Source: Terriglobia bacterium
GTDB taxonomy: Bacteria > Acidobacteriota > Terriglobia > 20CM-2-55-15
Assembly (NCBI GenBank): GCA_963664115.2
Contig: CAXWPJ010000004.1
Location: forward strand, 96,001-160,000
Direction of reading: 5' to 3'
DNA: 64,000 bases
Below the pieces are notes generated by a model that was not told where the DNA came from, searched no databases, and saw nothing but the letters and a program-made list of their open reading frames with translations. Made by a program: the position numbers and the translations under genes. Shown one piece after another: positions 1 to 64,000 of the stretch (positions are counted from its first letter, which is position 1; each line of letters starts with the position of its first letter).

Positions 1-664
1 CTTTCATCAAGCCGACACGTCGGCTGTCAATCAGACCGCGTGACTCGGGTGTAAGAGCGGCATGAACGGATACGACGTCCGCAATCGCTAAGAGATCATC
101 GAGAGCTTGGAATTCGACGTCCGCTTCCTTAGCGAGGGCGTCAGTCAACCGGGGCCCCCAGGCGAGCACGCGCATTCCCAATAATCGGCACACCCCGGCC
201 ACATGCTGTCCAATCCTTCCGAAGCCGACAATACCGAGCGTCTTGCCGTGCAGCGCCGGTGTCAGAGGGGTCGACCACTCTCCGCTACGCACGGCATGGT
301 CATGCGCAGGTATCTGCCGCATTACCGCGATCATTAACCCGACTGTAAGCTCGACTGCTCCGTAAGAATGTCCTGCTGCCGCTTTTCCTACCACGATGCC
401 GCGCTCGGCGGCCGCGGGGAGATCGATGTGATTCACGTGTGTGCCGGTCTGCGCGATGATCCGGAGATCCGGAAGCTGTTCAAACAGTTCACGCGTAAAA
501 CGCGTACGCTCCCTGTTCGCAACCAGGGCATCGAAACCACTGAGGACAGAGGGCTCACCAAAAGGTCGGGTGAAGATACGCACCTCCACACGTTCGCGCA
601 GCCGGCGAACGCCGTCGGTCACCTCATAGGCCTGATGTATATCGTCGAGTATTGCGACGCGCAT
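1..664 (-). CDS. D-2-hydroxyacid dehydrogenase family protein (3' end runs off the window)
   Basis: Manual translation from ATG at 664: MRVAILDDIHQAY...RERTRFTRELFEQLPDLRIIAQTG...LHGKTLGIVGFGRIG (Rossmann GxGxIG motif). Missing from the ORF track because it is partial. Confidence 0.85.
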   Translation of the reverse strand, partial: MRVAILDDIHQAYEVTDGVRRLRERVEVRIFTRPFGEPSVLSGFDALVANRERTRFTRELFEQLPDLRIIAQTGTHVNHIDLPAAAERGIVVGKAAAGHSYGAVELTVGLMIAVMRQIPAHDHAVRSGEWSTPLTPALHGKTLGIVGFGRIGQHVAGVCRLLGMRVLAWGPRLTDALAKEADVEFQALDDLLAIADVVSVHAALTPESRGLIDSRRVGLMK

Positions 665-674
665 ACGTCCGCGG

Positions 675-1913
675 TCAGAGGAAAAGCAGCCAGCAGAGGA
701 GGGCGCCGACGATAGACATCGACAGACCCCACGCGAGCAGCGAATTGAACATCTGCCGCGTGTCGGTACCGGCAGGCGTAGCGGCTAGAAACAGTGCACC
801 CACTGTCGAGAGCGACGACATATCAACGAGGCTGGCACCCACGTTCATAGACCACGCGATCGGCAGCGGATCAATGTTGCCCACAGTCGCAGTCAGGCCG
901 GGAACCAGGGGCAGAAAGGCAGGCAATACCACGCCGGAAGTACTGCTGTAAACTGATACAACACCTGAGCCGAAAGCCACGATTGGCGCCAGAGTGCCCG
1001 GCGTAGAGATGCCGGCCAACGCATTTGTGAACAGGGCCATACCTTCCGTCCGCTCCAGTATTGACACCAGGACGGTGACGCCCGTCACCATCAGAATCAC
1101 ACCCCAGGGAATCCCTTGAATGGCCTGGCGCTCGTCCACGGTTCGAAGCAGCACCAGTATCACCGCAATCGTCAGACCCGTCATACCGACATGCGAACCG
1201 AAACCGGCCACGGCGATGACGAAAATCCCGATACCCGTCAAGGTAAGCCAGTGTTTCGTTTCCATCTCGCTACTTTCGTGATCCACCACAGCCTCGGTGC
1301 TGCCTTTTCTGAATAGGCGTAGTCCGCCGAACAGAGCAAACCCGGCAAAGGCGACGAGGGCGTGTGCGAACGCGTTGTACCCGTACGTGTACCACTCAAC
1401 ACCGCCCAGACCGATACGTTCCATGACGCCGTTGGCAACAATACCTGTGGGTGCGAACGGCGAAAGTGTTCCCGCCAACGCTCCGTTGCCGGCCATGATG
1501 GCCATGAGAAAGGGTGAGATACCCGCACGGGCAGCGATTGCCATCGCCGGCGGCGCAATCAAGGCAGCGGTCGGCGTACCACCAGGACCTATCGTCGCCA
1601 CGATCATACCGAGGAAAAAGAACATGACCGGCAGCATGCCGGCGTTGCCGCGGCATACGCGCACCGCGCGTGCGGTCATGCGGGTCAAAGTGCCGTTACT
1701 GTTGGCAACACTGAACAGCAGAGTTACCCCGATCAACGTGACCAGCAGGGTTGTCGGATAGCCTTCCAGAACGGTGCCAACCGACATGCCACCGAGGTAG
1801 ACTCCGATCAGCCAGGCCAAGGCCATGGCGAGCACGCCCACGTTGACAGCCGTCGTACAGCTCAACCCAACGGCGAGCACCAGCGCGCCTATCGAAATCC
1901 ATGCCAGATTCAT
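675..1913 (-). CDS. SLC13/CitMHS-like (MatC-type) di/tricarboxylate transporter
   Basis: 412 aa, about 11-12 hydrophobic segments, SPFAPTG and SSTSGVVLP hairpin-type motifs; overlaps the upstream gene by 4 bp. Confidence 0.75.
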   Translation of the reverse strand: MNLAWISIGALVLAVGLSCTTAVNVGVLAMALAWLIGVYLGGMSVGTVLEGYPTTLLVTLIGVTLLFSVANSNGTLTRMTARAVRVCRGNAGMLPVMFFFLGMIVATIGPGGTPTAALIAPPAMAIAARAGISPFLMAIMAGNGALAGTLSPFAPTGIVANGVMERIGLGGVEWYTYGYNAFAHALVAFAGFALFGGLRLFRKGSTEAVVDHESSEMETKHWLTLTGIGIFVIAVAGFGSHVGMTGLTIAVILVLLRTVDERQAIQGIPWGVILMVTGVTVLVSILERTEGMALFTNALAGISTPGTLAPIVAFGSGVVSVYSSTSGVVLPAFLPLVPGLTATVGNIDPLPIAWSMNVGASLVDMSSLSTVGALFLAATPAGTDTRQMFNSLLAWGLSMSIVGALLCWLLFL

Positions 1914-3346
1914 CGCTTCTCAACCGTCGACGACGCACTCTCCGAATCGGGAGTGAGAAGAGCTATGAGCGCGTTGATATTGGAAACGTCTTCGATCGAT
2001 TCCGCAACGCTGAGCGTATCGTGTGCCGCTCGCTCGGTAAGAACCAGTCCGGCACATTCAGAAAATTTTTCGTGCAAATCTTCGCGCGTAAAAGGCATGT
2101 CGGGTCCGCCCCTGTACTGTTGGGCCGCTTCCTGCACCAGATGGGTCCCGTCTTCCAGATCCACCTCGACGGTGCTCCGGATCTTCTCGAATCCCAAGGC
2201 TTCGATGTCCGGATCGAGGATTGTTCGAACCCGGGCCATCATCTCCTGAACCTCAGCGCTCTGGACGAAGGCGTCAGTAAATTCATGGACTCCGGCCCTG
2301 CGTCGTAGCGCAATACTCGAAAGCATGAAGGCCGGGCAGAACTTTGCTTCCAGTTCCGTATGTGCGATCGGGTACCGGAGTGGGTTCAGGATATTCGAAC
2401 CGGCGCGAAGACGGATGGCGCGGATATTTTCGGGCTTTACGTCGTTGTCGATGACAAGCTTCCGCATGGCATCCATGCTGGGATGTCCAAGCACACCGCA
2501 GGGGTACGGTTTGATGGAAACGCCCGGAGTCACGATCGTGTACGGGTTGCCAAGGGCGCCGACAATCCGCTCAGGATCAAAGCCTGCACCGAAGCTGAAG
2601 ATCTGGAAAAACCCCCAAGGACCGTCCAGACCATCGTCGCCGCCGGTGAACCCCTTCAAAGCCAATTCTGCTGCCGTAACACCGTTCTGGGCCGCGCGGC
2701 CAACATGAAGCGGCTTCGTCATCGTTCCAAAGTTGACGCGGATTCCGGCGGACAAGCTGGCCACGATCGCCAGCGCATGAGACGTCGCGGTCGCATCGAG
2801 GCCGAGCAATTTCGCGGCAGTTGCCATCGCACCGAAAGCGCCAATCGTACCGGAGGAATGAAATCCTTTCTTGTAATGACCCGGATCGATGGCTTCAGCG
2901 ATCTTGCACTCCACTTCGAACCCAACCAGGAAGGCCTCAAGGAACCGCGCCCCGGACACCCCATCCCGTTCGCCCAGCGCCAGCGCGGCAGCCAGAGGAG
3001 GAATCGTCGGATGGGTCATCAATCCGAAAATTCGGTCGGCACTCGTCGACAACTGCGTGTCGTCCCAATCTAGTGCGTGTCCGCTGGCGCCGTTGGCCAG
3101 GGCCGCCGATGCCGCGTTCGTCTGAAATGGTGCCGCACCCAGCACCGTGGATTGGCCTGTGCCTTCGCAACCGTGGATGTAGTCGCAAATGATCCCGCTG
3201 CCGCGAGTGGTCGAACCCGCCAGCATCACTCCGAGTCCGTCAATAATGCAGCGCTTCGCCAGATGGAGGGCTTCATCCGGAAAATCGAAACTGTCCTGGG
3301 TGATGAACCCGACCACGTCCCCGCTTGCACAAATCTTTTCTTTCAT
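1910..3346 (-). CDS. MmgE/PrpD family protein
   Basis: ALANG..GHALDWDD, HP, GFH.SGT.G, TMTKPLH.G.AA..G, KPYPC, EAKF motifs. Confidence 0.9.
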   Translation of the reverse strand: MKEKICASGDVVGFITQDSFDFPDEALHLAKRCIIDGLGVMLAGSTTRGSGIICDYIHGCEGTGQSTVLGAAPFQTNAASAALANGASGHALDWDDTQLSTSADRIFGLMTHPTIPPLAAALALGERDGVSGARFLEAFLVGFEVECKIAEAIDPGHYKKGFHSSGTIGAFGAMATAAKLLGLDATATSHALAIVASLSAGIRVNFGTMTKPLHVGRAAQNGVTAAELALKGFTGGDDGLDGPWGFFQIFSFGAGFDPERIVGALGNPYTIVTPGVSIKPYPCGVLGHPSMDAMRKLVIDNDVKPENIRAIRLRAGSNILNPLRYPIAHTELEAKFCPAFMLSSIALRRRAGVHEFTDAFVQSAEVQEMMARVRTILDPDIEALGFEKIRSTVEVDLEDGTHLVQEAAQQYRGGPDMPFTREDLHEKFSECAGLVLTERAAHDTLSVAESIEDVSNINALIALLTPDSESASSTVEKR

Positions 3347-3438
3347 GGAGTTCTTAACAAAAAAGACAGGACTGCGGACTTTAATTGAGAAAGATACGGC
3401 CTGTACACCCCCAGCGCCCGAATTGACGGGATCTGAGG

Positions 3439-3987
3439 TCAGGCTTCGTGCATCTTGCGCATTGCAGCTGTGAACCGGTCACTCTCTCCGCGCGGAATAC
3501 TCAGCGACTGCCACTGACCCGAGCATAGGTGCTTCGCGAGGAACACAATCTGCCCAACGTGATAGGCGTAGTGCGTAAACTGCCGATTGATCGCGGAGGT
3601 CACCGACATGGATTCCCCTCGGAGCACGACGGATTTATTCATGTCGTCTTCAGTCAGACGTTCAAGCACTTCAAAAGTACGCCCCCACCCGCCCTCCCAC
3701 CTTTCCAACAGCGCGGGTTTCGTATCCCCGTCGCCGATCTCAAACTCCGCATCGCGGTTGCGTTTAGATGATTCGCTCTCACCTTCCTGGGGAAATCCGT
3801 CCCAGCGCGTCTGCATGTTTCCGGCCAGATGCTTCAGAAGCAGAGCGATGCTGTTGGATTCCGCATCCAGCGTTGTGAACAAGTCCGCGTCACTGACCTG
3901 ATCCAATGCCGCCTCTGCCAGGGCTTTCATCTTGCCCATACGGTCCCGGACGTCAGTCAGATATTCACTTGTAAAGGAGTTCTGCAT
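3439..3987 (-). CDS. DUF1572 / DinB-superfamily protein
   Basis: SNSIA.L.KHLAGN...RW, RNRDAEF, RQ..HY.YHVGQIV motifs; ATG at 3987 (alternative TTG at 3996). Confidence 0.85.
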   Translation of the reverse strand: MQNSFTSEYLTDVRDRMGKMKALAEAALDQVSDADLFTTLDAESNSIALLLKHLAGNMQTRWDGFPQEGESESSKRNRDAEFEIGDGDTKPALLERWEGGWGRTFEVLERLTEDDMNKSVVLRGESMSVTSAINRQFTHYAYHVGQIVFLAKHLCSGQWQSLSIPRGESDRFTAAMRKMHEA

Positions 3988-4156
3988 TTTCTTCAATCAT
4001 CAGCGACATTACCACTATCTGGGAGGGCCCAGCGTCACAATCACCTTCCGGCTCTGAAGTGTACCTCCTTCTGGGTGGTTTTTTAATTTGCGCATGGAGA
4101 TCAAACGGGTATGCTGAGGCCGAATTGATATCTCCAGTTTACGGGAGGAAACTTTT

Positions 4157-5113
4157 GTGAAAGCCAAACACCTTTCATTGCCGCTTACGATACTCGTTCT
4201 ATTGACCGGAACGGCTCAAGCCAGCGAGACCGTTCAAAGTGCGGATCAGCAGTTCGACCTTCGAGTCCTGACTGACGTCGGCGCCAATGAAATCCAGCAA
4301 TTAGCTCGGCAGGCCGGGAGGGGTGACATCGTGTCGCAGCGTATGCTCGGGTTGCTTTACCTCACAGGAGACGATCCCAGGGACCCCAGGAGGACTGAGT
4401 TAGTTGGGGTTGATACCGAAGAAGCCGCAATATGGTTTTTGATGGCGGCCGAACAGGGTGACTTGCTTTCGCAGCTGAGACTGGGTCTCCTGTACCACGA
4501 CGGGAACGGCGTGCCTCGTGATTATGCCGAAGCCGCCAGGTGGCTGCGTGCCCCGGCTGAATCGGGTGATGTGGACGCACAGACTTTTATGGGAAGCGTT
4601 TTCACGCGGAGCAGTGCTGACTGGGAACTGGATTACGAAGAGGCCGCCAAGTGGTTCGGCCTGGCCGCGGACCAGGGCAGCCTGGGCGCGATACTGACCC
4701 TCGCAGGTCTCTATCACAACGGCCTCGGTATCGAGTTGGACTTTGAAAAGGCGATGGAACTGTACCGCCAGGGATCCGACAATGCGACAGCTCAGTTCAA
4801 TATTGGCACGATGTATCGACGGGGCGAAGGCGTCTCCGTGGATCTGGACGACGCTGCCGAGTGGATTGAAAGGGCGGCCGAACAGGGGCATACCGCGGCC
4901 CAGTATGAACTGGGAACAATGTACTTCGCGGGCGAGGGTGTGAGGCAGGACAACGTCCGGGCTCACATGTGGGTCGATCTCGCCGCGGGGTCCTCGGGAG
5001 GCGCCGAGCGAACGAGCCGCATCGAGATGCGGGATACCATCGCAGCCGAAATGTCGCCCGACGAGATTGCGGAAGCCGCTGAGCGCCGGGCCGAATGGCA
5101 GCCCGGCCGCTAA
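4157..5113 (+). CDS. Secreted Sel1-like repeat protein
   Basis: Signal peptide; repeated AQ..LG.MY..G.GV..D...A..W...AA.QG units; GGAGG RBS upstream. Confidence 0.9.
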   Translation: MKAKHLSLPLTILVLLTGTAQASETVQSADQQFDLRVLTDVGANEIQQLARQAGRGDIVSQRMLGLLYLTGDDPRDPRRTELVGVDTEEAAIWFLMAAEQGDLLSQLRLGLLYHDGNGVPRDYAEAARWLRAPAESGDVDAQTFMGSVFTRSSADWELDYEEAAKWFGLAADQGSLGAILTLAGLYHNGLGIELDFEKAMELYRQGSDNATAQFNIGTMYRRGEGVSVDLDDAAEWIERAAEQGHTAAQYELGTMYFAGEGVRQDNVRAHMWVDLAAGSSGGAERTSRIEMRDTIAAEMSPDEIAEAAERRAEWQPGR

Positions 5114-5114
5114 A

Positions 5115-5165
5115 AGGGGACGGACACTTCAGAATCGGTCCCCGATTGTGAAGTGTCCGTCCCCT
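5115..5165. repeat. 51-nt palindromic REP-like hairpin
   Basis: AGGGGACGGACACTTCA (5115-5131) and TGAAGTGTCCGTCCCCT (5149-5165) are perfect 17-bp arms, with an inner AATCGG/CCGATT stem. Confidence 0.75.
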
Positions 5166-5180
5166 CCCGGGAGGTATGAC

Positions 5181-5918
5181 ATGAAGTCGTCCCATTGTTT
5201 GATCATTGTGATGTGTGTCGCGGTTGCCGGCCTCGCCGCGTGCACGGTCGAAAGCACGCCAGCAACCTCAGTTGCTGAACCGGTCAGCGCAGGGGTGAAC
5301 CTGACCGCACAGGAGCCGGTGATGCTGCCGGCCGACATCATCGAAGATTCCATGGCGCGGCTGCCCACCCTCGATCGTGCACGTGATCTCGATGCATACG
5401 GACAACGCGTCTTCGACATCATCGTCAATCCTGAAAGCCGGTACGCCGATGGCCTCCGGGGACCCGTCGGCATGTGGATGTACTCGCCACAGATGGCCGA
5501 GCACATTTTCCCCGCGAGCACATACCTGAGGTTTGGCACGCAATTCGACCAACGCCTCACCGAACTTGCGATTCTCACGACGGCCCGGGAAGTTAATAGC
5601 CAGTACGTATGGACGCAGCATGAGGGCAACGCCACAGAGGCGGGTCTCGATGACGAGATCATCGAAATCGTGAAACACCGCCGGAGTCCAGCCGGAGTGG
5701 GCGATGCGGAAACCACAATCATCGAATTTGGCCGCCAGGTGCTTGGTAGTGAGAAACTGAGTGCGGAGACATTTGCGAATGCACTGGAGTTGTTCGGCGA
5801 GCAGGGTGTGATGAATCTTGCCGGCCTGATGGGGTACTACAGCTTCGTGGCCATCACGGTCAAAACATTCGACGTGCAACTGGCTCTGGATCAAGAGCGT
5901 TTGCTACCGATGCCGTAG
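5181..5918 (+). CDS. Carboxymuconolactone decarboxylase (AhpD-like) family protein, probable lipoprotein
   Basis: ELAIL.TARE....YVW.QH motif; lipobox LAAC; GGAGG RBS at about 5170. Confidence 0.75.
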   Translation: MKSSHCLIIVMCVAVAGLAACTVESTPATSVAEPVSAGVNLTAQEPVMLPADIIEDSMARLPTLDRARDLDAYGQRVFDIIVNPESRYADGLRGPVGMWMYSPQMAEHIFPASTYLRFGTQFDQRLTELAILTTAREVNSQYVWTQHEGNATEAGLDDEIIEIVKHRRSPAGVGDAETTIIEFGRQVLGSEKLSAETFANALELFGEQGVMNLAGLMGYYSFVAITVKTFDVQLALDQERLLPMP

Positions 5919-6018
5919 GCCCAAAACCCTGCAATCCTTTCTCAAGTCCTATAACTCCGCTTGTCGCGTACTGCAGCCCGTGGTCAGTATCGGCCACGGG
6001 CTACTCTGATCATCGGTA

Positions 6019-6594
6019 ATGCTAAATCTCAAATCAGCATCGTCGACTCGCTGGCTCGAGCAGGTCGAATCCCACCTTGACGCAGTGCTAATCGACCACG
6101 CTCACTGCGAGAAGAAAGCGGCCGGCAACGCGATGAACCTGATTTTTGCCTACGTGGTCAACGAAGAACTCTGCCGCGAGATGACGGTGATCGTCAACGA
6201 AGAGCTCGAACATTTTCACATGGTCCTGGAGCTTCTAAAGCAACGCGGGATTCCGCTGCGTCGCAACAAGCCGACCGAGTACGGGCGGAAGCTGAACGCT
6301 CTTGTCCGCAAGTCAGAACCCGAGCGCGCAATCGATCGCTTGCTCGTTCCAGCCTTGATCGAAGCGCGATCTTGTGAACGCTTCAGCCTGCTCGGTGAGA
6401 ACCTCAAGGATAGAACTCTGGCTAAGTTCTACGACAGCCTCTTTGAATCCGAAGCCCGCCACCATAGCGTCTATGTGCGGCTCGCCAATATGTATGGCTC
6501 TGAAGACGCGGTTCGCCAACGTCTCGATGTTTTAGCTGTTGAAGAGGCGAAAATCATCGATACCGGCGATGTTTTGCCGCGCATGCATAGCTAA
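6019..6594 (+). CDS. miaE: tRNA-(ms2io6A)-hydroxylase
   Basis: DHAHCEKKAA, EEL.HF, IEARSCERF, SEARH di-iron motifs. Confidence 0.92.
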   Translation: MLNLKSASSTRWLEQVESHLDAVLIDHAHCEKKAAGNAMNLIFAYVVNEELCREMTVIVNEELEHFHMVLELLKQRGIPLRRNKPTEYGRKLNALVRKSEPERAIDRLLVPALIEARSCERFSLLGENLKDRTLAKFYDSLFESEARHHSVYVRLANMYGSEDAVRQRLDVLAVEEAKIIDTGDVLPRMHS

Positions 6595-6769
6595 AGAAAT
6601 CAAACCAAGGTGGTTGCTCGTTCCGCGGATTTCCGTTTATGGTTTCTCGATCGACGAGATATCATGCCAGCTCAACCGGCCGATGCAATACCAGCGTTCA
6701 GTCGTTCTGCTGGAGGTTCAAGCGCCAGCGTCTGACAGGGTCGTCCACGCCCGGTTGAGGAGACTGGCT

Positions 6770-7162
6770 ATGAACACAGCACGCGCGTTAACTCTTTTTG
6801 CTACGGCCACCCTGTTGCTGGCTGTTTGTGTCGATACGGCGTCAGCCCACCATTCCACTACGATTTATGATTCCGACAATCCTATTGAGCTCAGTGGCAC
6901 GGTGGTTGAATGGAGGTTCATCAATCCTCATTGCATCATCATGCTTGAAGTGACCGACGAGAGCGGAGACACCTCGATCTGGATTCTGGAAGGTAGCAAC
7001 ACCAGCGTCCTGTTTCGCCGCGGCTGGACACCGATGACACTACAGTCGGAGGATAAAATCATTGTTAGAGTCCGACCGCTACGTAGCGGCGTCCCCGGCG
7101 GCAACTACAGTGATCCTCGTTGGGAAGATGGTACGCCTGTCGATCCAAGCGCTGATGACTAA
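6770..7162 (+). CDS. DUF6152 family secreted protein (copy 1)
   Basis: Signal peptide ending ASA-HHS; W.FINPH; W.LEG; L.RRGW. Confidence 0.8.
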   Translation: MNTARALTLFATATLLLAVCVDTASAHHSTTIYDSDNPIELSGTVVEWRFINPHCIIMLEVTDESGDTSIWILEGSNTSVLFRRGWTPMTLQSEDKIIVRVRPLRSGVPGGNYSDPRWEDGTPVDPSADD

Positions 7163-7208
7163 GTGGGTGATAAGCATGTTTATGCTGACAGAGGGCGGAA
7201 TCAACAAC

Positions 7209-8042
7209 ATGAGTAGGCTCTTGATCGTGATCATCTTCGCTATGGTGACTGCTATCTCATGTGCACAACAGGAAAGTACATCGGGCACGGCTGCTTTCGC
7301 CACATATCCTGACTGGGGAGGACAATGGCAACGCATCGGCAGTCTGAACTGGCCCCCGGAAGGATACACGGAAGCGGGGCCTGCGCCCTTGACCGAGGAA
7401 TACCAGGCAATCTACGAAGAGAACCTGGAGCTGCGCAGCAATGGCGTTCTGGCCGGTGATCCACCTGCGACGTGCCTGCCGCCAGGTATGCCCAGGGTAA
7501 TGAAAATGAGTTTCCCGATGGAGATTATTGTCACTCCTGACATGACCCACATCATTGCCGACTGGGAGAGTCAGGTACGTCGCATTTACACAGATGGGCG
7601 CGCCTGGCCCGACTATATATTGCCGGAATTCAACGGGTATTCGATTGGCGAGTGGCACGATGAAGATATTGATGGTGTCTATGACATGCTTTCAATCGAA
7701 ACGCGTGGCATCAAAGGACCCCGTTCCATTGATTCCACAGGCGTGGTTCTGCACGAAAATAACCAGACGGTGGTGCTGGAAGAGATCCGCCGCGTTGATG
7801 AGAACACGATGGAAGACAGAGTGACCACAATCGACGATGCCTTTACCGGACCCTGGACGATCAATCAGCACTACAGCCACGTCACCGAAGACATCGTCTG
7901 GGTCGAGTACGTCTGCGCCGAAGGCAATCGCCACATAAAACTCGGTGATGAGTGGTACTTTCTGAATGATGCCGAAGGAATTCTGGAGCCAACCCGCGCA
8001 GGTCAAGCTCGGCTCGTTCCGGAAACTCAGGTCAATCAATAA
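7209..8042 (+). CDS. Conserved secreted/lipoprotein hypothetical, DUF6152-partner family
   Basis: Lipobox-like ISC; CLPPGMPR, RRIYTDGR, GYSIG.W, EYVC motifs shared with the other partner copies. Confidence 0.7.
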   Translation: MSRLLIVIIFAMVTAISCAQQESTSGTAAFATYPDWGGQWQRIGSLNWPPEGYTEAGPAPLTEEYQAIYEENLELRSNGVLAGDPPATCLPPGMPRVMKMSFPMEIIVTPDMTHIIADWESQVRRIYTDGRAWPDYILPEFNGYSIGEWHDEDIDGVYDMLSIETRGIKGPRSIDSTGVVLHENNQTVVLEEIRRVDENTMEDRVTTIDDAFTGPWTINQHYSHVTEDIVWVEYVCAEGNRHIKLGDEWYFLNDAEGILEPTRAGQARLVPETQVNQ

Positions 8043-8297
8043 TCCACACTTGCCGGTGGCGTGAAGCACGTCGCCCGTCCCTGGCCGAGGCTGGAACCCA
8101 TTCTCGAGACCCGAAAAATCCCTCTTGTCGGAAGTTAAAAAACCCCAGAGGTAAAAAAGTCCAGGATTCAAACGACAATTCGCTACCCGCAGGGCAGGCG
8201 CAAGGGAGTTTGCAGTCAGAGAACTGAAGGCAAGCAGCCTTTCCGTTCCAATAGCTTGTTCGAATCGAGTGCAAACCCTTCATGCACACGCATCCGC

Positions 8298-10133
8298 CTA
8301 TCCCCGCCGACCCGCTGGCGTCGGTTCTTCCTGCTCGGGCGTGAAGTCCTCGCCGGGATTGATGAACTGGTTCGTTTCGAACTGATACTGCCTGTCGTGC
8401 AGCTCTCTATATCGACCGTTGAGTGCCATGAGCTTGTCGTGACTGCCGCGCTCGACAATCTCCCCGCCCTCCAACACCAATATCTGATCAGCACTGCGAA
8501 TCGTTGACAATCTGTGAGCGATGACGAAGCTTGTGCGGCCCCGTCGCAGTGCCCGCAGACCGTCCTGGATCATCGCTTCGCTCTCTGAATCGAGACTGGA
8601 TGTGGCTTCGTCGAGAATGAGAATGCGGGGATCGGCTAGAACCGCTCGGGCGATGGCGACCCGCTGCCGCTGGCCACCGGAGAGCTTTACGCCTCGTTCG
8701 CCGACGATCGTATTGTAGCCGTTCTCAAAACGGTCGATGAACTCCGCACAATGGGCGATGCGGCAAGCGCTAACGACTTCTTCCTTGTTCGCCGACGGAT
8801 TTGCGAAAGCAACGTTCTCGCCTATCGTTCCATCGAACAGGAAGTTATCCTGAAAAACCGCGCCAAGGAGTGTGCGGTACTCACGCAACTTAAGGCCCGA
8901 TAGATCCCTGCCGTCGATCATCACGTGGCCTTCCTGTGGCTGATTGAAGTTCAGCACAAGGCTGATGAGCGTGCTCTTTCCAGAGCCACTCGAACCCACC
9001 AGGGCAGTCGTCGATCCAGCCGGAGCGACAAAGGACACGTTCTTGAGGACGGGCACGCCCTCTTCATACTCGAACCACACGCCCTGGAACTCTATGTCGC
9101 CTCTCAGCTCACCCAATGGAGAGCGTTCGGCGTCTTCGTCGTCCTCGGTCCGCATCGCCATGATTTCCTGGATGCGGTCCAGCCCGGCGAACGCTTCGGT
9201 GATCTGCGTCCCAATGTTGGCCAACTGCACCACGGGCATCGCCATGGTGCCCGTGAAAGCGACGTACATGATCAGGTCGCCCAACGTCATGTCGCCGCGC
9301 ACAACGGCTTGTCCTCCAACTATAAAGATCACCAGGCCGATCGTGCCTATAACAGCGGAGGAAAACGCCATCACAAATGACGTGCCGGTCAGCGACTTGG
9401 CGATGTTCCGGAATAGCTTGTGAACATGCCGGGCAAACACCAGATCCTCGCGCCGTTCTGCCGTGTACGTTTTGATGACCCGAACGCCCGCCAAGGACTC
9501 CGACAACCGCCCCGTAACATCCGCCATCAACTGGCCCCGCATCCGAAACAGGGGACGCAAGCGCTTGAAAGTGACCGCCAGCACTGCGCCGAATAGCCCC
9601 AACACCGCCATGGTGATCAACGTGAGATGCCAATTCAGATAGAACAACACCCCTAATGCCAGCACGGCCGTCAGAACGCCACCCGTCAGTTGCACAAGCC
9701 CCGTACCGACCAGATTGCGGATACCCTCGGCGTCGGTCATGATTCGTGAAATCATCTCGCCCGTTTTCATGGAGTCGAAGTAACCGACAGGCAACCGGCT
9801 GATACGTTCGAACAGGCGTTTGCGCATCTCGGTGATCGCCCGCTGCGCGGCCACACCCATAATTTGCGATAACGCGAACGTCGTAATCGCTTGCAAAAAG
9901 ATGGCGCAAGCGACGGCAAAGGCCACCCTCACCAGCAGTTCGGTCCGTCCGTTGCCGATCACCTCGTCAATGACGTACTTGGTCGATGCCGGCATGACCA
10001 GACCCAGCATCCTGTTGATCAGCATGAGGCCCAAACCAAGCATCAGTCGGTGCCTGTGCCGGTGTACCAGCACCTTGGCTTCGATCATCGCGTTGGAGTA
10101 TTTAACCTTTTGTTTCGGCTTCTCTTCGCTCAT
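8298..10133 (-). CDS. ABC exporter, fused permease/ATPase (MsbA/MdlB-like)
   Basis: 6-TM N-terminal domain; GSSGSGKST Walker A; LSGGQRQR; LILDEATS. Confidence 0.92.
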   Translation of the reverse strand: MSEEKPKQKVKYSNAMIEAKVLVHRHRHRLMLGLGLMLINRMLGLVMPASTKYVIDEVIGNGRTELLVRVAFAVACAIFLQAITTFALSQIMGVAAQRAITEMRKRLFERISRLPVGYFDSMKTGEMISRIMTDAEGIRNLVGTGLVQLTGGVLTAVLALGVLFYLNWHLTLITMAVLGLFGAVLAVTFKRLRPLFRMRGQLMADVTGRLSESLAGVRVIKTYTAERREDLVFARHVHKLFRNIAKSLTGTSFVMAFSSAVIGTIGLVIFIVGGQAVVRGDMTLGDLIMYVAFTGTMAMPVVQLANIGTQITEAFAGLDRIQEIMAMRTEDDEDAERSPLGELRGDIEFQGVWFEYEEGVPVLKNVSFVAPAGSTTALVGSSGSGKSTLISLVLNFNQPQEGHVMIDGRDLSGLKLREYRTLLGAVFQDNFLFDGTIGENVAFANPSANKEEVVSACRIAHCAEFIDRFENGYNTIVGERGVKLSGGQRQRVAIARAVLADPRILILDEATSSLDSESEAMIQDGLRALRRGRTSFVIAHRLSTIRSADQILVLEGGEIVERGSHDKLMALNGRYRELHDRQYQFETNQFINPGEDFTPEQEEPTPAGRRG

Positions 10134-10624
10134 GTTCCGCCCTATAGTACACGGTGCCCCGCATACCACACCATGGGGAGGGTCCTGTCAGTAAAACTGA
10201 AATCCGGCCATTCTGGCGCCGCATTCAGACAGTGCCACGAAGTGAACCGTCCACTCCTGCCCACCGCTGAAATCCATTCTCAAGGCCAAACAAATCATCG
10301 TTTCTCTGGACTTGAGAATTTAATAGCGCCCAATTCCCCTTCTTAGTATTGCCTACCGAGTTTTTCAAGGTTCGATCAGCGACACACTTTAAACATGGAA
10401 TCCGGCACCAACAGACACCTAGTGTGCTACCGACGGATGTTCACGCGATGCTTGCGGGAATGAGAATCACATGTGTAGACTCTCCATTGAATGACCCGGC
10501 CAGATTACACGCCCCGTCGGTTCACCCATCAATATGCGATGCGTGTGGATTGTTTTTATTGTTCGCTGGTAAAGCTGTTTTCGCGGCCTGTACCGCACCG
10601 ATGCGGTTATCTCGATTGAGGCTT

Positions 10625-11437
10625 ATGGGTGCAGTAGGTATAACTCAAAGGCGAGGATGGACCTCGGCCCTGGCGGTCGTTTTCTTAGTCGCGTTGCTTG
10701 TCTTTGCTCCAGAGAATCTGTCGGCACAAAGTAACGAGCAGTTCGACAAGTCTTTTCCGTATATCGGAAGCTGGGACAACGGGGCCGACAATCCCGACGG
10801 TCAGGATCGGGGCAATTGCGGGGGGCGACTTGGAGACTACGGCGAAAAGCTGATCAACTGCTCCTTGCCGGTGGACCAGCTTCCGTTGAACCGCCGGGGA
10901 GAGGCCTGGCTGGAGTTCGTGGACCACCAGGCGTCGCCCGCCCTGGCCGAATGCGCGGACGTGGCCATTCCGGGATTGTTGGGCAGCACCATGCACATCT
11001 CCGGATATCCGAACCGATTGGTGTTTCAACATTCCATTCGCCTGACCACCCGGACCATTTGGATGGATGGGCGTGGTCACCCGGAAGCCCGGCACCTTTT
11101 CCAGCATGGCCATTCAATCGGCTGGTGGGACGGCGAAGACCTGGTCGTCGAAACCACCAACTTCACCTTCGACCCCGACGGCATCGACGACCACCTCCAT
11201 ATGGCGTCTTCGGTCCGAAAGAAAGTCACCGAACGCTACCAGGGGATCGATGAAAACACGCTCAGGCTCATTATCATCCTGGAAGACCCCACTTTTCTGA
11301 CGCGACCGTTTAAGTATGCCTACATCTTGAACAAACGGGCGAACGGACCAGCGCCGGACTGGGACGCCTGTGATCCCGAGGTTTCCCGAAACGAAGTCAT
11401 TTTTGCCTATCCCGGAAACAAATATCCCGAGGACTGA
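10625..11437 (+). CDS. Conserved secreted hypothetical, DUF6152-partner family, Cys/His-rich subtype
   Basis: IWMDGR.HP, GHSIGWWDGEDLVVET.NF, ERY, EDP motifs; paralog of 27004-27867; start uncertain (10601 or 10625). Confidence 0.7.
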   Translation: MGAVGITQRRGWTSALAVVFLVALLVFAPENLSAQSNEQFDKSFPYIGSWDNGADNPDGQDRGNCGGRLGDYGEKLINCSLPVDQLPLNRRGEAWLEFVDHQASPALAECADVAIPGLLGSTMHISGYPNRLVFQHSIRLTTRTIWMDGRGHPEARHLFQHGHSIGWWDGEDLVVETTNFTFDPDGIDDHLHMASSVRKKVTERYQGIDENTLRLIIILEDPTFLTRPFKYAYILNKRANGPAPDWDACDPEVSRNEVIFAYPGNKYPED

Positions 11438-11787
11438 CCGACGATGACACGCTGTCTGGCGGGTAATTGTCAGGTGAAAGCCCCACACCCCACAATGGCG
11501 GGATGAAGACTCGAAGGAAGGGGTTTCCCTACCTTAGTTTTGCGAGGTCAACGCCCGACAATTCGCGATGCAGGACAGTGAAGAACGCCGATGCGGGCTT
11601 GTTCTCAGTTGGCGCGATGGGCGTTTGTCAGGAGTCGAGAGTTTATTTGCTTCTAAATCACTCCTCTAGTATCGTTTGTAAAATGTTTAACGGTTCAAAG
11701 CGACAACCCTCAGCCTTCTCGGCAACGGGAACTGAGAGCGTCGTTCGTCGGGGAAAATGTGGAAGAGGGGGAAAGGGAGAGATCAAC

Positions 11788-12180
11788 ATGAACATCAAGT
11801 TAACCATCCTTGCCACGTTGTTGAGTCTGTCGGTGGGTGTGATGGTGTCTCACGCACACCACGCGTTCGCTGCGATCTACGAAACTTCAAGAGAGGTTGC
11901 GTTTGAAGACGTAACGATTGTCAGCGTGGCCTGGACGAATCCGCACACGAGAATTGCGTTCGATGTCACCGACGAGAACGGCGAGATCACACGTTGGAAT
12001 ACGGAAACGGGGAGCCCATCGGCGCTGTCGCGTATGGGTTGGTTGAGAAACGCCGTGAAACCCGGCGATGTAATCGACGTTGAGGTGAATCCCGCGACGG
12101 ACGAGACGCCGCGCGGTCATCTGGCCAAAGTGACTTTAGCCAATGGTACGGTGTTTGATCGCACCGGCATCGGGAATTAG
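11788..12180 (+). CDS. DUF6152 family secreted protein (copy 2)
   Basis: SHA-HHAF, WTNPH, SP..L.RMGW, KPGD motifs; GGGAGA RBS. Confidence 0.82.
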   Translation: MNIKLTILATLLSLSVGVMVSHAHHAFAAIYETSREVAFEDVTIVSVAWTNPHTRIAFDVTDENGEITRWNTETGSPSALSRMGWLRNAVKPGDVIDVEVNPATDETPRGHLAKVTLANGTVFDRTGIGN

Positions 12181-12195
12181 GCGGAGGCATCCGAC

Positions 12196-12942
12196 ATGAT
12201 CAGGCGTTCGAATAGTGTGTGCTTCTTTGCAGTTCTGTTTCTCAGCCTGTCGCCCTACGGAGCTGCCCAGGAGCCCGCACCGGTCCGCGATCTGAACGGC
12301 GTGTGGAATGGCGGCGCGGTCATGCGCCTGGAGCCGGTCCCCGAAATGACCGAGTGGGGACAAGAGCGGTTCGACGCGGCCCGGCCGTTTCGCGGGCCGA
12401 GAGCGGTTGCGGTGTCCGATTCGAACGACGGCTTCCGCATGTGCGATCCGCTGGGATTTCCCCGCAGTATCTTTTACGAACTCCGCGGTGTGGAGTTTTT
12501 CGAGATGCCCAACAAAATGTTGATGCTGTTCCAGTACCAGCGTACATGGCGCGAGATCTGGACAGACGGACGCGAACTCCCAACGAACGTGGGGACCTAC
12601 GAAGACGGCGCTCCCGACCCGGCCTACTTAGGCTACGCCGTGGGCCGGTGGGTGGATGACTCCACCTTTGTCGTCAATTCCACGGGATTCCATGAAGCGC
12701 CCTGGAGTGATCCGGAAGGTCACCCGCGGAGCGTGAGCGCGCGGATAGAAGAACGCTATCGCCGCATCGACCACGATAGTCTGGAAATCACCGTGACAAT
12801 CGATGATCCTGTAGCCTATACGGAGCCGTTCGTGGGGATGAAACAGGTCATCAGTTGGGACCCGGACCAGGAGTTCGAAGAGCAATTCTGCATCCCTTCG
12901 GAAGCGATCGAGTACATGCGGACGTTCGCGCCGGAGCAGTAG
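12196..12942 (+). CDS. Conserved secreted hypothetical, DUF6152-partner family
   Basis: Signal peptide; RDL.GVW, CDPLGFPR, REIWTDGR, GY.VG.W, EERY.R, IDDP, EQFC. Confidence 0.75.
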   Translation: MIRRSNSVCFFAVLFLSLSPYGAAQEPAPVRDLNGVWNGGAVMRLEPVPEMTEWGQERFDAARPFRGPRAVAVSDSNDGFRMCDPLGFPRSIFYELRGVEFFEMPNKMLMLFQYQRTWREIWTDGRELPTNVGTYEDGAPDPAYLGYAVGRWVDDSTFVVNSTGFHEAPWSDPEGHPRSVSARIEERYRRIDHDSLEITVTIDDPVAYTEPFVGMKQVISWDPDQEFEEQFCIPSEAIEYMRTFAPEQ

Positions 12943-13090
12943 ACAGAGTGATTCACCTGCCGGGGCTCGGACCTCTGGCGTCGACATCGTTGACATCAAC
13001 GGTGGCGGCGGAATAGTATCGCTCTGTAAATATTATTTTGACCGCCCTGATGGTCATCAGTAAGTACCCTCAAAAGGTCGAGGAGGACAG

Positions 13091-13486
13091 ATGAAAACAA
13101 TCGGAGTAGCCCTGATGGTCGCGCTGCTCGCCCTGTCGGTGGGCGTGACGGCGTCATACGCGCACCACGCGTTCGGTGCAATATACGAAAGCTCAGCGGA
13201 GGTTGCGTTTGAAAATGTGACGATTGTCAGTGTGGCCTGGACGAATCCACACACTCGCATTGCATTCGACGTGACCGATGAGAACGGCACCGTGAGCCGT
13301 TGGAACTCGGAAACGGGGAGCCCGTCGGCTCTGTCGCGCATGGGCTGGTTGAGAAACGCCGTAAAGCCCGGCGATGTCATCGACGTTGCCCTTCAACCGG
13401 CGATGGACGGGACCAAACGCGGTCACCTGTTCCGCGTTGTCTTGCCGGATGGCACGGAATTCAATCGCCGCGGCGCCGCGAGATAA
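13091..13486 (+). CDS. DUF6152 family secreted protein (copy 3; tandem duplicate of copy 2)
   Basis: Near-identical core to 11788-12180; AGGAGG RBS. Confidence 0.82.
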   Translation: MKTIGVALMVALLALSVGVTASYAHHAFGAIYESSAEVAFENVTIVSVAWTNPHTRIAFDVTDENGTVSRWNSETGSPSALSRMGWLRNAVKPGDVIDVALQPAMDGTKRGHLFRVVLPDGTEFNRRGAAR

Positions 13487-13501
13487 GCTGGAGAACCCGA
13501 C

Positions 13502-14245
13502 ATGATCATGCGTTCCAGCACTGTGTATTTCTTTGTAATTCTGTTTCTCAGCCTGTCGCCTTACCTGACGGCCCAGGAACCGGCGCCGGTCCGCGACTTG
13601 ACCGGAGTCTGGGAGGGCCGGGTGAATTTCGACGCTCAGTTCGCTGAAATGACCGGGTTTGGACAGGAACAGTTCGATGCGCACCTGCCTTTCAGCGGGC
13701 CGCGCGCCGGCTCGGTCGCTGAATCGAATGACGGCTATCGCGTGTGCGATCCCCTGGGATTTCCGCGTAACGTCGTCTATGAGCTCCGTGGGACTGCGTT
13801 TGCCGAGATGCCGGACAGGATGGTGATGCTGATGCAGTACATGCGGCATTGGCGCGAGATCTGGACCGACGGACGGGAACTCCCAACGAACGTGGGAACC
13901 TACGAAGATGGCGCTCCCGATCCACGCTATAACGGCTACTCGGTGGGGCGGTGGGAGGACGACTACACCTTCGTCGTCAACTCCACGGGTTTCCACGAAG
14001 ACATCTGGGCCGACGAGCAAGGTCACCCGATCAGCACGAACGCGCAGATAGAGGAACGTTATCACCGGGTCGACCACGATAGTTTGGAAGTCACGATGAC
14101 CATTAACGATCCCATGAACTACACGGAACCGTTCGTGACAATCACGGAAACCTTGAACTGGGACGAGGACCAGGAATTTGAAGAGCAGCTCTGCATCCCC
14201 TCTCAAGCGCTAGAGTACATCCGGACGTTCGCGCCGGAGCGATAG
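13502..14245 (+). CDS. Conserved secreted hypothetical, DUF6152-partner family (tandem duplicate)
   Basis: Close paralog of 12196-12942. Confidence 0.75.
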   Translation: MIMRSSTVYFFVILFLSLSPYLTAQEPAPVRDLTGVWEGRVNFDAQFAEMTGFGQEQFDAHLPFSGPRAGSVAESNDGYRVCDPLGFPRNVVYELRGTAFAEMPDRMVMLMQYMRHWREIWTDGRELPTNVGTYEDGAPDPRYNGYSVGRWEDDYTFVVNSTGFHEDIWADEQGHPISTNAQIEERYHRVDHDSLEVTMTINDPMNYTEPFVTITETLNWDEDQEFEEQLCIPSQALEYIRTFAPER

Positions 14246-14307
14246 GGCCAGTAATTCGTCGCCGCTTGAGCGGTTGGCATCAATCGGTAGTGCCCTGATT
14301 CCACCTA

Positions 14308-14336
14308 CAAAGGAGCGGTTCTGACCGCTCCTTTTG
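14308..14336 (+). terminator. Probable intrinsic terminator
   Basis: AAAGGAGCGGT-TCTG-ACCGCTCCTTTT hairpin with U-tract after the duplicated module. Confidence 0.65.
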
Positions 14337-14541
14337 CTGTAAGGGGCCGCATCCGACGGCCCGTTTTCATAGAAGGCGCTTGTCAAACCCCCACTGTGGT
14401 GGTCATCGGAAGCCCCAGCTTCTCTATGGGCGTGTGATTCACCCATATCCTTTCAACGCGAAGAATCAATCCTGGTGCTCGGGTCCCGAAGTCGTTCCCT
14501 GGAAGGAACAACGAAGGGCGTCTACTTTCGCTTGAAGCGCT

Positions 14542-14575
14542 GTCTTATCGATCAACTCGTCTTACCGATCAACTC
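14542..14575. repeat. 17-bp tandem direct repeat (2 copies)
   Basis: GTCTTATCGATCAACTC / GTCTTACCGATCAACTC, 16/17 identical. Confidence 0.7.
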
Positions 14576-14804
14576 AAGGTTGCGGTGGGCAGGAGAAAGC
14601 CCGTCCAGGGAGCCGTGAGGGCATTCGCCGATTCGACCGCCCAGAGAATACGATTGATCGTCCGAGCATCCGACTTTATACTCGACCGGCAACTTTTTGG
14701 CTTATTAATCTAAGGATAAACGGAGGCAATCGAGCCCGTTTAAGGGCGTGGCCAGTCGTGGTCGGATTCGGGCGCCTCGCGTACCGTAAGGGGGTAAATA
14801 CATC

Positions 14805-15938
14805 ATGAAATTCGGAGACAGACCAATTGTACTTGGCGCGGTGGTAATGGTGATCGCATGCATGGTGCCACTTGCGTCTGCAGTCGAACCCACGCAACCG
14901 CCGCAGCAGACCCCCCCGATGGCGGACGATGTATTCAATAATATCCAGGTTCTCACAGGGCTCACTGTGGACGAGTTTTGGAACACGATGGGGATGTTCG
15001 CAGCTTCGCTCACCAAGGACTGCGTCGATTGCCACGTCATCGGGGCCCTCGAGAATTGGGACGCCTTCGCCGAGGAAACAGACCAGATACGTATCGCCCG
15101 GGGCATGATTCGGATGGTGAACGATATCAACAACACTCAGTTCGGGGGCGCGCAAAGAGTAACGTGCTTCACGTGTCATCGCGCTACCTCGATTCCGGAG
15201 GCCGCGCCTGATCTTGCTCTGCAGTACGGTCTTGTCGAGAATCCGAATTCGATGACCTTGTACCCGACTCCTCTTGCACCGTCAGTCGAGGAAGTTTTTG
15301 ATACCTATATTGAGGCCATTGGCGGGGCCGAAGCCGTGGAAAGTATCGAGAACGTCGTTATCCGGGGGACGTATGCGGGTTTCGAAACCGGCCATATCGA
15401 CACTCCTTTTGAACTCTATGCTCAAGCTCCGGACAGACGCACGCGTATTTTCCACAAGGCCTCGGGAGACCACTACCGCGTTTATGACGGGGAAAACGGG
15501 TGGAATTCCAACCCTGATATGCCGGTTCCCTTGATCCCCAACTCTGGCGGCAATCTTTACGGCGACCGCATCGGCGCGCTGTTGTCCTTTCCGGCTCGAA
15601 TCCGGGAAAACTTCAGCCGGTGGGTGGTCAGCTTCGTTTTCGTCGGCGATGAGACCTTCACGGTCGCCCAGGGCGTCCAAGGCGCTGAGCTTCCGGTCAA
15701 CTTCTATTTCGACGAGTCCGGGCTGTTGACTAAGGTTGTGTACTGGACGGAGACCGCCGTGGGCCCGGTGACAAGCATGATCGAATACACCGATTACCGC
15801 GAGGTCGACGGGGTCATGGTGCCGTTCTTCTGGTCGGAGTCATGGACGACGGGAATGATCGAATCTACACTGACCGAGGTGGAATTTAACGTCCCGATCG
15901 ATTCCGCGAGATTCAGCCAACCGCCTCCTGCCTACTAA
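14805..15938 (+). CDS. Di-heme c-type cytochrome (reaction-centre cytochrome c/PufC-like N-domain) with beta-rich C-terminal domain
   Basis: Signal peptide; F.NIQVL.G, CVDCH, AR.MI.MV..IN, VTCFTCHR; C-terminal Y.DYREVDGV.VPF. Confidence 0.75.
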   Translation: MKFGDRPIVLGAVVMVIACMVPLASAVEPTQPPQQTPPMADDVFNNIQVLTGLTVDEFWNTMGMFAASLTKDCVDCHVIGALENWDAFAEETDQIRIARGMIRMVNDINNTQFGGAQRVTCFTCHRATSIPEAAPDLALQYGLVENPNSMTLYPTPLAPSVEEVFDTYIEAIGGAEAVESIENVVIRGTYAGFETGHIDTPFELYAQAPDRRTRIFHKASGDHYRVYDGENGWNSNPDMPVPLIPNSGGNLYGDRIGALLSFPARIRENFSRWVVSFVFVGDETFTVAQGVQGAELPVNFYFDESGLLTKVVYWTETAVGPVTSMIEYTDYREVDGVMVPFFWSESWTTGMIESTLTEVEFNVPIDSARFSQPPPAY

Positions 15939-16098
15939 TGCCCCGGCAGCGTGTGGCTAAAGGCGGATCATAGCTTCAAATGGTGCCGATGCGTCGTCGG
16001 TATCGCGAAGATGAGTGGAGTTCGAGACAAGCAAACTTAAATCCCAGCCTCCGAATCAACACCGTCCTGAACCGGCGTGAAGCCTTGAGACACAGGAC

Positions 16099-17214
16099 TT
16101 ACTTGGCTCGACCCCTATAACCCTGGGTTGTCATCGCTATCGAATAGACCTGCGCCGCGTTACGGACTTCATTACCGTCGGCATCAATTGCGCCACGCGC
16201 GAGAACGAAAAGAGTTCTCTTGTCGTTTCCACCGAAGGCCACACTGATGACTCCACGCGGCGTCGGAATAATCCCCAGATACTCCCCGTCGGGGCTGATC
16301 ACCTGAACGCCCGGATTGGACGTGACGTAGATGCGCCCTGCAAAGTCAATAGCGAGGCCGTCGCCGTTGCCGCCGCCGTCGAGTGTGGCGAACTCGCGTT
16401 GGTTGGTGAGCGAGCCGTCAGGCCGAACATCGAAAGCGGCAAGCGTCTGACGGTTTGTCACGTAAAGGATCTGTTCATTCGCGCTGAGAACGATCCCGTT
16501 CGGTCTGATCTCCTCGCCGTACTTCGTGACCACACCGTTCGGGTCGGCATGATAGACCCCGCCCTGGGTGAAGTAGGCACCACCCTTGCTGTTGGCGGTT
16601 ACATCGTTGGGATTCCCGCCGACGCAATCGAGCACATCGCCCTGATAACGATCCGCGAGAACTCTGCGAACCGGTGCCACCTGAAAGATTGCGCTTCTGA
16701 GAGCTCTTTGCACGATAAAAACGTCACCGTTCGAGTTGATCGACAGCGAGCCCCCGGTACGCGTGTCTCCGTAGACAACCGCAGTATTCCCGTCTTGATC
16801 GAGTCTCAGGACTTCACTGTTGTCGTTTTGCGCGATCAGCAGGCCCCCATCGTCGGTGCCTACGATGCCGTCGCCATTGTTGCCCGCCTCCTGCCAGAGG
16901 AACTTCCATTGTTGCCCGGCGGCAATGACTCCCGGAATTTCCGTCACCGTGTAAGCTCTGGGCCCCTGAGGCCGGGCGGGAACACGCGCGGGAGGAGCAG
17001 GTGGAGCGGCCCCACCGCGGCCACCACCGCGGGGCGGAGGCGGGATCGTGCAACTCGCAATCAGAGCGGGCAGCTCCGGGTGGTCCGGAGACGATATTGA
17101 CGGCGGGCGCGGATTTGCCGGAGCCGGTGGTAAATTCGGTGCCTGGTCCTGACCCAATAGGACCATCGAAACAAGAAGGCACACAGCAATGGTCAGTATC
17201 CACTTCGATGTCAT
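16099..17214 (-). CDS. SMP-30/gluconolactonase/LRE family protein, secreted
   Basis: PND, PNGI.LS..E..LYV, GDGLA.D..GR.YV motifs. Confidence 0.88.
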   Translation of the reverse strand: MTSKWILTIAVCLLVSMVLLGQDQAPNLPPAPANPRPPSISSPDHPELPALIASCTIPPPPRGGGRGGAAPPAPPARVPARPQGPRAYTVTEIPGVIAAGQQWKFLWQEAGNNGDGIVGTDDGGLLIAQNDNSEVLRLDQDGNTAVVYGDTRTGGSLSINSNGDVFIVQRALRSAIFQVAPVRRVLADRYQGDVLDCVGGNPNDVTANSKGGAYFTQGGVYHADPNGVVTKYGEEIRPNGIVLSANEQILYVTNRQTLAAFDVRPDGSLTNQREFATLDGGGNGDGLAIDFAGRIYVTSNPGVQVISPDGEYLGIIPTPRGVISVAFGGNDKRTLFVLARGAIDADGNEVRNAAQVYSIAMTTQGYRGRAK

Positions 17215-17529
17215 AGTTCCCCCAGCGGGCGGCGGCATATTCGCGACCTGTTAAATGAGTGCGGTCACCCTGCTTACCTAGGTTTTTGATGGCATGTAAG
17301 GATACGTTCGACGAAATAGGGCGTGCAACCGCAAAAGTGGACCGGCCATTTGACTGTTACGCTCGTTGCGGGACGGAATGGATTCCGGGACCGTGTCGCG
17401 CCGAGCCTTCCTCGAAACAGCCGTGGCGGACGGAACCTATCTCCCACTTCTTGATGACTTTTGAGCCCGACTATGGCAAGTTCACCGGATCGAAACTCGC
17501 GCGGAAGTTCGAAATAGGAGCTTGGGCAA

Positions 17530-18054
17530 GTGACCAAAAGCGTCGATATCGACGAGAGTCCTGTAATCGGGACAGCCGGGCGGGAGTCGACGGCGGTTGC
17601 GGACCCCGATGCGCTGCCAACGACCCGGCTGCTGCATCCTTTTCTCCTGCTGAGCCGCCTGACTCTGGGTGGATATATCTTGTCGGCGGGATGGGAGAAG
17701 GTGGTAGCCGAATTCGGCAGCGGGCCGGGAACGTTTATCACGATTGATGGTTTCCAGAACCGTGCCGCTATCTTGCCTCCATGGTTCGCAGCGCCCTTCG
17801 GCTATGCCTGGCCCTGGCTGGAAGTGACCTTCGGCATCCTCCTCATGATTGGGCTATTCGGACGCGTGCCGGCTACCGTTAACGCCACGATGCTGGGCAT
17901 GATCAGTTTCCTGCTGTTGTTTACCGGAGAGCTTTTCCCGCGCCATCACGCCAGTGTGTTCTTTGCGTCGGCTTTACTGCTGGTCGTGCTCGGGCCCGGC
18001 CGCTACAGTGTCGATGCGTTGATTCGCCGTAGACGACAGTTCAAACCGCGGTAG
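17530..18054 (+). CDS. DoxX family membrane protein
   Basis: R..LG......GW.K, PW.E...G.LL.IGL, GPG.YS.D. Confidence 0.8.
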   Translation: MTKSVDIDESPVIGTAGRESTAVADPDALPTTRLLHPFLLLSRLTLGGYILSAGWEKVVAEFGSGPGTFITIDGFQNRAAILPPWFAAPFGYAWPWLEVTFGILLMIGLFGRVPATVNATMLGMISFLLLFTGELFPRHHASVFFASALLLVVLGPGRYSVDALIRRRRQFKPR

Positions 18055-18160
18055 CTGCCACATTCCGTGGCGGGTGCCCGCGCCGTAGTATGCCGTTCTA
18101 CCTTGAAACCCGTTCCCAAGTCCCGCTCGCCCCGGCGGGTCGCCGACTTCTCCGCACCTC

Positions 18161-19072
18161 TTAGCGGAGAGTGCGATAAATGTTCCGCATGAGAGTCCGC
18201 TGAGAAAAGGGCAGATAAGCCAAGCCGGCCACGGCCGCCAGCGACAGACCAAAGCCTATACGCAGCGCCGCCAGCAGGGGGGACGCGGCCCAGAGGCCAT
18301 CGAGGAAAAGTAAGACTGGAAAGAGCCGCCGAAATTGCAGGCCCGCCCCCGGATGTGACAGACCCACCGACGACACCAGGTACAAACGCACTGCGATGCC
18401 GCACATCGCAGTGACCATGATCAGCGACAGAATCGGGTCCGGCACCCTCACTCCGAAAGTACTGAAGACTTCGCCCAAGCGACCGATGTAGTACAGCGTC
18501 GAACAGTACAAGGCCAGGTAGCCGGCCTGGATCACAATGAACAGAACACGCGCGACGCCGGTAGACAGCAAGGCTCCTTCGGCTTCAACGAAGTCCATGG
18601 GCGCAGGAGGCCTGACAGTATTGTTGCTGGCTCCGTTGCTGGCAGCACTATTGCTGCCGGCTCTGGGCGAGCCCTCCTCAAGCTCGCTGATGTCTGGCTG
18701 AGCCGAATGACGGGCATCCGCCACGACGTCGATGGAAACAGGCTCGACCGATCCGATAAAGCGATAGCCTTTGCGGGGTAACGTTTCGACCAGGCGTGGA
18801 TGTTCGACATCATCGTCCAGAACCGCGCGGATCTTCTTGACCGCGGTGTTGATGGCATGATCGAACTCTACAAACTCGTCCTCTCCCCAAAGCGCTTCTT
18901 GAATTTCCGCCCGCGTGACCAGTTTGCCCGCGCGTTCGGCCAGAAGGACGAGCAGCCGTGCTGGCTGATCCTGTAAGCGCAGACGCTGTCCTTTTTTGCT
19001 GAGTTCACCTGTTTCAAGATCAAGTTCGAAAGAATCGAAGCGGAGATGTCTTGGCTGTTTATTCTGATCCAT
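18161..19072 (-). CDS. Membrane-anchored winged-helix (OmpR/CadC-type Trans_reg_C) transcriptional regulator
   Basis: F..FELD...GEL...G..L.LQ.QP, VTR.E....LW, IN.AV.KIR..L.D, ETLPRKGYRF; four hydrophobic C-terminal helices. Confidence 0.85.
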   Translation of the reverse strand: MDQNKQPRHLRFDSFELDLETGELSKKGQRLRLQDQPARLLVLLAERAGKLVTRAEIQEALWGEDEFVEFDHAINTAVKKIRAVLDDDVEHPRLVETLPRKGYRFIGSVEPVSIDVVADARHSAQPDISELEEGSPRAGSNSAASNGASNNTVRPPAPMDFVEAEGALLSTGVARVLFIVIQAGYLALYCSTLYYIGRLGEVFSTFGVRVPDPILSLIMVTAMCGIAVRLYLVSSVGLSHPGAGLQFRRLFPVLLFLDGLWAASPLLAALRIGFGLSLAAVAGLAYLPFSQRTLMRNIYRTLR

Positions 19073-19151
19073 TCCGGTTCTTGCATGAAAGAGGTCGAAG
19101 AAGCGCCCTCTTTATAGCACACCGTTCTTCAGGCGACAGCAACCACTATTA

Positions 19152-19185
19152 AATCAATTAGTTAGCTGTACATAAACGCTTCATA
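19152..19185. promoter_or_regulatory. IHF-consensus site plus CATA-N7-CATA direct repeat in the divergent promoter
   Basis: AATCAATTAGTTA (19152-19164) fits WATCAANNNNTTR; CATA at 19171 and 19182 (11-bp period). Confidence 0.4.
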
Positions 19186-19328
19186 GGGGATCCACACACG
19201 GTCCACCAAGGATCGATCTCGGGTGCATTGAAGCTTCGGCTCCCCTGCCCCAGGATGGTCGCTGATTCGAGGCCGCCGAAGGGGCGGATTCCGAATCTGG
19301 AAGCGATTTAGCCCGAGGAGGTATTTTC

Positions 19329-20006
19329 ATGAGTCGTTCGAATTCAGCGTCGAGCCAGATGGAGCGCCAGCACGGAAGTCTGCTGGCGGACGTAGAAAAA
19401 CAATGCCTGGTGTGGCTGGCCAAACGCATGCCGCGGTGGGTTGGGCCGGACCACCTCACACTGCTCGCTTTGGCGTCGATGTTCATGGCCGGGTTGTCAT
19501 ACGCGGCAGCCCAATGGTGGTCACCAGCTCTCCTGGTGGTGAACGCCTGGCTCGTCGTGAACTGGTTCGGAGATAGCCTGGATGGGACACTCGCCCGGGT
19601 TCGAAGCCAGGAGCGGCCGCGCTACGGCTTCTATGTCGATCACATGGCCGACTCTTTCGGTGTCCTCTTCTTACTCGGAGGCCTGGCACTGTCGGGCTAT
19701 ATGACTCCAGCGCTTGCCGCAGCCCTTCTCATCATCCATCTGCTGCTCTCGATCAACCTGTACCTGGCGGCGTATTCCCTGGGCGTCTTTCAGCTTTCGT
19801 TCTGGATATTCGGCCCCACGGAACTGAGGATATTGCTCGGCGTGGGGAACGTCGTCGCCTGGGGTCGACCCACGGTGAGCGTCCTTGGTTTTGAACAACG
19901 CTTCTTTGATGCAGCGGGACTGGTTGCGGGTGCCGTTATGGCATTGGTACTGCTTGGCTCGGTCGCGCGCAACACCGTGGTGTTGTACCGAAGAGAGAGG
20001 GTGTGA
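19329..20006 (+). CDS. CDP-alcohol phosphatidyltransferase family protein
   Basis: DSLDGTLAR...RYGFYVDHMAD fits the DxxDGxxAR...GxxxDxxxD signature; GPTELR. Confidence 0.9.
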   Translation: MSRSNSASSQMERQHGSLLADVEKQCLVWLAKRMPRWVGPDHLTLLALASMFMAGLSYAAAQWWSPALLVVNAWLVVNWFGDSLDGTLARVRSQERPRYGFYVDHMADSFGVLFLLGGLALSGYMTPALAAALLIIHLLLSINLYLAAYSLGVFQLSFWIFGPTELRILLGVGNVVAWGRPTVSVLGFEQRFFDAAGLVAGAVMALVLLGSVARNTVVLYRRERV

Positions 20007-20452
20007 TGCGCTGGTTGAAGTTCAACGTTGTTGGCGCGATGGGTATGGCAATCCAGGTTGCCACGCTCGCTGGCGGCGTGCATCTACTCAACTTGCACTA
20101 CCTCCTGGCGACGTTTCTGTCGGTGGAAGCAGCACTGCTGCACAACTTCGTCTGGCATGTGAATTGGACCTGGCCGGCGCACACCGCCCAACTCCGATGG
20201 TCGACGGGTTCCATGCTGCGTTTCCAATTCATCACGGGGACCGTATCCATAGTCGGCAATATGGGACTCATGTGGGTTCTCGTAGCAAGCGTACAACTGG
20301 AGCCGGTCTTCGCCAACCTCGTGTGTATCGGGGCGTGTTCACTCGTGAACTTCGTCGTGTGCAACCGTATCGTATTTGCTTTTCCCGCTATTTCGGCCTC
20401 ACTGACAACACACGAAAATTCACGAACAAGATTCGACACAGGAGGGATCGTC
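20003..20452 (+). CDS. GtrA family flippase-like protein (no stop codon; reads in frame into the next gene)
   Basis: RW.KFN.VG..G..IQ, HNFVWH..WTW, AN...I...S.VNF; 4 TM helices. Confidence 0.75.
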
Positions 20453-21340
20453 ATGTCTCGCTTTCCTAGAGGATCGAAGCGCTTATGTATCTGCATCAGT
20501 CTGTGTGCGTCCGCCATCGTTGGACTTTTGACGCCGCTTCAGGCGCAGGGATTGAGGGCTGACACTATCCAGGCTTGGAACGAATATGTCCTTCTGACTG
20601 AAGCTCGGATCGGGGAAGAACTCCGTTCAGGAGAAGGTTTCCTGGTGCAGGAGTTTCAGTCACCCACCGAGGCTCGGGCGGATCGCGAAGTCGTTCTCTC
20701 AGGCCAGCTCCTGGTTCGGAAAATGAGCACAACGCCCCCGGACGGGACAGACATCGCGATTCCAGGCGGCATGATCCACCACTGGAGAGGTGTCGTATTC
20801 ATACCAGCAGTCACGCTCGACGACGTTCTCGCAGTGGTCCAAAACCCCGATGCCCAACCTCATGAACAAGAAGACGTCCTCGAGTCGAGAGTCCTCGGTC
20901 GAGATGGAGATTCCCTCCGCATCTTCCTCAAACTGGTGCGCTCGAAGTTCATCACCGTGACCTACAACACCGAACACCGTGTCGATTACCGCAGGCATGG
21001 CACAGGATAGGCTTCGAGTCGCACCATCGCGACCAAAATTGCCGAACTTAGCTCGGCCGGAATACCAAACGAGCGAGAGAAACCGCCCGGCAGTGATCGC
21101 GGATTCCTGTGGCGGCTGAACTCGTACTGGCGCTACCAAGAGGCGGACGGTGGCGTACTGGTCGAGTGCGAATCGTTGACATTGAGCCGTTCGATTCCTA
21201 CTTTCATTACGCTGTTCGTTCGTCCCCTGATTGAGCGCGTGGCAAGAGAGTCGATGAATCGGACGCTTCGCTCGATGAGGGAGCGATTTGGCGATTCTCA
21301 TTTGCCAACTTCCAATCCGGTGACACACATCAGCGACTGA
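20453..21340 (+). pseudogene. Secreted conserved hypothetical (possibly START/SRPBCC-like) interrupted by an in-frame TAG at 21008-21010
   Basis: Own RBS (GGAGGG) and ATG at 20453 with signal peptide; after the TAG the same frame continues 109 codons (ASSRTIATKIAEL...FLWRLNSYWRY...VECESLTLSRSIP...RESMNRTL) to TGA at 21340. Confidence 0.7.
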
Positions 21341-21422
21341 AGCGCCGCAGGGGACCAAAAACAACGGCCACAGGCAAGTTTTCAAAAGTAAAGCCTTCAA
21401 CCTTGAAGGAAGGAGAGACCCA

Positions 21423-22013
21423 ATGATCGAACTGACCGACAAAAGCATATTGTCACAATCGCTGACTTGCCAAAGGTTGTTCCAGAACAGCGGACCGATG
21501 GCGAGTTTCGCCCGTGTTGCCATCATGGCCTTCGTCTCGATACTTCTCTGGCCGCCCTCTGATGCCTCTGCTCAAGAACGACCTGCCCTCGCTTTGGAGA
21601 CCTCCCTGGGATGGGCAGGGTTTGTCGACAACAGCACCAAACACCATGGAGTACTCGGTGGTGGAGCAAGGTTCTACCTGACGCCGCGGCTGGCCGTAGG
21701 GCCTGAAGTTGTTTACATGGCGGGACCCGGAGACATCCGCATCTTCATGCTTACCGGGAACCTGAGTTTCGACCTGCTGCCCACCAGCGCTAATGGACCG
21801 CCTCGCCTGAATCCGTATCTGGTCGCCGGCGGTGGTCTGTTCCAACACAGGGACGAGTTTCCTCGGGGAACCTTCACCTCAAACGAAGGCGCGTTCACCG
21901 CGGGAGGGGGAATGCGTGTCTTCCTGACCGACAGGGTTTACATCGCACCGGAATTGAGGGTCGGCTGGGAACTCCACCTCCGAACGACTGTCGCAATCGG
22001 GTTTCAATTTTGA
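21423..22013 (+). CDS. Outer-membrane beta-barrel protein (OmpA/OMP_b-brl-like)
   Basis: Amphipathic strands, PY...GGG, GGG.R.F, C-terminal Phe (IGFQF); start 21423 or 21498. Confidence 0.75.
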   Translation: MIELTDKSILSQSLTCQRLFQNSGPMASFARVAIMAFVSILLWPPSDASAQERPALALETSLGWAGFVDNSTKHHGVLGGGARFYLTPRLAVGPEVVYMAGPGDIRIFMLTGNLSFDLLPTSANGPPRLNPYLVAGGGLFQHRDEFPRGTFTSNEGAFTAGGGMRVFLTDRVYIAPELRVGWELHLRTTVAIGFQF

Positions 22014-22171
22014 AAACAGAGACTCAGTTCTTATGTGAACAGTGCCCCCGGGGGGTGCTCGAAAGAAATGTTCCGGCACGTCGACTGCCTGAACATTGGA
22101 CATGCGATTGTGTCATTGAAGATCAGGGATTACGTTCAAGTGGGGCCTGACCGTCCCATGGGAGTTTAGCG

Positions 22172-23236
22172 ATGAGAATCTCAATTACGATGAGGACGAT
22201 CGTCAGTTTATTCGGTATCGGTTTTCGCCTCCTGACCCTAGCCGCAGTCATAGTGGTATCCGCAGGAAACGTGCATGCCGCTCAGGAGACACCCAGGCCT
22301 ATACCCATTGCTGTAGGGCAGTACATTCTCGCCAGTGCAAACTCACAAGCTCTTCCGGCTGTCGTCTCAGAGAACGGATCCCGGCGGCAAGAAGTCATAG
22401 GGGGATCGGTAATACTTGAGGCGGACGGCACTTTTACGTGGCGGACTCTGTACCGCAACATCGGAGGCGGTGGCTTCGAAAATAGTGAAAGCTCGGGTGG
22501 CGGAAACTATCTACAGGAGGGGACACGCATAATCTTCATGTCTGAGGTGGATACGCCCCTTTTCGAAGGCGCTCTGGAAGGCAATACACTGACGATTCCG
22601 GTGGACGTACCCATGGTTTACCGGAAGATTTTCCGTCAGAGCGCGGTATCTCGGGGTATCAACCAAGCAATTACAGAGCCCCGTGGGTCCGGCCTGGTGC
22701 CACCGCCACCGCCCCCGCCGTCGACAATAGGTGTTTTCACCTCCGGCTTGACACTGGCTCTTGGCGATGTGCCCGTATCCTTTGAGGAACTGTGCGACTC
22801 TTCGGAACTGATCGTCGAGGCTCATGTGCAGTCGCTTCTCGCTCCAACCGAGAATCTCAGATATCTCGAAACAGATGCGATATTGTCCCTCGACCGGTTG
22901 CTTAAGGGACCCGAATCGATCCGACAGGTCGTGATCTCTCAAAAAGGAGGAGTGCTCCCTCAGTTCATACAATTGCCGTATCAGTACGACCTGATGCAAC
23001 CCGGGGAGCACTACATCCTTTTTCTTACCGAAGAGAGGGAAACCCATCTCCCCGATGTGCCTGGCATCCCTCGCTACGCCCTCAACGGCTCCTGGACAGG
23101 AATGGTCCAAATCGATGAAAGTGGCGTCCACATGAGCTTCGACACCGCTGAGACCATCCGTGAACAGTTTGACGGCGGGAGTTCACAGGAGTTGGTCGCC
23201 GCAATTCAACGGTGTTCGCAGACACCCCTACGCTGA
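22172..23236 (+). CDS. Secreted two-domain hypothetical protein with poly-Pro linker
   Basis: Signal peptide (VHA-A); PPPPPPP at about 22700-22720 separates two beta-rich domains. Confidence 0.6.
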   Translation: MRISITMRTIVSLFGIGFRLLTLAAVIVVSAGNVHAAQETPRPIPIAVGQYILASANSQALPAVVSENGSRRQEVIGGSVILEADGTFTWRTLYRNIGGGGFENSESSGGGNYLQEGTRIIFMSEVDTPLFEGALEGNTLTIPVDVPMVYRKIFRQSAVSRGINQAITEPRGSGLVPPPPPPPSTIGVFTSGLTLALGDVPVSFEELCDSSELIVEAHVQSLLAPTENLRYLETDAILSLDRLLKGPESIRQVVISQKGGVLPQFIQLPYQYDLMQPGEHYILFLTEERETHLPDVPGIPRYALNGSWTGMVQIDESGVHMSFDTAETIREQFDGGSSQELVAAIQRCSQTPLR

Positions 23237-23488
23237 GACGACCCGTGACGATTGTTCGCAACATTTGACGCGATCCGCACCGGGCGATCGCCGGCCTGAA
23301 CTCGTTTAAAGAACGAACAGAACGCATACTGGTAATCTAAGCGTGACCGTTTCGCGGCCACTACAGCCCAGAGTGAATCTCAACTTTCAGGAATGCCCCG
23401 CGCTCCGGGCATCGACATTCAGTTTGGTCTCAAGCCTATCCTGTGATTAGATTCAGCTTCGGGAAAAGGCACGACAACAGGAGGATTT

Positions 23489-25021
23489 ATGCGCGTTTGG
23501 ATACTGCTCGTCATTTTTGTCTCACTGACTTTCGCCCCCGCGGGTGCGATGCCTCTACAGATCACGAATCCGATCCCAGATCCGGTTGAAAAACGTGGCC
23601 TCATGGTCGAGATCAGGGATGTCGTGCGCCTACCGGAGTCGCGCGGGATGCGTCCCCCCGAACAGGACGTGAATCCTGCGGGATGGGCGCGCGTTAGTTT
23701 CGTCCGTGACCTTCCGGACGGCCGCCGCTTCGTCAACGATTCTCGTGGATTTCTGTACCTCCTTGATCGCGAAGACCAACCCGACATCTACGCGAACGTC
23801 GGCGAAGTCTTTCCCTTTACCGACTACAGTAGGCTGGAGAGTGGCTTTATCGGATTCGCCTTCCATCCGGAATTCGCGCGGAACGGATTGTTTTACACCG
23901 TCCACGGCGAGCGCGCGATGGGCAATCCCGCCACGGCAGATTTCATCCCGCCAGGTTTTACAACATCCGATGTGACCCGCTACAACGTGATCACGGAGTG
24001 GCGCGCGACGAACCCGGCATCCAACACCTTCGAGGGCGCCCGGCGTGAACTGCTCCGTGTGGCTCACGTAGTCGACAGCCTCACCCACCCCTTCGGCTAT
24101 GTGGGGTTCAATCCGACATCAATGCCCGGCGACGCGGATTACGCCTTGCTCTACACAAGCGGTAGCGATCTGGGATTCAGTAACGGCGCCGGGCCAAACG
24201 CGAACAATCCCAGCCAGGTGCAGCGCCTGGATACGGTAGTCGGCGCCATTTTGCGGATCGATCCGCGCAGTCCCACCGTATCGGGCGGAATGAAAGGACT
24301 TGGCGATTACACGATTCCGTCAATTAACACGTTCGCTGCGGACGACGATCCGAACACGCTGGGCGAGATTTACGCCTATGGATTCCGGAACGCCCACCGG
24401 CTTTCGTGGGATCTCACCGATGGAACGATGTTCGCGTCGGACATCGGAATGAACCACATCGAGGAAATCAACATCGTCCGCGAAGGCGAGAACTATGGCT
24501 GGATGCGGCGGGAGGGCTACTTCGAGAACGGCGTCACCCGACCCGGCGGAGCGCTCAATCAGTTGTTCTCTCTACCCGAGGAAGTTCATAACGGTCAAAG
24601 AGAGGACGAATTCACCTATCCGGTGGCAATCTACGACCACAGCGACGGCCGGGCCGTGTCGGGTGGGTTCGCTTACTACGGTGTCATCGAGGCACTGCGG
24701 GGCAAGTTCGTGTTTGGCGATCTCCAACGAGGCCGTCTCTTCGCGGCCGATCTTGCTGCGATGAAGGCGGCTGATGACGGCATTCCAGGGACCGTAGCCC
24801 CGGTCGAGGAGATCCAGCTCTATTCGCGTAATTCGAACGGCGACCGGATCTACGTGACGTTCCGGGATCTGGTTGAAGCAAGGAATGGCGCCTCCGCCAC
24901 ACGCGCCGACCTGCACATCAGCCGTAGCCGCGATGGCGAGCTCTTTCTCACATCAAGGCAGGACGGGATGATCCGCATGCTCGTTCCGGATTCTGGTGAA
25001 ACATCGCCGGGTGTGCGTTAG
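23489..25021 (+). CDS. PQQ-dependent sugar (glucose/sorbosone) dehydrogenase family protein
   Basis: G.IG.AFHPEF..NG.FY, G.ILRIDP, EIYAYGFRN.HR.SWD, EEIN....G.NYGW. Confidence 0.85.
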   Translation: MRVWILLVIFVSLTFAPAGAMPLQITNPIPDPVEKRGLMVEIRDVVRLPESRGMRPPEQDVNPAGWARVSFVRDLPDGRRFVNDSRGFLYLLDREDQPDIYANVGEVFPFTDYSRLESGFIGFAFHPEFARNGLFYTVHGERAMGNPATADFIPPGFTTSDVTRYNVITEWRATNPASNTFEGARRELLRVAHVVDSLTHPFGYVGFNPTSMPGDADYALLYTSGSDLGFSNGAGPNANNPSQVQRLDTVVGAILRIDPRSPTVSGGMKGLGDYTIPSINTFAADDDPNTLGEIYAYGFRNAHRLSWDLTDGTMFASDIGMNHIEEINIVREGENYGWMRREGYFENGVTRPGGALNQLFSLPEEVHNGQREDEFTYPVAIYDHSDGRAVSGGFAYYGVIEALRGKFVFGDLQRGRLFAADLAAMKAADDGIPGTVAPVEEIQLYSRNSNGDRIYVTFRDLVEARNGASATRADLHISRSRDGELFLTSRQDGMIRMLVPDSGETSPGVR

Positions 25022-25146
25022 GTACGTTTCGTTTTGGGATCTCAGATCAGGGAGGACCGATTCGGCGGACACTCTGATTTCGTTGTCACAGGCGGGTCGG
25101 CCGGCGCAGAAACTGTAGTTGAGAAAGAAATAACAAGGAGTCTCCA

Positions 25147-25788
25147 ATGAAGAACTTTCAAATGGTTGTTGCCGCAGTCCTGCTCCTGGTGTTGGTCAAT
25201 TCACCGGGGCTTGCGCAAGACACGAGCATGAGCTTTTTTGTGACGAGCGTAGGCTCGGGCGATGGAGGAAATCTCGGCGGCCTCATCGGTGCCGATGCTC
25301 ACTGCCAGCAACTAGCCGCGGCCGTGGGCGCCGGGAACAAGACCTGGGTCGCCTACCTGAGCCAGAGTCAGAGGGCCGTGACGATAAACGCTCGCGATCG
25401 CATCGGAAATGGGCCGTGGTACAGCCCCACAGGTATCAAAGTTGCCGACAACATCGAGGATTTGCACTCCGACAGCTCCAACGTCACGGGGCGCACATCC
25501 TTGACCGAGCGAGGCGAGGAAGTTTCCAACCACGACATACTGACCGGCTCGCAGCCCGACGGGACAGCGTTTCCCTTTCCCATGATGGACATGCTGGACT
25601 TCGACGATCACACGATGACTTGTGGAAACTGGGCCAGCAACGACAGCGATCACTGGGCCATGATCGGACATAGTGACCGTGATGGCAGCGTCGGTTTTTC
25701 GTCCTGGAACGGGGCGCATCCGATCCGGAGCTGCAATCAAGCTGACGGCGGCACCGGTTTCCTGTTTTACTGCTTCGCCATTGATTAA
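25147..25788 (+). CDS. Secreted lectin-like protein (C-type lectin/endostatin-like fold)
   Basis: FFVTS.G.G.GGNLGG..GADAHCQ.LA, ARDRIG.GPW, HDILTGS, TC.NW, G.FYCFA. Confidence 0.7.
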   Translation: MKNFQMVVAAVLLLVLVNSPGLAQDTSMSFFVTSVGSGDGGNLGGLIGADAHCQQLAAAVGAGNKTWVAYLSQSQRAVTINARDRIGNGPWYSPTGIKVADNIEDLHSDSSNVTGRTSLTERGEEVSNHDILTGSQPDGTAFPFPMMDMLDFDDHTMTCGNWASNDSDHWAMIGHSDRDGSVGFSSWNGAHPIRSCNQADGGTGFLFYCFAID

Positions 25789-25817
25789 AACGGCGTCGCG
25801 CCAAACGTCGTAACGAC

Positions 25818-25845
25818 CGAAGGCCGCGCTTACGCGCGGCCTTCG
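25818..25845. terminator. Hairpin between convergent genes (probable bidirectional terminator)
   Basis: CGAAGGCCGCGC-TTAC-GCGCGGCCTTCG, perfect 12-bp stem. Confidence 0.6.
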
Positions 25846-25884
25846 CCGACTCTTTGCCCGCTCTATGGAGAACCACTCCTCAGC

Positions 25885-26967
25885 CTAATTTCTCCAAGCC
25901 AGTTGAGCTTCATAACACTCGAGGAGGACTGTAAAATATCGGCTGACCGCATCGCGGCTGACGAAAGGGTGCGGTTCGCCTTCCCGTCGAGTGGCTTCGA
26001 GCACGCCATTGGATTGATCGGGATTCATGAGTCTCCAGGTACGCATCTTTTCCCTCAAATTGCCGTGCCTTAAGGTCTGAGTGAGGATTGTGTCGACCCC
26101 GGCCTCAGCCACGATGTCCCTGAAACGCCGTGCCGATTCGACCCAGGTGTTCATCATCGTCACGCTGTCGGGAAAATACTCGACTCCCTGCCGGCCGATC
26201 GAGATGTCGGTACCGCCCCAGAAAGCAGCCACGTGCCGCTCCTCGTCCGATTTGACCGTGTACCTGTTCCAGAGTGGCTCAATAATCATTGAGAGCGTCC
26301 CCGGCGTATGCCCCGGAGTGACATAGAACGTTATCGTGACTTCACCGAGCGTCAACTGCTCACCGTCGGTCACGACCATGTCTTTTGTGGGCTTGAGTTC
26401 AGTGGGATTGTTATCCCGCGCCACGACATCCCAATCCGCTTCCGACATCACTACTCGTGCTGACGGATAGGCTTCCTGGAGAGCTCTCGCCCCGAAATAG
26501 CGATCGTCATGGGCGTGCGAAACGACGATGTAACGGATGTTTTCGGGATCGATACCAAACTTCAGCAGACCCCAAACCATCTCTTCGCTGTTGTAGTGGA
26601 AGCCCGTGTCGATAATGATGATCCCTTCGGCTGTGTTGACGGCATAAACTCCATGGGTCTGCGTGCCAATGAAATACAGATTGTCGAACAAGTCCGTGGG
26701 CGGAATATACCAGTCGTCGCGCTCCCGAGTGGCGGTTCGGTCCTGCTGCCGCATCTGATCCGGCAACGTGGGTTCCGCGCACATCTGGTCGAACAAGCGG
26801 TCGAAAGTGTGATACGGCTGCAGGGGATTTTCGACGCTGGGTCGAATCGCAGCCCTCGCTGCCGCCACATGTGACCCGACGTCAGCGTCCTGTCCGTTCG
26901 CGTCAGTCACCATCCCAGTCACACAAAGCAACACGCCGCACAATGCTGGCACCAGATAGCCTCTCAT
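25885..26967 (-). CDS. Secreted MBL-fold metallo-hydrolase (B3-like) with atypical metal motif
   Basis: FDNLYFIG, G.I.IDTG, SHAHDDR (vs HxHxDH), TPGHTPG. Confidence 0.8.
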   Translation of the reverse strand: MRGYLVPALCGVLLCVTGMVTDANGQDADVGSHVAAARAAIRPSVENPLQPYHTFDRLFDQMCAEPTLPDQMRQQDRTATRERDDWYIPPTDLFDNLYFIGTQTHGVYAVNTAEGIIIIDTGFHYNSEEMVWGLLKFGIDPENIRYIVVSHAHDDRYFGARALQEAYPSARVVMSEADWDVVARDNNPTELKPTKDMVVTDGEQLTLGEVTITFYVTPGHTPGTLSMIIEPLWNRYTVKSDEERHVAAFWGGTDISIGRQGVEYFPDSVTMMNTWVESARRFRDIVAEAGVDTILTQTLRHGNLREKMRTWRLMNPDQSNGVLEATRREGEPHPFVSRDAVSRYFTVLLECYEAQLAWRN

Positions 26968-27003
26968 GGCCGTCTCCTTGTCGTTTGAATTTCATTGTTG
27001 ACG

Positions 27004-27867
27004 TCAATCTGCTCCATACTTTGCTCCCGGATAGGCGAAGTACACCTCATTTCTGGAAGCCTCCGGATCGCAGTTTTCCCATGCGGGCTCGATCCCCCCC
27101 GGACTTCTATAGAGGGAGAAGGCGTACTTGAACGGCCGCGTCAGGAACGTCGGGTCTTCCAGGGTGATGATGAGCCTCAAGATGTTTTCATCGACGATCT
27201 GATAGCGCTCGGTCACTTTCTTCCGTACCGATGTCGCCATATGAAGGTGATCGTCCATGCCATCGGGATCGAAAGTAAAATTGGTGGATTCGACAATCAG
27301 GTCGTCTCCGTCCCACCAACCGATCGAATGCCCATTCTGAAACAAGAATCGGGCCTGCGGATGCCCGCGTCCGTCCATCCATATTTCCCGGGTGATCAGG
27401 CCCACTGCATTGTCCGAATACTGGAATATCAGATGGTCCGGAAACGACCAAATATAGACCCCCGCGCCGAATATCGTCGGAATGGTCGGAAGGGCACACT
27501 CGGCCAGTGTCGGCGACATACGGTGGTCAGCGAACTCAAGCCAGGCCTCCGCCCTGCTGTTCAACGGAAGCTGGTCGGTCGGAATCGAGCAATTCAGCAG
27601 TTTTTCACCGTAGTCTCCCAGACGGCCGCCGCAGTTGCCACGTTCCTCGTCATCGGGATTTCTGATCCGCGTATCCCAGTTCCCAATAAGGGTAAAGGAC
27701 TTATCAAATTGCTCAAAGCTTTGTGCGGCCAGACCTGGCGGCACGAACATCAGCATCCATAGCAGGAAGCTCCCGAGTAGAAAGCTCCCAAGCAGAAAGC
27801 TCCCGACGGAACGCCCGTTCCAGCCTCGCTTCCGACAAGTCACTCTTTTTCCAAAAATACGTGTCAT
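27004..27867 (-). CDS. Conserved secreted hypothetical, DUF6152-partner family, Cys/His-rich subtype
   Basis: Close paralog of 10625-11437 (GNCGGRLGDYGEKL.NCS.P.DQLPLN; DDHLHMA.SVRKKVTERY); AGGAG RBS. Confidence 0.75.
   Translation of the reverse strand: MTRIFGKRVTCRKRGWNGRSVGSFLLGSFLLGSFLLWMLMFVPPGLAAQSFEQFDKSFTLIGNWDTRIRNPDDEERGNCGGRLGDYGEKLLNCSIPTDQLPLNSRAEAWLEFADHRMSPTLAECALPTIPTIFGAGVYIWSFPDHLIFQYSDNAVGLITREIWMDGRGHPQARFLFQNGHSIGWWDGDDLIVESTNFTFDPDGMDDHLHMATSVRKKVTERYQIVDENILRLIITLEDPTFLTRPFKYAFSLYRSPGGIEPAWENCDPEASRNEVYFAYPGAKYGAD
27761..27805. repeat. 3 x 15-bp coding tandem repeat (GSFLL x3) in a signal peptide
   Basis: AGCAGGAAGCTCCCG / AGTAGAAAGCTCCCA / AGCAGAAAGCTCCCG. Confidence 0.8.
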
Positions 27868-28084
27868 TTGATATCTCCTGGCATAGCTCGTTGAATCAGG
27901 TGGAGTCCCTTTGAGACCTTCGCGGACCCAAATTGCTCTGGTCGAAACAACGGACAATATCACGCACGATACACCCGACAGGGCCGCAAGGTAAATCCCC
28001 TTCGCGGTCGCTGCGATTTCCTTAACCCGTCATCCATCCGTTTTGCTAGACTCCCCAGATATCCAAAACGTGAAGGAGCACGCA

Positions 28085-29269
28085 ATGAAGGTCCACATCT
28101 TTCTCCTGGTTAGCGCGATTACACTCCTCGGCGGCGGCGCGATCCGGATGGTCCTGCCTGTCTCCGCGCAGGAAAGCAACGAACCCGTTGCGCGGACGGC
28201 CATCGAGGAACTCGGACGGCTCCTGTTCTGGGATCCGATCCTGTCGGGCAGCCGTGACATCGCCTGTGTGTCCTGCCACCACCCGGATTTTGCCTATGCC
28301 GACGGTCGTCCGCTCTCACTCGGCACCGGCTCAGCAGGACTGGGGCCAGAGCGGACCGATACGACAGGCGGGATGATTCCGATGACCAGGCGGAACTCTC
28401 CTACCGTCCTCAACGTGGGCTTCAACGGCTTGGATGACAATCGGCGGCGGCGTCAATTGTTCGACGGTACGGTGGCTTCGGTCAATCAGGCGAACGCTCC
28501 TATGTTCTGGGACAACCGCGTGCGCAGCCTGGAGCTGCAGGCCCTGGAGCCGATCAAAGCCTTTGAGGAGATGCGCGGCAGCGCGTATCCGGAGGATGCA
28601 GCGCTCGACACAGTTGTGGCGCGGCTCGAGGAAATTCCGGAGTACGTCGCGCTGTTCGAGAGCGCGTTCGGAACACCCGCGTCTGTCACCGCACCACGCA
28701 TCGGTGCGGCGATCGCAGCGTTCGAGCGAACACTCACCGCGATGAACAGCCCATTCGACCGCTACCGTTCGGGGGACACGACTGCCCTGACGGCTGCGCA
28801 ACGACGCGGTATGGAAGCGTTCGACGATGTAGGCTGCGACCGGTGTCACGACGGGGTGATGTTCTCCGACTTCGGTCTGCACGCGGAAGGCGTCGCCGAG
28901 CACCCGCTGCTGGAAGCCCCGGATACAGGTGACGGCCGGTTCCGTTTTCGGACGCCGACGCTTCGCAACATCGCGCTCACGGCGCCGTATATGCACAACG
29001 GCACACTGGGGACGCTTGAGGATGTGTTGGTCTTTTACGACAATGGCCGTTCCGAGAACCCGAACATATCCAACGCCGGCCGGCGGCAACAGGCGAACGG
29101 CTTGGCCCGCCTTGATCGCCGCTTCCGCCGCGTGGACGACATGAACGAACGCGAGATGGCTGACATCGTTGCGTTCCTCGAAGCGCTGACCGACCCCGAT
29201 TTTGACCGGAGCATCCCCGCCCGGGTACCCAGCGGCCTCACGCCTGGAGGCCTTATCAAGAACCCCTGA
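28085..29269 (+). CDS. Di-heme cytochrome c peroxidase (CcP/MauG family)
   Basis: LGR.LFWDP.LS, CVSCH, RN.PT..N, FWD.R, CDRCH, FRTPTLRN...TAPYMHNG. Confidence 0.9.
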   Translation: MKVHIFLLVSAITLLGGGAIRMVLPVSAQESNEPVARTAIEELGRLLFWDPILSGSRDIACVSCHHPDFAYADGRPLSLGTGSAGLGPERTDTTGGMIPMTRRNSPTVLNVGFNGLDDNRRRRQLFDGTVASVNQANAPMFWDNRVRSLELQALEPIKAFEEMRGSAYPEDAALDTVVARLEEIPEYVALFESAFGTPASVTAPRIGAAIAAFERTLTAMNSPFDRYRSGDTTALTAAQRRGMEAFDDVGCDRCHDGVMFSDFGLHAEGVAEHPLLEAPDTGDGRFRFRTPTLRNIALTAPYMHNGTLGTLEDVLVFYDNGRSENPNISNAGRRQQANGLARLDRRFRRVDDMNEREMADIVAFLEALTDPDFDRSIPARVPSGLTPGGLIKNP

Positions 29270-29298
29270 CGGTCGACACACCTGAGCGGATCCATGAC

Positions 29299-29886
29299 TT
29301 AAAATGTGGATTCTGGAAGTGCGGCGCTTAGCGCCCCAGTGATGGCTAGGTCGTCGCGGATCTGGTTCAACAGATCTAGATTAACGGCGTCCGCACCCAC
29401 GAGAAAAAGGATGTTGGGGATCAGGCGGCGACTCAGATTTACCAGGCGCCCTATTCGCACATCGTATTCCTCGGCTGGAAGTGGAGCCACATTGATCTGA
29501 GGAGGCTCGGATCCAGCGTTGACCAGGTCAGTTAGCCGATGGGTTGTTTCTTCTATGTCGTTTGACCGTTCGTCCAACTCCTCGTGCGACAAATCCTCGG
29601 AAACCGAAGCGTAATAAAGCGCTTCAATTTGTAAGGCAAATGCTTCCGTTTCTTTCAGGAGGAGCTGCATACCGGGGTCAGAGGTCTCAGTGCGGGCCGC
29701 ATAGAACTCGTCCGACATCGCATCAACCAAGCCCTGCTGATTCTCACTGAAGTTCGGGAGCCTCGTCGCGGTTCCTCTTCTGTTATCGACCAGTCGCCCT
29801 TCATCTCTCTGGCTCTTGGCAGACACAGGCCAGGCACCAAGAAAGAGCGCAAGTACAACGGCGAAGAATGCAAGCGTAAATCTCAT
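29299..29886 (-). CDS. Secreted hypothetical protein
   Basis: Signal peptide (VSA-K), helical composition; no recognised motif. Confidence 0.55.
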   Translation of the reverse strand: MRFTLAFFAVVLALFLGAWPVSAKSQRDEGRLVDNRRGTATRLPNFSENQQGLVDAMSDEFYAARTETSDPGMQLLLKETEAFALQIEALYYASVSEDLSHEELDERSNDIEETTHRLTDLVNAGSEPPQINVAPLPAEEYDVRIGRLVNLSRRLIPNILFLVGADAVNLDLLNQIRDDLAITGALSAALPESTF

Positions 29887-29983
29887 GACCTTTCAAGCAG
29901 GATAAACGCACCGGGTGGAGTGTGACAAAGAAAAACTGGCGTCGGTGCCGTAGACGGCGCCGCTTTCGGCCGTGCAATTGCAC

Positions 29984-30946
29984 TCAACTCTGCCGGCGCA
30001 CCCACCCCCGCGTGACGGCCGAGAGCAAGTCCCCAATCAGAACCAGGGTGCCGCCGAGGACGATGAAGAAAAACATCTCGTCGTAATTGTTTCGGGCTCG
30101 GGCGTCCTGGATCCAGAATCCGAGCGAGGAAATCCCCAGCATGCCCAGCACGGTTGCTTCGCGAACGCAGGTTTCCCACCGATAGAGGAAGAACAGCAGG
30201 AATCGCGAGAAAGCGAGTGGAAACACTCCGGAAAACACCAACTGCGCACGCGTCGCCCCGAGCGCACGAAGCGCCACCAGTGGAGGCGACTCGGTGTTCT
30301 CCAGCACTTCGGCGCCCAGACGGCCGAGTATTCCCGTGTTGTGAAGCGCCAGCGCCAGAACCAGTGGCCAGGCCACAGGACCCAGCATCGCCAGAAACAA
30401 AAACGCCCAGATGTACTCGGGAATGGAGCGCGAGAAAATCATGAAGAACCGGCATCCTGCCATCACACCAACCCATGGCAATCGCATCGGCCAGATAGTC
30501 CGGCGCAAGGACGGAAGGAAGGGGGATTCGGTCACGAGCGTGCGTGCCCCGAACACGGACAAGATCACTCCGCCACAACCGGCCAGAAAGATGGCCGCGA
30601 TCGAAATTGCCAAGGTGTTGAGGGCGGCCTCGAAACCTCTCGACCACATCATTTCGACAAGCCAATCGAACAGCAGACCCGGATCGAAACCTGCAGACTG
30701 CAACGGAAAAGGAACGAGTTGCCTGGCGAAATTGATGAGGTTCGACACGCGTCGGGCAGACAACAGTTCGGAGGCTCCGAAGTCCCCGACCAACCAGGAC
30801 CCGACTCCGAGAATCATTAACAGAACCGCACTCGCACCTGCTCCCCAGTTCCTTGGCCGCGCACGCCGGAGCCGAGCCAGTGTTTCCGAATGTTGTGTTC
30901 GAGGACTCAAGGGACGAACCACCTCCGGATAATTCCACTCCACCAT
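29984..30946 (-). CDS. PhnE/PtxC-type ABC transporter permease 2
   Basis: RSIPE.IWA, LAL.LH..G.LGRL..E, YRWE..VRE..VLG; true start probably slightly downstream of 30946. Confidence 0.85.
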   Translation of the reverse strand: MVEWNYPEVVRPLSPRTQHSETLARLRRARPRNWGAGASAVLLMILGVGSWLVGDFGASELLSARRVSNLINFARQLVPFPLQSAGFDPGLLFDWLVEMMWSRGFEAALNTLAISIAAIFLAGCGGVILSVFGARTLVTESPFLPSLRRTIWPMRLPWVGVMAGCRFFMIFSRSIPEYIWAFLFLAMLGPVAWPLVLALALHNTGILGRLGAEVLENTESPPLVALRALGATRAQLVFSGVFPLAFSRFLLFFLYRWETCVREATVLGMLGISSLGFWIQDARARNNYDEMFFFIVLGGTLVLIGDLLSAVTRGWVRRQS

Positions 30947-31830
30947 TCCACCACTACAATCAGCAGGAACAGTGCATAGAGATAAGTCCAGACCTCGCCG
31001 TAGTAGAGATTCTCAAATGAAGCCGCAATGAAGAAACCCAGCGTGGGGAAACCGAAGAAACCCAGCACGGCCGAGGAACGCAGCGCGCATTCGAACCTGT
31101 AGAACGTATACGCAACCATATCCGGGAACGCGCGCGGTAGCAGTGCGAACACGAACACCTGGGAAGGCAACGCTCCGGCGCCACGCAACGCGTAGGCGGT
31201 ATCGGGAGGTGTCTCGTCGATGATTTCCGAGAAGATCTTTGCCAGCACACCCGCGAAAGGTATCGCCAGCGCGATGACGGCATTGACGTTGACCAGACCG
31301 AACCCCGCCAGCAGAAACACAGCCCACAGCAATTCGTGAACGGAACGCATGACGGCGATCAGCACCCGGGTGGTTCCGTAGAGGAGAGGCCGAACGCTCG
31401 TGCTTGCCAATCGCCGCAGTCTCGAACGCCCGCCGGACGGGTCCTGGCTCCACCATGAACTGGACGCCAGGAAGCCCAGCAGCAGCGCAAGTGGGACAGC
31501 CAGGCTCATCGCCGCCGACGCAAAGATCACGGTAGTCACCCCAGCCTGCAGCGCTCGTAAGGGGAGAGGGATGAGACCGGACGGCAAATTGGGTGCCTCG
31601 TAATTGAGGGCAGGCGACAATGCGCGAGCGAAGAACTCGCCCGTCAACTGGAGGCTCGAAGACGACCCGATGAGATCCGAGGGCCGCAGTTCCAGTTGCC
31701 AGAAGGCCCACACCGCGAGCGCAGTGATGACGATTAAGATTCCGGGCCGAGCCCGGCCAGCGCGGGACGCCTGGGGTATCTTCGGCCTAAGTTCGGGAAA
31801 CCGAGGGATCGCTGCCGGATGGGTCGTCAT
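30907..31830 (-). CDS. PhnE/PtxC-type ABC transporter permease 1
   Basis: RSVHELLWA, AIP.AG..AK.FSE, YRFEC..RSS.VLG..G. Confidence 0.85.
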   Translation of the reverse strand: MTTHPAAIPRFPELRPKIPQASRAGRARPGILIVITALAVWAFWQLELRPSDLIGSSSSLQLTGEFFARALSPALNYEAPNLPSGLIPLPLRALQAGVTTVIFASAAMSLAVPLALLLGFLASSSWWSQDPSGGRSRLRRLASTSVRPLLYGTTRVLIAVMRSVHELLWAVFLLAGFGLVNVNAVIALAIPFAGVLAKIFSEIIDETPPDTAYALRGAGALPSQVFVFALLPRAFPDMVAYTFYRFECALRSSAVLGFFGFPTLGFFIAASFENLYYGEVWTYLYALFLLIVVVEWWSGIIRRWFVP

Positions 31831-32585
31831 AGCTGGAACAAGGACTGAAACTTATCTTCCGCTATCGCAGACACCGGCTTGTCAAAGGCGAGGCGTCCGG
31901 CCTTCATCCCTACAAGGCGAGGGAAAAACTCGCGAGCCAGATCCAGGTTGTGCAGACTCACGCAGAGCGTGAGGCCCTCTTCGCGGGCCAGGCTGGTCAG
32001 CAGTTCAAGGACAGACCGCGCCCGGGCAGGATCGACGCTCGAAACTGGTTCGTCCGCCAGAAGGATTTGTGGTTTCTGAAAAAGGGCGCGGGCTATAGCC
32101 ACCCTCTGGCGCTCACCACCGGAAAGGCGGTCCACACGCTCGTAGAGCTTGTCACCGATGCCCACCCTTTCCAGCAGGTCGTGGACTTCCCCGAGGGTTT
32201 TCCGGGAAGGAAGTGTGAGCAGGACCAGAGCCCGTGTCATGGAGATCTGGCCGAGCCTCCCCATCAGCACGTTCTGAAGCACGTTCAGATTGGGCACCAG
32301 GTGGAGTCCCTGGTGCACGAAGCCGACGCTCGTCCGCAACGTCCGCAAACCTCCATGGGAAAGCGTGTCGAGGCGGGCTCCGAGCGTACGCACGTGGCCC
32401 CGGGTGGGCCGCACCATTCCGTTGAACAGCCCGAGCAGGGTCGTCTTTCCGGCGCCACTCAAGCCGACCAATCCAACACATTCGGCCCGCCCCACTTCGA
32501 AATCGACATTACGGAGCGCCGACACGGATCCGTAGTCGACCGAAACACCGTTGAGCGACAGGCTTTGACCGTTACTCTCTGTCAA
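31827..32585 (-). CDS. PhnC-type ABC transporter ATP-binding protein
   Basis: GLSGAGKTT, LSGGERQRVAIARAL, LADEPVSS.DP, SLH. Confidence 0.88.
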   Translation of the reverse strand: MTESNGQSLSLNGVSVDYGSVSALRNVDFEVGRAECVGLVGLSGAGKTTLLGLFNGMVRPTRGHVRTLGARLDTLSHGGLRTLRTSVGFVHQGLHLVPNLNVLQNVLMGRLGQISMTRALVLLTLPSRKTLGEVHDLLERVGIGDKLYERVDRLSGGERQRVAIARALFQKPQILLADEPVSSVDPARARSVLELLTSLAREEGLTLCVSLHNLDLAREFFPRLVGMKAGRLAFDKPVSAIAEDKFQSLFQL

Positions 32586-33475
32586 CGCAGCATTCCAAGT
32601 TGCTCCGCTACGGCTCGCAGTTGGTCGTAATCCTGATCATCGGCCGGAATGAGTCTATCTCTCGGCAGGGCTGCGAGCAGATTCGAATCGGTGATACCGA
32701 CCAGCGTCTCTTGGAGCCTTCCGGTAAAACCCTCTCCAAAGATTTCATCGAGTCGGGGGTGCGCCACCCAGTGGTAATCCACGAACGTGGGAGTCTGCCA
32801 GATGATTCCGGCGACGTCGGGATCGGTGGTTCCATCCTCGACTCGCCGCTCATAAACAAGATAATTCAAAACGCCCACATCATACTGACCGCTTTCGACC
32901 AGTTCCGCCGCCCGGTCGTGACTTCCGGAAAAGCCAACGGGATTGGCAAAGAATTCCTCCGGTGACTGCCCTGTCGCCTCCCGAATGAAATACTCGGGCA
33001 TCAGTCTACCGGATGTGGAACTCTCGCTACCAAAGGTAAAACTGTACGCGCCGATTTCCGCCGGAAATTCATCGGAGGCCCCGAGCCCCGTCCTCTTATT
33101 CGCAATAAAGTAGGAATAGTATTCCGGGTCGATATCGCCTTGGGCGATCGCGGAGGAACCGTCCACCGCGGCACGCGCCTGCAAGCCGGTCAGACCCCCG
33201 AACCAACCCAACAGGATGTCGCCGTTGCGAAAGGTCTCGACGGTGGCCTGATAGTCGCGGGTCGGTACGTATTCCACCACCACGCCGAGCTCTCTAGCGA
33301 GATAGTCGGACAGCGGCAGGAATCGTGCGGCCAACTCGGTCGTGTTCTGATCCGGTATCCCCGAGAACCGCAACACCGGCAGCGGTTCGTCGACTTGTCC
33401 GGCACAACCGGCGCACACACAGACAACAAGGACGATCGCCGACAGCAGCCTATGGATATTTGCTGTTTCAAGCAT
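32582..33475 (-). CDS. PhnD-family substrate-binding lipoprotein, 'putative selenate ABC transporter' type
   Basis: Lipobox AGC; IPDQ, YVP..DY.A.V..F..G.I.L.WFGGLTG.QAR, FTFGS..STSGRLMP, FSGSHD, DYHW. Confidence 0.75.
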   Translation of the reverse strand: MLETANIHRLLSAIVLVVCVCAGCAGQVDEPLPVLRFSGIPDQNTTELAARFLPLSDYLARELGVVVEYVPTRDYQATVETFRNGDILLGWFGGLTGLQARAAVDGSSAIAQGDIDPEYYSYFIANKRTGLGASDEFPAEIGAYSFTFGSESSTSGRLMPEYFIREATGQSPEEFFANPVGFSGSHDRAAELVESGQYDVGVLNYLVYERRVEDGTTDPDVAGIIWQTPTFVDYHWVAHPRLDEIFGEGFTGRLQETLVGITDSNLLAALPRDRLIPADDQDYDQLRAVAEQLGMLR

Positions 33476-33909
33476 GGTTCTTCTCTTCTCCTAAGATTCC
33501 GTAAATCAAATAAAAGGAATATCCTTCCCAGCCGCCTAGGGCTCAACCCACGACAGATCAAACGAGATACTGAGATTGAAGATGTTTACGGATAAGGGGC
33601 GACGACGCCTACGAACTGGCGCCGCGGAAACGGACTCATGTGAATCCTGAGAAGGTATGGCGATAAATTCGATTACCCATCAGCGCAGGATTCTATCTCG
33701 ATTCCGCGAAGAAGTGTAGCTTGTTCTGCGTTAGCCAACGGCAGACGACTCCCTGCCGATTGACGGATCAACGACTGCTTTTCGCATTTTTTGCCGAGGT
33801 CCTCTTTCACCGTTTGGCAGACACCGAAAGCCCTTCTCCCTCCCTCCCAAGCGTCGGAATGAGTGTGACGATTCGAAGAGGGGTCTGGAATCGTGTACTA
33901 TTCGGTCCG

Positions 33910-35166
33910 ATGACGGCCGAGGAGCTTATCGAGAATTTGCGCGAAGCGCGCACGCGGGAGTTGAGCCTTTTCACCGATCTTTCTGATGAGCAGTTGCTCG
34001 GTCCGAAGGAACACGGCATCGAGCCGCCGATCTGGGAACTGGGGCACGTGGGATGGTTTCAGGAGTACTGGATCCTCCGGAATCTCGGAAAAGCGAAACC
34101 CATCCTCGACAACGGAGATGCCGTCTACGATTCGTTCAATATCACATACAAGCTTCGTTGGGATCACCGCTTTCCGACCCGGGTAGAGACCTTGGATTAC
34201 CTACAGACGGTCCTCGAGCGCTGCTTCGACCGGTTGAGGGAACGCGAACCGAACGAACAAGAGACGCACTTCTACTGGATGGTTGCCCAGCACGAGTACA
34301 TGCATTCGGAAAATCTCTGCATGGTGCGGCATACGCTGGGATACCCCAGGCCGAAGTTCGAAGAACGGGCCGTTAGTCCCGACCCTAAATTCGTGCCGAA
34401 GGACGTGGAAATCCCAGGTGGAAAGTATTCACTCGGCGCTTCGAAGGATGATTTTTTTGTCTTCGACAACGAAAAGTGGATGCACGAGGTCGAAATCAAG
34501 CCGTTCCGCATTGCCAATGCACCCGTGACAAACGAGGAGTTCCTTGCGTTCGTGAAGGATGGTGGATACGGAGTGAGGAAGTTCTGGGGGAAGCACGGGT
34601 CGGAATGGCGCCGCCGTCTGAATGCGACCCATCCGCTGTTCTGGCAAGAGTCGGACGAAGGATGGGTACAGAGCAGATTCGACGAGACCTTTCGGCTGCG
34701 GCCGAACGATCCCGTCGTTCACATCAACTGGTTTGAGGCCCAGGCGTATTGCGCTTGGGCCGGCCGCAGGCTTCCAACCGAGGCCGAGTGGGAAGTGGCT
34801 GCTTCAGGTTATGAGAAGCGCCGGTTCCCGTGGGGGGAGGATCTTCCAGATCCCGACCGCGCCAACCTGGATTGGAGTCATCTGGGAGTCGTGGACGTGA
34901 GTGCCTATCCGCAAGGGGACAGCGTCTTTGGTTGCCGCCAAATGATCGGCAACATCTGGGAGTGGACCGACAGTTACCTGGAACCCTACCCGGGTTTCAC
35001 ACCGGACCCCTACAAGGAATACTCTCTGCCGTACTTCGGACAGAAACCTGTCCTTCGCGGTGGAGGATTCGCGTCGCGTTCTAAGATGATCCGCAATACC
35101 TGGCGAAATTTCTTCATCAGGCATCGCCGCAACATCGTGGCTGGATTCCGAACCTGCGCCCTGTAA
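33910..35166 (+). CDS. senA: Selenoneine synthase SenA-like / EgtB-family enzyme (DinB + FGE-sulfatase domains)
   Basis: PP.WELGHVGWFQE.W..R, HE.MH.E iron-binding motif, FDNE, RLPTEAEWE, GN.WEWT, F.P.PY.EYS.P.FG, RNFF, GFRTCAL. Confidence 0.65.
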   Translation: MTAEELIENLREARTRELSLFTDLSDEQLLGPKEHGIEPPIWELGHVGWFQEYWILRNLGKAKPILDNGDAVYDSFNITYKLRWDHRFPTRVETLDYLQTVLERCFDRLREREPNEQETHFYWMVAQHEYMHSENLCMVRHTLGYPRPKFEERAVSPDPKFVPKDVEIPGGKYSLGASKDDFFVFDNEKWMHEVEIKPFRIANAPVTNEEFLAFVKDGGYGVRKFWGKHGSEWRRRLNATHPLFWQESDEGWVQSRFDETFRLRPNDPVVHINWFEAQAYCAWAGRRLPTEAEWEVAASGYEKRRFPWGEDLPDPDRANLDWSHLGVVDVSAYPQGDSVFGCRQMIGNIWEWTDSYLEPYPGFTPDPYKEYSLPYFGQKPVLRGGGFASRSKMIRNTWRNFFIRHRRNIVAGFRTCAL

Positions 35167-35308
35167 CGCCCCTCGGTTCCGCGCCTCTCCGGTGCTTGCG
35201 TTCCGACAGTCGCTTCATCGGGCTGCGGACAAAAAAGCATGTATCATGCGCAAACCGAATATTCGAATCGAATATTTTCGCTGAAATGTGTCTGCAAATG
35301 GAGGGATC

Positions 35309-35803
35309 ATGGCAAAAATCGTATTTCATCTTGCCGCTATCGTTTTCACTAGCGCTTGGGCGTTGCCAGCCTTGGCGCAGTTACCGGTCCGTCATGTTCT
35401 CCCGGTCCCGCTTGCCAAGCAAATGGCTGATGTGACAACCGAAACCTGCGCGGCATTAGGATTCAGTGTTTCCGTTCATGTCGTGGACGCCGCCGGCGAT
35501 ACTCTCGTAGCCTATCGCGGCGGGGATTCCGGAGTGCATACCTTCATGAACAGCTTCCGCAAGGCCTATGCCGCAATGACGTTTCGCCGCCCATCTGCGA
35601 CCTTCGGCGAACGCCTGGAAGCTGGCGACACAGGCGCGCAGTTGCAATTGATGCTACCCGACATGGCGGGCCAGCAGGGGGGTCTTCCGATCCGTGTCGG
35701 CGAGGAAGTGATCGGCGGTATCGGGGCTTCCGGTGCAGGAATGGGCGCAGATTCTAGGTGTGTTCAGGCGGGTTTGGACTCAGTAGCGGAGAATCTGCGT
35801 TAG
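35309..35803 (+). CDS. GlcG/HbpS-like heme-binding protein, secreted
   Basis: VSV.VVD..G, KAY.A..F..PS, GG.PI..G.E.IGGIGASG. Confidence 0.85.
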   Translation: MAKIVFHLAAIVFTSAWALPALAQLPVRHVLPVPLAKQMADVTTETCAALGFSVSVHVVDAAGDTLVAYRGGDSGVHTFMNSFRKAYAAMTFRRPSATFGERLEAGDTGAQLQLMLPDMAGQQGGLPIRVGEEVIGGIGASGAGMGADSRCVQAGLDSVAENLR

Positions 35804-35924
35804 AGGTTCTGAGCCTCTGCTTCTCAGCGGCACCCTTTGTCGTCATTTGACCTACACGTGAAACACGGAGGCTCTTTGACTTTCGCTTCAAGAGTTCTTT
35901 CGCGAAGTCTCGAATATCTTCATT

Positions 35925-36650
35925 ATGCGCATCAAGGCCGGACAAGGTGAAACACCCCCTGCGGCATCTATGATCCGCGTTCCGGAAGGCTGGTTCCAGA
36001 TGGGCTCCAACCACCACCAGCCCTGGGAGGCTCCGCGGCACCGAGTTTTTACCGACGCCTTCGAGATCGCGCAAACCCCGCTGACGCGACGGGAGTATGC
36101 AATCTTTCTTGATGTCACCGGCCAGCCCGCGCCACGGGGATGGACAGAGCCGGCCTTTGCCGACCCGAATCAGCCCGTCGTCGGTGTGAACTGGTTTGAC
36201 GCCGTTGCTTATTGCGAGTGGTTATCCAAGCGAGAGGGCACTGCTTATCGATTGCCGAGGGAGGCGGAGTGGGAGAAGGCGTGCAGGGGAGGCGCCGATG
36301 ACAACCCTTACGCCTGGGGCCACGAGGCGCCTGAATCACTCGAATATTTTCAAGGCGAATGGACCGGTCCTCGCCCGGTGGCCACGGCCGCAGCCAACGG
36401 CTATGGCCTGTTCAATATGGGCGACAACGTCCACGAATGGTGCGAAGACTGGTACGGCCCCGACTACTACGGGGTCTCCCCGGAAATGAATCCAGTGGGA
36501 CCGGAGTCCGGCAGCCGCCGTGTTTCAAAGGGTGGATCCTGGCGACACGCCGTGAAAGGGTCGCGGGCCGCACAGCGGAGCAGCCTCCCGCCCGAGTACC
36601 GGTATACGGATTACGGATTCCGTCTGGCCCGAGCCGTGACGCCGGAGTGA
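35925..36650 (+). CDS. Formylglycine-generating enzyme (SUMF1/FGE-sulfatase) family protein
   Basis: F.MGS, E.P.H.V, PVV.VNW.DA..YC.WL, RLP.EAEWE, N.YGL.NM..NV.EWC.D, GGSW, GFRL; start 35925 or 35970. Confidence 0.85.
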   Translation: MRIKAGQGETPPAASMIRVPEGWFQMGSNHHQPWEAPRHRVFTDAFEIAQTPLTRREYAIFLDVTGQPAPRGWTEPAFADPNQPVVGVNWFDAVAYCEWLSKREGTAYRLPREAEWEKACRGGADDNPYAWGHEAPESLEYFQGEWTGPRPVATAAANGYGLFNMGDNVHEWCEDWYGPDYYGVSPEMNPVGPESGSRRVSKGGSWRHAVKGSRAAQRSSLPPEYRYTDYGFRLARAVTPE

Positions 36651-36892
36651 CTGGCTTCGCACCTTGCGACCACCGAGCCTACTTAATGCCAAAGCCATCC
36701 AGCATGCCCGCGTAACCCCCATCCTTGATCATCTTGGCTTCCATTTCGAACTGATCCGGAATCGGCGTCAACCCGAGTCCTTCGACAAAGCGGTTCATAA
36801 AGCAAAGTCGGTAGGTCGACGAGTCTGACCACGCGCGGCTTTTGCCCGAACGGGCCAGATACCGTAGCATGGAACAAACAGGAGGATAGAAT

Positions 36893-37680
36893 ATGTCCAT
36901 CCGCAATTCTCTTCGAACGGTTCGAACGCTGCTGACCCTGGGAACACTGATTGGGTTGACGGGATACGCCAACGCCCAGACCCTGATCGAGTACAGTGGC
37001 GAAGCCCGGTTCCAGCTGGATCTCCAGGTTCCCGATGCCGCGCTCATGCCTTATATTCCGGCAGGCTGGACGCTTAATGTGTCGACCCAGGGAAATGCGA
37101 AGGATGCGAATTTGCGCGCGATTTTTGTGGATCGAATGACGATTAACGGTCCGGATGGAAGACCGGTTGGGACCGGGTCGAACCGGCTGGTGTACATCGC
37201 TGCTCCTGTGACGAATCCCGCAGGGGAGAACGTTCAACTCGTCATTGGCGGGCTGACTGAAGACCCCTCGGATGCACCCGGACCGTTCGGTGTGTATCTG
37301 TTGGCGACCACGCACATGATGGAACGCACCACCACCGACAGCGGATCGGGCCCGATCCTGGACTCGCAGGACTGGATGCTTGCCGCCGCCACCGGCGAAC
37401 ATCTGGAGATGCACATCGAGTACGAGCGAGGCATCGGCAACAAACGCCCCCCAGAGACACGAAGTTTTACTCTGCGAAAGATCCGGACTTCTTTCAGATT
37501 TCGAGACAGGAACAGGTACTGGATGTCATGCGCAACGTGACGACCAATCCTCCCGACAGAGTGACGGCGTTCTCCTTCAGCGCGGGTGGCGGCAGCTTTG
37601 CCGCGCTGTTCGACGGCACGGAGAGATTGCTGAGTTGGGACAACATCCTCTGGTTGAATCGCTCTGTTCTCCTGCCGTAG
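36893..37680 (+). pseudogene. Secreted conserved hypothetical protein with a -1 frameshift at a C6 run (about 37447-37452)
   Basis: GGAGG RBS and signal peptide; a protein-like C-terminus (TKFYSAKDPDFFQISRQEQVLDVMRNVTTNPPDRV...WDNILWLNRSVLLP) lies in the -1 frame and ends at TAG 37680. Confidence 0.65.
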
Positions 37681-37803
37681 CGGCTTCCCAGTCCGCGACA
37701 GATATCGGGAAGCCCGCGCTCAGAACGCGTCGATGCGTGTGTCCGGTCGGTGATTGTCGTTCGTAGAGGACGCGGACGAACGTGACCGTAAGGAGTACAG
37801 CTC

Positions 37804-38457
37804 ATGCCGACTGTAATGATCGTGGGTGCAAGCCGGGGAATCGGGCTCGAACTCGCCAGACAATATGCCCAAGCCCGCTGGCGCATGCATGCGACCACCC
37901 GAACGCCGGATAATCCGGGGGCGCTGGGACGGATCGCCGGTGATGTCGTCTTGCATGAACTCGACGTCCGCGATGGGAATCACATTGCGGTTGTGGCCTC
38001 GGCGGTGAGCGACGAAGGCATCGATGTGCTCATCCACAACGCGGGCGTCCAGGACGACATCCTCCCCCCTGAAGAAGTCGTGCAGATCAACGCCGAGGCG
38101 CCGCTCGAGGTAACAGAAGCACTGTTGTCTGCCCTCGGGCGCGGCACGCAGAAGAAGGTTGTCCTGATGACGAGCCAGCTCGGCGCGCGCCGCGGCAGTA
38201 CCCGCAGTCTGGGCACATATGGAGACTCGAAAGCCGCGTTGAACGATGCTTTCCGCGAGAGGGCGCCGGAATGGGCCCGGGACGGTCTGATCGCAATCGT
38301 CATGCACCCGGGCTGGGTCCGCACGGACATGGGCGGATCCAATGCTCCGCTCGGAACAGAGGAAAGCGCACGCGGGATCATCGACGTCATTGATCGCCTG
38401 ACACCGGCTGAACACGGTCGCTTCTGGACCTGGGACGGAAGGGAGCATCCTTGGTAA
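37804..38457 (+). CDS. SDR family oxidoreductase (CsgA/C-factor-like)
   Basis: GASRGIG, NAG, YGDSK, HPGWVRTDMGG. Confidence 0.9.
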   Translation: MPTVMIVGASRGIGLELARQYAQARWRMHATTRTPDNPGALGRIAGDVVLHELDVRDGNHIAVVASAVSDEGIDVLIHNAGVQDDILPPEEVVQINAEAPLEVTEALLSALGRGTQKKVVLMTSQLGARRGSTRSLGTYGDSKAALNDAFRERAPEWARDGLIAIVMHPGWVRTDMGGSNAPLGTEESARGIIDVIDRLTPAEHGRFWTWDGREHPW

Positions 38458-38596
38458 CACACAGGGGTAGCAGGCGGACGGCGGGGAAACGCAACGATCA
38501 AACCCCGAAGGTTCAGCTAAAAATGCGGAGCTGGGTGGTGCCGCGTTGACCTCGCTTGGCGCCTCCGATAGAATCGCAGCGCTTTAACCATCCATA

Positions 38597-38914
38597 ATGA
38601 GCTCTCGATCCCAATCGACGAAGTCCGGTGCCGCAACAGGACCCCAGGGGTACTGGCGCCGCAACCTCCGGATCATGGCGACGCTTATCTTTGTTTGGGC
38701 ATTGGCCGGTCTGGGGGCAGGTGTTCTCTTTGCCGACCGCTTGAACGCCTACACACTGCCGGGAACGGGATTTCCTCTCGGCTTCTGGTTTGCACAACAG
38801 GGCAGCATCATCGCGTTCGTCCTCATCATCCTCGTCTATTGCCTTTTGATGAACCGCCTCGACGCCGAGCACCACCGGGAGATCGAGCAGAGCGGCGATG
38901 GGGGTAAGGGGTGA
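38597..38914 (+). CDS. DUF4212 small membrane subunit of solute:sodium symporter
   Basis: YWR.N, GFPLGFWFAQQGSI motif; directly upstream of the symporter. Confidence 0.88.
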   Translation: MSSRSQSTKSGAATGPQGYWRRNLRIMATLIFVWALAGLGAGVLFADRLNAYTLPGTGFPLGFWFAQQGSIIAFVLIILVYCLLMNRLDAEHHREIEQSGDGGKG

Positions 38915-40761
38915 GCGTACAAACCTGGACCTACATCTTCGTCGGACTCACCTTCAGCCTCTACCTGACCATCGCCTGGCTGAGCCGCGTTCGAGACACA
39001 AAGGGCTTCTATGTCGCCGGACAGGGCGTGCCCTCGGTCGCGAACGGGATGGCGACCGCGGCGGACTGGATGAGCGCCGCGTCCTACATTTCCATGGCCG
39101 GGTTGATCTCGACGATGGGATATGCGGGTGGCGTTTACCTCATGGGCTGGACCGGAGGGTTCGTGCTATTGGCTCTCCTGATCGCGCCGTATCTGAGAAA
39201 GTTCGGGCACTACACGGTACCGGATTTTATAGGCGACCGGTACGAGTCCAACGTGGCCCGGATGGCGGCAGTGGTCTGCGCGATCTTCGTTTCGTTTACT
39301 TACGTCGCGGGACAGATGCGCGGCGTAGGAGTGGTCTTCAGCCGTTTTCTGGAGGTGGATATCAACGTCGGCGTCGTCATCGGCATGGCGATCGTGTTTG
39401 TGTACGCAACTCTTGGTGGCATGAAAGGGATTACCTGGACGCAGGTTGTCCAATACTGGGTCCTGATCACGGCTTTCCTGATACCCGCCATCGCGATCAG
39501 TATTCGACTCACCGGAGATTTTTTTCCGCAAGTCGGTCTCGGAGGTGAACTCGTTGAGGGACTCGATGGATCCGGCGTATACCTGCTGGAACGCCTCAAT
39601 CAGATTCAGACCGATCTAGGCTTTGCCGCCTACACGGACACCTTTGTCGGCGGTTGGGACAAAGCCAACGTCTTTCTCGTCACTCTGGCCCTGATGGTCG
39701 GCACGGCCGGACTGCCACACGTGATCGTCCGCTTCTACACAGTGAAGTCGGTTAAGGCCGCGCGATGGAGTGCATTCTGGGCACTGTTCTTTATCTCGAT
39801 GCTCTACCTCACTGCGCCGGCAACCGCGGCGTTCGCGCGTTACTTCATGATCGACAGCCTGAACGGCCGAACCGCCGAGCAATTGCCGGAGTGGTTCGAG
39901 AACTGGGAAAGGACCGGCTTGATTCTATGGTTGGATGACGGCGACGGGAGGTTCCGCTACGCCGCGGGTGCGGACAACGAAGTGTTTCGAAACGGGACGA
40001 TTCCGGCAGCGCAACTGGCATCGCTGAGAGCGGAACATCAGCAGTGGCTGGACACCGCAGGCGCCGAGGGCGAAGACGGACGGATCGCGTTGAGAACCGC
40101 CGGTTTGTCGGGGCCGGATCGGGACATCATCGTCCTGGCGACGCCCGAAATGGCCGGGCTGGCCAACTGGATCGTCGCTCTGGTCGCGGCCGGCGGGCTG
40201 GCCGCAGCGCTTTCAACAGCCAGCGGCCTCCTGCTGGTGATCTCATCCAGCGTCGCCCACGATCTCTATTTCCGAATTCTCCGACCCGGCGCCACCGAAG
40301 CCCAACGGCTACTGGTGGGACGCGCGGTCATCGGCATCGCCGTCGTCATTGCCGGAATATTCGGCATCTATCCACCCGGTTTCGTCAGCCAGGTCGTTGC
40401 CTTTGCCTTCGGGCTGGCCGCGGCCAGCTTCTTTCCGGCCATTGTTCTGGGCATCTTCAGCAAACGCGTGGGCACCGTACCCGCCGTTGCGGGTATGATG
40501 ACCGGAATTTCCTTTACGGCCTTTTACATCATCGCGACGGTCTTCTTTGGAATGGATCGCTGGACTTTCGGACTGCTCCCTTCCGGTATCGACCCCCAGG
40601 GAATCGGCACAGTGGGCATGATGCTGAACTTCGCAGTCACTCTGGGACTCACGCGGTTTTTCCCGCCGCCGACCGCCGCGACACGGGAACTGGTCGACCG
40701 CATTCGGGAACCGGAATTTGTGGGCGCAGCAGTCAAGATCGAAGCCACGCCTCTGCATTAG
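38911..40761 (+). CDS. Sodium:solute symporter (ActP-like, VC_2705 subfamily)
   Basis: NGMATAADWMSAAS, GWTGG, GGMKGITWTQ, GTAGLPHV..RF, AGGLAAALSTA.GLL. Confidence 0.9.
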   Translation: MSVQTWTYIFVGLTFSLYLTIAWLSRVRDTKGFYVAGQGVPSVANGMATAADWMSAASYISMAGLISTMGYAGGVYLMGWTGGFVLLALLIAPYLRKFGHYTVPDFIGDRYESNVARMAAVVCAIFVSFTYVAGQMRGVGVVFSRFLEVDINVGVVIGMAIVFVYATLGGMKGITWTQVVQYWVLITAFLIPAIAISIRLTGDFFPQVGLGGELVEGLDGSGVYLLERLNQIQTDLGFAAYTDTFVGGWDKANVFLVTLALMVGTAGLPHVIVRFYTVKSVKAARWSAFWALFFISMLYLTAPATAAFARYFMIDSLNGRTAEQLPEWFENWERTGLILWLDDGDGRFRYAAGADNEVFRNGTIPAAQLASLRAEHQQWLDTAGAEGEDGRIALRTAGLSGPDRDIIVLATPEMAGLANWIVALVAAGGLAAALSTASGLLLVISSSVAHDLYFRILRPGATEAQRLLVGRAVIGIAVVIAGIFGIYPPGFVSQVVAFAFGLAAASFFPAIVLGIFSKRVGTVPAVAGMMTGISFTAFYIIATVFFGMDRWTFGLLPSGIDPQGIGTVGMMLNFAVTLGLTRFFPPPTAATRELVDRIREPEFVGAAVKIEATPLH

Positions 40762-40777
40762 TTCACAGGAGATCACC

Positions 40778-41887
40778 ATGACGACGGCAAGAACCGCGAT
40801 CGCTTTGGCATTGCTGACCTGGATCCCGACTGCGGCCCTTGAAGCGCAGCAGCCGCGTGCTGAAGTTCCGACATTCGCCGTGGATCCTTACTGGCCCAAA
40901 CCGCTACCGAACGATTGGACCTTCGGGGAGTTCGCCGGAATCACTGTGGATTCGGACGACCACATCTGGGTTATCCAACGCCCCCGCACCCTCGGCGAAG
41001 ACGAGACCTATCTGCTGGCAGACCCGCCCGTCGGTGACTGTTGTCGACCGGCTCCGCCGGTGATGGAGTTCGACCAGGAAGGAAATCTCGTCCAGGCATG
41101 GGGCGGCACAGGCGAAGGCTACGACTGGCCGGAAAACGAGCACGGGATCTACGTGGATGATAGGGACAACGTCTGGATCGGAGGAAATGGCGCAAGCGAC
41201 CACCATATTCTGAAGTTCACCCGGAGTGGGGAGTTCCTGCTCCAGATCGGCCAACCGGGACAGAGCGCGGGAAGCAACGACACTGGAAACCTGAATCGAC
41301 CTTCGAAAATGCAGGTGTCCGAAGCGGACAACGAGGTTTTTGTTTCCGACGGATATCAGAATCGACGCGTGATCGTCTTCGACGCCGATAGCGGCGAGTA
41401 CAAAAGACACTGGGGCGCTTACGGCTCCGAACCCGAGGACGGAGCGCCACGAACCATAGTTCCAGAAGGGCCCGGTCCCCGCCAGTTCAATCTGGTACAC
41501 GGAATCATTCTCTCGAAAGACGGACGTGTGTACGCCAGCGATCGTCTCAACAATCGCGTTCAGGAATTCAGGTCCGACGGCACCTTCGTTAAGGAATCGT
41601 TCATCCGCCGGGAGACGCTTGGCAACGGCACGGCATACGATGTAGACCTCAGCTCAGATCCAGGTGAACGCTTCCTGTATGTTGCCGACGGCGTCAACAA
41701 TCATGTCTGGATTTTAGAGCGGGACAGCCTGGACGTGGTGGGCCGTTTCGGACGTCAGGGACGCTATGCGGGACAATTTCACCATGTGCACAGCATCGCC
41801 GTGGATTCGAGTGGCAACATCTACACGGCCGAAACGCAGGGAAAGCGGGTTCAGAGATTCCTCTTCGAAGGCTTAAGGTCTGATTAA
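40778..41887 (+). CDS. Secreted NHL-repeat beta-propeller (peptidylglycine alpha-amidating lyase-like)
   Basis: VDP.WPK.LP, PPV.EFD..G, EHGI.VD, DGY.N.RV.VFD, DR.N.R.Q.F, G.F...H.IAVDS.GN.Y. Confidence 0.8.
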   Translation: MTTARTAIALALLTWIPTAALEAQQPRAEVPTFAVDPYWPKPLPNDWTFGEFAGITVDSDDHIWVIQRPRTLGEDETYLLADPPVGDCCRPAPPVMEFDQEGNLVQAWGGTGEGYDWPENEHGIYVDDRDNVWIGGNGASDHHILKFTRSGEFLLQIGQPGQSAGSNDTGNLNRPSKMQVSEADNEVFVSDGYQNRRVIVFDADSGEYKRHWGAYGSEPEDGAPRTIVPEGPGPRQFNLVHGIILSKDGRVYASDRLNNRVQEFRSDGTFVKESFIRRETLGNGTAYDVDLSSDPGERFLYVADGVNNHVWILERDSLDVVGRFGRQGRYAGQFHHVHSIAVDSSGNIYTAETQGKRVQRFLFEGLRSD

Positions 41888-42831
41888 GGAAGCCCCAGCA
41901 ATCTTGCCGGGTTCTCCTTCGACATCTGAACGATTTCAGCTTCGGTAAAGCCCCTTGACTGCAAGGCGATGAGGAAATCCGCGAAACCGTCGGGCGGCAA
42001 CTCGTTTTCCGCCTGCCCGAGGTCTGAAGAAAGAATGCAGAATTCCGGACCGATCCTCCGGATGGCATCCGCAAAGCGATCGACGCGCTCCCGAGCGTCG
42101 GGGGTCCTCATGGAGCTTCCGACGAACTCGATGAACGCGCCCAGCCGGGCCGCTTCCTGCATCTGGCCGATATCCATAAGGATCGGTGCATTCATCGCAT
42201 GAGTGACGACCATGCGCCCGACGCGCTGGCGGCGTCCCTCACGCAATAACATCAGGCCTTCTTCTGCGGCCGAGTGACCGGTGGCGAGTATCAGGTCGTG
42301 TTCGGCGATGAGCGCGATGACTTCCTCTACTTCAGGCAACAATTCGCCCCCGCGTGACACGCTCACGAACGGCCTGTCCTCTTCGGAAAACCGTACCTGA
42401 TTCTCCGAATCGAAGGTCGGCATCCAGACGAAGCGTCCCCAGCCTCCGGAAACCCGCGTCATGTACTCCACAGCCGCCGGGTTGATGCCGCCGACCGTGA
42501 GGTTCAGGTCGATGCCGCCGAACACTTCGATGCCGGAAACCTGCCGGCGGACGATGTAGGCGAGACCTGCCGTCGAAACGTAGTGGTTCTTCAGTACGAT
42601 GGCCCGCATTCCGGCTGAGAGAGCCAACTCCGCGGCTTCGACCCCGTCGACGGACCGCGCCCGGTCATCCGGAAAAGCATGGACGTGGATATCGATGGCG
42701 CCATCAAGCGCGCGGGAGACCTCAGATTCTGAAGCACTTTGACCGGCACCGTTCGATGCCATGGCAGCCAGCATCAAAACGAGCAGTGCCCACCGCCCCA
42801 CGGGTCTCGCCTTCCATTTCCGCATACGCAT
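41884..42831 (-). CDS. DUF6282 family amidohydrolase-fold protein
   Basis: GAID.HVH..PD, GMR.IV.KNH, VFGGI.LN, VWMPT, ATGH, VTH, SSDLGQ. Confidence 0.75.
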   Translation of the reverse strand: MRMRKWKARPVGRWALLVLMLAAMASNGAGQSASESEVSRALDGAIDIHVHAFPDDRARSVDGVEAAELALSAGMRAIVLKNHYVSTAGLAYIVRRQVSGIEVFGGIDLNLTVGGINPAAVEYMTRVSGGWGRFVWMPTFDSENQVRFSEEDRPFVSVSRGGELLPEVEEVIALIAEHDLILATGHSAAEEGLMLLREGRRQRVGRMVVTHAMNAPILMDIGQMQEAARLGAFIEFVGSSMRTPDARERVDRFADAIRRIGPEFCILSSDLGQAENELPPDGFADFLIALQSRGFTEAEIVQMSKENPARLLGLP

Positions 42832-42844
42832 CAAGACCTCCGTC

Positions 42845-42873
42845 TAAAAAGGGGTCAGAGCCCTTATTTCCTA
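42845..42873 (+). repeat. Left 29-bp inverted repeat (pairs with 44622-44650)
   Basis: TAAAAAGGGGTCAGAGCCCTTATTTCCTA; 26/29 identical to the reverse complement of the right copy. Confidence 0.75.
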
Positions 42874-43359
42874 ATTAAACAGACGCACGATAACTCGATA
42901 CCGTAGCGGCTGTTAGGGCTTGACGGGTTAGAACCCACCGAATCGGTTGAGGTGACGGCAAGCTTATAAAGTTTCGAGCCGCCGCGTCAATGAAACGCGC
43001 ACCAAGGCCTTGCCGGCGAACCGGACGAATTGAACACGTCCGAATCGCTAACTTCCACCGTTCATCTTCGATGAATAAGATGGATGCATAGGGTGAACGC
43101 AACCGCGCAGGACTTCGATTTGGGGACCGCTACATGTCCATCCAACTTCGTATGCGACCGAGCTTCGGCTATTTGGGCTTATACTGCATAAATCCTGCGC
43201 ATCGCGAGAGAATTACGGCCCCGTGATCGCCCGGAATCGGGTCAGGTCCACGCCGACATCTTGACGCACGCGAACTCGTAGGTCCGAAGGAGGAGTATCA
43301 CAGGGTGAGAACAATTGTGCCCCCGTTTTCCCGTTCCAATGTCCTGGAAGGAGACTCTG

Positions 43360-44598
43360 ATGATTGAAGTTCGCCAGAGAAGGGTCGTCCCCTCGGTACT
43401 GGTTTTGGTCACGTTGCTCTTACCCCTGGGTGCGGGCGCGCAGTACACGCCGGAGCGACACAACTGGGAAACGCGGCGTCCTGCAGAAGTCGGCATGAAT
43501 GCGACGCTGGTCGAGGAGGCCGTTCAGATGGCCATCGACGGTGAGACTCCGGGAACACACGATATGGCACTCTCACAGCAACTCGCCTTCGGCCGTGAAC
43601 CCCATAGTGAGCCCATCGGCCCGTTTCGAACGCGGGGAGATGCCGCCGGTATCATCATCCGCAACGGTTACATTGTTACCGAGTGGGGTGACCCATACAG
43701 AGTGGACATGACTCATTCTGTATCCAAGAGCTTTCTGTCCACGACCGTGGGGCTGGCGTGGGCAGATGGCCTGATCGACGACATTGACGATACCGTTGCG
43801 CCCTATATGGCGCCCGTCCTGCTGCCCGAAGGTGACGGCGAACGGAATCTCAGCGGAGACAGCTATTCCCACGAACCGGTGACGCTGTTTGAAGACGAGC
43901 ACAACCGGAAGATCACCTGGCGCAATCTCCTGCAGCAGAACAGCGCCTGGCGCGGCACGCTCTGGGGCAAACCGGACTGGGCCGACCGCCCGGCGGAGGA
44001 TAGATCGGCCTGGCTCGATATGGACCGGCCGGAACCGGGAACGGTCTACGAATACAATGACACGCGCGTAAACCTCTTGGCTTTGCTCGCAACTCAGGTG
44101 TGGCGGGAGCCGCTCCCGAACGTGCTCAGGCGAAGGGTCATGGATCCGATTGGCGCGTCGAACACCTGGCGTTGGCACGGATACGAAAATTCCTGGATCA
44201 CCCAAGATGGCGAAAGAATCCAGATCGTGAGCGGTGGCGGTCACTGGGGTGGGGGCATGTTCTTAAGTGCGCGTGACCAGGCTCGCTTAGGGATGTTTAC
44301 CCTCCGTCGCGGAAACTGGAAGGGCGAGCAGTTGCTGCCGGAAGAGTGGTTCGACATGGCCACAACTCCGTCGACGCCGAACCCCGGATACGGGTTTATG
44401 AATTACTTCCTGAACGGCCCTGGAGAGGATGGAAGAAAGACCTACCCGAGTGCTCCGGACGAAGCATATGCCCACCGGGGATCCGGAACCAACCTGGTGT
44501 ATGTAGATCCGGTGAACGACCTGGTGATTGTCGCCCGCTGGATACAGGGTGGCGCTATCGACCCGTTTCTGGGAAAGGTTGTCGAGTCGATCAACTAA
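43360..44598 (+). CDS. Secreted serine hydrolase (class C beta-lactamase/esterase family)
   Basis: SVSK (SxxK), PG..YEYND, GG...SARD.AR.G, V.P..DLVIV. Confidence 0.88.
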   Translation: MIEVRQRRVVPSVLVLVTLLLPLGAGAQYTPERHNWETRRPAEVGMNATLVEEAVQMAIDGETPGTHDMALSQQLAFGREPHSEPIGPFRTRGDAAGIIIRNGYIVTEWGDPYRVDMTHSVSKSFLSTTVGLAWADGLIDDIDDTVAPYMAPVLLPEGDGERNLSGDSYSHEPVTLFEDEHNRKITWRNLLQQNSAWRGTLWGKPDWADRPAEDRSAWLDMDRPEPGTVYEYNDTRVNLLALLATQVWREPLPNVLRRRVMDPIGASNTWRWHGYENSWITQDGERIQIVSGGGHWGGGMFLSARDQARLGMFTLRRGNWKGEQLLPEEWFDMATTPSTPNPGYGFMNYFLNGPGEDGRKTYPSAPDEAYAHRGSGTNLVYVDPVNDLVIVARWIQGGAIDPFLGKVVESIN

Positions 44599-44621
44599 TG
44601 ATGATTACACGATTTGGAAAA

Positions 44622-44650
44622 TAGGAATATAGGGCTCTGACCCCTTTTTA
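44622..44650 (-). repeat. Right 29-bp inverted repeat (pairs with 42845-42873)
   Basis: TAGGAATATAGGGCTCTGACCCCTTTTTA. Confidence 0.75.
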
Positions 44651-45454
44651 GCCCTGGTGCGAGTTGATGAAGCTGGAAATCTGCTGCGCAACCAGGTCGG
44701 GTCTGATGAGAGGAGCCAGATGGTCGCAATCGTCCAACGTTAACAACTGAGCACTGGGTAAGGCCGCGGCTAGAATCGCGGAGGCGCCTTCGAGGAGCGG
44801 GGGCGTTCGCCCTCCTTTGATTACCAGTGTCGGTTGGTTCAACTGCAGTAGATCGGACCTCGATCGGGGCCAACGGAGCGCAAAATCGAGTTCGTTTCGG
44901 AGCGGTAGCCAGTTGTCTATGCCTTTCTCCGAGGGCATGCGGGCGAGTTCGACCTTGGTGTCGTGTAAGAGCTCAAGGTGGTCCATGAATTTCTTGATCC
45001 CACCTTCGATATCACCGCCCTGAAACAAGGGGACGATTTCCTCCTTCATTTTTTTGAGTGGGGGAGGGATCGCATTATCGGGATACATAGCGTACACGGC
45101 CGGTTCCATGAGAACCAATCCGCGAACGCGATCGGCGAAGAGACTCGCGTACCCCAGGGCGACGATGCCGCCGGAGGAATGCCCGAACACCCACACGGGC
45201 CCGGATGCGGCTTCGTCGAGAACCGCGTGAACAGAATTTGCCTGTTCTTCGACGCTCGTGTTCGCATCGAGTCGTGTCGAACGCCGGTATCCCAATCGAT
45301 CTAAAGCTATGCAACGGTGGCTGCCGGAAAGCTCGTTGATCAGTGGCGCCAAAGTGTCGGAATCGGAAGCTGCGCCATGCAGGAAGAGAATCTCGGGGCC
45401 CGTTCCTTCAACCGTGTAGAAAACTTCTTTATCTTGCGTGACCTGAACAATCAC
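44648..45454 (-). CDS. Alpha/beta hydrolase
   Basis: FLHG, D.LGY..S, GHSSGG nucleophile elbow, C-terminal H; GTG start at 45454 after AAGGA. Confidence 0.88.
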   Translation of the reverse strand: MIVQVTQDKEVFYTVEGTGPEILFLHGAASDSDTLAPLINELSGSHRCIALDRLGYRRSTRLDANTSVEEQANSVHAVLDEAASGPVWVFGHSSGGIVALGYASLFADRVRGLVLMEPAVYAMYPDNAIPPPLKKMKEEIVPLFQGGDIEGGIKKFMDHLELLHDTKVELARMPSEKGIDNWLPLRNELDFALRWPRSRSDLLQLNQPTLVIKGGRTPPLLEGASAILAAALPSAQLLTLDDCDHLAPLIRPDLVAQQISSFINSHQG

Positions 45455-45509
45455 ATGTGATCCTTGGATGACATCATTCGATGCCAGAAAAATATAGTGT
45501 CGACCAATT

Positions 45510-47189
45510 TCAAGCTCTGGCTGAAAGCAGGTCGCGGACGCGTCGCGCAAGACTGGTCCGGGTGAAGGGCTTTTCGATCAGGGCATTGCCGAGTTCTTCG
45601 CGATCACGGTCCTGCTTGATGAAGCCCTCGGTGTAGCCCGATGTATAGAGTATCTGGATCTCAGGGCGGTCCTCACGGATTCGGCGCGCCAACTCCAGAC
45701 CACTCATGTGCGGCATGACGAGGTCTGTCAGGAGCAGGTCAATGGGCTCGGCGAAACTTTCGGCTAGCTTGCAGGCCTCCAGACCATCCGCAGCATCCAT
45801 GACATCATAGCCGTAGAACTCCAGTGTTTTCCGCATCAGAGCACGAACACCGGCCTCATCCTCTACAACCAGGACGGTCTCGGTTCCGTGAAGCCCGTCA
45901 TCGGATTCCGAGTTCGACCGCCGATCCACACTTTCGGGTTGATCGACCCTCGGGAGATAAACTTTGACCGTCGTACCTTTCTCGAGCTCGCTGTAGGCCC
46001 AAACGTTGCCGCCGCTCTGTTTGACTATTCCATAGACCGTCGACAAACCCAGACCAGTGCCGCCGACCCGGGTTGTAAAGAAAGGATCAAAGGCCTGCCG
46101 CAGTGTTTCCAAATCCATCCCGACGCCCGTGTCACTAACCGACAACATGACGTACGGGCCGGGCCGGACGCCCACGCGCCCCTGGGCATAGTCCTCATCC
46201 AGTTCCACGTTAGCGGTTTCTATGATCAATCGACCGCCTTCGGGCATCGCCTCCCGCGCATTGACGACCAGATTCAACAGCACCTGCTGGATCTGTGCGG
46301 GGTTTGCCTGGACCGTCGAGGATTCACCCGGTTGGATCCACATCTCAATGTCCTCTCCGATCAGTCGCTCAAACATCGCCTGCATGTCTTCGACAACGCG
46401 ACCCAGACTCATGGCCCGCGGTTGTAACAATTGCTTCCGGCTGAACGCCAACAACTGCTGCGTCAGCGCCGCCGCGCGCACCGCCTCTTTTCGAACGGTT
46501 CGGGCGTCTTCTCTCAAGGTGCCAGTGTCATCGATTGCGGACAAATCCTGAATGAGCGTTTCGGTCAAGCCGAGGATCACCGTCAAGATGTTGTTGAAAT
46601 CGTGAGCAATTCCTCCAGCCAGCCGCCCTACGGCCTCCATTTTTTGTGACTGAAACAGTTGCTGCTCGAGTTGCTTCCGTTCGGTGAGGTCCCGAACGAT
46701 TCCCCAGATGCCGATAACGCGTCCCGCACTGTTACGTTCGGGTTCGGACCGATCTTCGACCCATCGGTACTCACCCGTAGTTTTGTTGCGCATGCGGTAT
46801 TCTCGAACGACCCTCTCACCTTCAGTCAGCAGTCGGGTTTCACGCATCACCTTGTCCATGTCTTCCGGATGCACCAACTCGAACGGATGCTCTTCGGGGT
46901 TTGCGAGACCGAATGGGCCGCCAGTTCCCAGGGGACCTCCCTGAATGAACTCTTCAGCCCGACAGCCACTGAAATCGAAAATGCGGTCGCTCAGGAATTC
47001 CAATTGCCAGGTACGCTCATCCGGATCGATGGACACGGCGTACACAAGATCATTGGCGTGGTGAAGCAGCGCCCGAAATGTTTTGGCTGCCTGCTCGACC
47101 GAGGCTAGGCTGTCAGGATGTTCGTTTTCAGGTTCTTTGGGTTTCAATGAAGGATCCCCAACACTCCGATAACGGACCGGCCGGTGCAC
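45510..47189 (-). CDS. PAS-domain hybrid sensor histidine kinase / response regulator (CckA-like)
   Basis: PAS/PAC, AGGIAHDFNN H-box, N/G1/F/G2 boxes (NAR, DTG.G, PFFTT, GTGLGL), REC domain (VED, TD.VMP, KPF). Confidence 0.93.
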   Translation of the reverse strand: MHRPVRYRSVGDPSLKPKEPENEHPDSLASVEQAAKTFRALLHHANDLVYAVSIDPDERTWQLEFLSDRIFDFSGCRAEEFIQGGPLGTGGPFGLANPEEHPFELVHPEDMDKVMRETRLLTEGERVVREYRMRNKTTGEYRWVEDRSEPERNSAGRVIGIWGIVRDLTERKQLEQQLFQSQKMEAVGRLAGGIAHDFNNILTVILGLTETLIQDLSAIDDTGTLREDARTVRKEAVRAAALTQQLLAFSRKQLLQPRAMSLGRVVEDMQAMFERLIGEDIEMWIQPGESSTVQANPAQIQQVLLNLVVNAREAMPEGGRLIIETANVELDEDYAQGRVGVRPGPYVMLSVSDTGVGMDLETLRQAFDPFFTTRVGGTGLGLSTVYGIVKQSGGNVWAYSELEKGTTVKVYLPRVDQPESVDRRSNSESDDGLHGTETVLVVEDEAGVRALMRKTLEFYGYDVMDAADGLEACKLAESFAEPIDLLLTDLVMPHMSGLELARRIREDRPEIQILYTSGYTEGFIKQDRDREELGNALIEKPFTRTSLARRVRDLLSARA

Positions 47190-47276
47190 TATTCAGGACC
47201 GATCATATCATTTCGGCGCGCGCCGACTAACGCCCGCCGGCTAAGGGATAGGTGAGGTCAGGGCGCTGGACGTATA

Positions 47277-48914
47277 ATGAAGACTATGGAACAGAGTCGG
47301 CGAAATCGACGGCTGCTACGCCTTCTTGCGGCGATTCTATTTCTCAACCTGTGGACCTCGCCGGAGTCGTCGGCCCAGACCCGACTGCGATTCGAAATCT
47401 CTGTGCCCGAGTCGCTGCGATCCGAGCCGATCACCGGACGCGTGTACGTCATGTTCTCCCCAAATAATCCGCGCAGCCCCTATCTGCAGGTGGGCCGCAC
47501 TGGCATTCCATTTTTCGGAACTGATGTTGAAAGCCTGCCACCGGGCACCGTGGCCGTTGTCGACGAGGACGACCTCGGCACGCCGGTCGCGAACCTCAGC
47601 GACATCCCTCCAGGCGACTATTTCATACAGGCCTTCGTCAGTATTTATTCGGAATTTCAGAGGGCCGACGGCCATGTCGTCTGGATGCACGACGACAGAT
47701 GGGAGGGGCAACGTTGGAATCGCTCGCCAGGCAATCTCTACAGCGTTCCGCAGCGCGTGACGATCGACCCTGCGGCCGGAGGCGTGTTCCGGTTGGAAGC
47801 GAACCGCGTAATTCCTCCAGTTGAGATACCGGATGATACGGAGTGGGTCCGGCGCCTGCGTTTCCAAAGTCCGACGCTCTCGGAGTTCTGGGGACGGCCG
47901 ATTTACCTCGGCGCAACAGTTCTCCTGCCGCCCGACTACGACGAGAACACAATGTCCTACCCTGTGGTTTACGAGCAGGACCACTTTTCACTGAATGCGC
48001 CGATGGGGTTTGCCCCAGGGCGCCGGCTGTATGACGCGTGGACGTCGGATGATTTCCCCCGCATGATCGTCGTCACCTTCCAACATCCCACGCCCTATTT
48101 TGACGACTCCTACGCAGTGAATTCTGCGAACGTCGGCCCCTACGGTGACGCAATCATGGGCGAACTCATTCCGGAAATAGAACAGCGTTTTCGAGTGATC
48201 ACCGAACCCTGGGCCCGAATATTGACCGGCGGGTCCACAGGCGGTTGGGAAGCCCTGGCACTACAGATCTTTCACCCGGACTTCTTTGGTGGCACCTGGG
48301 CCTATTGTCCCGACCCCGTGGATTTTCACGACGTCGAGGGCATCAATATCTACGAGGATACGAACGCTTACTACAGACAGCAGGGCGGACGCCGGGTGCC
48401 CACGCCGAACACACGGGAAACCAACGGCGAGATACGCTTGACCTCCGAACAGCGCAATCACTTTGAATTGGTCAGTGGAACGAGAGGCCGCTCCGGCGAA
48501 CAGCTCGATGCATGGTCCGCCGTATACGGACCCCTCGGCGAAGATGGGTATTTCAAACCTCTATTCGACAAACTCACAGGTGAGATCGATCCCGACGTTG
48601 CCGCATACTGGCGCGACAACTACGACCTGCGTTACTACCTCGAGCAGAACTGGACCGCGATAGGAAGAAAACTCATCGACAAGCTGCACATCTACACAGG
48701 CACCATGGACAACTTCTATTTAAACAATTCCACGAAGATGCTCGAAGAGTGGATGGCGACCACCACGGACCCACACTACGCAGGCTACTTCGAATACGGT
48801 ATCGGTGCCGGCCACTGCTGGGCGGGAACCGCGACCAGTTGGGAACGACTCCGGGAGATGGCCGACTACGTCATCGAAAAGAAACCCGCCTCTACGCCTG
48901 CCCCCTGGTATTAG
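47277..48914 (+). CDS. Secreted esterase-like alpha/beta-hydrolase protein
   Basis: Signal peptide; S.FWGRP...A.VLLP, GGSTGGW nucleophile motif, G..D.F.L, H. Confidence 0.75.
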   Translation: MKTMEQSRRNRRLLRLLAAILFLNLWTSPESSAQTRLRFEISVPESLRSEPITGRVYVMFSPNNPRSPYLQVGRTGIPFFGTDVESLPPGTVAVVDEDDLGTPVANLSDIPPGDYFIQAFVSIYSEFQRADGHVVWMHDDRWEGQRWNRSPGNLYSVPQRVTIDPAAGGVFRLEANRVIPPVEIPDDTEWVRRLRFQSPTLSEFWGRPIYLGATVLLPPDYDENTMSYPVVYEQDHFSLNAPMGFAPGRRLYDAWTSDDFPRMIVVTFQHPTPYFDDSYAVNSANVGPYGDAIMGELIPEIEQRFRVITEPWARILTGGSTGGWEALALQIFHPDFFGGTWAYCPDPVDFHDVEGINIYEDTNAYYRQQGGRRVPTPNTRETNGEIRLTSEQRNHFELVSGTRGRSGEQLDAWSAVYGPLGEDGYFKPLFDKLTGEIDPDVAAYWRDNYDLRYYLEQNWTAIGRKLIDKLHIYTGTMDNFYLNNSTKMLEEWMATTTDPHYAGYFEYGIGAGHCWAGTATSWERLREMADYVIEKKPASTPAPWY

Positions 48915-48935
48915 TCTGTAACTGAAGAGAAGAAA

Positions 48936-49130
48936 GAATTTCACCGCAAAGGCGCAAAGACGGAAAGGTCGGAGAAACCCTGGGCTGTGTAGAGTGGTGC
49001 CTAGCGAAGTTCAATGGGTTTCCATGGCCGTTTTCTAAGCCAAGGCATTCGGTACGGACGAGAGGTAGACAAACTATCTTATTTCTTTCTCTTTCTTCCT
49101 TTGCGTCTTTGCGCCTTTGCGTTGAATTTC
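48936..49130. repeat. 195-bp element with 33-bp terminal inverted repeats built on CGCAAAG(G/A) octamers
   Basis: GAATTTCACCGCAAAGGCGCAAAGACGGAAAGG (48936-48968) vs reverse complement of 49098-49130: 30/33 identical. Confidence 0.75.
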
Positions 49131-49144
49131 CCTCTTCCTTCTCG

Positions 49145-50176
49145 TCACTCATCACTTGTCACATCTTCCGTTTCCTTCCGGGGCCAGAGTAGCGACGCGA
49201 TTGTGGACAGGGCCAGAACGCCGGCGATGAATCCCAGCGACACGCCGATTGGGAAGTGACCGTCATAGAGATCGTTCAACCAAACCATCTTCAGACCGAC
49301 AAAGACCAGAACGACGGCCAGGCCATACTTGAGAAGGTGGAACTTGTCGAGCGCGCCGGCGAGTAGAAAATAGATGGAGCGCAGCCCGAGGATGGCCGAC
49401 AGATTCGAGGTGAAGACGATCAGCGGCTCACTAGAAATTGCAAAAACGGCCGGCACCGAATCCACAGCAAAGACAATGTCGGTCGCTTCCAGAAAAATGA
49501 GCGCAACCACAAGGGGCGTCCCGTACAGGACACCATCCAAGCGTACGAAGAATTTTTGACCATGGAAAGACGGCGTGACCGGCACAAAGCGGCGGAAGAT
49601 CCGTATGAGTGTGTTCTTCTCAGGCTCGACTTTCCCTTCCGGAGCGTACGCAAGACGAATTCCCGTAAAAATCAGGAAGACCCCGAACAGATATACGATG
49701 GACTGGTACTGCATCAGGACTGACCCAGCCACGATAAATGAGCTGCGGAAGATAAAGGCGCCCATGATGCCGTAGAACAGGACGCGATGCTGGTAGCGGG
49801 CCGGTATACCGAAGTACTTGAAGACGACGACGAAAACGAAGATGTTGTCGACCGACAAGGATTCCTCGACAACATAACCTGTCAGAAACTCCAGAGCCAC
49901 GCGCCAGGCTTCAGCGCCGGGGTCGAAACCAGGAATCGCCAGAAGGCGAGCATCCATTCCAAACTTCCACAGCGAGAACTGGTACAGCCCGAAGTTGAAC
50001 AACAGGGCAAGTGAAACCCATATGGAAACCCATACTCCAGCCTCCTTCATCGACACTACATGGGCTTCCTTGTGAAAGATCCCCAGGTCGATCAAAAGGA
50101 CCAGGACGACACCCACCATGAAGGCCAGGTATAGCGACCAGTACTCGGCCACCGGAAAGAGTTGAACGTTTGACAT
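49145..50176 (-). CDS. terC: TerC/Alx family membrane protein (Mn2+ homeostasis)
   Basis: EF.TGY.VE.SLSVDNIFVF, QHRVL.YG..GA, E.TD..FAVDS.PA, SN..AILGLR; preceded by a yybP-ykoY riboswitch. Confidence 0.9.
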   Translation of the reverse strand: MSNVQLFPVAEYWSLYLAFMVGVVLVLLIDLGIFHKEAHVVSMKEAGVWVSIWVSLALLFNFGLYQFSLWKFGMDARLLAIPGFDPGAEAWRVALEFLTGYVVEESLSVDNIFVFVVVFKYFGIPARYQHRVLFYGIMGAFIFRSSFIVAGSVLMQYQSIVYLFGVFLIFTGIRLAYAPEGKVEPEKNTLIRIFRRFVPVTPSFHGQKFFVRLDGVLYGTPLVVALIFLEATDIVFAVDSVPAVFAISSEPLIVFTSNLSAILGLRSIYFLLAGALDKFHLLKYGLAVVLVFVGLKMVWLNDLYDGHFPIGVSLGFIAGVLALSTIASLLWPRKETEDVTSDE

Positions 50177-50213
50177 AAGCTCGGAATCTCACTTCAAGGA
50201 GAGACGTTCCTCC

Positions 50214-50252
50214 AAAAAAAAAGACCCTCCGCGGCATCTCCGCAGAAGGTCT
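50214..50252 (-). terminator. Intrinsic terminator of the riboswitch expression platform
   Basis: Minus strand AGACCTTCTGCGG-AGATG-CCGCGGAGGGTCT followed by a U-tract. Confidence 0.85.
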
Positions 50253-50368
50253 TGCTCCGGGACATCTCCCCGCCGGTGGACCGGATCGTTTTGAGAACGA
50301 CCGTGTTGACGATCTACCGGACCGATCCGCCTTACAACGTCGCGAGTCGGCGACCTACTCCCCTTCAG
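50246..50368 (-). ncRNA. yybP-ykoY (Mn2+) riboswitch
   Basis: Minus strand GAAGGGGAGTAG...CGTCAACAC...GAGCAAGACCTT hallmark motifs, upstream of terC; 3' strand overlaps the terminator. Confidence 0.9.
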
Positions 50369-50500
50369 TCGTCTTCACCGTACACGAGAGACACCGTTCG
50401 GATCAAATCCATTCTGGAAACCGGCCGAGCGCGGTCCGAATGCAGTCGCGATCACAATCCGGTATAATTCGCTTCTCGAACAGAATTGCCAGGATTATCC

Positions 50501-51478
50501 ATGTCGACAACACAAACAGCCGCCGACGTTCGTCATAACTGGACACGCCCGGAAATTGCAGCCATATACGGGCAACCCTTACTGGATCTCATCGGCCAGG
50601 CGCACCAGGTTCACCTGCGATACCACAATCCCCGGGACGTCCAGCTCTGCAAGTTGATTTCGATCAAGACCGGAGGGTGTCCGGAAGACTGTGCATATTG
50701 CCCCCAAAGCGCACACTACGAAACGGACGTCGAGGGCCAGGCATTGCTTGATGTGGACCACGTGATCCAGGCAGCGCGCGAGGCGAAAAAGGAAGGTGTA
50801 CAGCGCTTTTGCATGGGAGCCGCCTGGCGGGAAATCAAAGACGGTCCGGAGTTTGAAAACGTCCTCGCAATGGTACGTGGGGTTGCTCAGACCGGACTGG
50901 AGGTGTGTTGCACGCTGGGCATGCTCAGCGAATCGCAGGCGAGCAGACTTGCCGATGCGGGACTCCATGCCTACAATCACAACCTCGATACGTCTCCCGA
51001 GTATTACGAAAAAATCATCACAACCCGAAGCTACCAGGATAGGCTCGATACGCTGGCCGCGGTACGCAAGGCCGGCGTTACGGTTTGCTCAGGCGGCATC
51101 GTCGGTATGGGAGAAACGGACGAAGATCGCGTGGGCCTGCTGCACCAACTCGCCGGCCTCGATCCACACCCGGAGAGTGTTCCCGTCAACGTGCTGGTGC
51201 AGGTCGAAGGAACACCACTCACACCCACCGAATCGATCGATCCCTTCGTTCTGGTCCGGACGATCGCCACAGCACGCATCCTGATGCCCCGATCCCGGGT
51301 TCGATTGAGTGCTGGACGACGATCTCTCAACAGGGAATGCGTCACGCTCTGCTTCCTGGCCGGTGCCAATTCGATCTTCGTGGGTGATCGACTGCTCACG
51401 ACTCCAAACCCCGATCGCTCTGAAGACGCGCAGCTGCTTGAAGACCTGGATCTCATTTCAACGGGTCATGACGCGTAA
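50501..51478 (+). CDS. bioB: Biotin synthase
   Basis: [13 protein letters not shown] (CxxxCxxC), [29 protein letters not shown]. Confidence 0.96.
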
Positions 51479-52634
51479 GTTAGCAGAACGAAAGACACTC
51501 CATCGACTCGAAGCAGAGCTGACGTCGCTACGGTCACACTACCTTTACCGCTACCCGGAAGTCGGGAGTGGATTCCAATTTTCTTCGAACGACTATCTGG
51601 GTCTCTCCCGTCACCCGGCGATGGCCGCCGCCGTCCAATCCGCCGTCGAAGCTTCGGACCGCGTTGCCTCAACCGGATCGCGTCTGCTTTCCGGCCACGT
51701 GGGAGCATGGGAAAAGCTCGAAGAAGGATTCAGCCAATACGTTGGGGTCGAAGCCGCGCTGTTTTTCAATTCCGGCTATGCGGCCAACATCGGACTGCTC
51801 ACGGCGATAGTGCGCGCCGAGGACACCGTCTTCTCCGATGCAGCGAATCACGCCAGCCTGATTGATGGCATCCGATTGGCCGGTTGCCGGAAGGTCATCT
51901 TTCCTCACCTCGATCTGGATTTCCTCGAAGACGCTCTCCGCAGCAACGACAGCCGTGGCGACGAGCGTTTCATTGTTGTCGAGAGCATATTCAGCATGGA
52001 TGGCGATCGCGCGCCTATCGATCAGCTTGTCAGCCTGGCCGAAAAGTATGACGCGGGTTTGATCGTTGACGAAGCACACGCGACGGGTGTTGTGGGTCCC
52101 GACGGACGCGGCCTCATCGCTCTGTCCGATCGGTCCGACGCGATCATCGCCAGCATTCACACCTGCGGAAAGGCGCTGGCCGCTTCAGGAGCTTTCGTCG
52201 CCGGATCAAGGACACTAAAAGAGTATCTGACCAACAACGCACGTCCTTTCATATACACGACTGGTCTGCCGCCATATATGGCTGCTCAAGTCGGGGCTGG
52301 AATCAAACTCGGAGCTGCCGCCCAAGACGCGCGTGCCCGGCTCAGCGCGATGTCAGAAAGCTTGCGCGAGGGTCTCAAAAACGCCGGTTTCGACTCGGGG
52401 AATAGCAATACTCAAATTGTCCCGGTTCTGCTCGGAAGCAATGAGAGAGCGCTCGACACGGCCCAACGGATGCGGGACGAAGGCTTCGAGGTGCGGGCCA
52501 TCCGCACGCCTTCGGTTGCTGAAGGCACCGCACGGCTGCGACTGTCCGTTACCGCCGACCTCCCGCCGGATGCCATCGATGGCCTGGTGGATGCGATGAC
52601 GCGTTGTCGACGTGATAGTGATCGAATCCGGTGA
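51468..52634 (+). CDS. bioF: 8-amino-7-oxononanoate synthase
   Basis: [38 protein letters not shown]. Confidence 0.93.
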
Positions 52635-53266
52635 GAGACTTGTTCGTAACCGGAACCGACACCGGGATCGGCAAGACCGTTCTCTCGGCAACGCTCGCCA
52701 CTGGCCTCGACGCGGCCTACTGGAAGCCGATTCAGACGGGCCGGCTAGGAGGAGACGAAGAAACCGATCGCGAATCCGTGGTTCGCTGGGCAGGCCTTGA
52801 CGAAGGAGACGCTCCGGTGGAAGCGTTTGTATTCGATCCACCTGTTTCGCCGCACCTGGCTGCGCAGAACGCCGGCGTCAGGATAGCCCTGTCCGCGTTA
52901 CGGAAGCCCGAAGTTACCAAGCGGCTGATCATCGAAGGCGCGGGTGGTGTGCTCGTACCGATCAATGAGAAGGACCTGATGCTCGACCTGATCGGGCAAG
53001 TCGATGCCGATGTCGTGGTCGCGAGCCATACGGGACTGGGTACAATCAACCACACCCTCCTTACAGTCAACACCGTCCGCCATGCAAATCTGAATCTGGT
53101 CGGAGTCGTCATGATCGGTGAGGAAAACGTCGAAAACAGGAAAGCCATCGAACATTACGGCGACGTTGCCGTAGTCGGGTGGATACCAATCCTGGGGACA
53201 ATCGATCGGACTACTCTGCACAGTGCGTTTCGGAACCACTTCGACCGGGCGGCCTTCAATGGATAA
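52631..53266 (+). CDS. bioD: Dethiobiotin synthase
   Basis: FVTGTDTGIGKT, WKP.QTG, EGAGG, LGTINHT. Confidence 0.95.
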   Translation: MRDLFVTGTDTGIGKTVLSATLATGLDAAYWKPIQTGRLGGDEETDRESVVRWAGLDEGDAPVEAFVFDPPVSPHLAAQNAGVRIALSALRKPEVTKRLIIEGAGGVLVPINEKDLMLDLIGQVDADVVVASHTGLGTINHTLLTVNTVRHANLNLVGVVMIGEENVENRKAIEHYGDVAVVGWIPILGTIDRTTLHSAFRNHFDRAAFNG

Positions 53267-54563
53267 ACCACTCCACATCTGGCACCCGTACACGCAGGAA
53301 TCGCTCGATCCAGAGCCTATCCGCATTAAGAGAGCCGAGGGTGTGTATCTGTACACCGAAGACGGCCGGCGGCTTCTGGACGGGATTTCCTCCTGGTGGG
53401 TCAACACTCACGGGCATGCGCATCCACGTATCAGCGCGGCGATCGCGAAACAGGCCCGGGAACTGGAACATGTCATCTTCGCCGGATTTACACACGAACC
53501 CGCCGAACGGCTCGCCTGCAAACTCCGGAGCGTAACGCCTGAAGGCTTGTCTCACATTTTCTTCTCTGATAACGGATCCACCGCGGTCGAGGTAGCGTTA
53601 AAAATGGCCGTCCAATACTGGAAAAACCGCGGCGCAGGCCAACGAAAGAACATCATTGCTCTCGAACATTCCTATCATGGCGACACGGTCGGCGCGATGT
53701 CGGTCAGCGCGGAATCACCCTTCACTGAAGCGTTTAACCACATGTGCTTTGAAGTCCAACATGCACATTCGGCTTATTGCTACCGGTGCCCGGTGGGACT
53801 CAAACGGGAAAGTTGTTCGATCGAATGTGTGGCATCGATACAAACACTGTTGGAACAGCAGGCAAGCACCGTCGCCGCTGTCATCGTCGAACCCCTCCTC
53901 CAGGGCGCGGGCGGTATGATCATGCATCCTCCCGAATTCCTGGAACGGATTGGCCAGTTGTGCCGCGAACACGGCGTCCTGTTGATCGCCGACGAAGTGT
54001 TAACCGGTTTCGGAAGAACAGGTGCGATGTTCGCCTCCGAACTCGCCGGGGTGACGCCCGACATCATGTGCCTCTCGAAGGGATTGACGGGTGGGTATCT
54101 CCCGTTTTCGGCAACGCTCTGTTCTGAGGAGGTGTACGCGGCCTTTCTCGCCACAGACCGCATGCGTACGTTCTTTCATGGCCACTCCTACGCCGGCAAC
54201 CCCCTGGGTTGCGCGGCAGCTCTGGCGAACCTCGAGATCTTTGAATCCGAGCCCGTCTTCGAACGGATCCGAACCATCGAACGTATTCACCGGGAACGAC
54301 TCCCCTTGTTGGGGGAAAGTCCCCTCGTCGGTGACACGCGCATGATCGGCACCGTCGCCGCACTCGAGTTGGAAACGGATGATCCGGGTTATCTGTCCGA
54401 CGTCCGACCTGTGCTTTACGACTTTTTCATAAACCACGGTGTCCTGCTGCGGCCTCTCGGAAACATCATCTATATCCTGCCGCCCTACGTCATACAGCCC
54501 GACGAATTGCACTTCATCTACGATGTAGTCGCCGAAGCGCTCGAACACATTTCCAACCGGTAG
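53259..54563 (+). CDS. bioA: Adenosylmethionine-8-amino-7-oxononanoate aminotransferase
   Basis: IWHPYTQ, DGISSWW, DNGSTAVEVALK, IADEV.TGFGRTG, SKG.TGG, HGHSY.GNP. Confidence 0.95.
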   Translation: MDKPLHIWHPYTQESLDPEPIRIKRAEGVYLYTEDGRRLLDGISSWWVNTHGHAHPRISAAIAKQARELEHVIFAGFTHEPAERLACKLRSVTPEGLSHIFFSDNGSTAVEVALKMAVQYWKNRGAGQRKNIIALEHSYHGDTVGAMSVSAESPFTEAFNHMCFEVQHAHSAYCYRCPVGLKRESCSIECVASIQTLLEQQASTVAAVIVEPLLQGAGGMIMHPPEFLERIGQLCREHGVLLIADEVLTGFGRTGAMFASELAGVTPDIMCLSKGLTGGYLPFSATLCSEEVYAAFLATDRMRTFFHGHSYAGNPLGCAAALANLEIFESEPVFERIRTIERIHRERLPLLGESPLVGDTRMIGTVAALELETDDPGYLSDVRPVLYDFFINHGVLLRPLGNIIYILPPYVIQPDELHFIYDVVAEALEHISNR

Positions 54564-54796
54564 TTTAGAAGTCCTGAGCCGGCACAATCCCGGATTTTCC
54601 GTGAAGACAACCACTCTCTGATACAGTTGCCTGAACAGGCAGCCTCTTTGCGATTTCGATGAGCATAACGACCTGGTACGTCGCGCTTCCCCGTCCCGAT
54701 CACCGGGTGCGCTTCGTGTCCGGGTTATATGAAAAACTTCCACCCGAAGACACGAGTGTCTTTACAATATAAACTTCAATCTTCAACTCCCTCGAG

Positions 54797-55600
54797 GTGA
54801 ACTTGATGTTCAAACGATCGGCCTTGATGCTCATTCTGGTTTTTGTCCTGGGGCCGCCTAAGGCCGTGTCCCAGGACACGTCCAGAACGATATACCGTTC
54901 CGGTTTCAATGGACCCTGTAGTTCGAGCATCCGGTTGACGGAGTCTCCTCCCGCGCGATTCTGGTGCCGGGTTCCCAATGGACGGGCCATTCGTATTCCG
55001 ATGGAACCGGTGAATGTTGAAGCGCTTACGGGGGTTCGTGTCTGCACGCTTGAGGCGCTGACGCGGCGGGAAGACGAGGCGCCCTGCGGTTTTCCAGGGG
55101 CAATGCTTCTCTGGGAGGGCAAACCGAGGGCAGACATCGAAATCTCCCACGCCGGGTCTTCCTTCGGAGATCCACCGACCGAGCCTGAAGAGATATTCGT
55201 AGCCGTGCAGCTGGAATGGGACGGCGTCTTTCCTGACGACGGCAATTTCTTTTCCCTTGAATACGGAGACGATTCACGGGCGCTGAGAGCAATCACAGTT
55301 CGACTGGCGGGCGAACCGAGCGCAGCCACCCTCACCCCCGAGAACACCCGCATACGCATCGGGGCATCGGGATCCATCAAGTTGCTCAATGCACGGAAGT
55401 CCCAAAACGCGACGTGGTTTCCTGACGGCGAAGCGATGCTTGTGGGTGGTGACCGGACCTACTATCTCAGGCTCGGCCGGGAATCATCAGTTCCGGAAGG
55501 CGAGTACGAGTTCTTCACGAACGGATATCTCCCCGAAGTCACCAATCCTTCTGCAGCGGGTTTTCTTGAAGTCGAGGCAGAATACGAAACCGGCCCGTGA
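54797..55600 (+). CDS. Secreted hypothetical protein
   Basis: Signal-peptide-like N-terminus, 4 Cys; no recognised family. Confidence 0.5.
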   Translation: MNLMFKRSALMLILVFVLGPPKAVSQDTSRTIYRSGFNGPCSSSIRLTESPPARFWCRVPNGRAIRIPMEPVNVEALTGVRVCTLEALTRREDEAPCGFPGAMLLWEGKPRADIEISHAGSSFGDPPTEPEEIFVAVQLEWDGVFPDDGNFFSLEYGDDSRALRAITVRLAGEPSAATLTPENTRIRIGASGSIKLLNARKSQNATWFPDGEAMLVGGDRTYYLRLGRESSVPEGEYEFFTNGYLPEVTNPSAAGFLEVEAEYETGP

Positions 55601-55606
55601 TCCGGA

Positions 55607-56410
55607 TCAGTTGCCTATGCCGAGACTCGGATCACGAATTCTGCGATTGTATTCATCCAGTTCGTTCATCGGCGCGCAAATCGCCTCCGTGACGCCTGAA
55701 AACAAGCCTGTCCAGCCGAAAAAGCTCACGTCCTGGGGTCGCATGCGGGTGAAGATGGTGGGCTCTTGCACCCAGGGCGCGGTGTAATTCTTGGGGTCAT
55801 TGACAACCACTCGACCCTCTATCGTGTTGACGCCGGTCCGTGTGTACCGCTCTTCTATCAGGGCATCGAAACCCGTTGGATTGGCAAATTCGTCGATCCA
55901 CGCTCTTTCGTCGAGACCTGTTGTCTGGACGACTAGCGTGTCGCCCTCCCACGCGGCAACCGAGTGTCCGTACCAGGTCGGCCCCAGGTTATCGAGGTTC
56001 TCCCCCGAGGGCAGTTCCCGCCCATCCATCCAGAGCTCGCGTAGCGTTCGCTCCCACTGGAAGTGTTGGATCACCCTGTCTGCGGTGTGAATGAATTCTA
56101 TGGGTTCATTCTCCTCCCAAACGAGCCTGGGAAAACCCTGAGGATTGCACATGTACATGGGGTCGTTGCTTTCGTTGGGCAGAGTGGTGAGATAGTCGGG
56201 AACACGCCCTTCCATCATTGCAACGCCAGCCGGCGTCAGAGGAGGTGGGTCGTTGTTTCGAGGAGTATCCCCCATCCAGTAGCCGGATAGATCACGCGGA
56301 TCAAACTCCCCCGACTGTTGCTCGCCCAACGACGGGTGAGCCAGCCCAAAGGCTGCCAGCGCAATGACGAACACCGATGTCCACACGGACACCATCGACC
56401 GATTTCGCAT
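55607..56410 (-). CDS. Conserved secreted hypothetical, DUF6152-partner family
   Basis: RDLSG.W, CNPQGFPR, RELWMDGR, GHSV..WEGDTLVV.T.G, EERY.R, DP, EAIC. Confidence 0.75.
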   Translation of the reverse strand: MRNRSMVSVWTSVFVIALAAFGLAHPSLGEQQSGEFDPRDLSGYWMGDTPRNNDPPPLTPAGVAMMEGRVPDYLTTLPNESNDPMYMCNPQGFPRLVWEENEPIEFIHTADRVIQHFQWERTLRELWMDGRELPSGENLDNLGPTWYGHSVAAWEGDTLVVQTTGLDERAWIDEFANPTGFDALIEERYTRTGVNTIEGRVVVNDPKNYTAPWVQEPTIFTRMRPQDVSFFGWTGLFSGVTEAICAPMNELDEYNRRIRDPSLGIGN

Positions 56411-56487
56411 CTCCTAAACTCCTTAGCTATGTATTAGGTCTGAAGTCCCCGAACTGGTTCTGTGCGTCCTGTGCACAGAATACCCGG

Positions 56488-56898
56488 TTAATCGATGGTG
56501 TTGGCGTTGCCCCGTGAATTCACAATTGTGCCATCCGAAAGCGTGACATTCCTGAGAATGCCGACCGGGGCACCCGAACGCGCGGGATTGTAGGTAACAC
56601 TAACCTCCTGACCGGGCTTAAAAATATTTCTGCTCCAGCCTTGCCGGGACATCGTGCTCACGTTGCTGCTCTCGAAACCCCAGCCGACGACCTTACCGTC
56701 CGCGTCAACCGAGTCCAGAAAAAGCGTCACATGAGGGTTACGCCACGAGAATTCCGTCACCGTCCCATCGACCGACAACTCCTGATCCCCATCGTAGGTC
56801 TGGCCTCGGCCGTGGTGTGCGGACAGCGTTCCAACAGCGAGTGACAGGCCCACGAGGGCGACGGCGGCGCAGAACAGTCCAATCCGATAGTCTTTCAT
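56488..56898 (-). CDS. DUF6152 family secreted protein (copy 4)
   Basis: LSA-HHG, GTV.EF.W.NPH, W.FE, GW....KPG; AGGAGG RBS. Confidence 0.82.
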   Translation of the reverse strand: MKDYRIGLFCAAVALVGLSLAVGTLSAHHGRGQTYDGDQELSVDGTVTEFSWRNPHVTLFLDSVDADGKVVGWGFESSNVSTMSRQGWSRNIFKPGQEVSVTYNPARSGAPVGILRNVTLSDGTIVNSRGNANTID

Positions 56899-57125
56899 CG
56901 ATCCTCCTGATTACTTCATAGGTGAGGGTCCGAACGATACCCGTAAGTTCCTTGAGCAAAAGAGCTTTTGGGCGTCCAACGCATGAGTGGACTCCTCAAT
57001 TTTGTCCGATCGTAGACCGCGTCGAGTAGGGTGTCAACCCCTTTCGCTGAGGTCTCTGACCCTGTGTAATCAAACTGATGTCCTAAAGAGCGAAGAGACC
57101 CGCTTCCCTGTGGCTTCGACAGGAC

Positions 57126-58510
57126 GAGTTATAACCGAATCTGGTGTTTGAGGGATTGAATAAGAGCGGCGTATCTGGTTGATTTGTTGTGACAAAACTT
57201 CAAAGCAACCATAGGAGATACGCCACTGTGAGCAAGAGTAACGTGAATGGACCGGAAGGTCGAGAAACGATTGAGGATCCAGTAACAGAACTACTACGAG
57301 TTGGGGCACAGCAACTGATCCAACGCGCAGTGGAAGCCGAATTGGCAGAGCTGCTATCCCAGCACGGTGGCCGGCGAACTGAGACAGGAAACGCCGGGGT
57401 GGTACGCAACGGTTATCTGCCGGAACGCGAACTGCAGACGGGATTGGGTCCGGTAACAGTCCAAATCCCGAAGGTCCGTGCCAAGACGGGCGAAGCTGTG
57501 ACGTTCCGATCGGCCCTGGTACCACCGTACATTCGGAAGACGAAGTCGCTGGAAGCAGCGGTGCCGTGGTTGTATTTGAAAGGCGTTTCCAGCGGCGAGA
57601 TGGGTGAGGCCCTAAAAGTTCTTGTCGGTCCCCAGGCGCAGGGTCTGTCGGCGAGCACGGTATCGCGGTTGAAACAGGTTTGGGGCGAACAGTACCGCCT
57701 CGGATGCGAGGAGCGTTTGGATGCAGATCGCTGGGTCTATGTCTGGGCCGACGGCATCTACAGCGGACTTCGGGCGGAACAAACCAAGTTGTGTGCATTG
57801 GTCGTGATCGGCGTGAATGAACGCGGAGAGAAGCGTTTCCTGGCGATCGAAGACGGTGTACGGGAATCGACACAGAGTTGGCGCGAGGTCTTGTTGAAGC
57901 TGAAGTCCCGTGGGATGAATGTTCCGAAGTTGGCCATCGGTGACGGTGCGATGGGGTTCTGGGCCGCACTGGAGGAAATCTATCCCGAGACACGTCAACA
58001 ACGTTGCTGGATGCACAAAGTCATGAACGTCCTCAACTGCCTGCCCAAGTCGGTCCAGGCGAAGGCGAAACAGGCCCTGCACTCGATCTGGCAGGCCGAG
58101 ACGAAGGCAGACGCCGAGAAGGCATTCGACTTGTTCATTGAAACCTATGAACCGAAGTATCCGAAAGCCACACTCTGCCTGCAGAAAGACAGAGAGGAAC
58201 TGCTGGCCTTTTACGACTTTCCGGCCAAGCACTGGCAGAGCATCAGAACGACGAATCCCATTGAGTCGACCTTTGCCACCATTCGACACCGAACGAAGCG
58301 ATCCAGAGGTTGCCTGACACGGGATGGCATGCTGCACATGATGTTCAAACTGGGCCAGTGCGCTGAGAACAATTGGCGACGATTACGAGGATTCGATGAT
58401 CTGAGCAAGGTAATCATCGGAGTGAAATTCAACGATGGTGTCGAAGCGACACAAGTCGATCAGGCCGCCGCTTGAATCAATCTCCTAAACACCACTTTTG
58501 ACAATAACTC
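57126..58510 (+). mobile_element. IS256-family insertion sequence, 1385 bp
   Basis: 34-bp imperfect terminal inverted repeats (25/34) at 57126-57159 and 58477-58510; 9-bp target duplication CGACAGGAC at 57117-57125 and 58511-58519. Confidence 0.92.
57228..58475 (+). CDS. IS256 family (mutator-type) transposase
   Basis: RNGY..R, YL.G.S, Y.W.DG, ES...W, GDG..G.W, QRCW.HK, RTTN.IES; GTG start after AGGAG. Confidence 0.93.
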   Translation: MSKSNVNGPEGRETIEDPVTELLRVGAQQLIQRAVEAELAELLSQHGGRRTETGNAGVVRNGYLPERELQTGLGPVTVQIPKVRAKTGEAVTFRSALVPPYIRKTKSLEAAVPWLYLKGVSSGEMGEALKVLVGPQAQGLSASTVSRLKQVWGEQYRLGCEERLDADRWVYVWADGIYSGLRAEQTKLCALVVIGVNERGEKRFLAIEDGVRESTQSWREVLLKLKSRGMNVPKLAIGDGAMGFWAALEEIYPETRQQRCWMHKVMNVLNCLPKSVQAKAKQALHSIWQAETKADAEKAFDLFIETYEPKYPKATLCLQKDREELLAFYDFPAKHWQSIRTTNPIESTFATIRHRTKRSRGCLTRDGMLHMMFKLGQCAENNWRRLRGFDDLSKVIIGVKFNDGVEATQVDQAAA

Positions 58511-58902
58511 CGACAGGACGGCGACCTGCCACTGCCACTGTTAACCCCGGCGACAGCGACGGCGTAGACCGCCGGGTTCTCGTCACCGCCCACAAACATC
58601 AACAAAGGAAAAAGGGGCCAAAGCCCGATGAGCCCGTTTCACGATACGTTTACCCAGAGATACCCGCCTGGATGCGATATGACGATTCGGGTCTATCTCT
58701 CGTTAATCGGAGCCTGGCGCTGGAGTCTAGGTAGCGTCAAAACGAGGACGTTAGGGAGCGTTTTCGTGACGGTGCTCCGTCTCTAAGGGGCCACCCGGCT
58801 TTCACTTGTACTTTATTTTCAGTCAGTCCCGGAATGGCTGGTCGCTTGCTTCTCTCCAAGCAGAAAAAGCGGGCCAAAAGATACTTTAGGGAGGATAGGA
58901 CC

Positions 58903-59345
58903 ATGAAACTCTTGCTCCCCATCACCATGCTATTTCTTGGGTTGCCTGTCTTCGCGCAGACGCGGGTCGTGATCGACAACACAACGGACCATGAAGTGGA
59001 CGTCCGCCGTGTTCACCGATTGACTGAAGAGGCCTCGCTGACTCCGGTGATCGTGAATCCACAACCATCGTTCACATCTGGCCAAAGATGGAACTCCAAT
59101 CGATCAGCGGGCGAGGGATCGCCTCGTTTTTCGTCGAACCGAACCATGTCTTCATGCAGGAGGTGGATTACCTCGCATTAGTGCAAGGGGTCCTTCTCAC
59201 GACATTTCCTGACCTGGCCCTTACTGAAATAGCCCGCGAGGGTCGTCGCATCTGGCTGGAGGACAACCTCGTGCTGCACCTTCGATGCAATGACCACCGT
59301 AGCAGCCAGCGGCTCTCGGTAGCTGCGATGACCGATCGCGTGTGA
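58903..59345 (+). pseudogene. Small secreted hypothetical, probably split by a frameshift near 59055
   Basis: GGAGG RBS and signal peptide (MKLLLPITMLFLGLPVFA-Q); overlapping second frame TTIVHIWPKMELQSI...TDRV* continues to 59345. Confidence 0.4.
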
Positions 59346-59363
59346 TTGGGAAAAACCCCGGCA

Positions 59364-62300
59364 CTAGTCACCGGAAACCGGAGATTCCAGCGCCGCTTCC
59401 GGTGACAAGTGACTCCGGAAACCGAAGAGGCCTCTAAAATCTTCCAGGATCAGGTAGAGGGACGGTACCAGAAGCAGCGTGATTACGGTGGCAAACAGGA
59501 CGCCCGATGCCATCGCCACAGCCATCGGGATCATGAACTGGGCCTGAAGACTGGTTTCAAGCATCAAGGGCGTGACACCGGCGGTTGTTGTCAATGAAGT
59601 CAGCAGAATCGGCCGGAATCGAGCCGCGCCCGCCTCACGCACTGCGTCCTTCAAAGACCCATGCTTACTCACCTGGCGATTGATGAAATGAACCAGGACG
59701 AGACTGTCGTTAACGACCACACCAGCGACGGCGACCATCCCCAGCATCGACATGAAGTTCAGCGTAAAACCGAGGACGACATGGCCGATCACGGCACCGA
59801 TCAGGCCGAACGGAATCGCAGACATTACAATCAAAGGCTGCACGTAAGACTTAAACGGAATAGCCATCAACGCAAAGATCACGAAGAGCGCAACTAGAAA
59901 TCCACGGGTCAGGCCATCGACAAACTCACCCTCCGCCTGCTGCTCGCCTTCAAGGGAATAGGTCACCTGTGGATGATCCTCCAGAATTTCGGGCATGTGG
60001 TTGACCGAAAAATCGAAGAGGATCGTGTTGGCATTGCCCACTTCCTCGTCCACGCCGGCCGTCACGTTGATTGCCCGCTGTCGATCCACGCGCCGGATGC
60101 TGGAGAACCCGCGCCCGATCTCCGCATTCGCAACCGTAGCAAAGGGCACCTGTCCACCGTCCGGTGTTCGTATCCTCATATGTTCCAGATCGCCGATGGA
60201 CTCACGCTCTTCGGCCGGATAGCGGACCATGACGCGGACATCGTCCCGGCCCCGCTGAATCCGCTGGGCTTCTTCGCCAAAAAAACCCTGGCGAACCTGC
60301 CGGCCCAGATCCTGGAGAGACAAGCCGAGAGATTCCGCACTGGGTTGAATGGTCAATTCGATTTCCGGTTTGCCGCCGCGAAAAGAGTCCGTGATGTCGA
60401 TCACACCCGGATATTCCGCCAACCGGGCTCTGACTTCAGCCGCCACCCGGCGCAGTTCATCGACATCCGGTCCGGCCAACTGGACATCAATGGGCTTCCC
60501 CGCACCGGTCATCAAGTCCGTGTTGTAAGCCAGTTCCACGACGCCGGGAATCGGCGCGACTCGCTCTCGAAGACGGCTGCCAATCTGAGCACTGGAGAGG
60601 GGACGGATATCTCCCGTTATGAGCTCGATGTTGAGTTCCCCAAGGTAGGCCTGCGACCGTGCCACACCACCCCCCATCGGATTCTGGGCCGCCGACGGAC
60701 GCTCTCCTACGCTCGAGAGCACGTGCCGGAAAAGCGGATAACCGTATTCAGTCTCCAGGTCCGCTCCTAACTCGAGCGCCGCTCGCTCGATATTTTCTAT
60801 CGCCCGGGCTGTGACTTCGGCGGGAGTTTCCTCCGGCATCGTCAGCGCCACGATGACGTTGTCGGAATCCATGTCGGGCATGAAGACGTAATCGATCTTG
60901 CCGCCAAAGATCAACCCAAGGGTCAGGACCAGCGCGGCCACAGCTATCGATGCGGTCAGGTAGCGCCACTCGATCGCCTGCCCCAGAACGGGGGTATAAA
61001 TCACGCGAACGAACCACTCCAACATATGAGTAAAGCCGTCGAAGAAACCATTCCACGCCCGCGCGAGCAGGTTCCGTTTCTTATCGCGGGGTTTCGGTCC
61101 CTGATGTGAGAGATGGTAGGGCAGTACGAGTTGGGATTCGACGAGTGAAAACAGCAGGACCGGAATGACGATCAAGGGAATGGCCCGTGTAAAATTGCCC
61201 ATCATGCCGGAAACCATCATGAATGGAGAAAAAGCTGCAATTGTCGTCAGAACTCCGAATATGACAGGAATCGCCACCTCCTGGGTTCCAACGATTGCAC
61301 CTTTCAAGCCCTCCCCGTATTCGTCCTGACGGTAGTGGATCCGCTCGGCGATGATAATGGCGTCGTCGACGACGATTCCCAAAACCAGGATGAACGAAAA
61401 CAAGGTCATCATGTTGATCGTCATGCCCGTGAACTGCATCGTCGACACCGCGCCGAGAAACGCAACAGGAATACCGATCGCCACCCAGATTGCCAACCGC
61501 AAACGCAGGAAAAGCGCCAATACGACGAAAACGAGCAAAAGTCCTGTAAAGCCGTTGCGCAGGAGCATGTTGGTGCGGTCTTCCAGCATCTCGGAGGTGT
61601 CCTCCCAGGTCGCGATTGAAACGCCCGGAGGCAGGACATTACTCACCTCTTGAACATAGTCACGAACGGTCCGAGACACATCCGGAGCGTTTTCATCCCC
61701 CACACGAAACACCTGGACCATGACCGCAGGTTGGCCGTCGAACCTCGACCACTGGTCCGTCTCTTCAAAGCCATCGATCACCGTCGCCACGTCGCCCAGT
61801 CTCAGGCGGCTGCCATCTGGCCGTGCCAGCAGCGAGAGGTCTTCATATTCTTCGCCAATGTAGGCTTGTCCTTCAGTGCGCAGAAGGATTTCTCCGGTAT
61901 CGGAGTTGACCGAACCTCCGGGGAGATCTATTGACGACCGCCGGACCGCCTGCGCGACATCGTCGAAGGTCAAGCCATAGCGTCTTAGGGCGTCCTCGGA
62001 CACCTCGATCGCGATCTCGTAAGGTCGAATGCTTTTCAGGTCGGCTTGACTGATGCCGTCCAGCGCCAGAAGTTCATCCCGAACCCGTTCGCCGAGAAGT
62101 CTGAGGTTCAGTTCACCCGTGTCCCCGTATACTGAGACGTTGATCACCTGCCTCCGGATCAACACCTCTTGAACAATGGGCTCTTCGGTCTCCAGCGGGA
62201 ACGTAGAGATCGCGTCAACCCGGGCCTTGACGTCATCGAGGACTTCTCGGGTGTCGTAGCCGGTCTCAACCTCAACCATCAGGGACGCGGAGCCTTCGGA

Positions 62301-62555
62301 AGACGTCGACGTAATCCGTTTCACCCCTTCCAGGCCCTGGATCGATTCCTCGAGTCGAACTGAAACCGCTTCCTCGACCTCTTCAGGTGCCGCCCCCCGA
62401 TAGGGCACCGAAACCGAGATCATTTGGGCTTCAAACTCCGGAAAAACTTCCTGATTAACGGAGAAAATTCCCATCACACCCAGAATGATGATGATGAACA
62501 TCAGAAGGTTGGCGACGACACCGTTATTTGCAAACCACGCGATCAGCGATTTCAT
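59364..62555 (-). CDS. RND efflux transporter permease (AcrB/AcrD/AcrF family)
   Basis: 1063 aa; GIVVDDAI, RFRPILLTS.TT, two large periplasmic loops. Confidence 0.95.
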   Translation of the reverse strand: MKSLIAWFANNGVVANLLMFIIIILGVMGIFSVNQEVFPEFEAQMISVSVPYRGAAPEEVEEAVSVRLEESIQGLEGVKRITSTSSEGSASLMVEVETGYDTREVLDDVKARVDAISTFPLETEEPIVQEVLIRRQVINVSVYGDTGELNLRLLGERVRDELLALDGISQADLKSIRPYEIAIEVSEDALRRYGLTFDDVAQAVRRSSIDLPGGSVNSDTGEILLRTEGQAYIGEEYEDLSLLARPDGSRLRLGDVATVIDGFEETDQWSRFDGQPAVMVQVFRVGDENAPDVSRTVRDYVQEVSNVLPPGVSIATWEDTSEMLEDRTNMLLRNGFTGLLLVFVVLALFLRLRLAIWVAIGIPVAFLGAVSTMQFTGMTINMMTLFSFILVLGIVVDDAIIIAERIHYRQDEYGEGLKGAIVGTQEVAIPVIFGVLTTIAAFSPFMMVSGMMGNFTRAIPLIVIPVLLFSLVESQLVLPYHLSHQGPKPRDKKRNLLARAWNGFFDGFTHMLEWFVRVIYTPVLGQAIEWRYLTASIAVAALVLTLGLIFGGKIDYVFMPDMDSDNVIVALTMPEETPAEVTARAIENIERAALELGADLETEYGYPLFRHVLSSVGERPSAAQNPMGGGVARSQAYLGELNIELITGDIRPLSSAQIGSRLRERVAPIPGVVELAYNTDLMTGAGKPIDVQLAGPDVDELRRVAAEVRARLAEYPGVIDITDSFRGGKPEIELTIQPSAESLGLSLQDLGRQVRQGFFGEEAQRIQRGRDDVRVMVRYPAEERESIGDLEHMRIRTPDGGQVPFATVANAEIGRGFSSIRRVDRQRAINVTAGVDEEVGNANTILFDFSVNHMPEILEDHPQVTYSLEGEQQAEGEFVDGLTRGFLVALFVIFALMAIPFKSYVQPLIVMSAIPFGLIGAVIGHVVLGFTLNFMSMLGMVAVAGVVVNDSLVLVHFINRQVSKHGSLKDAVREAGAARFRPILLTSLTTTAGVTPLMLETSLQAQFMIPMAVAMASGVLFATVITLLLVPSLYLILEDFRGLFGFRSHLSPEAALESPVSGD

Positions 62556-62558
62556 CGA

Positions 62559-63791
62559 CTACTCCTCTATCGAACCCATGACCGCGGTTCCCTTCTCTCC
62601 GACCGTTTCCTCGGCAGGCAAGCCTTCGATCACACGGACACGCATTCCGTTGACCGCGTTCTCCAGGGGAGACACCACGATGTGATCGCCATCGGTCAGG
62701 CCGGATCGCACCAGAACCCGGTCCCGCTCCAAACGGAAGATCTCCACCTGTTGAAAACGCAACACACCGGCTTCGTCTACAGTCAGAACCTGATCTGCCC
62801 CCCGCAGAACCGATCGCGGAAGAATGGCTACACGTCCGGAAGGTCGTCCCAGAATCTCGGCCTCCACAAACATACCGAGCGCGAGCGGTGGACGGAGGCG
62901 CTCTTCGCTTCGGGCATAGGGATCTTCAACACGGGCAATCGCGTGCACCATGCGCGTGCGCGGATCGATCTCTCCTTCAGTGCGCACGATCCGTCCCCGC
63001 CACTCGTGTTCCTGGCCGGCAAATCGAGCCCGTAGGATGACTTCGGGTCCAGCGACTGACTCGGATCCATTCTCGCCACGATAGGCGAGGGGCAAATCGA
63101 CGAACTGCAGTTCGCTGTCCGGAATCGGGAGCCGGATTTCCGCTGCGTCGACTGAGTAGAGCGTGGCTACGGAAATTCCGCGTTGAACGAACTGCCCCAC
63201 GTCGACGCGCTTGGAACGGACGCGTCCGGCATACGGAGCACGCACGATCGTCCGTTCCAGGTCGTACTCCGCCTGTTGAAGGGCAGCCTCGGCGGAAGCC
63301 AGAGCAGCCTCGGCCTCCGCGATTTGCGGTTCACGCATTGCCAACGGCGTTGGCCGACCCGCACCCAGCAACTCCCATTCTCCCATCGCAACCACCGCTT
63401 CCTGACGCTCGGTTTCCAAGCGCAACGCCGCCTGGGCGATCGCCGATCGAGAACGCGTCACGGCGAATTCGTACTCGCGGGAATCGAGTCGGAGTAATAC
63501 GTCTCCTTCTTCGAAGAATCCGCCCACTGCCAATGACGAAGATATTTCCATTACACGCCCAAACACCTCGGGAACGAACTCGGTCTCCGTCCGCGGAGCC
63601 ACCGTGCCTTCAGCTCTCACTCGCAACCTCACGTTGGAATAGGACACCTCCATCGTCTCGACTAGGGGAAGCGATACTTCAACGACGCGTGTTTCGGGAA
63701 TCGGCCGGTTCTGAATCATCGTCCAGCCCGCATATCCGGCGCCGGCGACCACCGCCATCGGCAACACAATTCTGAGTAATCGTTTAATCAA
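62559..63791 (-). CDS. RND efflux periplasmic adaptor (MFP)
   Basis: N-terminal TM, lipoyl halves (G..F..GD.L; I.APY.G.V), coiled coil, GMFV, V.SGL..G. Confidence 0.92.
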   Translation of the reverse strand: MIKRLLRIVLPMAVVAGAGYAGWTMIQNRPIPETRVVEVSLPLVETMEVSYSNVRLRVRAEGTVAPRTETEFVPEVFGRVMEISSSLAVGGFFEEGDVLLRLDSREYEFAVTRSRSAIAQAALRLETERQEAVVAMGEWELLGAGRPTPLAMREPQIAEAEAALASAEAALQQAEYDLERTIVRAPYAGRVRSKRVDVGQFVQRGISVATLYSVDAAEIRLPIPDSELQFVDLPLAYRGENGSESVAGPEVILRARFAGQEHEWRGRIVRTEGEIDPRTRMVHAIARVEDPYARSEERLRPPLALGMFVEAEILGRPSGRVAILPRSVLRGADQVLTVDEAGVLRFQQVEIFRLERDRVLVRSGLTDGDHIVVSPLENAVNGMRVRVIEGLPAEETVGEKGTAVMGSIEE

Positions 63792-64000
63792 TCGGATTCA
63801 CCTTCGAATTTGGCCACGGCCATCACGTCCAAAGCTGAGGGAACATCTCCGCTGTCGAAGCCTCCGCCCAGCGCCAGATGAAGATCGACTCGATTGTCGA
63901 GACGCGCACGCCGCAGCGCCAGCAGCTGGCTTTCAGAGTTGTAGGCCGTGCGTTGTGCGGAAAGCACCGTGATTATGTCCGTCAGCCCCAGGCGATAACG
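63788..64000 (-). CDS. Outer-membrane efflux factor (TolC/OprM family), C-terminal part (5' end outside the window)
   Basis: Manual translation RYRLGLTDIITVLSAQRTAY...NRVDLHLALGGGF...; stop codon overlaps the MFP start. Confidence 0.85.
   Translation of the reverse strand, partial: RYRLGLTDIITVLSAQRTAYNSESQLLALRRARLDNRVDLHLALGGGFDSGDVPSALDVMAVAKFEGESD

Follow-up and report, generated by a model that had tools for sequence, protein, structure and literature searches.

The DUF6152 proteins and the partner proteins encoded beside them form a secreted two-part module that is expanded and diversified across the genome, and we judge, with a probability of roughly 0.45, that the pair constitutes a family of periplasmic metallo-oxidoreductases in which the metal site would lie on DUF6152 and the substrate pocket would be diversified. 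The co-occurrence of the pair with a membrane pair and a cytochrome makes it likely that this is a new, diversified kind of extracytoplasmic enzyme system that depends on metal. The scale of the expansion (125 copies), the membrane and cytochrome components, and an alternative partner go beyond what the window, that is, the whole stretch of 64,000 nucleotides analyzed here, could show by itself.

The original prediction had described four DUF6152 genes in the window, each directly followed by a partner gene, plus two further members of the partner family, and all ten genes were found where claimed:

6770 to 7162, plus strand: DUF6152 copy 1 (130 amino acids; His-His at 27-28, NPH His 54), a predicted exported OB-fold metal subunit
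7209 to 8042, plus strand: barrel partner 1 (277 amino acids; conserved Cys 89 and 236; no Pfam or NCBIfam family)
10625 to 11437, plus strand: four-Cys member of the barrel partner family, lying 350 bases upstream of DUF6152 copy 2
11788 to 12180, plus strand: DUF6152 copy 2 (130 amino acids; His-His at 24-25, NPH His 53)
12196 to 12942, plus strand: barrel partner 2 (248 amino acids; Cys 83 and 232)
13091 to 13486, plus strand: DUF6152 copy 3, a tandem duplicate of copy 2 (mature proteins 77% identical)
13502 to 14245, plus strand: barrel partner 3, a tandem duplicate of partner 2 (70% identical)
27004 to 27867, minus strand: stand-alone barrel partner, a paralog of the 10625 gene (start codon uncertain)
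55607 to 56410, minus strand: barrel partner 4 (267 amino acids; Cys 88 and 245)
56488 to 56898, minus strand: DUF6152 copy 4 (136 amino acids; His-His at 28-29, NPH His 56)

All four DUF6152 copies matched the Pfam profile PF19649 with E values of 2e-21 to 2e-25 and 75 to 89 bits (gathering score, 27 bits), and in the four pairs the partner began 15 to 77 bases downstream of its DUF6152 gene. The junctions ASA-HHS, SHA-HHA, SYA-HHA, and LSA-HHG and the internal NPH were likewise present, as were the partner motifs R.[IL][WY].DGR, G[YH].[IV]..W, and C.P.G.PR and the C-terminal Cys. Both further partner genes exist and hold two additional Cys residues, but 27004 turned out to mark the stop-codon end of a gene read from the minus strand, and the 10625 gene is no orphan, because it precedes the 11788 DUF6152 gene on the same strand. 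Promoter and terminator scans gave only chance-level results, and no DUF6644 or cytochrome c'-like gene lies within the 64 kb. RNA contigs left 6582-8286 and most of 44001-54672 uncovered, which says nothing on silence there. We discarded pseudogene, repeat-element, and assembly-artifact readings, since the frames are open, the DUF6152 paralogs are about 33% identical, and relatives share the expansion.

A genome-wide survey of copy number and co-occurrence returned 125 DUF6152 domains and 145 partner domains, with a partner adjacent or fused for 91 of the 125, and revealed that membrane and cytochrome families track the pair. Together, DUF6152 and its partner make up the largest gene family of the genome, accounting for 257 of its 4573 called genes and about 3.5% of its DNA. 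The pairs are co-inherited as units (Mantel r of 0.46 for 74 pairs, compared to a maximum of 0.18 in 1000 shuffles). Natural fusions of the two proteins account for 8 ORFs in this genome and for 119 of the best 120 matches of one search, and fusion loci also occur in records of Gamma- and Alphaproteobacteria, Acidobacteria, and Gemmatimonadales. Comparable expansions gave at least 150 matches in a Rariloculaceae genome, 76 in a Micropepsaceae genome, and 88 and 43 in two acidobacterial records, and the partner family comprises 24,642 clusters at 50% identity, none of them named. The number of variants, here and among the partner clusters, is easier to reconcile with many substrates than with the small set of biological metals. 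These counts, the frequency of the fusions, and the modeling of a fusion as one confident unit bear out the secreted, expanded, and diversified two-part module that had been proposed.

Behind a signal-like segment, two adjacent histidines (H1 and H2) and the NPH histidine were kept in 123 of the 125 DUF6152 domains of the genome, while among 1362 other called genes with hydrophobic N termini only 1 had [AGS]HH at residues 15 to 45, indicating that the His-His start exceeds chance. The His-His pair mostly sits at residues 20 to 33 of the called genes. His1 is preceded by Ala in 112 of 123 proteins (Gly in 5, Ser in 5, Pro in 1), and 107 of 123 have Ala, Leu, or Val at position -3, a pattern from which we infer signal cleavage directly before His1. 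With positions numbered on a modeled fusion, H1, H2, and H27 were retained in 666 of 668 domains, making the proposed metal site very likely, and Glu47 in 594 of 675 (88%). The only invariant polar residues of the small subunit appear to be these putative metal ligands, H1, H2, and H27, plus Glu47.

Position 8 of the N-terminal arm was coupled to Glu47 (z of 8.0, the second-strongest among the pairs listed), which suggests that the arm lies near the His27/Glu47 hairpin and speaks to that proximity only; the couplings of His1 and His2 with His27 stem from near-invariant columns and are hence uninformative. Positions that differ between subfamilies and are held within them (5-7, 29, 48-53, 75-77, and 84-87, which we take to be the usual ligand-binding face of OB folds) were closer to the ligands than other positions were (17 versus 45 positions; P = 0.01). 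His1, His2, His27, and Glu47 would converge on one site. A fourth histidine was present in 17 of 19 DUF6152 proteins beside a different partner, versus 10 of 614 others. That the histidines serve structure or processing and the pair is a metal-free family for binding, adhesion, or host interaction would agree with the usual role of OB folds and FABP barrels as plain binding modules; given that three histidines are invariant despite about 33% paralog identity and that a fourth arrives with the alternative partner, we consider this very improbable.

The model of the fusion (pLDDT, 93.5; pTM, 0.88) predicts an OB fold packed with an FABP-type barrel. Its DUF6152 part (residues 4 to 96) matched OB folds with a Z of up to 8.8 in a VIA structure search, the first ten residues being the least confident of the domain (block mean pLDDT of 75). 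DUF6152 thus resembles SSB (4dam) and PriB in predicted fold. CusF and CcmE are OB-fold metal or heme chaperones; neither was among the best 50 VIA matches, and a longer list could still hold them. An N-terminal His-His arm was not found on any known OB fold. PDB sequence searches with four queries returned nothing significant, and a match of a fifth query to the repetitive adhesin 6xi3 (E of 1e-4) was taken as chance, as no single stretch passes. The named clusters nearest to DUF6152 in the ESM Atlas, MamS/MamX at 0.82, are a lead only. Literature searches, which covered openly available papers and a minority of supplements, found nothing on DUF6152, PF19649, or DUF6644/PF20349, and nothing relevant on Rariloculaceae, a His brace with an OB fold, large-scale metal-site prediction, or CopD with HemJ.

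The original prediction had put forward a candidate copper histidine brace, and a canonical brace was not supported. By motif, DUF6152 shares His at mature position 1 with the copper His-brace proteins (LPMO, CopC, YcnI, and PmoB), but the confident model is an OB fold and not an Ig-like or cupredoxin beta-sandwich, and a second adjacent His and the conserved Glu provide more donors than a brace requires. No LPMO, CopC, or YcnI profile was among the Pfam or NCBIfam matches, and a profile search found no CopC in this genome. Three His and a Glu suit Fe, Mn, Ni, Co, or Zn as well, copper being one option, and we weighed a specific copper assignment without adopting it. Among the closest known systems are the signal-strapping families DUF4198, DUF6702, Ang-1, and Ang-2, which are reported to have a His right after the signal peptide and additional His ligands (His1 and His18, binding Ni, in DUF4198; His1, His28, and His32 in a model of DUF6702), with some coupled to membrane proteins; they are described there as beta-sandwich, single-subunit metal binders with little catalysis (PMC12537917). 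DUF6152 was not found in five supplements of that paper.

The partner had no family match in Pfam, NCBIfam, or PDB sequences, and its ESM Atlas neighbors are all unnamed. Residues 116 to 291 of the fusion model form an antiparallel barrel in which a helical lid follows strand A, and matched FABP/CRABP calycin barrels with a Z of 7.5 to 9.4 and an rmsd of 3.3 to 3.9 Å over 106 to 121 residues (VIA; the Z of 9.4 is moderate on the tool's own scale) and, in Foldseek, with an E of 8e-4 and a TM score (target) of 0.58. Among these barrels are zebrafish L-BABP (2qo4), nanoKAZ luciferase (5b0u), UnaG (4i3b), and nitrobindin (3ia8). The partner shares their predicted fold at 9 to 19% identity and differs in a longer lid, an extra hairpin, the DGR loop, a Cys pair, and export: unlike the cytosolic FABP/CRABP proteins of about 135 amino acids, 110 of 135 called partner genes encode a hydrophobic N terminus. 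The two Cys probably form a disulfide, and they and the other invariant barrel residues (Gly, Trp, Arg196, Glu254, and Asp273) look structural. The barrel holds no conserved His or Met, and its interior is unconserved across the family. This last point weighs against a heterodimer holding heme or a tetrapyrrole in the barrel with His ligands from DUF6152, as does the excess of three His and a Glu over what heme ligation requires. The bilirubin protein UnaG (Z of 8.7) and heme nitrobindin (Z of 7.5) are fold neighbors, HbpS-like genes sometimes lie nearby (4 of 8), and CcmE is a heme-binding OB fold, but nitrobindin scored no higher than other barrels, and we find such a cofactor role quite improbable.

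Mean-field DCA on 475 and 526 pairs detected no coupling between DUF6152 and partner above that of shuffled pairings (top scores of 6.2 and 5.2, versus 4.6 to 5.4 and 5.2 to 6.4), so the interface is not readable from coupling.

Across genomes, the pair is accompanied by two further families: DUF6644 membrane proteins, which are CopD-like and encoded in tandem, and a cytochrome c'-like protein. All four families were present in 13 of 151 genomes and none in 135, with 3 discordant; the genomes that combine them are relatives (five families), and 7 of the 13 cytochrome-positive genomes supplied the sequences for the cytochrome profile. In six single-copy genomes, one cluster combines partner-partner-DUF6152 facing DUF6644-DUF6644-cytochrome c'-like; four of the six come from one genus, and three carry a full cytochrome c and a PQQ-type propeller gene just upstream. 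In the present genome, 18 of the 21 DUF6644 genes are no more than three genes away from the module. DUF6644 genes are in tandem in 88 of 96 cases, and one His in the first long helix of the four in the model is invariant (94 of 94). No PDB fold matched DUF6644 at an E of 0.001 in Foldseek, the best being cytochrome bd (E of 0.64). The cytochrome c'-like protein carries a C-terminal CxxCH in 9 of 9 sequences and matched PF01322 below cutoff (E of 1.5e-4 to 0.13).

The main rival is metal scavenging in the manner of CopC/CopD, in which DUF6152 would capture the metal, the barrel recognize organic metal chelates, and the DUF6644 pair act as a split CopD-like importer. The only two CopD-profile matches of the genome are DUF6644 genes (18 to 20 bits, E of 0.003 and 0.011, below the 32.1 cutoff), with weak DUF2214 matches too; the invariant His and the tandem genes fit, and, as no CopC was found, its role could be vacant. 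YcnI/YcnJ are reported to exchange Cu(II) between His-brace domains (10.1101/2025.05.23.655588), and anglerases to join His1 domains to metal permeases (PMC12537917). DUF6152 is also like CopC/CopD (YobA/YebZ) and Bacillus YcnI/YcnJ in being exported, with a mature N-terminal His and a co-inherited CopD-like membrane protein (here a weak profile match). It is unlike them in its predicted OB rather than Ig-like fold, in combining His-His with His27 and Glu47, in its barrel partner and c-type cytochrome, in lacking a CopC profile match, and in exceeding 100 copies per genome; to our knowledge, 125 or more copies are far beyond known metal-uptake systems. Uptake has no need of the dedicated cytochrome that tracks the system, TonB-type receptors show hardly any enrichment in the neighborhood (10 of 37; uncorrected P = 0.04), and the 17 proteins scanned from the enriched neighbor families included no identifiable metal transporter or metal regulator. 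We regard scavenging as a serious but doubtful explanation.

Hydrolases are frequent beside the module, the most enriched characterized neighbors being MBL-fold proteins (31 of 83), NHL propellers (14 of 28), and an amidohydrolase-like family (10 of 19; labeled from sequence only). Together with the lack of an adjoining redox gene at most pairs, and with three His and a Glu being a common Lewis-acid site, this would suit non-redox metal enzymes (hydrolases, lyases, or isomerases with Zn, Mn, or Ni) that convert a range of small molecules, the membrane pair and cytochrome contributing to a coupled step. Such enzymes give no account of why DUF6644 and the cytochrome c'-like protein are confined to the same genomes, and we hold them to be improbable.

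Under the preferred oxidoreductase reading, OB-fold DUF6152 is predicted to bind a metal ion with the His-His of its processed N terminus, His27, and Glu47 and to dock on the barrel, which likely helps choose the organic substrate. Electrons would be exchanged with the membrane via the cytochrome c'-like protein and the tandem DUF6644 pair, and the 125 pairs would treat different molecules by one chemistry, sharing about ten membrane pairs. LPMOs offer a parallel, with large paralog sets, one N-terminal-His metal site, varied substrate surfaces, and electrons supplied via cytochrome-bearing donors (cellobiose or PQQ pyranose dehydrogenase); the DUF6152 system differs in its fold, two subunits, extra His, and periplasmic cluster with a membrane pair. 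Against an oxidoreductase stand the barrel without conserved His or Met, the shuffled-level coupling, the below-cutoff CopD resemblance of DUF6644, the relatedness of the co-occurring genomes, the many hydrolase neighbors, the lack of DUF6644 and cytochrome c'-like genes in the window, and an analogy: all four signal-peptide-His families tested in one study bound metal but showed oxidase or peroxidase activity that was weak or absent (PMC12537917).

Tentatively, and with less confidence than in the oxidoreductase reading as such, we propose a new modular class of periplasmic metallo-oxidoreductases, in which an interchangeable OB-fold metal subunit (His-His/His/Glu) would combine with swappable specificity subunits (the FABP-like barrel, or an unrelated protein whose presence goes with a fourth His on DUF6152) and a common membrane conduit for electrons (the split CopD-like pair and the cytochrome c'-like protein). 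At 50 to 250 copies in uncultured Acidobacteria and Proteobacteria, it might be their main toolkit for oxidizing diverse dissolved organic molecules. The natural fusions provide single-chain test material and the single-copy six-gene cluster a minimal system, and the proposal is hence directly testable. A function for the DUF6152-partner family would account for many of the genes that are still unexplained in abundant uncultured bacteria and, if the enzyme reading is true, would give bioinorganic chemistry a new metal site and a new combination of folds, with thousands of natural variants.

All ten gene positions given in the original prediction agreed with our analysis, and every motif quoted for DUF6152 or its barrel partner was found in the window proteins. 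The four DUF6152 genes matched their profile (PF19649) well over the Pfam cut-off, and each is followed by a partner gene after a gap of 15 to 77 bases; none of the six partners matched a family in Pfam or NCBIfam. The features of the window are as follows.

6770 and 7209: first DUF6152 gene and partner
10625-11437 and 27004-27867: further partners, which share an additional pair of Cys in the lid (GNCG, NCS) and so form a subtype
11788-12942 and 13091-14245: second and third pairs (DUF6152 at 11788 and 13091, partners at 12196 and 13502), a tandem duplication with proteins 77% (DUF6152) and 70% (partner) identical
14805-15938 (+): secreted cytochrome c with two hemes (CxxCH at 73 and 121, CytoC_RC match), 560 bases past the tandem pairs and separated from them by a terminator-like hairpin at 14344; its family has 5 of 10 members close to the module
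23489-25021 (+), 25885-26967 (-) and 40718-41887 (+): members of module-enriched expanded secreted families
25147-25788 (+): secreted protein that matches DUF1554 weakly, from a family with 8 of its 13 members close to the module
55607-56410 and 56488-56898: fourth partner and DUF6152 gene
57189-58475 (+): likely transposase (read from sequence, without a profile scan), 290 bases from the fourth pair, of a family with 61 members in the genome

The module-enriched families in this list are MBL-fold (31/83 near the module) and NHL propeller (14/28) proteins, together with a glucose/sorbosone dehydrogenase-type gene. The closest named ESM Atlas clusters to 13091-13483 were MamS/MamX-domain proteins (0.82, under the level that the tool treats as more than a lead).

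The claimed expansion was borne out genome-wide: iterated profiles, seeded with the window's own genes, found 125 DUF6152 and 145 partner domains in the 4.9-Mb genome (G000). Together these make up 257 of 4573 genes (a total from a simple purpose-written gene caller), the largest family in the genome and three times the next. One adjacent same-strand partner accompanies 78 of the 125 DUF6152 copies and two accompany 5; 8 are fused to a partner (three of them near-identical copies), 11 adjoin a gene of another family, and the remaining 23 lack both kinds of neighbour within 450 bases. Near-identical module copies lie far apart (C2:11156/C2:155728, C4:1426/C5:138933, and C11:76543/C6:6003), one set including a pair of DUF6644 (PF20349) membrane protein genes; these are either recent duplicates or a redundancy of the assembly.

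Of 18 further genomes from this taxonomic family, 11 had 45 to at least 112 matches and 7 had 0 to 3; none of 14 control genomes had a match. DUF6152 occurred in 14 of 151 genomes sampled across the phylum. Expansions were also present in records from Rariloculaceae (at least 150), Micropepsaceae (76), and Acidobacteria (88 and 43), and with clustering at 50% identity the partner profile gathered 24,642 clusters. Four metatranscriptome runs, all from a single study, contained contigs that match 11788-14300 with at least 99% identity, and these runs were themselves found using that region; the 55.5- to 57.0-kb pair, absent from the run search, was covered in three of the four. Since the libraries may contain DNA, these contigs lend weak support to expression of the window pairs. 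The deepest contigs near the fourth pair cover the transposase, as expected of a multicopy element.

The His-His at the predicted mature N-terminus and the internal NPH recurred throughout the genome, His1, His2, and the NPH histidine (His27; numbering of the modelled fusion) all being kept in 123 of 125 copies; the exceptions are one truncated copy and one fragment. All three were kept in 666 of 668 collected domains covering these columns, and Glu47 was kept in 594 of 675 (Gln in 46), counts biased toward these residues by the profile used to find the set, which contains them. Ala, which suits signal peptidase I cleavage at -1, precedes His1 in 112 of 123 copies, a sequence context that fits a cut immediately ahead of His1. 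Among the 1362 other genes whose products have a hydrophobic N-terminus, just one had a comparable motif.

We modelled a natural fusion from the genome (L001:223-1155) with an alignment of 123 fusion sequences, obtaining a mean pLDDT of 93.5 and a pTM of 0.88; so high a pTM over both domains implies that they would pack in a defined way despite the linker. Fold comparison assigned residues 4-96 to the OB fold (Z 8.8 with SSB) and residues 116-291 to the FABP-type barrels (Z 9.4, with nanoKAZ at 8.9, UnaG at 8.7, and nitrobindin at 7.5), moderate scores that are evidence of fold, not function. By predicted fold, DUF6152 would lie outside the LPMO, CopC, and YcnI families, but may resemble N-terminal-His metalloproteins in its manner of working. 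None of the results picks out copper as its metal. No sequence relative was found among PDB chains for the families searched, and the papers searched made no mention of DUF6152, PF19649, DUF6644, or PF20349.

In the model, His27 opens strand 2 and Glu47 closes strand 3 of the same hairpin, the register being taken from the 30-46 and 33-43 couplings. Coupling analysis of 746 DUF6152 domains recovered the OB strand pairings and showed links between position 8 of the arm and Glu47 (z 8.0) and between positions 7 and 84 (z 4.2); the N-terminal arm therefore probably lies over this end of the OB barrel. Positions variable family-wide but constant between close relatives clustered round the predicted ligands in DUF6152 (p 0.01), and in the partner fell in the lid (156-176), turn 189-192, 213-216, hairpin 240-246, and near the last Cys; the lid and turns correspond roughly to the FABP portal. 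Two partner Cys, kept in 99% and 96% of 907 domains, likely form a disulfide, and these domains had no conserved His or Met.

For 74 non-redundant unfused pairs of the genome, the sequence distances of the two subunits correlated (r 0.46, against a maximum of 0.18 in 1000 shuffles), and 34 pairs had the same nearest neighbour for both. Joint duplication alone accounts for this correlation, which is no proof of binding; direct coupling between the two domains did not exceed that of shuffled pairings. Another secreted family (proteins of about 215 aa, e.g., L064:742-1395 and L062:569-1213), unrelated and without a match in Pfam or the PDB, has 13 genes in the genome, 10 of which take the place of the barrel gene ahead of DUF6152. 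DUF6152 copies adjoining it began with HHxH in 17 of 19 cases (possibly one clade, and so not 19 independent events) versus 10 of 614 elsewhere, suggesting that the ligand set may vary with the partner. Proteins of 450 to 530 aa with two tandem barrel domains (P0361-P0374 and similar) and frequent partner-partner-DUF6152 triplets (e.g., C2:333464-335074) raise the possibility that one barrel pairs with another. A single DUF6152 stands alongside 8 barrels in genome G094 and 10 in G142, which suggests either that one putative metal subunit can serve more than one barrel or that some barrels work by themselves. Genome G174 had four barrel matches and no DUF6152.

DUF6644 was the most enriched module neighbour in the genome, with 18 of 21 genes no more than three genes away. 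Most collected genes were in tandem pairs (88/96), each protein had one invariant His (94/94), and the model, of four long helices (pLDDT 96.7), found no PDB fold match. Some members (L171:10490-11434; C12:259658, C2:349872, and C5:120182) have at the N-terminus an additional membrane domain, which contains several conserved His, lacks a Pfam match of its own, and could bind heme. In six other genomes with a single DUF6152 each (G032, G082, G094, G106, G142, and G154), partner-partner-DUF6152 faces DUF6644-DUF6644-cytochrome c'-like; G018 has this layout without an adjoining cytochrome. Immediately upstream, G032, G106, and G154 have a gene that combines cytochrome c with a PQQ-type propeller; G094 and G142 show partial matches to the same family there, and G082 has an amidohydrolase. 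Three further single-copy genomes fit less well: module pieces lie on different contigs in G122, DUF6152 lies outside the region examined in G025, and G167 has DUF6644 and a weak DUF6152 but no partner match. Across the 151 genomes, DUF6152, the barrel, DUF6644, and the cytochrome c'-like family were all present in 13 and all absent in 135, and 3 were discordant. This pattern holds within taxonomic families (2/4 and 4/8 genomes), although related genomes are not independent and the cytochrome profile was built with sequences from 7 of the 13 positive genomes.

The only CopD profile matches in the genome were two DUF6644 genes, both under the cut-off. The CopD-like membrane pair favours CopC/CopD-like capture of a metal or metal-chelate, as does the finding in PMC12537917 that the four His1 families tested there bind Ni, Cu, or Co but show no real catalytic activity. 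YcnI and YcnJ, reported to exchange Cu(II) between His-brace domains (10.1101/2025.05.23.655588), also bear on this main rival, which we regard as rather unlikely. A non-redox enzyme, heme binding, or a metal-free role is less likely. The constant predicted metal ligands, their variable surroundings, the very many variants, and the dedicated cytochrome lead us to favour, with a probability of roughly 45%, the prediction that the DUF6152-barrel system would function as a periplasmic metallo-oxidoreductase.
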